Assembly (NCBI GenBank): GCA_964016885.1
Contig: OZ024742.1
Location: 62,001-126,000 of the forward strand
Origin: Eledone cirrhosa
Taxonomy: Eukaryota
Direction of reading: 5' to 3'
Length of the DNA: 64,000 nucleotides
A model generated the notes under the pieces. That model made no database searches, was not told the DNA's origin, and worked only from the letters and a program-made list of their open reading frames with translations. A program made the position numbers and the translations under genes. The first letter of the stretch is position 1, and each line of letters begins with the position of its first letter. Shown here one piece after another: positions 1 to 64,000 of this stretch.

Positions 1-138
1 TTTATTTAAGCAATGTTATAATTTTACCTTTATTTAAGCAAAGTTATAATTTTACCTTTATTTAAGCAATGTTATAATTTTACCTTTATTTAAGCAATGT
101 TATAATTTTACCTTTATTTAAGCAATATAATAATTTTC
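1..138. repeat. 28-bp AT-rich minisatellite, ~5 copies (TTTATTTAAGCAATGTTATAATTTTACC), truncated by window start
   Basis: Unit repeats at 1, 29, 57, 85 and degenerately at 113. Confidence 0.95.
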
Positions 139-140
139 AA

Positions 141-156
141 CCATTCCTTGTTTCAG
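141..156 (+). promoter_or_regulatory. Probable 3' splice acceptor preceding the LicD coding exon
   Basis: Polypyrimidine tract CCATTCCTTGTTTCAG ending in AG at 155-156, 68 nt upstream of an ATG in good context (AACAATG). Confidence 0.55.
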
Positions 157-224
157 ATTTTCACATGAAGAATAAGCGTGTCCTTTGAAAGAATAAGTTT
201 TTAGATTTTAAAATAAAAACAACA

Positions 225-1181
225 ATGTTCTCAAGTAAATATCAGCGTATTTTACTCTGTATAGTGGTAGTAGTTTTAACCATCATTCTGTTACAATGGC
301 CATATCAGTACACCAAGATTATTTCAAAAGTATCGATATACCTTAAAGGGCCAAATAACCGAACAACGGTGCCACCAATCTTGACTCAATTGAATTTCAC
401 GATAAATTTGGGTGAAATTCGTACCTCAAAGCATTATTCTGGAAAATTGTCATCGAATAAAACTGAAAAATTGATGCAACTTTACCCGGGAGCATTAAAC
501 TCCGCAGAAAAGGAAATGTTTTTACTAACAGCATCAGTATTCACGAATGCACTTACAAATGCAAATATAACTTTTCTACTAGATAGTGGAACGGCGCTAG
601 GTGTCAGACGACACCATGGTTTTATACCTTGGGACGACGATTTTGACGTCTTGATAAACAAAACAGGACAAACTAGATGTAAAAAGATTTTAAGTTCAAT
701 ATCAAATTTCGGTCTTTATTCTCCACATCATTATCAATGGAAATTCTATTATAAAAATCTGAAGACACTAAAATCAAGACCATTCCGATGGCCTTATATA
801 GATATATTTTACTTCGAGGAAAACGAATCACATATCTGGCATGAACTTACCGTACAGAGCACGTTTCATTATAAAAAATCTCATATATTCCCCCTATATT
901 ATAGATCCTTTGAAGGAATTAAATTTCCTACTCCCTGTTCAATAGATTATTATGTAGGAGAACAGGCGTTAAAATGGTGCCAATCATCATCTTATAACCA
1001 TAGAATGGAAGTCCCCATATCCAACCGTTATCGAACCAAGGTACTCTGTAAGGAGCTGTATCCTCTGCATGAATTCGTATTTCGAATAGAACATAATTAC
1101 ACCCATTATAAAGAAGAATTAAGACGAAACAACACTCTTATAAGCAAGATTTTTGTACCTAAACAATTATGTAACCTATGA
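225..1181 (+). CDS. LicD/fukutin-FKRP family phosphotransferase (nucleotidyltransferase fold), type II membrane protein, 318 aa
   Basis: N-terminal signal-anchor (ILLCIVVVVLTIILL); LicD motif LDSGTALGVRRHHGFIPWDDDFDV; downstream WPYIDIFYF and IFPL...FEG...P.P motifs; several N-glycosylation sequons; uninterrupted ORF; AATAAA at 1181-1186. Confidence 0.9.
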   Translation: MFSSKYQRILLCIVVVVLTIILLQWPYQYTKIISKVSIYLKGPNNRTTVPPILTQLNFTINLGEIRTSKHYSGKLSSNKTEKLMQLYPGALNSAEKEMFLLTASVFTNALTNANITFLLDSGTALGVRRHHGFIPWDDDFDVLINKTGQTRCKKILSSISNFGLYSPHHYQWKFYYKNLKTLKSRPFRWPYIDIFYFEENESHIWHELTVQSTFHYKKSHIFPLYYRSFEGIKFPTPCSIDYYVGEQALKWCQSSSYNHRMEVPISNRYRTKVLCKELYPLHEFVFRIEHNYTHYKEELRRNNTLISKIFVPKQLCNL

Positions 1182-1206
1182 ATAAAATATTAAAAAGAAT
1201 ATGTTA

Positions 1207-1395
1207 GTGTTGGATTGGCAGTATCGGTAGAGGGTCGGACACCATGCTTTCCAGCATAGTTACGTCCCTTTACAATCTGAGTTCAAATCCCACCGAGGTT
1301 GACTTTGCCTTTCATCCTTACGGGGTCGATAAAATAAAGTACCAGTAATGTACTGGGTAATTGCTGGCCTTGTGTCTAAAGTAGAAACAGTTATT
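1207..1395 (+). mobile_element. tRNA-derived SINE (resembles cephalopod SINE families), near full length, just 3' of the LicD ORF
   Basis: A-box-like TGGCAGTATCGG, B-box GAGTTCAAATCC, central block GACTTTGCCTTTCATCCTTACGGGGTCGATAAAATAAAGTACCAG, AT-rich tail; second copy at 3349-3497. Confidence 0.8.
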
Positions 1396-1620
1396 AATAC
1401 AAGAATTATATACAGATCGTGGCTGGTACGTACACACATACATATATATAATTAGTTGTAATAGTGACATGTACAGGTACTTACGTTTCGTTGGCTTGTT
1501 CATTCAGCCTGTCATAAAAAGAAAAATATATAGCTCGGAGAAGTAGAAAATACTCTGACAACTGGTTTCAGAGAAATACTGCTTAAATATGCACCTTGAC
1601 TGCTGACTATTTTAGGTTCA

Positions 1621-1654
<34 letters not shown>
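1621..1654. repeat. (TA)n microsatellite abutting the 3' end of Penelope element 1
   Basis: Direct reading. Confidence 0.95.
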
Positions 1655-1802
1655 GGGGTAACAAGTTATCGTTATAGGTAATACAGTTAGAGGTTGTGAG
1701 TACTCTGTGTCGTGGATAATATGATCTTACCACGGGTTACATGTTATAGAAGACAAATATATTGAAATGAGGGCCGGTGTGGCAAAGCAAAGCTGGTTAT
1801 CC

Positions 1803-3592
1803 CTATGTTGGGTCAGGGTTAGTGGCTGGCCCTCGGCCGAATGTTTGTGCAGAGAAGGTGGTCATTCTGGTATGTCTGCAATTTATAATTATGTCAGATC
1901 TTGAGTTTATGGCTGATTTCAATTTAATGATCTCAGCCGCCTAGGCCAGGTATAACCTGAAGTGGTTTCTGTCGTTGTGGAGTTGGGCCACGCGTCTTTT
2001 AACTGAGCATTTGATCTGGTATTCCATGTTCTTGTCTTTGAGGTCCCAGATCAAGTCCGTCAGTCTTGTTTGGGATCGTTTGGGCCTGTGTTTGATTGAG
2101 CTTTTGTGTCTATACCAGCGCTCCTTAAACGTAGTCGAGGTCGCCCCTATGTAAGAGTACTCTTTTTGGCCAGCTGTGACATCGCACCAGTAAATAATGT
2201 TTTTAACGAGGACTCCCCGTTTAATGGCCATTCTACCTGCTTTTTGCAGTTGCAGTTGTGGGTTATGGGTTTGATGCCACGTTGTCGGTTGTTTGTATTC
2301 TGTGTGGAGTTGGCATGTAGGTTGTTGTGTTGTGTGTGTGGTTTCGTTCTGGGTTGTACCAGTGGTTGGTTGTGGTGCTCTCATATGTTTGTGTATTTTT
2401 GTCCTATTTGTGTGTGCTATCGTGTCGCCTAGATTTAGTGTTGTGGAGAAGGAGAATTTGACAGTGGGTCTATTGAAGAGCTTGTGGTATTTGTGTGTGA
2501 GAAGGATTGTTCCAGAGCTCTGAAGAAGATTCCCGGTATATTTGTGGCAACGTGTATAGAGTACGGGGCGTTGTACCATGGCACGGGTCTACTTCGGGAT
2601 TTACGGTGTTTAGTGTGGTTGTTGTGATTTGGTGGTTGTGTGGGTGCGTTTTGGTCAGGCGTATCTGTCATGGGGGTTCCTGCTATTCTATTGTCGTTAA
2701 GTCTCGGGTCTCTATTACTGGGTCGTTGTGTGCGATGTTCAGAGTCCTTACTGGGGTTGGAGAGTATTGCTTTATCTCCATGGCAGTTGTGTGTAACGCT
2801 GCCTATCCTGCCGGCTAAAGGTGGTCCTTGCTTAGTATTATTTCTAGGTGGGGTGTCCTCGTCTATATGCGTTTCTAAAGGTCTGTTTGGGTTTAGCAGC
2901 GTTGCGGTTCTAGTTTGGTCATTGTAAGTTATCGTCTCATTATACCCAACCTTTTCAAGTGCGGAGTTATAGTATTCCGCGTGCTGGTTGAAGATAGTTC
3001 TGTTCACCGACAGGGTGGACACTCTGTAGGAAACACTCTTAAATATTGAGTTAATTATGCTCCTAGGGTGGTTTGAATGTCTGTTGACATATTTCAGGTT
3101 TTCGTTGGGTTTATGGTAAGGGCGGTAGAGACCTGTGTCAAATTCTAACGTGACGTCTAAGAAGTTTACTGTCCTACTGTTGGGTTCTATTTCTACCGCT
3201 AAACTTTGGGTCTTAAAGATATATCTAAGTCGTTTGTGTAGTCTATCTAATTGGGTATTATTGAGTCCACGGGCCATGAGTAGGGCGTCGTCCCGGCACA
3301 AGCCTCCGCCCATGCTGGATATCTTGTCCGTTATTATATTTAGGAGGCGCCATGCTTTCCAGCATAGTTACGTCCCTTTACGATCTGAGTTCAAATCCCG
3401 CCGAGGTTGACTTTGCCTTTCATCCTTACGGGGTCGATGAAATAAAGTACCAGTAACGCACTGGGTAATTGCTGGCCTTGTGCCTAAAGTAGAAACAATT
3501 ATATTTAGGAGGCCCACTACATCAGTAATCTGTGCGGAGTCACTAGACCCCATAGTAATGTCGAAGCTATCTGGTCTATTTTGTCGTTCCGA
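1803..3592 (-). pseudogene. Disrupted Penelope RT/GIY-YIG ORF
   Basis: SINE insertion at 3349-3497; frameshifts near 2500 and 2212 (one more implied between them); premature TAG at 1941-1943 (homology continues AAEIIKLKSAINSRSDIIINCRH). Confidence 0.88.
3349..3497 (+). mobile_element. 5'-truncated SINE copy inserted in the Penelope RT with a 16-bp target-site duplication
   Basis: ATTATATTTAGGAGGC at 3333-3348 and 3498-3513; about 6 transitions versus the copy at 1242-1389. Confidence 0.92.
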
Positions 3593-3595
3593 TAA

Positions 3596-3599
3596 TTAT

Positions 3600-3645
<46 letters not shown>

Positions 3646-3756
3646 GGTAAATATTGATGCAATTCAATTCAAGCACTCAACGTACTTTTTCCACATAGGA
3701 GTGACGGAGTAAATATCGAATAAGGAAAAGCGAACATCTGAAACTACTTCGCTTTT

Positions 3757-3841
<85 letters not shown>

Positions 3842-3976
3842 ATTGAGATAAGCGGAGCAAGTAAGATTCAAACAATATTTTAAAATATGTCAAATTAATA
3901 CCATAGAACAACCACTGTATCATAGACACCCTATATATTTCCAGAGGTACTTAGTACCTGTGGGGATATTAATCTC

Positions 3977-4040
<64 letters not shown>
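3596..4040. repeat. Cluster of (TA)n microsatellites (3596-3641, 3759-3835, 3980-4039) separated by ~120-140 bp repeat-derived islands
   Basis: Direct reading; islands carry hairpins AGGAAAAGCGAA...TTCGCTTTTCCT and CCAGAGGTAC-TTA-GTACCTGTGG. Confidence 0.9.
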
Positions 4041-4044
<4 letters not shown>

Positions 4045-4087
4045 AATAATAGGAGGCTGGACTGGTGTAATTCCTTAGACGTTTATT

Positions 4088-4144
4088 ATACTATGAACAT
4101 TTCAATGACCGGGTTCATATGAATCCGGTGACATCCTCAGGTAT
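4088..4144 (-). ncRNA. Minimal type I hammerhead ribozyme motif (Penelope pLTR type)
   Basis: Minus strand: ATAC-CTGAGGA-[TGTCACCGGATTCATATGAACCCGGTCATT stem II]-GAAA-TG TT CAT-A-GTAT; stem I ATAC/GTAT, stem III ATG/CAT, AUA cleavage triplet, followed by AATAAA. Confidence 0.65.
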
Positions 4145-4566
4145 TCGAAATTTAACAAAGGAATATAATCCATGGGGCTGATAAGGCAACGACATATATA
4201 TATATTGAAGCAACGTGTTGAAGTGCAGGAGAAACTTCCAATCCATACTGGCGATTTATCAATTTTTCATTGAATAGAATTATATAAGTGAACAAAGAAA
4301 GTATTTATCAATTGGTCAGAGATTTATAAACATACTCACATACAGGCACACGTACATAAGGCCAATGACCTCCGCCGATCCCATCCAACAGTTTCTCCTA
4401 CCACCAGAAAATGTATAAATACCACCATATCACATTGACAGCCGGCTTTCTTGGTGATTTCCTTCGAATAAAACAGTTCTAGTCCCGTAGAAGCCATTTC
4501 TATATTAAGCATATATACTCTGCTATGTATTGAGTACCTTACTACGGTTACCCCTGATTGAACGGG

Positions 4567-4698
<132 letters not shown>

Positions 4699-4932
4699 AC
4701 TAGCTGAATTGCGCGGCGTTGCCCGGGTTACTGCTGTTCTTATTCAGATTATACGTTTACTATAGTTGACTATACAAATATTATGTTAGATGAAACTGTA
4801 TATTGCTTTAATCCAAATGAAAATAAAAATGATATGTTCACACTCCCGGGGTCTAATACTTGTAAAATTTGATTTGATTTGGTCCAGCCGTTAGAGAATG
4901 TATAGGACAGACAGGCAGACAGAGAGACAAAG

Positions 4933-4935
<3 letters not shown>
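4699..4935 (-). mobile_element. Short non-autonomous Helitron-like (Lep1/HINE-type) element
   Basis: ACTAG end (CTAG-3' on minus strand) with adjacent GC-rich imperfect palindrome GCGCGGCGTTGCCCGGGT; other end AAAATTTG...GGTCCAGCCGTT...(GACA)n-like tract running into (TA)n. Confidence 0.6.
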
Positions 4936-5510
<575 letters not shown>

Positions 5511-5517
5511 TATATAT

Positions 5518-6997
5518 AGGAAAAGGTATGAGCCCGTCGGCAGAGCTCAAGCCGTTTCGACGGCTATTTCTGGACTAAATTAGAATTTTTAGCCTGGTAA
5601 ATATATAGCCGAACTTGTCATGTGGTACTTCCTTATATGGGAAGATTGTAGTTGTCAAGAGGATTGGTCAAATTTTGTTGTAAACACAAATAAATCTATC
5701 ATGGCATTTGGTGGGAGGTAGGGGTGGCTGAACTCCCCTGTAGAACAATGAGGGAGTGAGTAAAGCCTGTTAGGCGTTGAAAGTGAAATCTATACAGCAG
5801 ATTCTAAGGATAGTGTATGAAAAGTCGAAAAATTGTTCTGGAGAAAAAGGAGGAGAGGTAGGTAAGTCAAATGAGGGTAGGAGACAATGAAAATTAAAAT
5901 ATATATAAAAAATTAGATAGTGAGAAATGAATAAAAAAACAAAACAAAAACAGTAGAGTCTAGAAACAGCTGCTGTAATTAGTAGGTGTTGCTTGTACGA
6001 CAAAGCTATAGAAAAGTTTAATAAGTTGAGAAGGGAAAATACTAAATAAGAAATTATAGAAGTGGGTAGTGAAAAATATAATGCAAACTTTTCAGGGGGT
6101 CTAACACAGCTGCTATAAATAGTTAGTAAAGCATAATCCGCCAATGCTATCTTACAATTACAGGTAAATAAGTTGATAATATAAAATACTAAATAAGAAA
6201 TTTTGAAATTGTAGAATTGGAGCAATAACAAAAATTATACAAAATTACAGGGGTCTAACACATCTGCTATAAATAGTTAGTAAAGCGTAATCGGCCAATT
6301 CTATCTTAAAATTACAGGGGTGGGGGTTCTGAGGCTACAGAGGACCGATGGGTTGCATCGGGGTAGGCGAAAGGGGGAAAAATAGACGAGGAAGAAGATC
6401 AGGGGTGGAAGGAAGTGATAGGATGAGACGGGGGGAAGAAGAAAACATAGAGGAAAAGAAAAGAGGTACGTCTACCTATGTAAGCTGGGGTTTCCCCTAA
6501 CTTATTCGGCAAGTGGGGGGTATCAGCTCTTCTCTACCCACCCGGGGCGTTATGGGGTTTGAGGGCGAGGTAAGTCCTACGCAATCTGTGTTTGCATGCG
6601 GTTACCAGTTCGTCTTTCTTGTTTAGGAGTTGGTCCTTCGAAAACAGCATTTGTAATGTTTCCTCCGAGCATAAGTTACACGGACGACGTCCTCCCGTGT
6701 AAGAGTTAGCTCTGGACAGTAAGCTCCAAGTGAGATTTGAGGTCCCAGATGTGGCTCGAAAGTGTAGTGTCATGTCGCCGGACCGGGTTTCGGAAAGTAT
6801 GTCGGTGTTGGTAGAGCCGGGCCTTGAAGTCACAAGCGGTTAATCCTATATAAGCTTTGTTGGAGGTGTCCGTCCTCACGTTGCACTGGTAGATCAAGTT
6901 ACGTTCTCGGCATCTGTTGTTGAGGGGGCACATAGATCTATCAGGGCAGTTACACCTCCTGGTCGGCTCTCCACTGATGTCTAGGTTGTTTCTTCTA
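5518..6997 (-). mobile_element. Penelope-like retroelement 2: GIY-YIG endonuclease remnant plus ~1 kb putative 3' region
   Basis: RRCNCPDRSMCPLNNRCRERNLIYQC..AYIGLTACDFKARLYQHRHTF..TTLSSHIWDLK, frameshift, then WSLLSRANSYTGGRRPCNLCSEE..LLNKKDELVTACKH, stop at 6534; left boundary at a short TA run is inferred. Confidence 0.82.
6036..6318. repeat. Imperfect ~150-bp tandem duplication within the Penelope 3' region
   Basis: ~70-bp blocks 6093-6164 and 6248-6318 nearly identical; AAAATACTAAATAAGAAATT at ~6036 and ~6183. Confidence 0.85.
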
Positions 6998-7620
6998 CAA
7001 ATGAAATAGCGTAATTTTGGCTTTGCAGGGGGAGAAGATCACCTTGCTTAAGCAAGGAATGCTGTGAAAATATTCCTGGCCAAATTGAATGTCATCGAAA
7101 GGAATCTTTGTTGACGGGAATTCTATAATTTTCCTAGTGTCGCCAATGTTCAAAACATTGTAAGCGATGACCAACACCAAATTTATACCACTCACCTCCG
7201 TGCACTACAAGACAACATGAGAGAACGGTTTGTCAACCTTTTGCCGATGGACATCCCAATGTGGATAGCAGATGCTTTCATAGCTAACGTCGATGATTTA
7301 GACGTTAAATTTCAGGAAGAATTCATTGAACTTCAAGCAGATGACATGATCAAAATTAGATTTCCCAAAATAGGTGAACCCCTTTTTGGGATGCAAGAGG
7401 AAATTCAGCGTTGATTTCCACACCTACATGCAGAGGCTAAGAGCCTTTTCCAAGCTCATACTTAGCCAAGAGGAGGTTTGGTGTTGTTTCCAGACTACAC
7501 AGTAAGGCTCGCAACCGCTACAATGTAATTACACGTGGAGATCTCTGGCTACATATTAGGAAAATTCAGCCTCACGTCAAAGAGTTAGCTAGACTCCATG
7601 AAGCTCAAGGGTCCAATTGA
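6998..7620 (+). pseudogene. Decayed hAT (Buster/Charlie; ZBED5/ZBED8/SCAND3-like) transposase C-terminus
   Basis: Across frames: LQGEKITL..FLAKL..REFYNFPS..YTTHLRALQDNMRERF..IPMWIADAF..FQEEFIELQAD..FW..FPHL..SSYL..F..KARNR..RGDL..IQP..HEAQGSN*; internal stops and frameshifts. Confidence 0.85.
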
Positions 7621-7780
7621 AATGAGTCAAAGTTAAAGTAAGTTGATTTATACGAAAACTTGGATATGCTATTGTTACAAAGCAAACTAACAATTTTTAT
7701 TTGTAGTTGCAGGCTGGCTGGACTGGAAACCATCTACTACAATTCAATTACTCATTTGTTGTGTATATTTTACCATTTAT

Positions 7781-7833
7781 TATATATTTTAAACCCTAAA
7801 CTGTCTTTCACTGTTTAGGGTTTAAAATATATA
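7781..7833. repeat. Perfect 21-bp inverted repeat with 11-nt loop, containing CCCTAAA/TTTAGGG
   Basis: TATATATTTTAAACCCTAAAC-tgtctttcact-GTTTAGGGTTTAAAATATATA. Confidence 0.9.
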
Positions 7834-7903
7834 TAACTATAAAAGGTTTTAGTATATACATAACCATAAATAGTATCCTTAATACTATAAATATATATAT
7901 AGT

Positions 7904-7950
7904 CTAACAAAGTTCTTTCGTTGCACATCTGCAACATCATCAGTGGTACT
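7904..7950 (-). ncRNA. Degenerate minimal hammerhead ribozyme motif (Penelope pLTR type)
   Basis: Minus strand: TACCA-CTGATGA-T-GTTGCA gatg TGCAAC-GAAA-G AA C T T-TGTTA; perfect stem II, one mismatch in stem I; abuts a TA run. Confidence 0.55.
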
Positions 7951-8160
7951 ATTATGTTTCCTCACATTGTATTGATTTGTACTGTAATGTCTACACCATT
8001 TTGATTTTATTTATTTATTCTTGTCTCCGTCTCTGCGCATGCGTTTGCGTGTCTGTATAATGTTTGGTGTGTTCGCGTTTGAGTGTATGTGTTTATGTTT
8101 TTATATTCTATCTTTGTTTACTAGTGTGTGTTTATATATGTTTGTTGTTATTGTACTTGT

Positions 8161-8165
8161 GTATA

Positions 8166-8212
<47 letters not shown>

Positions 8213-8385
8213 GTATATATACACATACATATACACACATATGTATATATACATATACACATACACACACACATATATATATACATATACACACACATAA
8301 ATATATATACATATACATATACACACATATATATATACATATACATATACACACACATGTATATATGCATACATATACACACACA
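8161..8385. repeat. Compound TA/CA/CATATA low-complexity microsatellite
   Basis: Direct reading. Confidence 0.9.
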
Positions 8386-8399
8386 AAGAAAGAGGTAGA

Positions 8400-8442
8400 G
8401 AATTCTGGCCGGTTTTGGCCGGTTTGAACACTACAGGGTTAA
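8400..8442. mobile_element. Solo piggyBac-like MITE terminus
   Basis: TGGCCGGTTTTGGCCGGTTTGAACACTACAGGG followed by TTAA, the piggyBac target sequence; partner end not found. Confidence 0.4.
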
Positions 8443-8635
8443 ATCGTCGTTGGTTTTATTAAAATACCTTGTTAGGTAAGAGAACAAGTTGACAAGAAGT
8501 CAGATAAAAGTATTGTAACCTACCCAAATTAAATATTCTTATTTTCCCTAGTCTTTCTTTTATTATTCTTTTATCTTTATTTGTATTCTTTTTTCCAATA
8601 AACACGTTTTATTGAGAATAGTCTCTGAAGAATGA

Positions 8636-8688
8636 AGAAAAGGAAGGAAGGAAGAAAGGAAGAAAGGAAGGAAAGGTAGGAAGGAAGG
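8636..8688. repeat. (GGAA)n-like purine tract
   Basis: Direct reading. Confidence 0.85.
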
Positions 8689-8850
8689 GTCATGAAACCG
8701 TATCATGAGAATATTGATTTGAAAAGGAAGCAAGACGGAAAAAAAAAGAAATAAAATCATTTAAGCAAAATAAAACAAATTTATTGAATACTCCCTATTT
8801 TAGAAATGTTTAACAGAAGCATTTCTGTTCCCACGTTTGTGGTAGTCTAC

Positions 8851-9131
8851 ACGTGTATATGTATATATATGTGTGTATATGTATATATATGTGTGTATAT
8901 GTATATGTATATATACATGTGTGTATATATACATATATATATACACACACATATACATATACATATACACATACATATACCTATACACACATATATATAC
9001 ATATACACACATATATATACATATATACACAAATATATACATATACACACATATATATACATATACACACAAATATATACATATACACACATATATAGAC
9101 ATATACACACATATATATACATATACACACA
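8851..9131. repeat. Fold-back compound microsatellite with ~20-bp period (TG-rich half, then its CA-rich complement)
   Basis: GTGTATATGTATATATATGT units switch at ~8930 to ACATATATATACATATACAC units. Confidence 0.8.
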
Positions 9132-9145
9132 CCATCAGTCGAGAC

Positions 9146-9233
9146 GAAGAAGAAAAAGAGGAAGGAGAAGAAGAAGAAGAAGAAGAAGAAGAAGAAGAAG
9201 AAGAAGAAGAAGAAGAAGAAGAAGAAGAAGAAG

Positions 9234-9277
<44 letters not shown>

Positions 9278-9350
9278 AAGAAAACAACAACAACAACAAC
9301 AGCAGCAGCAGCAGCAGCAGCAAAAACAACAACAGCCAAAACCACCACCA
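9146..9350. repeat. Serial trinucleotide microsatellites (GAA)n-(CAA)n-(CAG)n-(CAA)n-(CCA)n
   Basis: Direct reading. Confidence 0.95.
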
Positions 9351-9599
9351 CTTTTGTATGTTCATAGATCTCTGAAGATCAGTCGGCCCTCAACGTACAT
9401 TCAACAGTAACCACAACTAACCCTAACCCTAACCCTCAACGTACATTCAACACTAACCACCCTAACCCTAACCCTCACTCTAAACCTAACGCTCAACATA
9501 CATTCAACAGTAAGCAGCCTAACCCTAACCCTAACCCTCAACGTACATTCAACAGTAACCACTCTAACCCTAAGCCTAACTCTAAACCTAACGCTCAAC

Positions 9600-12500
9600 G
9601 TACATTCAACAGTAACCACTCTAACCCTAACCCTAACCCTAACTTAACCCTATCACTCAACGTACATTCAACAGTAACCACCCTAACCCTTAGCCTAACC
9701 CAAACCCTCAACGTACATTCAACAGTAACCACCCTAACCCTAACCCTAACCTTAACCCTCAACGTAGATTCAACAGTAACCATTCTAACCCTAACCCTAA
9801 CCCTAACCCTTACCCTCAACGTACATTCAACAGTAACCACAATAACCCTAACCTTAACCCTCAACGTACATTCAACAGTACCCACCCTAACCCTAACCCT
9901 CAACGTACATTCAACATTAACCACTCTAACCCTAACCCTAACACTAACCCTCAACGTACATTCAACAGTAACCACCCTAACCCTAACCCTAACCCTAACC
10001 CTCAACGTACATTCAACAGTAACCACCCTAACCCTAACCCTAACCCTCAACGTACATTCAACAGTAACCATCCTAACACTAACAATAACCCTAAACGTAC
10101 ATGCAACAGTAACCGCCATAACCCTAACCCTAACCCTAACCTAACCCTAACCCTCAACGTACATTCAACAGTAACCACTCTAACCCTAACCCTAACCCTC
10201 AACGTACATTCAAAAGTAACCACAATAACCTTAACCCTCAACGTACATTCAACAGTAACCCCCACATCCTAACCCTAACCCACAACGTACATTCAACAGT
10301 AACCATTCTAACCCTAACCCTAACCCTCAACGTACATTCAACAGTAACCATTCTAACCCTAACCCTAACCCTCAACGTACATTCAACAGTAACCATTCTA
10401 ACCCTAACCCTAACCCTCAACGTACATTCAACAGTAACCATTCTAAACCTAACCCTAACCCTCAACGTACATTCAACAGTAACCACTCTAACCCTAACCC
10501 TAACCCTCAACGTACATTCAACAGTAACCATTCTAACCTAACCCTAACCCTCAACGTACATTCAACAGTAACCACCCTAACCCTATCCCTAACCCTCAAC
10601 GTACATTCAACAGTAACCACCCTAACCCTAACCCTAACCCTCAACGTACATTCAACAGTAACCACCATAACCCTAACCCTCAACGTACATTCAACAGTAA
10701 CCCCCTCATCCTAACCCTAACACTCAACGTACATTCAACTGTAACCATTCTAACCCTCACCCTAACCCTCAACGTACATTCAACAGTAACCAATCTAACC
10801 CTAACCCTAACCCTCAACGTACATTCAACAGTAACCACTCTAACCCTAACCCTAACCCTAACCCTAACTTAACCCTATCACTCAACGTACATTCAACAGT
10901 AACCACCCTAACCCTTAGCCTAACCCAAACCCTCAACGTACATTCAACAGTAACCACCCTAACCCTAACCCTAACCCTAACCCTCAACGTACATTCAACA
11001 GTAACCACAATAACCCTAACCTTAACCCTCAACGTACATTCAACAGTACCCACCCTAACCCTAACCCTCAACGTACATTCAACATTAACCACTCTAACCC
11101 TAACCCTAACACTAACCCTCAACGTACATTCAACAGTAACCACCCTAACCCTAACCCTAACCCTCAACGTACATTCAACAGTAACCACCCTAACCCTAAC
11201 CCTAACCCTCAACGTACATTCAACAGTAACCATCCTAACACTAACAATAACCCTAAACGTACATGCAACAGTAACCACCATAACCCTAACCCTAACCCTA
11301 ACCTAACCCTAACCCTCAACGTACATTCAACAGTAACCACTCTAACCCTAACCCTAACCCTCAACGTACATTCAACAGTAACCAACATAACCTTAACCCT
11401 CAACGTACATTCAACAGTAACCCCCTCATCCTAACCCTAACCCACAACGTACATTCAACAGTAACCATTCTAACCTAACCCTAACCCTCAACGTACATTC
11501 AACAGTAACCACTCTAACCCTAACCCTAACCCTCAACGTACATTCAACAGTAACCAACATAACCTTAACCCTCAACGTACATTCAACAGTAACCCCCTCA
11601 TCCTAACCCTAACCCTCAACGTACATTCAAGAGTAACCATTCTAACCCTAACCCTAACCCTCAACGTACATTCAACAGTAACCATTCTAACCCTAACCCT
11701 AACCCTCAACGTACATTCAACAGTAACCATTCTAACCCTAACCCTAACCCTCAACGTACATTCAACAGTAACCACTCTAACCCTAACCCTAACCCTCAAC
11801 GTACATTCAACAGTAACCACCCTAACCCTAACCCTAACCCTCAACGTACATTCAACAGTAACCACCCTAACCCTAACCCTAACCCTCAACGTACATTCAA
11901 CAGTAACCACCATAACCCTAACCCTCAACGTACATTCAACAGTAACCCCCTCATCCTAACCCTAACACTCAACGTACATTCAACTGTAACCATTCTAACC
12001 CTCACCCTAACCCTCAACGTACATTCAACAGTAACCAATCTAACCCTAACCCTAACCCTCAACGTACATTCAACAGTAACCACCCTAACACTAACTCTAA
12101 CCCTCAACGTACATTCAACAGTAACCACTCTAACCCTAACCCTAACCCTCAACGTACATTCAAAAGTAACCACCCTAACCCTAACCCTCAACGTACATTC
12201 AACAGTAACCACTCTAACCCTAACCCTAATCCTAACCCTCAACGTACATTCAACAGTAACCACCCTAACCCTAACCCTCAACGTACATTCAACAGTAACC
12301 ACCCTAACCCTAACCCTAACCCTCGACGTACATTCAACAGTAACCACCATAACCCTAACCCTCAACGTACATTCAACAGTAACCCCCTCATCCTAACCCT
12401 AACCCTCAACGTACATTCAACAGTAACCATTCTAACCCTAAGCCTAACCCTCAACGTACATTCAACAGTAACCACTCTAACCCTAACCCTAACCCTCAAC

Positions 12501-15500
12501 GTACATTCAACAGTAACCACCCTAACCCTAACCCTAACCCTAACCCTCAACGTACATTCAACAGTAACCACCCTAACCCTAACCCTAACCCTCAACGTAC
12601 ATTCAACAGTAACCACCATAACCCTAACCCTCAACGTACATTCAACAGTAACCCCCTCATCCTAACCCTAACACTCAACGTACATTCAACTGTAACCATT
12701 CTAACCCTCACCCTAACCCTCAACGTACATTCAACAGTAACCAATCTAACCCTAACCCTAACCCTCAACGTACATTCAACAGTAACCACTCTAACCCTAA
12801 CCCTAACCCTAACTTAACCCTATCACTCAACGTACATTCAACAGTAACCACCCTAACCCTTAGCCTAACCCAAACCCTCAACGTACATTCAACAGTAACC
12901 ACCCTAACCCTAGCCCTAACCTTAACCCTCAACGTACATTCAACAGTAACCATTCTAACCCTAACCCTAACCCTAACCCTAACCCTCAACGTACATTCAA
13001 CAGTAACCACAATAACCCTAACCTTAACCCTCAACGTACATTCAACAGTACCCACCCTAACCCTAACCCTCAACGTACATTCAACATTAACCACTCTAAC
13101 ACTAACCCTAACACTAACCCTCAACGTACATTCAACAGTAACCACCCTAACCCTAACCCTAACCCTCAACGTACATTCAACAGTAACCATCCTAACACTA
13201 ACAATAACCCTAAACGTACATGCAACAGTAACCACCATAACCCTAACCCTAACCCTAACCTAACCCTAACCCTCAACGTACATTCAACAGTAACCACTCT
13301 AACCCTAACCCTAACCCTCAAGGTACATTCAACAGTAACCACCATAACCTTAACACTCAACGTACATTCAACAGTAACCCCCTCATCCTAACCCTAACCC
13401 ACAACGTACATTCAACAGTAACCATTCCAACCCTAACCCTAACCCTCAACGTACATTCAACAGTAACCATTCTAACCCTAACCCTAACCCTCAACGTACA
13501 TTCAACAGTAACCATTCTAAGCCTAACCCTAACCCTCAACGTACTTTCAACAGTAACCATTCTAAGCCTAACCCTAACCCTCATCGTACGTTCAACAGTA
13601 ACCACTCTAACCCTAACCCTAACCCTCAACGTACATTCAACAGTAACCACCCTAACCCTAACCCTCAACGTACATTCAACAGTAACCCCCTCATCCTAAC
13701 CCTAACACTCAACGTACATTCAACTGTAACCATTCTAACCCTCACCCTAACCCTCAACGTACATTCAACAGTAACCAATCTAACCCTAACCCTAACCCTC
13801 AACGTACATTCAACAGTAACCACCCTAACACAAACTCTAACCCTCAACGTACATTCGACAGTAACCACTCTAACCCTAACCCTAACCCTCATCGTACATT
13901 CAACAGTAACCACTCTAACCCTAACCCTAACCCTCAACGTACATTCAACAGTAACCACCCTAACCCTAACCCTAACCCTCAACGTACATTCAACAGTAAC
14001 CACCATAACCCTAACCCTCAACGTACATTCAACAGTAACCCCCTCATCCTAACCCTAACACTCAACGTACATTCAACTGTAACCATTCTAACCCTCACCC
14101 TAACCCTCAACGTACATTCAACAGTAACCAATCTAACCCTAACCCTAACCCTCAACGTACATTCAACAGTAACCACCCTAACACTAACTCTAACCCTCAA
14201 CGTACATTCAACAGTAACCACCCTAACCCTAACCCTAACCCTAACCCTCAACGTACATTCAACAGTAACCACCCTAACCCTAACCCTAACCCTCAACGTA
14301 CATTCAACAGTAACCATCCTAACACTAACAATAACCCTAAACGTACATGCAACGGTAACCGCCATAACCCTAACCCTAACCCTAACCTAACCCTAACCCT
14401 CAACGTACATTCAACAGTAACCACTCTAACCCTAACCCTAACCCTCAACGTACATTCAACAGTAACCACAATAACCTTAACCCTCAACGTACATTCAACA
14501 GTAACCCCCACATCCTAACCCTAACCCACAACGTACATTCAACAGTAACCATTCTAACCCTAACCCTAACCCTCAACGTACATTCAACAGTAACCATTCT
14601 AACCCTAACCCTAACCCTCAACGTACATTCAACAGTAACCATTCTAACCCTAACCCTAACCCTCAACGTACATTCAACAGTAACCACCCTAACCCTATCC
14701 CTAACCCTCAACGTACATTCAACAGTAACCACCCTAACCCTAACCCTAACCCTCAACGTACATTCAACAGTAACCACCATAACCCTAACCCTCAACGTAC
14801 ATTCAACAGTAACCCCCTCATCCTAACCCTAACACTCAACGTACATTCAACTGTAACCATTCTAACCCTCACCCTAACCCTCAACGTACATTCAACAGTA
14901 ACCAATCTAACCCTAACCCTAACCCTCAACGTACATTCAACAGTAACCACTCTAACCCTAACCCTAACCCTAACCCTAACTTAACCCTATCACTCAACGT
15001 ACATTCAACAGTAACCACCCTAACCCTTAGCCTAACCCAAACCCTCAACGTACATTCAACAGTAACCACCCTAACCCTAACCCTAACCTTAACCCTCAAC
15101 GTACATTCAACAGTAACCATTCTAACCCTAACACTAACCCTCAACGTACATTCAACAGTAACCACTCTAACCCTAACCCTAACCCTCAACGTACATTCAA
15201 CAGTAACCACCCTAACCCTATCCCTAACCCTCAACGTACATTCAACAGTAACCACCCTAACCCTAACCCTAACCCTCAACGTACATTCAACAGTAACCAC
15301 CATAACCCTAACCCTCAACGTACATTCAACAGTAACCCCCTCATCCTAACCCTAACACTCAACGTACATTCAACTGTAACCATTCTAACCCTCACCCTAA
15401 CCCTCAACGTACATTCAACAGTAACCAATCTAACCCTAACCCTAACCCTCAACGTACATTCAACAGTAACCACTCTAACCCTAACCGTAACCCTAACCCT

Positions 15501-18500
15501 AACTTAACCCTATCACTCAACGTACATTCAACAGTAACCACCCTAACCCTTAGCCTAACCCAAACCCTCAACGTACATTCAACAGTAACCACCCTAACCC
15601 TAACCCTAACCCTAACCCTCAACGTACATTCAACAGTAACCACAATAACCCTAACCTTAACCCTCAACGTACATTCAACAGTACCCACCCTAACCCTAAC
15701 CCTCAACGTACATTCAACATTAACCACTCTAACCCTAACCCTAACACTAACCCTCAACGTACATTCAACAGTAACCACCCTAACCCTAACCCTAACCCTC
15801 AACGTACATTCAACAGTAACCACCCTAACCCTAACCCTAACCCTCAACGTACATTCAACAGTAACCATCCTAACACTAACAATAACCCTAAACGTACATG
15901 CAACAGTAACCACCATAACCCTAACCCTAACCCTAACCTAACCCTAACCCTCAACGTACATTCAACAGTAACCACTCTAACCCTAACCCTAACCCTCAAC
16001 GTACATTCAACAGTAACCAACATAACCTTAACCCTCAACGTACATTCAACAGTAACCCCCTCATCCTAACCCTAACCCACAACGTACATTCAACAGTAAC
16101 CATTCTAACCTAACCCTAACCCTCAACGTACATTCAACAGTAACCACTCTAACCCTAACCCTAACCCTCAACGTACATTCAACAGTAACCAACATAACCT
16201 TAACCCTCAACGTACATTCAACAGTAACCCCCTCATCCTAACCCTAACCCTCAACGTACATTCAAGAGTAACCATTCTAACCCTAACCCTAACCCTCAAC
16301 GTACATTCAACAGTAACCATTCTAACCCTAACCCTAACCCTCAACGTACATTCAACAGTAACCATTCTAACCCTAACCCTAACCCTCAACGTACATTCAA
16401 CAGTAACCACTCTAACCCTAACCCTAACCCTCAACGTACATTCAACAGTAACCACCCTAACCCTAACCCTAACCCTCAACGTACATTCAACAGTAACCAC
16501 CCTAACCCTAACCCTAACCCTCAACGTACATTCAACAGTAACCACCATAACCCTAACCCTCAACGTACATTCAACAGTAACCCCCTCATCCTAACCCTAA
16601 CACTCAACGTACATTTAACTGTAACCATTCTAACCCTCACCCTAACCCTCAACGTACATTCAACAGTAACCAATCTAACCCTAACCCTAACCCTCAACGT
16701 ACATTCAACAGTAACCACCCTAACACTAACTCTAACCCTCAACGTACATTCAACAGTAACCACTCTAACCCTAACCCTAACCCTCAACGTACATTCAACA
16801 GTAACCACTCTAACCCTAACCCTAACCCTCAACGTACATTCAAAAGTAACCACCCTAACCCTAACCCTCAACGTACATTCAACAGTAACCACTCTAACCC
16901 TAACCCTAATCCTAACCCTCAACGTACATTCAACAGTAACCACCCTAACCCTAACCCTCAACGTACATTCAACAGTAACCACCCTAACCCTAACCCTAAC
17001 CCTCGACGTACATTCAACAGTAACCACCATAACCCTAACCCTCAACGTACATTCAACAGTAACCCCCTCATCCTAACCCTAACCCTCAACGTACATTCAA
17101 CAGTAACCATTCTAACCCTAAGCCTAACCCTCAACGTACATTCAACAGTAACCACTCTAACCCTAACCCTAACCCTCAACGTACATTCAACAGTAACCAC
17201 CCTAACCCTAACCCTAACCCTCAACGTACATTCAACAGTAACCACCCTAACCCTAACCCTAACCCTCAACGTACATTCAACAGTAACCACCATAACCCTA
17301 ACCCTCAACGTACATTCAACAGTAACCCCCTCATCCTAACCCTAACACTCAACGTACATTCAACTGTAACCATTCTAACCCTCACCCTAACCCTCAACGT
17401 ACATTCAACAGTAACCAATCTAACCCTAACCCTAACCCTCAACGTACATTCAACAGTAACCACTCTAACCCTAACCCTAACCCTAACTTAACCCTATCAC
17501 TCAACGTACATTCAACAGTAACCACCCTAACCCTTAGCCTAACCCAAACCCTCAACGTACATTCAACAGTAACCACACTAACCCTAGCCCTAACCTTAAC
17601 CCTCAACGTACATTCAACAGTAACCATTCTAACCCTAACCCTAACCCTAACCCTAACCCTCAAAGTACATTCAACAGTAACCACAATAACCCTAACCTTA
17701 ACCCTCAACGTACATTCAACAGTACCCACCCTAACCCTAACCCTCAACGTACATTCAACATTAACCACTCTAACACTAACCCTAACACTAACCCTCAACG
17801 TACATTCAACAGTAACCACCCTAACCCTAACCCTAACCCTCAACGTACATTCAACAGTAACCATCCTAACACTAACAATAACCCTAAACGTACATGCAAC
17901 AGTAACCACCATAACCCTAACCCTAACCCTAACCTAACCCTAACCCTCAACGTACATTCAACAGTAACCACTCTAACCCTAACCCTAACCCTCAAGGTAC
18001 ATTCAACAGTAACCACCATAACCTTAACACTCAACGTACATTCAACAGTAACCCCCTCATCCTAACCCTAACCCACAACGTACATTCAACAGTAACCATT
18101 CTAACCCTAACCCTAACCCTCAACGTACATTCAACAGTAACCATTCTAACCCTAACCCTAACCCTCAACGTACTTTCAACAGTAACCATTCTAAGCCTAA
18201 CCCTAACCCTCATCGTACATTCAACAGTAACCACTCTAACCCTAACCCTAACCCTCAACGTACATTCAACAGTAACCACCCTAACCCTAACCCTCAACGT
18301 ACATTCAACAGTAACCCCCTCATCCTAACCCTAACACTCAACGTACATTCAACTGTAACCATTCTAACCCTCACCCTAACCCTCAACGTACATTCAACAG
18401 TAACCAATCTAACCCTAACCCTAACCCTCAACGTACATTCAACAGTAACCACCCTAACACTAACTCTAACCCTCAACGTACATTCAACAGTAACCACTCT

Positions 18501-21500
18501 AACCCTAATCCTAACCCTCAACGTACATTCAACAGTAACCACTCTAACCCTAACCCTAACCCTCAACGTACATTCAAAAGTAACCACCCTAACCCTAACC
18601 CTCAACGTACATTCAACAGTAACCACTCTAACCCTAACCCTAATCCTAACCCTCAACGTACATTCAACAGTAACCACCCTAACCCTAACCCTAACCCTCA
18701 ACGTACATTCAACAGTAACCACCATAACCCTAACCCTCAACGTACATTCAACAGTAACCACCCTAACCCTAACCCTAACCCTAACCCTCAACGTAAATTC
18801 AACAGTAACCACAATAACCCTAACCTTAACCCTCAACGTACATTCAACAGTACCCACCCTAACCCTAACCCTCAACGTACATTCAACATTAACCACTCTA
18901 ACCCTAACCCTAACACTAACCCTCAACGTACATTCAACAGTAACCACCCTAACCCTAACCCTAACCCTCAACGTACATTCAACAGTAACCACCCTAACCC
19001 TAACCCTAACCCTCAACGTACATTCAACAGTAACCATCCTAACACTAACAATAACCCTAAACGTACATGCAACAGTAACCACCATAACCCTAACCCTAAC
19101 CCTAACCTAACCCTAACCCTCAACGTACATTCAACAGTAACCACTCTAACCCTAACCCTAACCCTCAACGTACATTCAACAGTAACCAACATAACCTTAA
19201 CCCTCAACGTACATTCAACAGTAACCCCCTCATCCTAACCCTAACCCACAACGTACATTCAACAGTAACCATTCTAACCTAACCCTAACCCTCAACGTAC
19301 ATTCAACAGTAACCACTCTAACCCTAACCCTAACCCTCAACGTACATTCAACAGTAACCATTCTAACCCTAACCCTAACCCTCAACGTACATTCAACAGT
19401 AACCACTCTAACCCTAACCCTAACCCTCAACGTACATTCAACAGTAACCAACATAACCTTAACCCTCAACGTACATTCAACAGTAACCCCCTCATCCTAA
19501 CCCTAACCCTCAACGTACATTCAAGAGTAACCATTCTAACCCTAACCCTAACCCTCAACGTACATTCAACAGTAACCATTCTAACCCTAACCCTAACCCT
19601 CAACGTACATTCAACAGTAACCATTCTAACCCTAACCCTAACCCTCAACGTACATTCAACAGTAACCACTCTAACCCTAACCCTAACCCTCAACGTACAT
19701 TCAACAGTAACCACCCTAACCCTAACCCTAACCCTCAACGTACATTCAACAGTAACCACCCTAACCCTAACCCTAACCCTCAACGTACATTCAACAGTAA
19801 CCACCATAACCCTAACCCTCAACGTACATTCAACAGTAACCCCCTCATCCTAACCCTAACACTCAACGTACATTCAACTGTAACCATTCTAACCCTCACC
19901 CTAACCCTCAACGTACATTCAACAGTAACCAATCTAACCCTAACCCTAACCCTCAACGTACATTCAACAGTAACCACCCTAACACTAACTCTAACCCTCA
20001 ACGTACATTCAACAGTAACCACTCTAACCCTAACCCTAACCCTCAACGTACATTCAACAGTAACCACTCTAACCCTAACCCTAACCCTCAACGTACATTC
20101 AAAAGTAACCACCCTAACCCTAACCCTCAACGTACATTCAACAGTAACCACTCTAACCCTAACCCTAATCCTAACCCTCAACGTACATTCAACAGTAACC
20201 ACCCTAACCCTAACCCTCAACGTACATTCAACAGTAACCACCCTAACCCTAACCCTAACCCTCGACGTACATTCAACAGTAACCACCATAACCCTAACCC
20301 TCAACGTACATTCAACAGTAACCCCCTCATCCTAACCCTAACCCTCAACGTACATTCAACAGTAACCATTCTAACCCTAAGCCTAACCCTCAACGTACAT
20401 TCAACAGTAACCACTCTAACCCTAACCCTAACCCTCAACGTACATTCAACAGTAACCACCCTAACCCTAACCCTAACCCTCAACGTACATTCAACAGTAA
20501 CCACCCTAACCCTAACCCTAACCCTCAACGTACATTCAACAGTAACCACCATAACCCTAACCCTCAACGTACATTCAACAGTAACCCCCTCATCCTAACC
20601 CTAACACTCAACGTACATTCAACTGTAACCATTCTAACCCTCACCCTAACCCTCAACGTACATTCAACAGTAACCAATCTAACCCTAACCCTAACCCTCA
20701 ACGTACATTCAACAGTAACCACTCTAACCCTAACCCTAACCCTAACTTAACCCTATCACTCAACGTACATTCAACAGTAACCACCCTAACCCTTAGCCTA
20801 ACCCAAACCCTCAACGTACATTCAACAGTAACCACCCTAACCCTAGCCCTAACCTTAACCCTCAACGTACATTCAACAGTAACCATTCTAACCCTAACCC
20901 TAACCCTAACCCTAACCCTCAACGTACATTCAACAGTAACCACAATAACCCTAACCTTAACCCTCAACGTACATTCAACAGTACCCACCCTAACCCTAAC
21001 CCTCAACGTACATTCAACATTAACCACTCTAACACTAACCCTAACACTAACCCTCAACGTACATTCAACAGTAACCACCCTAACCCTAACCCTAACCCTC
21101 AACGTACATTCAACAGTAACCATCCTAACACTAACAATAACCCTAAACGTACATGCAACAGTAACCACCATAACCCTAACCCTAACCCTAACCTAACCCT
21201 AACCCTCAACGTACATTCAACAGTAACCACTCTAACCCTAACCCTAACCCTCAAGGTACATTCAACAGTAACCACCATAACCTTAACACTCAACGTACAT
21301 TCAACAGTAACCCCCTCATCCTAACCCTAACCCACAACGTACATTCAACAGTAACCATTCTAACCCTAACCCTAACCCTCAACGTACATTCAACAGTAAC
21401 CACCCTAACCCTAACCCTAACCCTCAACGTACATTCAACAGTAACCACCCTAACCCTAACCCGAACCCTCAACGTACATTCAACAGTAACCACCATAACC

Positions 21501-24500
21501 CTAACCCTCAACGTACATTCAACAGTAACCCCCTCATCCTAACCCTAACACTCAACGTACATTCAACTGTAACCATTCTAACCCTCACCCTAACCCTCAA
21601 CGTACATTCAACAGTAACCAATCTAACCCTAACCCTCAACGTACATTCAACAGTAACCACCCTAACACTAACTCTAACCCTCAACGTACATTCAACAGTA
21701 ACCACTCTAACCCTAACCCTAACCCTCAACGTACATTCAACAGTAACCACTCTAACCCTAACCCTAACCCTCAACGTACATTCAAAAGTAACCACCCTAA
21801 CCCTAACCCTCAACGTACATTCAACAGTAACCACTCTAACCCTAACCCTAATCCTAACCCTCAACGTACATTCAACAGTAACCACCCTAACCCTAACCCT
21901 CAATGTACATTCAACAGTAACCACCCTAACCCTAACCCTAACCCTCGACGTACATTCAACAGTAACCACCATAACCCTAACCCTCAACGTACATTCAACA
22001 GTAACCCCCTCATCCTAACCCTAACCCTCAACGTACATTCAACAGTAACCATTCTAACCCTAAGCCTAACCCTCAACGTACATTCAACAGTAACCACTCT
22101 AACCCTAAGCCTAACCCTCAACGTACATTCAACAGTAACCACCCTAACCCTAACCCTAACCCTCAACGTACATTCAACAGTAACCACCATAACCCTAACC
22201 CTCAACGTACATTCAACAGTAACCCCCTCATCCTAACCCTAACACTCAACGTACATTCAACTGTAACCATTCTAACCCTCACCCTAACCCTCAACGTACA
22301 TTCAACAGTAACCAATCTAACCCTAACCCTAACCCTCAACGTACATTCAACAGTAACCACTCTAACCCTAACCCTAACCCTAACTTAACCCTATCACTCA
22401 ACGTACATTCAACAGTAACCACCCTAACCCTTAGCCTAACCCAAACCCTCAACGTACATTCAACAGTGACCACCCTAACCCTAGCCCTAACCTTAACCCT
22501 CAACGTACATTCAACAGTAACCATTCTAACCCTAACCCTAACCCTAACCCTAACCCTCAACGTACATTCAACAGTAACCACAATAACCCTAACCTTAACC
22601 CTCAACGTACATTCAACAGTACCCACCCTAACCCTAACCCTCAACGTACATTCAACATTAACCACTCTAACACTAACCCTAACACTAACCCTCAACGTAC
22701 ATTCAACAGTAACCACCCTAACCCTAACCCTAACCCTCAACGTACATTCAACAGTAACCATCCTAACACTAACAATAACCCTAAACGTACATGCAACAGT
22801 AACCACCATAACCCTAACCCTAACCCTAACCTAACCCTAACCCTCAACGTACATTCAACAGTAACCACTCTAACCCTAACCCTAACCCTCAAGGTACATT
22901 CAACAGTAACCACCATAACCTTAACACTCAACGTACATTCAACAGTAACCCCCTCATCCTAACCCTAACCCACAACGTACATTCAACAGTAACCATTCTA
23001 ACCCTAACCCTAACCCTCAACGTACATTCAACAGTAACCCCCTCATCCTAACCCTAACACTCAACGTACATTCAACTGTAACCATTCTAACCCTCACCCT
23101 AACCCTCAACGTACATTCAACAGTAACCAATCTAACCCTAACCCTAACCCTCAACGTACATTCAACAGTAACCACCCTAACACTAACTCTAACCCTCAAC
23201 GTACATTCAACAGTAACCACTCTAACCCTAACCCTAACCCTCAACGTACATTCAACAGTAACCACTCTAACCCTAACCCTAACCCTCAACGTACATTCAA
23301 AAGTAACCACCCTAACCCTAACCCTCAACGTACATTCAACAGTAACCACTCTAACCCTAACCCTAATCCTAACCCTCAACGTACATTCAACAGTAACCAC
23401 CCTAACCCTAACCCTCAACGTACATTCAACAGTAACCACCCTAACCCTAACCCTAACCCTCGACGTACATTCAACAGTAACCACCATAACCCTAACCCTC
23501 AACGTACATTCAACAGTAACCCCCTCATCCTAACCCTAACCCTCAACGTACATTCAACAGTAACCATTCTAACCCTAAGCCTAACCCTCAACGTACATTC
23601 AACAGTAACCACTCTAACCCTAACCCTAACCCTCAACGTACATTCAACAGTAACCACCCTAACCCTAACCCTAACCCTAACCCTCAACGTACATTCAACA
23701 GTAACCACCCTAACCCTAACCCTAACCCTCAACGTACATTCAACAGTAACCACCATAACCCTAACCCTCAACGTACATTCAACAGTAACCCCCTCATCCT
23801 AACCCTAACACTCAACGTACATTCAACTGTAACCATTCTAACCCTCACCCTAACCCTCAACGTACATTCAACAGTAACCAATCTAACCCTAACCCTAACC
23901 CTCAACGTACATTCAACAGTAACCACTCTAACCCTAACCCTAACCCTAACTTAACCCTATCACTCAACGTACATTCAACAGTAACCACCCTAACCCTTAG
24001 CCTAACCCAAACCCTCAACGTACATTCAACAGTAACCACCCTAACCCTAGCCCTAACCTTAACCCTCAACGTACATTCAACAGTAACCATTCTAACCCTA
24101 ACCCTAACCCTAACCCTAACCCTCAACGTACATTCAACAGTAACCACAATAACCCTAACCTTAACCCTCAACGTACATTCAACAGTACCCACCCTAACCC
24201 TAACCCTCAACGTACATTCAACATTAACCACTCTAACACTAACCCTAACACTAACCCTCAACGTACATTCAACAGTAACCACCCTAACCCTAACCCTAAC
24301 CCTCAACGTACATTCAACAGTAACCATCCTAACACTAACAATAACCCTAAACGTACATGCAACAGTAACCACCATAACCCTAACCCTAACCCTAACCTAA
24401 CCCTAACCCTCAACGTACATTCAACAGTAACCACTCTAACCCTAACCCTAACCCTCAAGGTACATTCAACAGTAACCACCATAACCTTAACACTCAACGT

Positions 24501-27500
24501 ACATTCAACAGTAACCCCCTCATCCTAACCCTAACCCACAACGTACATTCAACAGTAACCATTCTAACCCTAACCCTAACCCTCAACGTACATTCAACAG
24601 TAACCATTCTAACCCTAACCCTAACCCTCAACGTACATTCAACAGTAACCATTCTAAGCCTAACCCTAACCCTCAACGTACTTTCAACAGTAACCATTCT
24701 AAGCCTAACCCTAACCCTCATCGTACATTCAACAGTAACCACTCTAACCCTAACCCTAACCCTCAACGTACATTCAACAGTAACCACCCTAACCCTAACC
24801 CTCAACGTACATTCAACAGTAACCCCCTCATCCTAACCCTAACACTCAACGTACATTCAACTGTAACCATTCTAACCCTCACCCTAACCCTCAACGTACA
24901 TTCAACAGTAACCAATCTAACCCTAACCCTAACCCTCAACGTACATTCAACAGTAACCACCCTAACACAAACTCTAACCCTCAACGTACATTCAACAGTA
25001 ACCACTCTAACCCTAACCCTAACCCTCATCGTACATTCAACAGTAACCACTCTAACCCTAACCCTAACCCTCAACGTACATTCAACAGTAACCACCCTAA
25101 CCCTAACCCTAACCCTCAACGTACATTCAACAGTAACCACCATAACCCTAACCCTCAACGTACATTCAACAGTAACCCCCTCATCCTAACCCTAACACTC
25201 AACGTACATTCAACTGTAACCATTCTAACCCTCACCCTAACCCTCAACGTACATTCAACAGTAACCAATCTAACCCTAACCCTAACCCTCAACGTACATT
25301 CAACAGTAACCACCCTAACACTAACTCTAACCCTCAACGTACATTCAACAGTAACCACCCTAACCCTAACCCTAACCCTAACCCTCAACGTACATTCAAC
25401 AGTAACCACCCTAACCCTAACCCTAACCCTCAACGTACATTCAACAGTAACCATCCTAACACTAACAATAACCCTAAACGTACATGCAACGGTAACCGCC
25501 ATAACCCTAACCCTAACCCTAACCTAACCCTAACCCTCAACGTACATTCAACAGTAACCACTCTAACCCTAACCCTAACCCTCAACGTACATTCAACAGT
25601 AACCACAATAACCTTAACCCTCAACGTACATTCAACAGTAACCCCCACATCCTAACCCTAACCCACAACGTACATTCAACAGTAACCATTCTAACCCTAA
25701 CCCTAACCCTCAACGTACATTCAACAGTAACCATTCTAACCCTAACCCTAACCCTCAACGTACATTCAACAGTAACCATTCTAACCCTAACCCTAACCCT
25801 CAACGTACATTCAACAGTAACCATTCTAACCCTAACCCTAACCCTCAACGTACATTCAACAGTAACCATTCTAACCCTAACCCTAACCCTCAACGTACAT
25901 TCAACAGTAACCACTCTAACCCTAACCCTAACCCTCAACGTACATTCAACAGTAACCACCCTAACCCTATCCCTAACCCTCAACGTACATTCAACAGTAA
26001 CCACCCTAACCCTAACCCTAACCCTCAACGTACATTCAACAGTAACCACCATAACCCTAACCCTCAACGTACATTCAACAGTAACCCCCTCATCCTAACC
26101 CTAACACTCAACGTACATTCAACTGTAACCATTCTAACCCTCACCCTAACCCTCAACGTACATTCAACAGTAACCAATCTAACCCTAACCCTAACCCTCA
26201 ACGTACATTCAACAGTAACCACTCTAACCCTAACCCTAACCCTAACCCTAACTTAACCCTATCACTCAACGTACATTCAACAGTAACCACCCTAACCCTT
26301 AGCCTAACCCAAACCCTCAACGTACATTCAACAGTAACCACCCTAACCCTAACCCTAACCTTAACCCTCAACGTACATTCAACAGTAACCATTCTAACCC
26401 TAACACTAACCCTCAACGTACATTCAACAGTAACCACTCTAACCCTAACCCTAACCCTCAACGTACATTCAACAGTAACCACCCTAACCCTATCCCTAAC
26501 CCTCAACGTACATTCAACAGTAACCACCCTAACCCTAACCCTAACCCTCAACGTACATTCAACAGTAACCACCATAACCCTAACCCTCAACGTACATTCA
26601 ACAGTAACCCCCTCATCCTAACCCTAACACTCAACGTACATTCAACTGTAACCATTCTAACCCTCACCCTAACCCTCAACGTACATTCAACAGTAACCAA
26701 TCTAACCCTAACCCTAACCCTCAACGTACATTCAACAGTAACCACTCTAACCCTAACCCTAACCCTAACCCTAACTTAACCCTATCACTCAACGTACATT
26801 CAACAGTAACCACCCTAACCCTTAGCCTAACCCAAACCCTCAACGTACATTCAACAGTAACCACCCTAACCCTAACCCTAACCCTAACCCTCAACGTACA
26901 TTCAACAGTAACCACAATAACCCTAACCTTAACCCTCAACGTACATTCAACAGTACCCACCCTAACCCTAACCCTCAACGTACATTCAACATTAACCACT
27001 CTAACCCTAACCCTAACACTAACCCTCAACGTACATTCAACAGTAACCACCCTAACCCTAACCCTAACCCTCAACGTACATTCAACAGTAACCACCCTAA
27101 CCCTAACCCTAACCCTCAACGTACATTCAACAGTAACCATCCTAACACTAACAATAACCCTAAACGTACATGCAACAGTAACCACCATAACCCTAACCCT
27201 AACCCTAACCTAACCCTAACCCTCAACGTACATTCAACAGTAACCACTCTAACCCTAACCCTAACCCTCAACGTACATTCAACAGTAACCAACATAACCT
27301 TAACCCTCAACGTACATTCAACAGTAACCCCCTCATCCTAACCCTAACCCACAACGTACATTCAACAGTAACCATTCTAACCTAACCCTAACCCTCAACG
27401 TACATTCAACAGTAACCACTCTAACCCTAACCCTAACCCTCAACGTACATTCAACAGTAACCAACATAACCTTAACCCTCAACGTACATTCAACAGTAAC

Positions 27501-30500
27501 CCCCTCATCCTAACCCTAACCCTCAACGTACATTCAACAGTAACCATTCTAACCCTAACCCTAACCCTCAACGTACATTCAACAGTAACCATTCTAACCC
27601 TAACCCTAACCCTCAACGTACATTCAACAGTAACCATTCTAACCCTAACCCTAACCCTCAACGTACATTCAACAGTAACCACTCTAACCCTAACCCTAAC
27701 CCTCAACGTACATTCAACAGTAACCACCCTAACCCTAACCCTAACCCTCAACGTACATTCAACAGTAACCACCCTAACCCTAACCCTAACCCTCAACGTA
27801 CATTCAACAGTAACCACCATAACCCTAACCCTCAACGTACATTCAACAGTAACCCCCTCATCCTAACCCTAACACTCAACGTACATTCAACTGTAACCAT
27901 TCTAACCCTCACACTAACCCTCAACGTACATTCAACAGTAACCAATCTAACCCTAACCCTAACCCTCAACGTACATTCAACAGTAACCACCCTAACACTA
28001 ACTCTAACCCTCAACGTACATTCAACAGTAACCACTCTAACCCTAACCCTAACCCTCAACGTACATTCAACAGTAACCACTCTAACCCTAACCCTAACCC
28101 TCAACGTACATTCAAAAGTAACCACCCTAACCCTAACCCTCAACGTACATTCAACAGTAACCACTCTAACCCTAACCCTAATCCTAACCCTCAACGTACA
28201 TTCAACAGTAACCACCCTAACCCTAACCCTCAACGTACATTCAACAGTAACCACCCTAACCCTAACCCTAACCCTCGACGTACATTCAACAGTAACCACC
28301 ATAACCCTAACCCTCAACGTACATTCAACAGTAACCCCCTCATCCTAACCCTAACCCTCAACGTACATTCAACAGTAACCATTCTAACCCTAAGCCTAAC
28401 CCTCAACGTACATTCAACAGTAACCACTCTAACCCTAACCCTAACCCTCAACGTACATTCAACAGTAACCACCCTAACCCTAACCCTAACCCTCAACGTA
28501 CATTCAACAGTAACCACCCTAACCCTAACCCTAACCCTCAACGTACATTCAACAGTAACCACCATAACCCTAACCCTCAACGTACATTCAACAGTAACCC
28601 CCTCATCCTAACCCTAACACTCAACGTACATTCAACTGTAACCCTTCTAACCCTCACCCTAACCCTCAACGTACATTCAACAGTAACCAATCTAACCCTA
28701 ACCCTAACCCTCAACGTACATTCAACAGTAACCACTCTAACCCTAACCCTAACCCTAACTTAACCCTATCACTCAACGTACATTCAACAGTAACCACCCT
28801 AACCCTTAGCCTAACCCAAACCCTCAACGTACATTCAACAGTAACCACACTAACCCTAGCCCTAACCTTAACCCTCAACGTACATTCAACAGTAACCATT
28901 CTAACCCTAACCCTAACCCTAACCCTAACCCTCAACGTACATTCAACAGTAACCACAATAACCCTAACCTTAACCCTCAACGTACATTCAACAGTACCCA
29001 CCCTAACCCTAACCCTCAACGTACATTCAACATTAACCACTCTAACACTAACCCTAACACTAACCCTCAACGTACATTCAACAGTAACCACCCTAACCCT
29101 AACCCTAACCCTCAACGTACATTCAACAGTAACCATCCTAACACTAACAATAACCCTAAACGTACATGCAACAGTAACCACCATAACCCTAACCCTAACC
29201 CTAACCTAACCCTAACCCTCAACGTACATTCAACAGTAACCACTCTAACCCTAACCCTAACCCTCAAGGTACATTCAACAGTAACCACCATAACCTTAAC
29301 ACTCAACGTACATTCAACAGTAACCCCCTCATCCTAACCCTAACCCACAACGTACATTCAACAGTAACCATTCTAACCCTAACCCTAACCCTCAACGTAC
29401 ATTCAACAGTAACCATTCTAACCCTAACCCTAACCCTCAACGTACTTTCAACAGTAACCATTCTAAGCCTAACCCTAACCCTCATCGTACATTCAACAGT
29501 AACCACTCTAACCCTAACCCTAACCCTCAACGTACATTCAACAGTAACCACCCTAACCCTAACCCTCAACGTACATTCAACAGTAACCCCCTCATCCTAA
29601 CCCTAACACTCAACGTACATTCAACTGTAACCATTCTAACCCTCACCCTAACACTCAACGTACATTCAACAGTAACCAATCTAACCCTAACCCTAACCCT
29701 CAACGTACATTCAACAGTAACCACCCTAACACAAACTCTAACCCTCAACGTACATTCAACAGTAACCACTCTAACCCTAACCCTAACCCTCATCGTACAT
29801 TCAACAGTAACCACTCTAACCCTAACCCTAACCCTCAACGTACATTCAACAGTAACCACCCTAACCCTAACCCTAACCCTCAACGTACATTCAACAGTAA
29901 CCACCCTAACCCTAACCCTAACCCTCAACGTACATTCAACAGTAACCACCATAACCCTAACCCTCAACGTACATTCAACAGTAACCCCCTCATCCTAACC
30001 CTAACACTCAACGTACATTCAACTGTAACCATTCTAACCCTCACCCTAACCCTCAACGTACATTCAACAGTAACCAATCTAACCCTAACCCTAACCCTCA
30101 ACGTACATTCAACAGTAACCACCCTAACACTAACTCTAACCCTCAACGTACATTCAACAGTAACCACTCTAACCCTAATCCTAACCCTCAACGTACATTC
30201 AACAGTAACCACTCTAACCCTAACCCTAACCCTCAACGTACATTCAAAAGTAACCACCCTAACCCTAACCCTCAACGTACATTCAACAGTAACCACTCTA
30301 ACCCTAACCCTAATCCTAACCCTCAACGTACATTCAACAGTAACCACCCTAACCCTAACCCTAACCCTCAACGTACATTCAACAGTAACCACCATAACCC
30401 TAACCCTCAACGTACATTCAACAGTAACCACCCTAACCCTAACCCTAACCCTAACCTTCAACGTAAATTCAACAGTAACCACAATAACCCTAACCTTAAC

Positions 30501-33500
30501 CCTCAACGTACATTCAACAGTACCCACCCTAACCCTAACCCTCAACGTACATTCAACATTAACCACTCTAACCCTAACCCTAACACTAACCCTCAACGTA
30601 CATTCAACAGTAACCACCCTAACCCTAACCCTAACCCTCAACGTACATTCAACAGTAACCACCCTAACCCTAACCCTAACCCTCAACGTACATTCAACAG
30701 TAACCATCCTAACACTAACAATAACCCTAAACGTACATGCAACAGTAACCACCATAACCCTAACCCTAACCCTAACCTAACCCTAACCCTCAACGTACAT
30801 TCAACAGTAACCACTCTAACCCTAACCCTAACCCTCAACGTACATTCAACAGTAACCAACATAACCTTAACCCTCAACGTACATTCAACAGTAACCCCCT
30901 CATCCTAACCCTAACCCACAACGTACATTCAACAGTAACCATTCTAACCTAACCCTAACCCTCAACGTACATTCAACAGTAACCACTCTAACCCTAACCC
31001 TAACCCTCAACGTACATTCAACAGTAACCAACATAACCTTAACCCTCAACGTACATTCAACAGTAACCCCCTCATCCTAACCCTAACCCTCAACGTACAT
31101 TCAAGAGTAACCATTCTAACCCTAACCCTAACCCTCAACGTACATTCAACAGTAACCATTCTAACCCTAACCCTAACCCTCAACGTACATTCAACAGTAA
31201 CCATTCTAACCCTAACCCTAACCCTCAACGTACATTCAACAGTAACCACTCTAACCCTAACCCTAACCCTCAACGTACATTCAACAGTAACCACCCTAAC
31301 CCTAACCCTAACCCTCAACGTACATTCAACAGTAACCACCCTAACCCTAACCCTAACCCTCAACGTACATTCAACAGTAACCACCATAACCCTAACCCTC
31401 AACGTACATTCAACAGTAACCCCCTCATCCTAACCCTAACACTCAACGTACATTCAACTGTAACCATTCTAACCCTCACCCTAACCCTCAACGTACATTC
31501 AACAGTAACCAATCTAACCCTAACCCTAACCCTCAACGTACATTCAACAGTAACCACCCTAACACTAACTCTAACCCTCAACGTACATTCAACAGTAACC
31601 ACTCTAACCCTAACCCTAACCCTCAACGTACATTCAACAGTAACCACTCTAACCCTAACCCTAACCCTCAACGTACATTCAAAAGTAACCACCCTAACCC
31701 TAACCCTCAACGTACATTCAACAGTAACCACTCTAACCCTAACCCTAATCCTAACCCTCAACGTACATTCAACAGTAACCACCCTAACCCTAACCCTCAA
31801 CGTACATTCAACAGTAACCACCCTAACCCTAACCCTAACCCTCGACGTACATTCAACAGTAACCACCATAACCCTAACCCTCAACGTACATTCAACAGTA
31901 ACCCCCTCATCCTAACCCTAACCCTCAACGTACATTCAACAGTAACCATTCTAACCCTAAGCCTAACCCTCAACGTACATTCAACAGTAACCACTCTAAC
32001 CCTAACCCTAACCCTCAACGTACATTCAACAGTAACCACCCTAACCCTAACCCTAACCCTCAACGTACATTCAACAGTAACCACCCTAACCCTAACCCTA
32101 ACCCTCAACGTACATTCAACAGTAACCACCATAACCCTAACCCTCAACGTACATTCAACAGTAACCCCCTCATCCTAACCCTAACACTCAACGTACATTC
32201 AACTGTAACCATTCTAACCCTCACCCTAACCCTCAACGTACATTCAACAGTAACCAATCTAACCCTAACCCTAACCCTAACTTAACCCTATCACTCAACG
32301 TACATTCAACAGTAACCACCCTAACCCTTAGCCTAACCCAAACCCTCAACGTACATTCAACAGTAACCACACTAACCCTAGCCCTAACCTTAACCCTCAA
32401 CGTACATTCAACAGTAACCATTCTAACCCTAACCCTAACCCTAACCCTAACCCTCAACGTACATTCAACAGTAACCACAATAACCCTAACCTTAACCCTC
32501 AACGTACATTCAACAGTACCCACCCTAACCCTAACCCTCAACGTACATTCAACATTAACCACTCTAACACTAACCCTAACACTAACCCTCAACGTACATT
32601 CAACAGTAACCACCCTAACCCTAACCCTAACCCTCAACGTACATTCAACAGTAACCATCCTAACACTAACAATAACCCTAAACGTACATGCAACAGTAAC
32701 CACCATAACCCTAACCCTAACCCTAACCTAACCCTAACCCTCAACGTACATTCAACAGTAACCACTCTAACCCTAACCCTAACCCTCAAGGTACATTCAA
32801 CAGTAACCACCATAACCTTAACACTCAACGTACATTCAACAGTAACCCCCTCATCCTAACCCTAACCCACAACGTACATTCAACAGTAACCATTCTAACC
32901 CTAACCCTAACCCTCAACGTACATTCAACAGTAACCATTCTAACCCTAACCCTAACCCTCAACGTACTTTCAACAGTAACCATTCTAAGCCTAACCCTAA
33001 CCCTCATCGTACATTCAACAGTAACCACTCTAACCCTAACCCTAACCCTCAACGTACATTCAACAGTAACCACCCTAACCCTAACCCTCAACGTACATTC
33101 AACAGTAACCCCCTCATCCTAACCCTAACACTCAACGTACATTCAACTGTAACCATTCTAACCCTCACCCTAACACTCAACGTACATTCAACAGTAACCA
33201 ATCTAACCCTAACCCTAACCCTCAACGTACATTCAACAGTAACCACCCTAACACAAACTCTAACCCTCAACGTACATTCAACAGTAACCACTCTAACCCT
33301 AACCCTAACCCTCATCGTACATTCAACAGTAACCACTCTAACCCTAACCCTAACCCTCAACGTACATTCAACAGTAACCACCCTAACCCTAACCCTAACC
33401 CTCAACGTACATTCAACAGTAACCACCCTAACCCTAACCCTAACCCTCAACGTACATTCAACAGTAACCACCATAACCCTAACCCTCAACGTACATTCAA

Positions 33501-36500
33501 CAGTAACCCCCTCATCCTAACCCTAACACTCAACGTACATTCAACTGTAACCATTCTAACCCTCACCCTAACCCTCAACGTACATTCAACAGTAACCAAT
33601 CTAACCCTAACCCTAACCCTCAACGTACATTCAACAGTAACCACCCTAACACTAACTCTAACCCTCAACGTACATTCAACAGTAACCACTCTAACCCTAA
33701 TCCTAACCCTCAACGTACATTCAACAGTAACCACTCTAACCCTAACCCTAACCCTCAACGTACATTCAAAAGTAACCACCCTAACCCTAACCCTCAACGT
33801 ACATTCAACAGTAACCACTCTAACCCTAACCCTAATCCTAACCCTCAACGTACATTCAACAGTAACCACCCTAACCCTAACCCTAACCCTCAACGTACAT
33901 TCAACAGTAACCACCATAACCCTAACCCTCAACGTACATTCAACAGTAACCACCCTAACCCTAACCCTAACCCTAACCCTCAACGTAAATTCAACAGTAA
34001 CCACAATAACCCTAACCTTAACCCTCAACGTACATTCAACAGTACCCACCCTAACCCTAACCCTCAACGTACATTCAACATTAACCACTCTAACCCTAAC
34101 CCTAACACTAACCCTCAACGTACATTCAACAGTAACCACCCTAACCCTAACCCTAACCCTCAACGTACATTCAACAGTAACCACCCTAACCCTAACCCTA
34201 ACCCTCAACGTACATTCAACAGTAACCATCCTAACACTAACAATAACCCTAAACGTACATGCAACAGTAACCACCATAACCCTAACCCTAACCCTAACCT
34301 AACCCTAACCCTCAACGTACATTCAACAGTAACCACTCTAACCCTAACCCTAACCCTCAACGTACATTCAACAGTAACCAACATAACCTTAACCCTCAAC
34401 GTACATTCAACAGTAACCCCCTCATCCTAACCCTAACCCACAACGTACATTCAACAGTAACCATTCTAACCTAACCCTAACCCTCAACGTACATTCAACA
34501 GTAACCACTCTAACCCTAACCCTAACCCTCAACGTACATTCAACAGTAACCAACATAACCTTAACCCTCAACGTACATTCAACAGTAACCCCCTCATCCT
34601 AACCCTAACCCTCAACGTACATTCAAGAGTAACCATTCTAACCCTAACCCTAACCCTCAACGTACATTCAACAGTAACCATTCTAACCCTAACCCTAACC
34701 CTCAACGTACATTCAACAGTAACCATTCTAACCCTAACCCTAACCCTCAACGTACATTCAACAGTAACCACTCTAACCCTAACCCTAACCCTCAACGTAC
34801 ATTCAACAGTAACCACCCTAACCCTAACCCTAACCCTCAACGTACATTCAACAGTAACCACCCTAACCCTAACCCTAACCCTCAACGTACATTCAACAGT
34901 AACCACCATAACCCTAACCCTCAACGTACATTCAACAGTAACCCCCTCATCCTAACCCTAACACTCAACGTACATTCAACTGTAACCATTCTAACCCTCA
35001 CCCTAACCCTCAACGTACATTCAACAGTAACCAATCTAACCCTAACCCTAACCCTCAACGTACATTCAACAGTAACCACCCTAACACTAACTCTAACCCT
35101 CAACGTACATTCAACAGTAACCACTCTAACCCTAACCCTAACCCTCAACGTACATTCAACAGTAACCACTCTAACCCTAACCCTAACCCTCAACGTACAT
35201 TCAAAAGTAACCACCCTAACCCTAACCCTCAACGTACATTCAACAGTAACCACTCTAACCCTAACCCTAATCCTAACCCTCAACGTACATTCAACAGTAA
35301 CCACCCTAACCCTAACCCTCAACGTACATTCAACAGTAACCACCCTAACCCTAACCCTAACCCTCGACGTACATTCAACAGTAACCACCATAACCCTAAC
35401 CCTCAACGTACATTCAACAGTAACCCCCTCATCCTAACCCTAACCCTCAACGTACATTCAACAGTAACCATTCTAACCCTAAGCCTAACCCTCAACGTAC
35501 ATTCAACAGTAACCACTCTAACCCTAACCCTAACCCTCAACGTACATTCAACAGTAACCACCCTAACCCTAACCCTAACCCTCAACGTACATTCAACAGT
35601 AACCACCCTAACCCTAACCCTAACCCTCAACGTACATTCAACAGTAACCACCATAACCCTAACCCTCAACGTACATTCAACAGTAACCCCCTCATCCTAA
35701 CCCTAACACTCAACGTACATTCAACTGTAACCATTCTAACCCTCACCCTAACCCTCAACGTACATTCAACAGTAACCAATCTAACCCTAACCCTAACCCT
35801 CAACGTACATTCAACAGTAACCACTCTAACCCTAACCCTAACCCTAACTTAACCCTATCACTCAACGTACATTCAACAGTAACCACCCTAACCCTTAGCC
35901 TAACCCAAACCCTCAACGTACATTCAACAGTAACCACACTAACCCTAGCCCTAACCTTAACCCTCAACGTACATTCAACAGTAACCATTCTAACCCTAAC
36001 CCTAACCCTAACCCTAACCCTCAACGTACATTCAACAGTAACCACAATAACCCTAACCTTAACCCTCAACGTACATTCAACAGTACCCACCCTAACCCTA
36101 ACCCTCAACGTACATTCAACATTAACCACTCTAACACTAACCCTAACACTAACCCTCAACGTACATTCAACAGTAACCACCCTAACCCTAACCCTAACAC
36201 TCAACGTACATTCAACAGTAACCATCCTAACACTAACAATAACCCTAAACGTACATGCAACAGTAACCACCATAACCCTAACCCTAACCCTAACCTAACC
36301 CTAACCCTCAACGTACATTCAACAGTAACCACTCTAACCCTAACCCTAACCCTCAAGGTACATTCAACAGTAACCACCATAACCTTAACACTCAACGTAC
36401 ATTCAACAGTAACCCCCTCATCCTAACCCTAACCCACAACGTACATTCAACAGTAACCATTCTAACCCTAACCCTAACCCTCAACGTACATTCAACAGTA

Positions 36501-39500
36501 ACCATTCTAACCCTAACCCTAACCCTCAACGTACTTTCAACAGTAACCATTCTAAGCCTAACCCTAACCCTCATCGTACATTCAACAGTAACCACTCTAA
36601 CCCTAACCCTAACCCTCAACGTACATTCAACAGTAACCACCCTAACCCTAACCCTCAACGTACATTCAACAGTAACCCCCTCATCCTAACCCTAACACTC
36701 AACGTACATTCAACTGTAACCATTCTAACCCTCACCCTAACACTCAACGTACATTCAACAGTAACCAATCTAACCCTAACCCTAACCCTCAACGTACATT
36801 CAACAGTAACCACCCTAACACAAACTCTAACCCTCAACGTACATTCAACAGTAACCACTCTAACCCTAACCCTAACCCTCATCGTACATTCAACAGTAAC
36901 CACTCTAACCCTAACCCTAACCCTCAACGTACATTCAACAGTAACCACCCTAACCCTAACCCTAACCCTCAACGTACATTCAACAGTAACCACCCTAACC
37001 CTAACCCTAACCCTCAACGTACATTCAACAGTAACCACCATAACCCTAACCCTCAACGTACATTCAACAGTAACCCCCTCATCCTAACCCTAACACTCAA
37101 CGTACATTCAACTGTAACCATTCTAACCCTCACCCTAACCCTCAACGTACATTCAACAGTAACCAATCTAACCCTAACCCTAACCCTCAACGTACATTCA
37201 ACAGTAACCACCCTAACACTAACTCTAACCCTCAACGTACATTCAACAGTAACCACTCTAACCCTAATCCTAACCCTCAACGTACATTCAACAGTAACCA
37301 CTCTAACCCTAACCCTAACCCTCAACGTACATTCAAAAGTAACCACCCTAACCCTAACCCTCAACGTACATTCAACAGTAACCACTCTAACCCTAACCCT
37401 AATCCTAACCCTCAACGTACATTCAACAGTAACCACCCTAACCCTAACCCTAACCCTCAACGTACATTCAACAGTAACCACCATAACCCTAACCCTCAAC
37501 GTACATTCAACAGTAACCACCCTAACCCTAACCCTAACCCTAACCCTCAACGTAAATTCAACAGTAACCACAATAACCCTAACCTTAACCCTCAACGTAC
37601 ATTCAACAGTACCCACCCTAACCCTAACCCTCAACGTACATTCAACATTAACCACTCTAACCCTAACCCTAACACTAACCCTCAACGTACATTCAACAGT
37701 AACCACCCTAACCCTAACCCTAACCCTCAACGTACATTCAACAGTAACCACCCTAACCCTAACCCTAACCCTCAACGTACATTCAACAGTAACCATCCTA
37801 ACACTAACAATAACCCTAAACGTACATGCAACAGTAACCACCATAAACCTAACCCTAACCCTAACCTAACCCTAACCCTCAACGTACATTCAACAGTAAC
37901 CACTCTAACCCTAACCCTAACCCTCAACGTACATTCAACAGTAACCAACATAACCTTAACCCTCAACGTACATTCAACAGTAACCCCCTCATCCTAACCC
38001 TAACCCACAACGTACATTCAACAGTAACCATTCTAACCTAACCCTAACCCTCAACGTACATTCAACAGTAACCACTCTAACCCTAACCCTAACCCTCAAC
38101 GTACATTCAACAGTAACCAACATAACCTTAACCCTCAACGTACATTCAACAGTAACCCCCTCATCCTAACCCTAACCCTCAACGTACATTCAAGAGTAAC
38201 CATTCTAACCCTAACCCTAACCCTCAACGTACATTCAACAGTAACCATTCTAACCCTAACCCTAACCCTCAACGTACATTCAACAGTAACCATTCTAACC
38301 CTAACCCTAACCCTCAACGTACATTCAACAGTAACCACTCTAACCCTAACCCTAACCCTCAACGTACATTCAACAGTAACCACCCTAACCCTAACCCTAA
38401 CCCTCAACGTACATTCAACAGTAACCACCCTAACCCTAACCCTAACCCTCAACGTACATTCAACAGTAACCACCATAACCCTAACCCTCAACGTACATTC
38501 AACAGTAACCCCCTCATCCTAACCCTAACACTCAACGTACATTCAACTGTAACCATTCTAACCCTCACCCTAACCCTCAACGTACATTCAACAGTAACCA
38601 ATCTAACCCTAACCCTAACCCTCAACGTACATTCAACAGTAACCACCCTAACACTAACTCTAACCCTCAACGTACATTCAACAGTAACCACTCTAACCCT
38701 AACCCTAACCCTCAACGTACATTCAACAGTAACCACTCTAACCCTAACCCTAACCCTCAACGTACATTCAAAAGTAACCACCCTAACCCTAACCCTCAAC
38801 GTACATTCAACAGTAACCACTCTAACCCTAACCCTAATCCTAACCCTCAACGTACATTCAACAGTAACCACCCTAACCCTAACCCTCAACGTACATTCAA
38901 CAGTAACCACCCTAACCCTAACCCTAACCCTCGACGTACATTCAACAGTAACCACCATAACCCTAACCCTCAACGTACATTCAACAGTAACCCCCTCATC
39001 CTAACCCTAACCCTCAACGTACATTCAACAGTAACCATTCTAACCCTAAGCCTAACCCTCAACGTACATTCAACAGTAACCACTCTAACCCTAACCCTAA
39101 CCCTCAACGTACATTCAACAGTAACCACCCTAACCCTAACCCTCAACGTACATTCAACAGTAACCACCCTAACCCTAACCCTAACCCTCAACGTACATTC
39201 AACAGTAACCACCATAACCCTAACCCTCAACGTACATTCAACAGTAACCCCCTCATCCTAACCCTAACACTCAACGTACATTCAACTGTAACCATTCTAA
39301 CCCTCACCCTAACCCTCAACGTACATTCAACAGTAACCAATCTAACCCTAACCCTAACCCTCAACGTACATTCAACAGTAACCACTCTAACCCTAACCCT
39401 AACCCTAACTTAACCCTATCACTCAACGTACATTCAACAGTAACCACCCTAACCCTTAGCCTAACCCAAACCCTCAACGTACATTCAACAGTAACCACCC

Positions 39501-42500
39501 TAACCCTAGCCCTAACCTTAACCCTCAACGTACATTCAACAGTAACCATTCTAACCCTAACCCTAACCCTAACCCTAACCCTCAACGTACATTCAACAGT
39601 AACCACAATAACCCTAACCTTAACCCTCAACGTACATTCAACAGTACCCACCCTAACCCTAACCCTCAACGTACATTCAACATTAACCACTCTAACACTA
39701 ACCCTAACACTAACCCTCAACGTACATTCAACAGTAACCACCCTAACCCTAACCCTAACCCTCAACGTACATTCAACAGTAACCATCCTAACACTAACAA
39801 TAACCCTAAACGTACATGCAACAGTAACCACCATAACCCTAACCCTAACCCTAACCTAACCCTAACCCTCAACGTACATTCAACAGTAACCACTCTAACC
39901 CTAACCCTAACCCTCAAGGTACATTCAACAGTAACCACCATAACCTTAACACTCAACGTACATTCAACAGTAACCCCCTCATCCCAACCCTAACCCACAA
40001 CGTACATTCAACAGTAACCATTCTAACCCTAACCCTAACCCTCAACGTACATTCAACAGTAACCACCCTAACCCTAACCCTAACCCTCAACGTACATTCA
40101 ACAGTAACCACCCTAACCCTAACCCTAACCCTCAACGTACATTCAACAGTAACCACCATAACCCTAACCCTCAACGTACATTCAACAGTAACCCCCTCAT
40201 CCTAACCCTAACACTCAACGTACATTCAACTGTAACCATTCTAACCCTCACCCTAACCCTCAACGTACATTCAACAGTAACCAATCTAACCCTAACCCTA
40301 ACCCTCAACGTACATTCAACAGTAACCACCCTAACACTAACTCTAACCCTCAACGTACATTCAACAGTAACCACTCTAACCATAACCCTAACCCTCAACG
40401 TACATTCAACAGTAACCACTCTAACCCTAACCCTAACCCTCAACGTACATTCAAAAGTAACCACCCTAACACTAACCCTCAACGTACATTCAACAGTAAC
40501 CACTCTAACCCTAACCCTAATCCTAACCCTCAACGTACATTCAACAGTAACCACCCTAACCCTAACCCTCAACGTACATTCAACAGTAACCACCCTAACC
40601 CTAACCCTAACCCTCGACGTACATTCAACAGTAACCACCATAACCCTAACCCTCAACGTACATTCAACAGTAACCCCCTCATCCTAACCCTAACCCTCAA
40701 CGTACATTCAACAGTAACCATTCTAACCCTAAGCCTAACCCTCAACGTACATTCAACAGTAACCACTCTAACCCTAACCCTAACCCTCAACGTACATTCA
40801 ACAGTAACCACCCTAACCCTAACCCTAACCCTCAACGTACATTCAACAGTAACCACCCTAACCCTAACCCTAACCCTCAACGTACATTCAACAGTAACCA
40901 CCATAACCCTAACCCTCAACGTACATTCAACAGTAACCCCCTCATCCTAACCCTAACACTCAACGTACATTCAACTGTAACCATTCTAACCCTCACCCTA
41001 ACCCTCAACGTACATTCAACAGTAACCAATCTAACCCTAACCCTAACCCTCAACGTACATTCAACAGTAACCACTCTAACCCTAACCCTAACCCTAACTT
41101 AACCCTATCACTCAACGTACATTCAACAGTAACCACCCTAACCCTTAGCCTAACCCAAACCCTCAACGTACATTCAACAGTAACCACCCTAACCCTAGCC
41201 CTAACCTTAACCCTCAACGTACATTCAACAGTAACCATTCTAACCCTAACCCTAACCCTAACCCTAACCCTCAACGTACATTCAACAGTAACCACAATAA
41301 CCCTAACCTTAACCCTCAACGTACATTCAACAGTACCCACCCTAACCCTAACCCTCAACGTACATTCAACATTAACCACTCTAACACTAACCCTAACACT
41401 AACCCTCAACGTACATTCAACAGTAACCACCCTAACCCTAACCCTAACCCTCAACGTACATTCAACAGTAACCATCCTAACACTAACAATAACCCTAAAC
41501 GTACATGCAACAGTAACCACCATAACCCTAACCCTAACCCTAACCTAACCCTAACCCTCAACGTACATTCAACAGTAACCACTCTAACCCTAACCCTAAC
41601 CCTCAAGGTACATTCAACAGTAACCACCATAACCTTAACACTCAACGTACATTCAACAGTAACCCCCTCATCCTAACCCTAACCCACAACGTACATTCAA
41701 CAGTAACCATTCTAACCCTAACCCTAACCCTCAACGTACATTCAACAGTAACCATTCTAACCCTAACCCTAACCCTCAACGTACTTTCAACAGTAACCAT
41801 TCTAAGCCTAACCCTAACCCTCATCGTACATTCAACAGTAACCACTCTAACCCTAACCCTAACCCTCAACGTACATTCAACAGTAACCACCCTAACCCTA
41901 ACCCTCAACGTACATTCAACAGTAACCCCCTCATCCTAACCCTAACACTCAACGTACATTCAACTGTAACCATTCTAACCCTCACCCTAACCCTCAACGT
42001 ACATTCAACAGTAACCAATCTAACCCTAACCCTAACCCTCAACGTACATTCAACAGTAACCACCCTAACACAAACTCTAACCCTCAACGTACATTCAACA
42101 GTAACCACTCTAACCCTAACCCTAACCCTCATCGTACATTCAACAGTAACCACTCTAACCCTAACCCTAACCCTCAACGTACATTCAACAGTAACCACCC
42201 TAACCCTAACCCTAACCCTCAACGTACATTCAACAGTAACCACCCTAACCCTAACCCTAACCCTCAACGTACATTCAACAGTAACCACCATAACCCTAAC
42301 CCTCAACGTACATTCAACAGTAACCCCCTCATCCTAACCCTAACACTCAACGTACATTCAACTGTAACCATTCTAACCCTCACCCTAACCCTCAACGTAC
42401 ATTCAACAGTAACCAATCTAACCCTAACCCTAACCCTCAACGTACATTCAACAGTAACCACCCTAACACTAACTCTAACCCTCAACGTACATTCAACAGT

Positions 42501-45500
42501 AACCACTCTAACCCTAACCCTAACCCTCAACGTACATTCAACAGTAACCACTCTAACCCTAACCCTAACCCTCAACGTACATTCAAAAGTAACCACCCTA
42601 ACCCTAACCCTCAACGTACATTCAACAGTAACCACTCTAACCCTAACCCTAATCCTAACCCTCAACGTACATTCAACAGTAACCACCCTAACCCTAACCC
42701 TCAACGTACATTCAACAGTAACCACCCTAACCCTAACCCTAACCCTCAACGTACATTCAACAGTAACCACCATAACCCTAACCCTCAACGTACATTCAAC
42801 AGTAACCCCCTCATCCTAACCCTAACCCTCAACGTACATTCAACAGTAACCACTCTAACCCTAACCCTCAACGTACATTCAACAGTACCCATTCTAACCC
42901 TAACCCTAACCCTAACCCTAACCCTCAACGTACATTCAACAGTAACCACAATAACCCTAACCTTAACCCTCAACGTACATTCAAAAGTAACCACCCTAAC
43001 CCTAACCCTCAACGTACATTCAACAGTAACCACTCTAACCCTAACCCTAATCCTAACCCTCAACGTACATTCAACAGTAACCACCCTAACCCTAACCCTC
43101 AACGTACATTCAACAGTAACCACCCTAACCCTAACCCTAACCCTCAACGTACATTCAACAGTAACCACCATAACCCTAACCCTCAACGTACATTCAACAG
43201 TAACCCCCTCATCCTAACCCTAACCCTCAACGTACATTCAACAGTAACCACTCTAACCCTAACCCTCAACGTACATTCAACAGTAACCATTCTAACCCTA
43301 ACCCTAACCCTAACCCTAACCCTCAACGTACATTCAACAGTAACCACAATAACCCTAACCTTAACCCTCAACGTACATTCAACAGTACCCACCCTAACCC
43401 TAACCCTCAACGTACATTCAACATTAACCACTCTAACACTAACCCTAACACTAACCCTCAACGTACATTCAACAGTAACCATCCTAACACTAACAATAAC
43501 CCTAAACGTACATGCAACAGTAACCACCATAACCCTAACCCTAACCCTAACCTAACCCTAACCCTCAACGTACATTCAACAGTAACCCCCTCATCCTAAC
43601 CCTAACCCACAACGTACATTCAACAGTAACCATTCTAACCCTAACCCTAACCCTCAACGTACATTCAACAGTAACCATTCTAACCCTAACCCTAACCCTC
43701 AACGTACATTCAACAGTAACCATTCTAACCCTAACCCTAACCCTCATCGTACATTCAACAGTAACCACTCTAACCCTAACCCTAACCCTCAACGTACATT
43801 CAACAGTAACCACCCTAACCCTAACCCTAACCCTCAACGTACATTCAACAGTAACCACCCTAACCCTAACCCTAACCCTCAACGTACATTCAACAGTAAC
43901 CACCCTAACCCTAACCCTAACCATCAACGTACATTCAACAGTAACCACCATAACCCTAACCCTCAACGTACATTCAACAGTAACCCCCTCATCCTAACCC
44001 TAACACTCAACGTACATTCAACTGTAACCATTCTAACCCTCACCCTAACCCTCAACGTACATTCAACAGTAACCAATCTAACTCTAACCCTAACCCTCAA
44101 CGTACATTCAACAGTAACCACCCTAACACTAACTCTAACCCTCAACGTACATTCAACAGTAACCACTCTAACCCTAACCCTCAACGTACATTCAACAGTA
44201 ACCACTCTAACCCAAACCCTAACCCTCAACGTACATTCAAAAGTAACCACCCTAACCCTAACCCTCAACGTACATTCAACAGTAACCACTCTAATCCTAA
44301 CCCTAATCCTAACCCTCAACGTACATTCAACAGTAACCACCCTAACCCTAACCCAAAACGTACATTCAACAGTAACCACCATAACCCTAACCCTCAACGT
44401 ACATTCAACAGTAACCCCCTCATCCTAACCCTAACCCTCAACGTACATTCAACAGTAACCATTCTAACCCTAACCCTAACCCTCAACGTACATTCAACAG
44501 TAACCACTCTAACCCTAACCCTAACCCTCAACGTACATTCAACAGTAACCACCCTAACCCTAACCCTAACCCTCAACGTACATTCAACAGTAACCACCCT
44601 AACCCTAACCCTAACCCTCAACGTACATTCAACAGTAACCACCATAACCCTAACCCTCAACGTACGTTCAACAGTAACCCCCTCATCCTAACCCTAACAC
44701 TCAACGTACATTCAACTGTAACCATTCTAACCCTCACCCTAACCCTCAACGTACATTCAACAGTAACCAATCTAACCCTAACCCTAACCCTCAACGTACA
44801 TTCAACAGTAACCACTCTAACCCTAACCCTAACCCTAACTTAACCCTATCACTCAACGTACATTCAACAGTAACCACCCTAACCCTTAGCCTAACCCAAA
44901 CCCTCAACGTACATTCAACAGTAACCACCCTAACCCTAACCCTAACCTTAACCCTCAACGTACATTCAACAGTAACCATTCTAACCCTAACCCTAACCCT
45001 AACCCTAACCGTCAACGTACATTCAACAGTAACCACAATAACCCTAACCTTAACCCTCAACGTACATTCAACAGTACCCACCCTAACCCTAACCCTCAAC
45101 ATACATTCAACATTAACCACTCTAACACTAACCCTAACACTAACCCTCAACGTACATTCAACAGTAACCACCCTAACCCTAACACTAACCCTCAACGTAC
45201 ATTCAACAGTAACCATCCTAACACTAACAATAACCCTAAACGTACATGCAACAGTAACCACCATAACCCTAACCCTAACCCTAACCTAACCCTAACCCTC
45301 AACGTACATTCAACAGTAACCACTCTAACCCTAACCCTAACCCTCAAGGTACATTCAACAGTAACCACCATAACCTTAACCCTCAACGTACATTCAACAG
45401 TAACCCCCTCATCCTAACCCTAACCCACAACGTACATTCAACAGTAACCATTCTAACCCTAACCCTAACCCTCAACGTACATTCAACAGTAACCATTCTA

Positions 45501-48500
45501 ACCCTAACCCTAACCCTCAACGTACATTCAACAGTATCCATTCTAACCCTAACCCTAACCCTCAACGTACATTCAACAGTAACCATTCTAACCCTAACCC
45601 TAACCCTCATCGTACATTCAACAGTAACCACTCTAACCCTAACCCTAACCCTCAACGTACATTCAACAGTAACCACCCTAACCCTAACCCTAACCCTCAA
45701 CGTACATTCAACAGTAACCACCCTAACCCTAACCCTAACCCTCAACGTACATTCAACAGTAACCACCATAACCCTAACCCTCAACGTACATTCAACAGTA
45801 ACCCCCTCATCCTAACCCTAACACTCAACGTACATTCAACTGTAACCATTCTAACCCTCACCCTAACCCTCAACGTACATTCAACAGTAACCAATCTAAC
45901 CCTAACCCTAATCCTCAACGTACATTCAACAGTAAGCACCCTAACACTAACTCTAACCCTCAACGTACATTCAACAGTAACCACTCTAACCCTAACCCTA
46001 ACTCTCAACGTACATTCAACAGTAACCACTCTAACTCTAACCCTAACCCTCAACGTACATTCAAAAGTAACCACCCTAACCCTCAACGTACATTCAACAG
46101 TAACCACTCTAACCCTAACCCTAATCCTAACCCTCAACGTACATTCAACAGTAACCACCCTAACTCTAACCCTCAACGTACATTCAACAGTAACCACCCT
46201 AACCCTAACCCTAACCCTCAACGTATATTCAACAGATACCACCATAACCCTAACCCTTAACGTACATTCAACAGTAACCCCCTCATCCTAACCCTAACAC
46301 TCAACGTACATTCAACTGTAACCATTCTAACCCTCACCCTAACCCTCAACGTACATTCAACAGTAACCACTCTAACCCTAACCCTCAACGTACATTCAAC
46401 AGTAACCACTCTAACCCTAACCCTAACCCTCAACGTACATTCAACAGTAACCACTCTAAGCCTAACCCTAACCCTCAACGTACATTCAACAGTAACCACC
46501 CTAACCCTAACCCTCCACGTACATTCAACAGTAACCACTCTAACCCTAACCCTAATCCTAACCCTCAACGTACATTCAACAGTAACCACCCTAACCCTAA
46601 CCCTCAACGTACATTCAACAGTAACCACCCTAACCCTAACCCTCAACGTACATGCAACAGTAACCACCCTAACCCTAACCCTAACCCTCAACGTACATTC
46701 AACAGTAACCACTCAAACCCTAACCCTAAACTTAACCCTCAACGTACATTCAACTGTAACCATTCTAACCCTAACCCTAACCCTCAACGTATATGCAACA
46801 GTAACCACAATAACCCTAACCTTAACCCTCAACGTACATTCAACAGTAACCACCCTAACCCTAACCCTAACCCTAACCCTAACCCTCAACGTACATTCAA
46901 CAATAACCACAATAACCCTAACCCTAACCCTCAACGTACATTCAACATTAACCACTCTAACCCTAACCCTAACACGAACCCTCAACGTACATTCAACAGT
47001 AACCACCCTAACCCTAACCCAAAACGTACATTCAACAGTAACCACCATAACCCTAACCCTCAACGTACATTCAACAGTAACCCCCTCATCCTAACCCTAA
47101 CCCTCAACGTACATTCAACAGTAACCATTCTAACCCTAACCCTAACCCTCAACGTACATTCAACAGTAACCACTCTAACCCTAACCCTAACCCTCAACGT
47201 ACATTCAACAGTAACCACCCTAACCCTAACCCTAACCCTCAACGTACATTCAACAGTAACCACCCTAACCCTAACCCTAACCCTCAACGTACATTCAACA
47301 GTAACCACCATAACCCTAACCCTCAACGTACATTCAACAGTAACCCCCTCATCCTAACCCTAACACTCAACGTACATTCAACTGTAACCATTCTAACCCT
47401 CACCCTAACCCTCAACGTACATTCAACAGTAACCAATCTAACCCTAACCCTAACCCTCAACGTACATTCAACAGTAACCACTCTAACCCTAACCCTAACC
47501 CTAACTTAACCCTATCACTCAACGTACATTCAACAGTAACCACCCTAACCCTTAGCCTAACCCAAACCCTCAACGTACATTCAACAGTAACCACCCTAAC
47601 CCTAACCCTAACCTTAACCCTCAACGTACATTCAACAGTAACCATTCTAACCCTAACCCTAACCCTAACCCTAACCCTCAACGTACATTCAACAGTAACC
47701 ACAATAACCCTAACCTTAACCCTCAACGTACATTCAACAGTACCCACCCTAACCCTAACCCTCAACATACATTCAACATTAACCACTCTAACACTAACCC
47801 TAACACTAACCCTCAACGTACATTCAACAGTAACCACCCTAACCCTAACACTAACCCTCAACGTACATTCAACAGTAACCATCCTAACACTAACAATAAC
47901 ACTAAACGTACATGCAACAGTAACCACCATAACCCTAACCCTAACCCTAACCTAACCCTAACCCTCAACGTACATTCAACAGTAACCACTCTAACCCTAA
48001 CCCTAACCCTCAAGGTACATTCAACAGTAACCACCATAACCTTAACCCTCAACGTACATTCAACAGTAACCCCCTCATCCTAACCCTAACCCACAACGTA
48101 CATTCAACAGTAACCATTCTAACCCTAACCCTAGCCCTCAACGTACATTCAACAGTAACCATTCTAACCCTAGCCCTAACCCTCAACGTACATTCAACAG
48201 TAACCATTCTAACCCTAGCCCTAACCCTCAACGTACATTCAACAGTATCCATTCTAACCCTAACCCTAACCCTCAACGTACATTCAACAGTAACCATTCT
48301 AACCCTAACCCTAACCCTCATCGTACATTCAACAGTAACCACTCTAACCCAAACCCTAACCCTCAACGTACATTCAACAGTAACCACCCTAACCCTAACC
48401 CTAACCCTCAACGTACATTCAACAGTAACCACCCTAACCCTAACCCTAACCCTCAACGTACATTCAACAGTAACCACCATAACCCTAACCCTCAACGTAC

Positions 48501-49900
48501 ATTCAACAGTAACCCCCTCATCCTAACCCTAACACTCAACGTACATTCAACTGTAACCATTCTAACCCTCACCCTAACCCTCAACGTACATTCAACAGTA
48601 ACCAATCTAACCCTAACCCTAATCCTCAACGTACATTCAACAGTAACCACCCTAACACTAACTCTAACCCTCAACGTACATTCAACAGTAACCACTCTAA
48701 CCCTAACCCTAACTCTCAACGTACATTCAACAGTAACCACTCTAACTCTAACCCTAACCCTCAACGTACATTCAAAAGTAACCACCCTAACCCTCAACGT
48801 ACATTCAACAGTAACCACTCTAACCCTAACCCTAATCCTAACCCTCAACGTACATTCAACAGTAACCACCCTAACTCTAACCCTCAACGTACATTCAACA
48901 GTAACCACCCTAACCCTAAACCTAACCCTCAACGTATATTCAACAGATACCACCATAACCCTAACCCTCAACGTACATTCAACAGTAACCCCCTCATCCT
49001 AACCCTAACACTCAACGTACATTCAACTGTAACCATTCTAACCCTCACCCTAACCCTCAACGTACATTCAACAGTAACCACTCTAACCCTAACCCTCAAC
49101 GTACATTCAACAGTAACCACTCTAACCCTAACCCTAACCCTCAACGTACATTCAACAGTAACCACTCTAAGCCTAACCCTAACCCTCAACGTACATTCAA
49201 CAGTAACCACCCTAACCCTAACCCTCCACGTACATTCAACAGTAACCACTCTAACCCTAACCCTAATCCTAACCCTCAACGTACATTCAACAGTAACCAC
49301 CCTAACCCTAACCCTCAACGTACATTCAACAGTAACCACCCTAACCCTAACCCTAACCCTCAACGTACATGCAACAGTAACCACCCTAACCCTAACCCTA
49401 ACCCTCAACGTACATTCAACAGTAACCACTCAAACCCTAACCCTAAACTTAACCCTCAACGTACATTCAACTGTAACCATTCTAACCCTAACCCTAACCC
49501 TCAACGTATATGCAACAGTAACCACAATAACCCTAACCTTAACCCTCAACGTACATTCAACAGTAACCACCCTAACCCTAACCCTAACCCTAACCCTAAC
49601 CCTCAACGTACATTCAACAATAACCACAATAACCCTAACCCTAACCCTCAACGTACATTCAACATTAACCACTCTAACCCTAACCCTAACACGAACCCTC
49701 AACGTACATTCAACAGTAACCACTCTAACCCTAACCCTCAACGTACATTCAACAGTAACCACTCTAATTTAACACTAACCCTCAACGTACATTCAACAGT
49801 AACCACCATAACCCTAACCCTCAACGTACATTCAACAGTAACCCCCTCATCCTAACCCTAACCCACAACGTACATTCAACAGTAACCACCTTAACCCAAA
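9600..49900. repeat. Satellite domain 1: higher-order repeat (HOR) region with diagnostic variant monomers
   Basis: Marker AACAATAACCCTAAACGTACATGCAAC recurs 23 times (~10.1 to ~47.9 kb) at 1.1-2.7 kb spacing; the 44-bp CCCCCTCATCC monomer is confined to this region. Confidence 0.9.
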
Positions 49901-50039
49901 CCCTAACCCTAACCCTAAGCCTCAACGTACATTCAACAGTAACCATTCGAGCCCTAACCCTAACCCTGAACGTACATTCAACAGTAACCACTCAAACCCT
50001 AACCCTAACCCTAACACTCAACGTACATTAAAAAGTAAC

Positions 50040-53000
50040 CACCCTAACCCTAACCCTAACCCTAACCCTAACCCTAACCCTAACCCTCAACGTATATTCA
50101 ACAGTAACCACTCTAACCCTAACCCTAACCCTCAACGTACATTCAACTGTAACCATTCTAACCCTAAACCTAACCTTAACACTCAACGTACATTCAACTG
50201 TAACCATTCTAACCCTCACCCTAACCCTCAACGTACATTCAACAGTAACCTCCCTAACCCTAACCCTAACCCTCAACGTACTTTCAACAGTAACCACCCT
50301 AACCCTAACCCTAACCCTCAACGTACATTCAACAGTAACCACTCTAACCCTAACTCTAACCCTCAACGTACATTCAACAGTAACCACCCTAACCCTAACC
50401 CTAACCCTAACCCTCAACGTACATTCAACAGTACCCACCCTAACCCTAACCCTCAACGTACATTCAACAGTAACCACTTTAACCCTAACTCTAACCCTCA
50501 ACGTACATTCAACAGTAACCACCCTAACCCTAACCCTAACCCTCAACGTACATTCAACAGTACCCACCCTAACCCTAACCCTCAACGTACATTCAACAGT
50601 AACCACTTTAACCCTAACTCTAACCCTCAAAGTACATTCAACAGTAACCACCCTAACCCTTACCCTAACCCTCAACGTACATTCAACAGTAACCACTCTA
50701 ACCCTAACTCTAACCCTCAACGTACATTCAACAGTAACCACCCTAACCCTAACCCTAACCCTCAACGTACATTCAACAGTAACCACCCTAACCCTAACCC
50801 TAACCCTCAACGTACATTCAACAGTAACCACCCTAACCCTAACCCTCAACGTACATTCAACAGTAACCACTCTAACCCTAACCCTAATCCTAACCCTCAA
50901 CGTACATTCAACAGTAACCACCCTAACCCTCAACGTACATTCAACAGTAACCACTCTAACCCTAACCCAAACCCTAAACCTCAACGTACATTCAACAGTA
51001 ACCACTCTAACCCTAACCCTCAACGTACATTCAACAGTAACCACCCTAACCCTAACCCTCAACGTACATTCAACAGTAACCACACTAACCCTAACCCTAA
51101 TCCTAACCCTCAACGTACATTCAACAGTAACCACCCTAACCCTCAACGTACATTCAACAGTAACCACCCTAACCCTAATCCTAACCCTCAACGTACATTC
51201 AACAGTAACCACCCTAACCCTAACCCTAACCCTCAACGTACATTCAACAGTAACTACCCTAACCCTAACCCTAACCCTCAACGTACATTCAACAGTAACC
51301 ACTCTAACCCTAACCCTAACCCTCAACGTACATTCAACAGTAACCACCCTAACCCTAACTCTAACCCTCAACGTACATTCAACAGTAACCACCCTAACCC
51401 TAACCCTAACCTTCAACGTACATTCAACAGTAACCACCCTAACCCTAACCCTCAACGTACATTCAACAGTAACCACCCTAACCCTAACCCTAACCCTCAA
51501 CGTACATTCAACAGTAACCACCATAACCCTAACCCTAACCCTAACCCTAACCCTCAACGTACATTCAACAGTAACTACTCTAACCCTAACCCTAACCCTC
51601 AACGTACATTCAAAAGTAACAACCCTAACCCTAACCCTAACCCTAACCCTCAACGTACATTCAACAGTAACCACTCTAACCCTAACCCTAACCCTCAACG
51701 TACATTCAACAGTAACCACCCTAACCCTAACCCTCAACGTACATTCAACAGTAACCACCCTAACCCTAACCCTAACCCACAACGTACATTCAACAGTAAC
51801 CACCCTAACCCTAACCCTAACCCTCAACGTACATTCAACAGTAACCACCCTAACCCTAACCCTCAACGTACATTCGACAGTAACCACTCTAACCCTAACC
51901 CTAACCCTAACCCTCAACGTACATTCAACAGTAACCACTCAAACCCTAACCTTAATCCTGTACGTACATTCAAAAGTAACCACTCTAACCCTAACCCTAA
52001 CCCTCAACGTACATTCAACAGTAACCACCCTAACCCTAACCCTAACCCTCAACGTACATTCAACAGTAACCACTCTAACCCTAACCCTAACCCTCAACGT
52101 ACATTCAACAGTAACCACCCTAACCCTAACGCTCAACGTACATTCAACAGTAACCACTCTAACCCTAACCCTAACCCTAACCCTCAACGTACATTCAACA
52201 GTAACCACTCTAACCCTAACCCTAACCCTCAATGTACATTCAACAGTAACCACCCTAACCCTCAACGTACATTCAACAGTAACCACTCTAACCCTAACCC
52301 TAACCCTCAATGTACATTCAACAGTAACCACCCTAACCCTCAACGTACATTCAACAGTAACCACTCTAACCCTAACCCTAACCCTCAACGTACATTCAAC
52401 AGTAACCACACTAACCCTAACCCTCAACGTACATTCAACAGTAACCACTCTAACCCTAACCCTAATCCTAACCCTCAACGTACATTCAACAGTAATCACC
52501 CTAACCCTAATCCTAACCCTCAACGTACATTCAACAGTAACCACCCTAACCCTTACCCCCAACCCTCAACGTACATACAACAGTAACCACTCTAACCCTA
52601 ACCCTAACCCTCAACGTACATTCAACAGTAACCACCCTAACCCTAACCCTAACCCTCAACGTACATTCAACTGTAACCACTCTAACCCTAACCCTAACAC
52701 TCAACGTACATTCAACAGTAACCACCCTAACCCTAACCCTCAACGTACATTCAACAGTAACCACCCTAACCCTAACCCTAACCCTCAACGTACATTCAAC
52801 TGTAACCACACTAACCCTAACCCTAACACTCAACGTACATTCAACAGTAACCACCCTAACCCTCACCCTCAACGTACATACAACAGTAACCACTCTAACC
52901 CTAACCCTAACCCTCAACGTACATTCAACAGTAACCACCCTAACCCTAACCCTAACCCTCAACGTACATTCAACTGTAACCACTCTAACCCTAACCCTAA

Positions 53001-56000
53001 CACTCAACGTACATTCAACAGTAACCACCCTAACCCTAACACTCAACGTACATTCAACAGTAACCACCCTAACCCTAACCCTAACCCTCAACGTACATTC
53101 AACAGTAACCACCCTAACCCTAACCCTAACCCTCAACGTACATTCAACAGTAACCACTCTAACCCTAACTCTAACCCTCAACGTACATTCAACAGTAACC
53201 ACCCTAACCCTAACCCTAACCCTAACCCTCAACGTACATTCAACAGTACCCACCCTAACCCTAACCCTCAACGTACATTCAACAGTAACCACTTTAACCC
53301 TAACTCTAACCCTCAACGTACATTCAACAGTAACCACCCTAACCCTAACCCTAACCCTCAACGTACATTCAACAGTACCCACCCTAACCCTAACCCTCAA
53401 CGTACATTCAACAGTAACCACTTTAACCCTAACTCTAACCCTCAACGTACATTCAACAGTAACCACCCTAACCCTTACCCTAACCCTCAACGTACATTCA
53501 ACAGTAACCACTCTAACCCTAACTCTAACCCTCAACGTACATTCAACAGTAACCACCCTAACCCTAACCCTAACCCTCAACGTACATTCAACAGTAACCA
53601 CCCTAACCCTAACCCTAACCCTCAACGTACATTCAACAGTAACCACCCTAACCCTAACCCTCAACGTACATTCAACAGTAACCACTCTAACCCTAACCCT
53701 AATCCTAACCCTCAACGTACATTCAACAGTAACCACCCTAACCCTCAACGTACATTCAACAGTAACCACTCTAACCCTAACCCAAACCCTAAACCTCAAC
53801 GTACATTCAACAGTAACCACTCTAACCCTAACCCTCAACGTACATTCAACAGTAACCACCCTAACCCTAACCCTCAACGTACATTCAACAGTAACCACAC
53901 TAACCCTAACCCTAATCCTAACCCTCAACGTACATTCAACAGTAACCACCCTAACCCTCAACGTACATTCAACAGTAACCACCCTAACCCTAATCCTAAC
54001 CCTCAACGTACATTCAACAGTAACCACCCTAACCCTAACCCTAACCCTCAACGTACATTCAACAGTAACCACCCTAACCCTAACCCTAACCCTCAACGTA
54101 CATTCAACAGTAACCACTCTAACCCTAACCCTAACCCTCAACGTACATTCAACAGTAACCACCCTAACCCTAACTCTAACCCTCAACGTACATTCAACAG
54201 TAACCACCCTAACCCTAACCCTAACCTTCAACGTACATTCAACAGTAACCACCCTAACCCTAACCCTCAACGTACATTCAACAGTAACCACTCTAACCCT
54301 AACCCTAACCCCCAACGTACATTCAACAGTAACCACCCTAACCCTAACCCTAACCCTCAACGTACATTCAACAGTAACCACCATAACCCTAACCCTAACC
54401 CTAACCCTAACCCTCAACGTACATTCAACAGTAACTACTCTAACCCTAACCCTAACCCTCAACGTACATTCAAAAGTAACAACCCTAACCCTAACCCTAA
54501 CCCTAACCCTCAACGTACATTCAACAGTAACCACTCTAACCCTAACCCTAACCCTCAACGTACATTCAACAGTAACCACCCTAACCCTAACCCTCAACGT
54601 ACATTCAACAGTAACCACCCTAACCCTAACCCTAACCCACAACGTACATTCAACAGTAACCACCCTAACCCTAACCCTAACTCTCAACGTACATTCAACA
54701 GTAACCACCCTAACCCTAACCCTCAACGTACATTCAACAGTAACCACTCTAACCCTAACCCTAACCCTAACCCTCAACGTACATTCAACAGTAACCACTC
54801 AAACCCTAACCCTAACCCTCAATGTACATTCAACAGTAACCACCCTAACCCTCAACGTACATTCAACAGTAACCACTCTAACCCTAACCCTAACCCTCAA
54901 TGTACATTCAACAGTAACCACCCTAACCCTCAACGTACATTCAACAGTAACCACTCTAACCCTAACCCTAACCCTCAACGTACATTCAACAGTAACCACC
55001 CTAACCCTCAACGTACATTCAACAGTAACCACACTAACCCTAACCCTCAACGTACATTCAACAGTAACCACTCTAACCCTAACCCTAATCCTAACCCTCA
55101 ACGTACATTCAACAGTAATCACCCTAACCCTAATCCTAACCCTCAACGTACATTCAACAGTAACCACCCTAACCCTTACCCCCAACCCTCAACGTACATA
55201 CAACAGTAACCACTCTAACCCTAACCCTAACCCTCAACGTACATTCAACAGTAACCACCCTAACCCTAACCCTAACCCTCAACGTACATTCAACTGTAAC
55301 CACTCTAACCCTAACCCTAACACTCAACGTACATTCAACAGTAACCACCCTAACCCTAACCCTCAACGTACATTCAACAGTAACCACCCTAACCCTAACC
55401 CTAACCCTCAACGTACATTCAACTGTAACCACACTAACCCTAACCCTAACACTCAACGTACATTCAACAGTAACCACCCTAACCCTCACCCTCAACGTAC
55501 ATTCAACAGTAACCACCCTAACCCTAACCCTAACTCTCAACGTACATTCAAATGTAACCACACTAACCCTAACCCTAACACTCAACGTACATTCAACAGT
55601 AACCACCCTAACCCTAACCCTAACCCTCAACGTACATTCAACAGTAACCATCGTAACCCTAACCCTAACCCTCAACGTACATTCAACAGTAACCACCCTA
55701 ACCCTAACCCTAACCCTCAACGTACATTCAACAGTAACCACCCAAACCCTAACCCTAACCCTCAACGTACATTCAACTGTAACCACACTAACCCTAACCC
55801 TAACCCTCAACGTACATTCAACAGTAACCACTTTAACCCTAACTCTAACCCTCAACGTACATTCAACAGTAACCACCCTAACCCTTACCCTAACCCTCAA
55901 CGTACATTCAACAGTAACCACTCTAACCCTAACTATAACCCTCAACGTACATTCAACAGTAACCACCCTAACCCTAACCCTAACCCTCAACGTACATTCA

Positions 56001-59000
56001 ACAGTAACCACCCTAACCCTAACCCTCAACGTACATTCAACAGTAACCACCCTAACCCTAACCCTAACCCACAACGTACATTCAACAGTAACAACCCTAA
56101 CCCTAACCTTAACCCTCAACGTACATTCAACAGTAACCACTCTAACCCTAACCCTAACCCTTAACGTACATTCAACAGTAACCACCCTAACCCTCAACGT
56201 ACATTCAACAGTAACCACTCTAACCCTAACCCAAACCCTAAACCTCAACGTACATTCAACAGTAACCACTCTAACACTAACCCTAACCCTCAACGTACAT
56301 TCAACAGTAACCACCCTAACCCTAACCCTCAACGTACATTCAACAGTAACCACACTAACCCTAAACCTAATCCTAACCCTCAACGTACATTCAACAGTAA
56401 CCACCCTAACCCTCAACGTACATTCAACAGTAACCACCCTAACCCTAACCCTCAACGTACATTCAACAGTAACCACTCTAACCCTAACCCTAATCCTAAC
56501 CCTCAACGTACATTCAACAGTAATCACCCTAACCCTAATCCTAACCCTCAACGTACATTCAACAGTAACCACCCTAACCCTTACCCCCAACCCTCAACGT
56601 ACATACAACAGTAACCACTCTAACCCTAACCCTAACCCTCAACGTACATTCAACAGTAACCACCCTAACCCTAACCCTAACCCTCAACGTACATTCAACT
56701 GTAACCACTCTAACCCTAACCCTAACACTCAACGTACATTCAACAGTAACCACCCTAACCCTAACCCTAACCCTAACCCTAACCCTCAACGTACATTCAA
56801 CAGTAACCACCCTAACCCTCACCCTCAACGTACATTCAACAGTAACCACTCTAACCCTAACCCTAACCCTCAACGTACATTCAACTGTAACCACACTAAC
56901 CCTAACCCTAACACTCAACGTACATTCAACAGTAACCACCCTAACCCTAACCCTAACCCTCAACGAACATTCAATAATAACCACCCTAACCCTAACCCTA
57001 ACCCTCAACGTACATTCAACAGTAACCACCCTAACCCTAACCCTAACACTCAACGTACATTCAACAGTAACCACCCTAACCCTAACCCTCAACGTACATT
57101 CAACTGTAACCACACTAACCCTAACCCTAACACTCAACGTACATTCAACATTAACCACCCTAACCCTAACCCTAACCCTCAACGTACATTCAAAAGTAAC
57201 CACCCTAACCCTAATCCTAACCCTCAACGTACATTCAACAGTAACCACCCTAACCCTAACCCTAACCCTCAACGTACATTCAACAGTAACCACCCTAACC
57301 CTAACCCTAACCCTCAACGTACATTCAACAGTAACCACCCTAACCCTAACCCTCAACGTACATTCAACAGTAACCACTCTAACCCTAACCCTAACCCCCA
57401 ACGTACCTTCAACAATAACCACCCTAACTCTAACCCTCAACGTACATTCAACAGTAACCACTCTAACCCTAACCCTAACCCCTAACGTACCTTCAACAAT
57501 AACCACCCTAACCCTAACCCTCAACGTACATTCAACAGTAACCACCCTAACCCTAACCCTAACCCTAACCCTAACCCTCAACGTATATTCAACAGTAACT
57601 ACTCTAACCCTAACCCTAACCCTCAACGTACATTCAACTGTAACCATTCTAACCCTAACCCTAACCCTCAACGTACATTCAAAAGTAACAACCCTAACCC
57701 TAACCCTAACCCTAACCCTCAACGTACATTCAACAGTAACCACCCTAACCCTAACCCTCAACGTACATTCAACAGTAACCACCCTAACCCTAACCCTAAC
57801 CCACAACGTACATTCAACAGTAACCACCCTAACCCTAACCCTAACCCTCAACGTACATTCAACAGTAACCACTCTAACCCTAACCCTAACCCTCAACGTA
57901 CATTCAACAGTAACCACTCAAACCCTAACCCTCAACGTACATTCAACAGTAACCACCCTAACCCTAACCCTCAACGTACATTCAACAGTAACCACTCTAA
58001 CCCTAACCCTAACCCTAACCCTCAACGTACATTCAACATTAACCACTCTAACCCTAACCCTAACCCTCAACGTACATTCAACAGTAACCACCCTAACCCT
58101 CAACGTACATTCAACAGTAACCAATCTAACCCTAACCCTAATCCTAACCCTCAACGTACATTCAACAGTAACCACCCTAACCCTAACCCTCAACGTACAT
58201 TCAACAGTAACCACTCTAACCCTAACCCTAATCCTAACCCTCAACGTACATTCAACAGTAATCACCCTAACCCTAATCCTAACCCTCAACGTACATTCAA
58301 CAGTAACCACCCTAACCCTTACCCGCAACCCTCAACGTACATACAACAGTAACCACTCTAACCCTAACCCTAACCCTCAACGTACATTCAACAGTAACCA
58401 CCCTAACCCTAACCCTAACCCTCAACGTACATTCAACTGTAACCACTCTAACCCTAACCCTAACACTCAACGTACATTCAACAGTAACCACCCTAACCCT
58501 CACCCTCAACGTACATTCAACAGTAACCACCCTAACCCTAACCCTGACCCTCAACGTACATTCAACTGTAACCACACTAACCCTAACCCTAACACTCAAC
58601 GTACATTCAACAGTAACCACCCTAACCCTAACCCTAACCCTCAACGTACATTCAACAGTAACCACCCTAACCCTAACCCTAACCCTCAACGTACATTCAA
58701 CAGTAACCACCCTAACCCTAACCCTAACCCTCAACGTACATTCAACTGTAACCACACTAACCCTAACCCTAACACTCAACGTACATTCAACAGTAACCAC
58801 CCTAACCCTAACCCTAACCCTCAACGTACATTCAACAGTAACCACCCTAACCCTAATCCTAACCTTCAACGTACATTCAACAGTAACCACCCTAACCCTA
58901 ACCCTAAACCTCAACGTACATTCAACAGTAACCACCCTAAACCTAACCCTAACCCTCAACGTACATTCAACAGTAACCACCCTAACCCTAACCCTAACCC

Positions 59001-62000
59001 TCAACGTACATTCAACAGTAACCACTCTAACCCTAACCCTAACCCTCAACGTACATTCAACAGTAACCACCCTAACCCTAACCCTAACCCTCAACGTACA
59101 TTCAACAGTAACCACCCTAACCCTAACCCTACCCCTCAACGTACATTCAACAGTAACCACCCTAACCCTAACCCTCAACGTACATTCAACAGTAACCACC
59201 CTAACCCTAACCCTAACCCTCAACGTACATTCAACAGTAACCACCCTAACCCTAACCCTAACCCTCAACGTACATTCAACAGTAACCACCCTAACCCTAA
59301 CCCTAACCCTAACCCTCAACGTACATTCAACAGTAACCACCCTAACCCTAACCCTAACCCTCAACGTACATTCAACAGTAACCACTCTAACCCTAACCCT
59401 AACCCTCAACGTACATTCAACAGTAACCACCCTAACCCTAACCCTCAACGTACATTCAACAGTAACCACTCTAACCCTAACCCTAACCCTCAACGTACAT
59501 TCAACAGTAACCACCCTAACCCTAACCCTTAACGTACATTCAACAGTAACCACCCTATCCCTAACCCTAACCCTCAACGTACATTCAACAGTAACCACCC
59601 TAACCCTTACCCGCAACCCTCAACGTACATACAACAGTAACCACTCTAACCCTAACCCTAACCCTCAACGTACATTCAACAGTAACCACCCTAACCCTAA
59701 CCCTAACCCTCAACGTACATTCAACTGTAACCACTCTAACCCTAACCCTAATACTCAACGTACATTCAACAGTAACCACCCTAACCCTCACCCTCAACGT
59801 ACATTCAACAGTAACCACCCTAACCCTAACCCTGACCCTCAACGTACATTCAACTGTAACCACACTAACCCTAACCCTAACACTCAACGTACATTCAACA
59901 GTAACCACCCTAACCCTAACCCTAACCCTCAACGTACATTCAACAGTAACCACCCTAACCCTAACCCTAACCCTCAACGTACATTCAACAGTAACCACCC
60001 TAACCCTAACCCTAACCCTCAACGTACATTCAACTGTAACCACACTAACCCTAACCCTAACACTCAACGTACATTCAACAGTAACCACCCTAACCCTAAC
60101 CCTAACCCTCAACGTACATTCAACAGTAACCACCCTAACCCTAATCCTAACCCTCAACGTACATTCAACAGTAACCACCCTAACCCTAACCCTAAACCTC
60201 AACGTACATTCAACAGTAACCACCCTAAACCTAACCCTAACCCTCAACGTACATTCAACAGTAACCACCCTAACCCTAACCCTAACCCTCAACGTACATT
60301 CAACAGTAACCACTCTAACCCTAACCCTAACCCTCAACGTACATTCAACAGTAACCACCCTAACCCTAACCCTAACCCTCAACGTACATTCAACAGTAAC
60401 CACCCTAACCCTAACCCTACCCCTCAACGTACATTCAACAGTAACCACCCTAACCCTAACCCTCAACGTACATTCAACAGTAACCACCCTAACCCTAACC
60501 CTAACCCTCAACGTACATTCAACAGTAACCACCCTAACCCTAACCCTAACCCTCAACGTACATTCAACAGTAACCACCCTAACCCTAACCCTAACCCTAA
60601 CCCTCAACGTACATTCAACAGTAACCACCCTAACCCTAACCCTAACCCTCAACGTACATTCAACAGTAACCACTCTAACCCTAACCCTAACCCTCAACGT
60701 ACATTCAACAGTAACCACCCTAACCCTAACCCTCAACGTACATTCAACAGTAACCACTCTAACCCTAACCCTAACCCTCAACGTACATTCAACAGTAACC
60801 ACCCTAACCCTAACCCTTAACGTACATTCAACAGTAACCACCCTAACCCTAACCCTAACCCTCAACGTACATTCAACAGTAACCACTCTAACCCTAACCC
60901 TAACCCTCAACGTACATTCAACAGTAACCACCCTAACCCTAACCCTCAACGTACATTCAACAGTAACCACCCTAACACTAACCCTCAACGTACATTCAAC
61001 AGTAACCACCCTAACCCTAACCCTCAACGTACATTCAACAGTAACCACTCTAACCCTAACCCTAACCCTCAACGTACATTCAACAGTAACCACCCTAACC
61101 CTAACCCTCAACGTACATTCAACAGTAACCACTCTAACCCTAACCCTAACCCTCAACGTACATTCAACAGTAACCACCCTAACCCTAACCCTAACCCCCA
61201 ACGTACATTCAACAGTAACCACTCTAACCCTAACCCTAACCCTCAACGTACATTCAACAGTAACCACCCTAACCCTAACCCTCAACGTACATTCAACAGT
61301 AACCACCCTAACCCTAACCCTAACCCTCAACGTACATTCAACAGTAACCACCCTAACCCTAACCCTAACCCTCAACGTACATTCAACTGTAACCATTCTA
61401 ACCCTAACCCTCAACGTACATTCAACAGTAACCACTCTAACCCTAACCCTAACCCTCAACGTACATTCAACAGTAACCACCCTAACCCTAACCCTCAACG
61501 TACATTCAACAGTAACCACCCTAACCCTAACCCTAACCCTCAACGTACATTCAACAGTAACCACTCTAACCCTAACCCTAACCCTCAACGTACATTCAAC
61601 AGTAACCACCCTAACCCTAACCCTTAACGTACATTCAACAGTAACCACCCTAACCCTAACCCTAACCCTCAACGTACATTCAACAGTAACCACTCTAACC
61701 CTAACCCTAACCCTCAACGTACATTTAACAGTAACCACCCTAACCCTAACCCTCAACGTACATTCAACAGTAACCACCCTAACCCTAACCCTAACCCTCA
61801 ACGTACATTCAACAGTAACCACCCTAACCCTATCCCTAACCCTCAACGTACATTCAACAGTAACCACCCTAACCCTAACCCTCAACGTACATTCAACAGT
61901 AACCACCCTAACCCTAACCCTCAACGTACATTCAACAGTAACCACCCTAACCCTAACCCTAACCCTCAACGTACACTCAACAGTAACCACCCTAACCCTA

Positions 62001-64000
62001 ACCCTCAACGTACATTCAACAGTAACCACCCTAACCCTAACCCTCAACGTACATTCAACAGTAACAACCCTAACCCTAACCCTAACCGTCAACGTACATT
62101 CAACAGTAACCACCCTAACCCTAACCCTAACTCTAACCCTAACCACCCTAACCCTAACCCTCAACGTACATTCAACAGTAACCACCCTAACCCTAACCCT
62201 AACCCTCAACGTACATTCAACAGTAACCACCCTAACCCTAACCCTAACCCTCAACGTACATTCAACAGTAACCACGCTAATCCTAACCCTAACCCTCAAC
62301 GTACATTCAACAGTAACCACCCTAACCCTAACCCTAACCCTCAACGTACATTCAACAGTAACCACCCTAACCCTAACCCTCAACGTACATTCAACAGTAA
62401 CCACCCTAACCCTAACCCTAACCCTCAACGTACATTCAACAGTAACCACTCTAACCCTAACCCTAACCCTCAACGTACATTCAACAGTAACCACCCTAAC
62501 CCTAACCCTAACCCTCAACGTACATTCAACAGTAACCACTCTAACCCTAACCCTAACCCTCAACGTACATTCAACAGTAACCACCCTAACCCTAACCCTC
62601 AACGTACATTCAACAGTAACCACCCTAACCCTAACCCTAACCCTCAACGTACATTCAACAGTAACCACCCTAACCCGAACCCTAACCCTCAACGTACATT
62701 CAACTGTAACCATTCTAACCCTAACCCTCAACGTACATTCAACAGTAACCACTCTAACCCTAACCCTAACCCTCAACGTACATTCAACAGTAACCACCCT
62801 AACCCTAACCCTCAACGTACATTCAACAGTAACCACCCTAACCCTAACCCTAACCCTCAACGTACATTCAACAGTAACCACTCTAACCCTAACCCTAACC
62901 CTCAACGTACATTCAACAGTAACCACCCTAACCCTAACCCTCAACGTACATTCAACAGTAACCACCCTAACCCTAACCCTAACCCTCAACGTACATTCAA
63001 CAGTAACCACTCTAACCCTAACCCTAACCCTCAACGTACATTCAACAGTAACCACCCTAACCCTAACCCTCAACGTACATTCAACAGTAACCACCCTAAC
63101 CATAACCCTAACCCTCAACGTACATTCAACAGTAACCACCCTAACCCTAACCCTAACCCTCAACGTACATTCAACAGTAACCACCCTAACCCTAACCCTC
63201 AAAGTACATTCAACAGTAACCACCCTAACCCTAACCCTAACCCTCAACGTACATTCAACAGTAACCACCCTAACCCTAACCCTCAACGTACATTCAACAG
63301 TAACCACCCAAACCCTAACCCTAACCCTCAACGTACATTCAACAGTAACCACCCTAACCCTAACCCTAACCCTCAACGTACATTCAACAGTAACCACCCT
63401 AACCCTAACCCTAACCCTCAACGTACATTCAACAGTAACCACTCTAACCCTAACCCTAACCCTCAACGTACATTCAACAGTAACCACCCTAACCCTAACC
63501 CTCAACGTACATTCAACAGTAACCACCCTAACCCTAACCCTAACCCTCAACGTACATTCAACAGTAACCACCCTAACCCTAACCCTAACCCTCAACGTAC
63601 ATTCAACAGTAACCACTCTAACCCTAACCCTAACCCTCAACGTACATTCAACAGTAACCACCCTAACCCTAACCCTCAACGTACATTCAACAGTAACCAC
63701 TCTAACCCTAACCCTAACCCTCAACGTACATTCAACAGTAACCACCCTAACCCTAACCCTAACCCTCAACGTACATTCAACAGTAACCACTCTAACCCTA
63801 ACCCTAACCCTCAACGTACATTCAACAGTAACCACCCTAACCCTAACCCTCAACGTACATTCAACAGTAACCACCCTAACCCTAACCCTAACCCTCAACG
63901 TACATCCAACAGTAACCACCATAACCCTAACCCTAACCCTCAACGTACATTCAACTGTAACCATTCTAACCCTAACCCTCAACGTACATTCAACAGTAAC
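50040..64000. repeat. Satellite domain 2: simpler, increasingly homogeneous 39/45-bp monomers with its own variants
   Basis: Lacks domain-1 markers; CTTACCC(C/G)CAACCCTCAACGTACATACAAC marker at ~52552, 55175, 56580, 58318, 59606. Confidence 0.88.

Follow-up and report, generated by a model that had tools for sequence, protein, structure and literature searches.

Telomeric repeats within chromosomes are known from several kinds of sequence. As described in the available text of PMC6410037 and PMC9498494, the large interstitial telomeric sequences (ITSs) of heterochromatic and subtelomeric DNA are internal, partly degenerate TTAGGG blocks in head-to-tail order, flanked by transposons and satellites and amplified by recombination; the routes of ITS amplification are unequal crossing-over, conversion, slippage and rolling circle (PMC6410037). 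In the PaB6 satellite of Prospero, so far as the available text goes, intact and imperfect TTAGGG motifs are integral to a 249-bp monomer with a length variant that arose through TTAGGG insertion, and this satellite lights up with a telomere probe and is pericentromeric on several to all chromosomes, in 10^4-10^6 copies (PMC4273535). Short ITSs place a few hexamers beside a short foreign insert, either TERC-derived or random filler (in the horse, such filler accompanies the hexamers at 12 of the 66 ITS loci), and are described in the available part of the source as isolated insertions that were not amplified and whose empty site is known (PMC7215372). Finally, some subtelomeric satellites are species- or chromosome-specific, lie near a chromosome end and contain short internal telomeric tracts (available text of PMC5615363).

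In this study, we describe a 74-kb array in Eledone cirrhosa that has features of each of these systems. A satellite with interspersed telomeric tracts is also said to exist in Sparidae. The array differs from large ITSs in that hexamers make up less than one-third of its bases and are locked into a monomer with a 24-nt spacer and higher-order repeats. Whereas PaB6 is long and abundant, the unit here is 39-51 bp, occurs at one locus in ~1,650 copies and is unrelated in sequence as far as PaB6 is described. Unlike the short ITSs, the locus yielded neither an empty site nor a donor, and in contrast to the chromosome-specific subtelomeric satellites it is placed relative to the scaffold start only, not to a true chromosome end. 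Literature searches that included the spacer sequence on both strands returned no description of the array repeat; they covered mainly open-access text without supplements, so a species repeat catalogue could still list it. The array is real and undescribed within that literature; most probably it is no more than an ordinary satellite, known in kind and restricted to one locus.

Structure and extent of the array

The window analysed here is a stretch of 64,000 nt, C3:62,001-126,000, where C3 is a 378.9-Mb scaffold (a giant chromosome) of the 3.0-Gb assembly. Read directly from the sequence, the array begins at window position 9387 and extends beyond position 64000, where the window stops. With the neighbouring sequence included, it spans C3:71,387-145,054 (73,668 bp, 1,649 spacers) and is bounded on both sides by non-array DNA. 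C3:1-256,000 is without any N, and the array is gap-free. The features in window coordinates are as follows.

9142..9334, no strand: (AAG)n/(AAC)n/(CAG)n microsatellite, immediately preceding the left junction
9335..9386, no strand: left junction, 52 bases of unique sequence, one 26-mer of which has a single occurrence in the assembly at <=3 mismatches
9387..64000, + strand: tandem array of spacer + (CCCTAA)n + CCC, continuing to C3:145,054
9387..50000, + strand: left domain, with an approximate right boundary; its monomers diverge from the canonical unit by 3.9-4.6%
50000..58500, + strand: middle domain (boundaries approximate), 2.8-3.2% divergence, with a ~2.8-kb duplication
58500..64000, + strand: first part of the right domain, whose units are close to canonical (1.1-1.4% divergence), continuing outside the window

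Each unit is composed of a 24-nt spacer, a run of (CCCTAA)n and a closing CCC, giving 24+6n+3 bp with n mostly 3 or 2, and all units lie on one strand, with the C-rich strand as plus. The preliminary description of this DNA had recognised the spacer and the CCCTAA run and omitted the trailing CCC. Its count of ~1,200 units in the window agrees with the 1,210 spacers found at <=4 mismatches (none of them before position 9380 in that scan). The spacer is near-invariant as had been claimed, though not invariant: 808 copies are exact, 354 have one mismatch and per-base divergence in the window is 1.6%. Likewise, the hexamers are present, but calling the array canonical overstates their purity, since the hexamer tract is 6.5% degenerate in the window (0.5-8% along the whole array) and the 3,399 perfect hexamers account for only 27.7% of the 73.7 kb, the spacer being the larger part. 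The array also contains 1,623 RsaI sites (GTAC).

The 6-bp steps in unit length described earlier are confirmed, 1,062 of 1,209 unit lengths in the window keeping this register. The modes in the window are 45 bp (679 units), 39 bp (227 units) and 51 bp (117 units), and the classes of 44 bp (99) and 62 bp (36) fall outside the register; over the whole array the counts are 977 at 45 bp, 362 at 39 bp, 118 at 51 bp and 99 at 44 bp, together with others. Among the 1,648 units of the whole array, 224 distinct types occur. Chance can be excluded as the source of the array because the reversed spacer pattern, used as a control, never matches exactly in the 3.0 Gb, whereas the real one does so 1,149 times. 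The tandem of telomeric hexamers and a ~24-nt spacer reported from 9387 to the window end is therefore real, and its reported extent of >54 kb holds within the window, with 19 kb more outside.

The spacer is confined to one locus

All 1,149 exact spacer matches in the assembly lie inside C3:71-145 kb. At <=3 mismatches, 1,646 of 1,647 matches are inside the array locus; the sole match elsewhere (C1:280.29 Mb, 3 mismatches) has no hexamers nearby and equals the control rate of 1. A 16-nt core of the spacer (1,374 of 1,374 matches) and the spacer 3′ half joined to a hexamer (1,447 of 1,447) are equally restricted. The spacer unit is a single-locus repeat in the assembly, and confinement to one locus, which the preliminary description had named as part of what would speak against its functional proposals, is what we find. 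An empty-site search with both array flanks found each flank once in the assembly and rebuilt no empty site.

This confinement speaks against the suggestion of a general (peri)centromeric satellite, a class present on most or all chromosomes. Very little probability attaches to a satellite specific to the centromere or pericentromere of C3. Such a role would accord with the satellite-dense neighbourhood and the higher-order structure, and telomeric repeats have been amplified within Solanum centromeres (available text of PMC5615363), yet the array is one 74-kb locus amid genes and transposons (LicD, TRIM2/3, Helitron and LINEs), and C3 carries a larger telomere-derived block (at least 175 kb, at 184.6-184.8 Mb) of a kind common to the other three giant chromosomes.

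Unrelated large arrays of 19-, 25-, 28-, 40-, 37- and 24-mers also lie near the array. The neighbouring 37-bp array is non-telomeric, 36.8 kb long and likewise single-locus (960 of 960 matches), so the size and uniqueness of the spacer array need no telomere-specific cause. The TRIM2/3 gene is an uninterrupted frame 78 kb to the right of the array, with 91% identity to a cluster in which the named members are Octopus, Argonauta and Sepia; identity to bivalve and gastropod sequences is 65-69%, which places the genome among the coleoid cephalopods.

A search for long hexamer runs brought out a second telomere-derived satellite family, in which TTAGGG runs are punctuated by TTAGCTG. Its internal blocks occur on all four giant chromosomes, each block being at least 35 kb long, with ~300 kb on C1, and the marker pattern used for it has 43 of 43 matches on these four chromosomes and none on any other contig. 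These blocks are candidate fusion or centromere sites, and the family suits the pericentromeric idea of the preliminary description better than the spacer array does.

Chromosome ends carry ordinary telomeres

Among the 26 scaffold ends examined (20 starts and 6 ends), seven carry pure hexamers, namely the starts of C7, C9, C10, C13 and C19, with terminal tracts of 4.6-17.9 kb, and the ends of C5 and C6. The other 19, including both ends of C3, terminate in satellites or other sequence, and the spacer is absent from all 26. Traced inward, five telomere tracts grade into TTGGGG-type variants at their inner edge and never into the spacer. Because the true ends are pure hexamers without spacer, the organism has ordinary TTAGGG telomeres and the array is interstitial in the assembly. 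The available text of PMC13218726 gives TTAGGG as the sole experimentally determined telomere motif of cephalopods.

The array lies 71 kb from the C3 scaffold start and is oriented like a left telomere; it is closed on both sides, within gap-free sequence, and does not form a physical chromosome end, nor does its repeat recur at the scaffold ends examined. The C3 scaffold itself begins within a 19-bp satellite, without a telomere, and its start need not be a real chromosome end. All units being on one strand, there is no head-to-head inversion of telomeric arrays of the kind that would mark a fusion. The TTAGGG telomeres that the preliminary description expected of a mollusc are thus present, its alternative telomere repeat is contradicted, and of its subtelomeric idea the position and orientation relative to the scaffold start stand, but not a role as telomere repeat.

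Higher-order repeats and growth of the array

Higher-order repeats and a divergence gradient are features of the array that had previously been overlooked. Higher-order repeats in the left domain comprise ~37-42 and 78-79 units (~3.5 kb), and two neighbouring copies, near 30,730 and 34,250, are identical but for a single mismatch over 3,477 aligned bases, as against 51 mismatches in the next pair of ~3.5-kb copies. In the right domain the higher-order repeat has 86 units (3,729 bp). Exact stretches common to higher-order copies reach 1,764 bp. Such near-identical repeats indicate growth by recombination or replication-based amplification rather than by telomerase, since a short RNA template could not yield kilobase duplications with inherited point variants.

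The same observation weighs on the reading of the array as a fossil or alternative telomere laid by telomerase, with the spacer copied by read-through of the telomerase RNA past its template, as in TERC-derived ITSs. The left-telomere orientation and the distance of 71 kb from the scaffold start would suit this origin, as would the TERC-derived inserts beside ITSs in mouse and horse (available text of PMC7215372). We nevertheless regard it as highly improbable: neither the spacer nor its 3′ half with hexamers has a second site in the assembly, the real ends are without spacer, and the more degenerate side of the array faces the scaffold start, the reverse of the true ends here.

Conservation and origin of the spacer

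When copies are averaged, the spacer of the left domain diverges by 1.7% and the tract by 7.5%. Most of the tract variation falls on its three leading bases (24% per site against 2% elsewhere, in 45-mers), and 842 of 1,648 units depart from the canonical first CCC. We infer that the high divergence of the first CCC and of the tract reflects the amplification of a few early variants. Private substitutions number 35 in the spacer and 43 in the tract, with 53.7% expected in the spacer (p=0.14), and when they are split by base type the two do not differ at C/G (p=0.17) or A/T (p=0.84) sites. C/G sites mutate faster than A/T sites overall (43 against 27, p=0.005), in both spacer and tract. The spacer therefore shows no excess conservation, private mutations striking spacer and hexamers alike once base type is allowed for, in a test that rests on 70-78 events, possibly including consensus errors, and that weak constraint would escape; the constraint implied by the preliminary description was not found. 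A mutation hotspot at the first CCC (the 3′ tract of a G-quadruplex, G4) was rejected, its event counts equalling those of other CCC tracts and its private events numbering 3 against 4.8 expected.

Several sources of the spacer were considered. Its edges are telomere-like and its 13-14-nt core is not. It is nearer to (CCCTAA)n than genomic 24-mers are (P=0.04), yet shuffled versions of it come as close (P=0.26; for the core, P=0.65-0.93), and decayed hexamers found no support in the latter comparison. Telomerase-RNA read-through and a transposon piece were set aside for want of a donor site in the assembly, in which the telomerase RNA gene may be diverged or unassembled. A snippet of the TTAGCTG family was rejected on a best match with 7 of 24 mismatches that 52 of 200 shuffles equalled. 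A TCAAC duplication inside the spacer is suggestive (best-split P=0.0125, post hoc). An Rfam search of window positions 1-12,000 gave 0 matches, and hairpin folding of three units gave no signal (z=+0.88) under a model that excludes G4. Filler inserted with hexamers at a break is a plausible seed of the monomer, by analogy with the horse loci, and decay of a variant tract is another plausible candidate.

The regular spacing raises the question of whether the array is a selected, phased dock for telomere-binding proteins or G-quadruplexes, with a fixed linker between motifs. The modal 45-mer carries exactly GGG(TTAGGG)3, presumably the minimal four-tract telomeric G4 or i-motif sequence, and this 21-nt motif is the commonest tract. 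The array also holds 2,540 copies of YTAGGGTTR, which we take to be the TRF1 half-site, equivalent to ~15 kb of pure telomere, and intact motifs are more frequent at the right end (88 of 149 units) than at the left (26 of 154). TRF1 and TRF2 bind subsets of mammalian ITSs (available text of PMC6410037). On the other hand, the intact motif is found in only 434 of 1,648 units, at a single locus, and in minimum spanning trees the CCC tracts collect 43-45 events per 1,000 against 19-20 for spacer and TAA sites, the opposite of protection. A selected dock is accordingly unlikely, although incidental binding of TRF by the array would be plausible by analogy with other ITSs. An exon-by-exon search of the genome for the TRF domain PF08558 gave no match, and its controls were blank too. 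Quite unlikely as well is a joint reading in which telomeric DNA has been recast into working punctuated satellites, so that the array would serve as an internal dock for shelterin, of telomere size and with one G4/TRF site per unit, while the TTAGGG/TTAGCTG family would mark centromeres or fusion seams of the four giants.

Support from sequencing reads

Run X1 is labelled as organism A, which may be the source sample. In its contigs, the spacer has a summed depth of 12,000-17,000 compared with 3.8 for one flank contig, which shows that the spacer is present in high copy, the depth itself not being a copy number. Runs labelled as organisms B and C each gave one 75-nt spacer-bearing contig at depth 8-9; the unit could be old, or these contigs could stem from a library remnant or contamination. 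Read contigs leave the junction flanks uncovered in five runs (X1, X4, X5, X6 and X21), and the absence of flanks in B and C is uninformative.

An assembly artefact, whether in the existence, the length or the placement of the array, seems extremely unlikely. Neither end of the C3 scaffold has a telomere, both breaking off in satellites, and at C2:823-832 kb a tract of pure telomere repeats next to a gap is wrongly oriented, indicating that end regions of the assembly can be mis-ordered; neither array junction is covered by read contigs. The array is nonetheless gap-free, its 224 unit types follow a consistent higher-order order, and in X1, which may be the source sample, short-read contigs give the spacer a depth thousands of times that of the flank contig, even if this depth is no copy number.

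Discussion

The locus is a single internal 74-kb array of spacer and hexamers. We consider it likely that slippage and unequal exchange built it up from one short seed of interstitial telomeric sequence, and that it is a passive satellite and not a telomere or centromere repeat. The seed would have combined a handful of hexamers with ~24 nt of filler or of decayed repeat, and may have come from telomeric repeats inserted at a repaired break or from a decaying subtelomeric variant tract. Misalignment inside the hexamer run would gain or lose whole hexamers and thereby account for the 6-bp steps, the spacer having no such internal register. Multi-unit duplications of 0.6-3.7 kb may then have expanded and homogenised the array in layers. 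The array is likely passive, and TRF-type proteins might bind it incidentally, as at other ITSs, without selection.

As in large ITSs, the block is internal, hexamer-rich and partly degenerate, with transposons and satellites as flanks; as in PaB6, hexamers are integral to a longer monomer and length variants differ by whole hexamers. We therefore assign the array, as a new sequence family, to a kind of repeat that is already known, either a large ITS or a PaB6-like satellite with telomere motifs.

The array is a fully assembled example of the layered growth of a telomere-containing satellite at one site, and it offers a C3-specific marker for FISH and length polymorphism. It also calls for caution, since TTAGGG probes and k-mer counts in this species report internal satellites as well. 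If binding of TRF or G4 were selected, the array would be a natural internal shelterin site, mappable because its spacer k-mers are unique, unlike those of pure telomeres. Furthermore, the TTAGGG/TTAGCTG blocks provide testable coordinates for fusions or centromeres in an unusual cephalopod karyotype.

Variation within the array and its spacer in other runs

The first CCC 3' of the spacer is changed in 842 of 1,648 units of the array, whereas in 45-bp units the remaining CCC tracts are changed at 4-13%, an excess for which a founder effect is our only proposed explanation. Among private changes in the array, C>A is the most frequent (23/70).

For window 9387-9485, sequencing runs X5 and X6, labelled as two other organisms, also yielded 75-nt contigs carrying the spacer together with hexamers, at a depth of 8-9 versus 12,000-17,000 for the spacer contigs of run X1. 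Those of X5 and X6 could represent either an ancestral low-copy unit or cross-contamination.

Neighbourhood of the array

The first part of the scaffold (C3:1-256,000) holds numerous unrelated arrays of minisatellite size, 1-37 kb long with units of 17-72 bp, and a 37-mer array among them is likewise confined to one locus. Genes and transposons occur around the array, in the window and in separate neighbouring stretches of C3 (L013, L016, L020 and L027).

Genes and transposons around the array
window 189-1178 (+): LicD-family (PF04991) ORF
L016:560-2008 (+): LicD-family (PF04991) ORF
window 1944-7038 (-); L020:1883-4596; L013:6469-8310; L027:7358-9385: Penelope-like fragments, Helitron, LINE reverse transcriptases, TRIM2/3 ORF

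The two LicD-family ORFs lie 11 kb apart, and one contains an internal 18-bp coding repeat. The Penelope-like fragments have a GIY-YIG match slightly below the cut-off, the Helitron lies 1.5-6.7 kb to the right of the array, and the TRIM2/3 ORF runs uninterrupted for 676 aa.

Chromosome ends and scaffold sizes

At the starts of C7, C9, C10, C13 and C19, true telomeres pass into TTGGGG blocks, and inward of these an AT-rich subtelomeric element, recognized by eye, is common to the C7, C9, C10 and C19 junctions. An almost pure 9.5-kb TTAGGG tract at C2:822,854-832,383 adjoins a 200-N gap in the wrong orientation and is likely a terminal contig that was misoriented in placement. Scaffold sizes indicate a bimodal karyotype, with four scaffolds of 379-443 Mb, three of 135, 103 and 94 Mb, and a large number between 37 and 61 Mb.

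Other satellites on the giant chromosomes

A second telomere-derived satellite, distinct from the window array, consists of degenerate TTAGGG runs in which TTAGCTG recurs at roughly 10-12 copies per kb as an interruption. All 43 matches to its 61-nt marker in the assembly fall on the giant chromosomes C1-C4.

TTAGCTG satellite blocks
C1:217,828,703-218,129,130: ~300 kb, both ends fixed, interior sampled
C2:~251.170-251.205 Mb: at least 35 kb, sampled
C3:~184.59-184.765 Mb: at least 175 kb, sampled
C4:~101.50-101.57 Mb: at least 70 kb, sampled

Each sampled stretch keeps a single orientation, and the C3 block includes a sub-domain rich in TTGGGG, the same variant as at the inner edge of the true telomeres. 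Adjoining the C1 block is an 11-bp satellite (GCTAAATCTAA), which among the matches listed (100 of 105) occupies several internal sites on the giant chromosomes and the far end of C7.

Sites of the 11-bp satellite among the matches listed
C1:208.8, 218.13, 279.4 Mb
C2:159.9, 254.3, 269.1 Mb
C3:205.4, 221.5 Mb
C4:339.5 Mb
C7:93.94 Mb (far end)

The sites of the 11-bp satellite may be centromeres or positions that were once chromosome ends, and the TTAGCTG blocks of C1-C4 are candidate fusion seams or centromeres.
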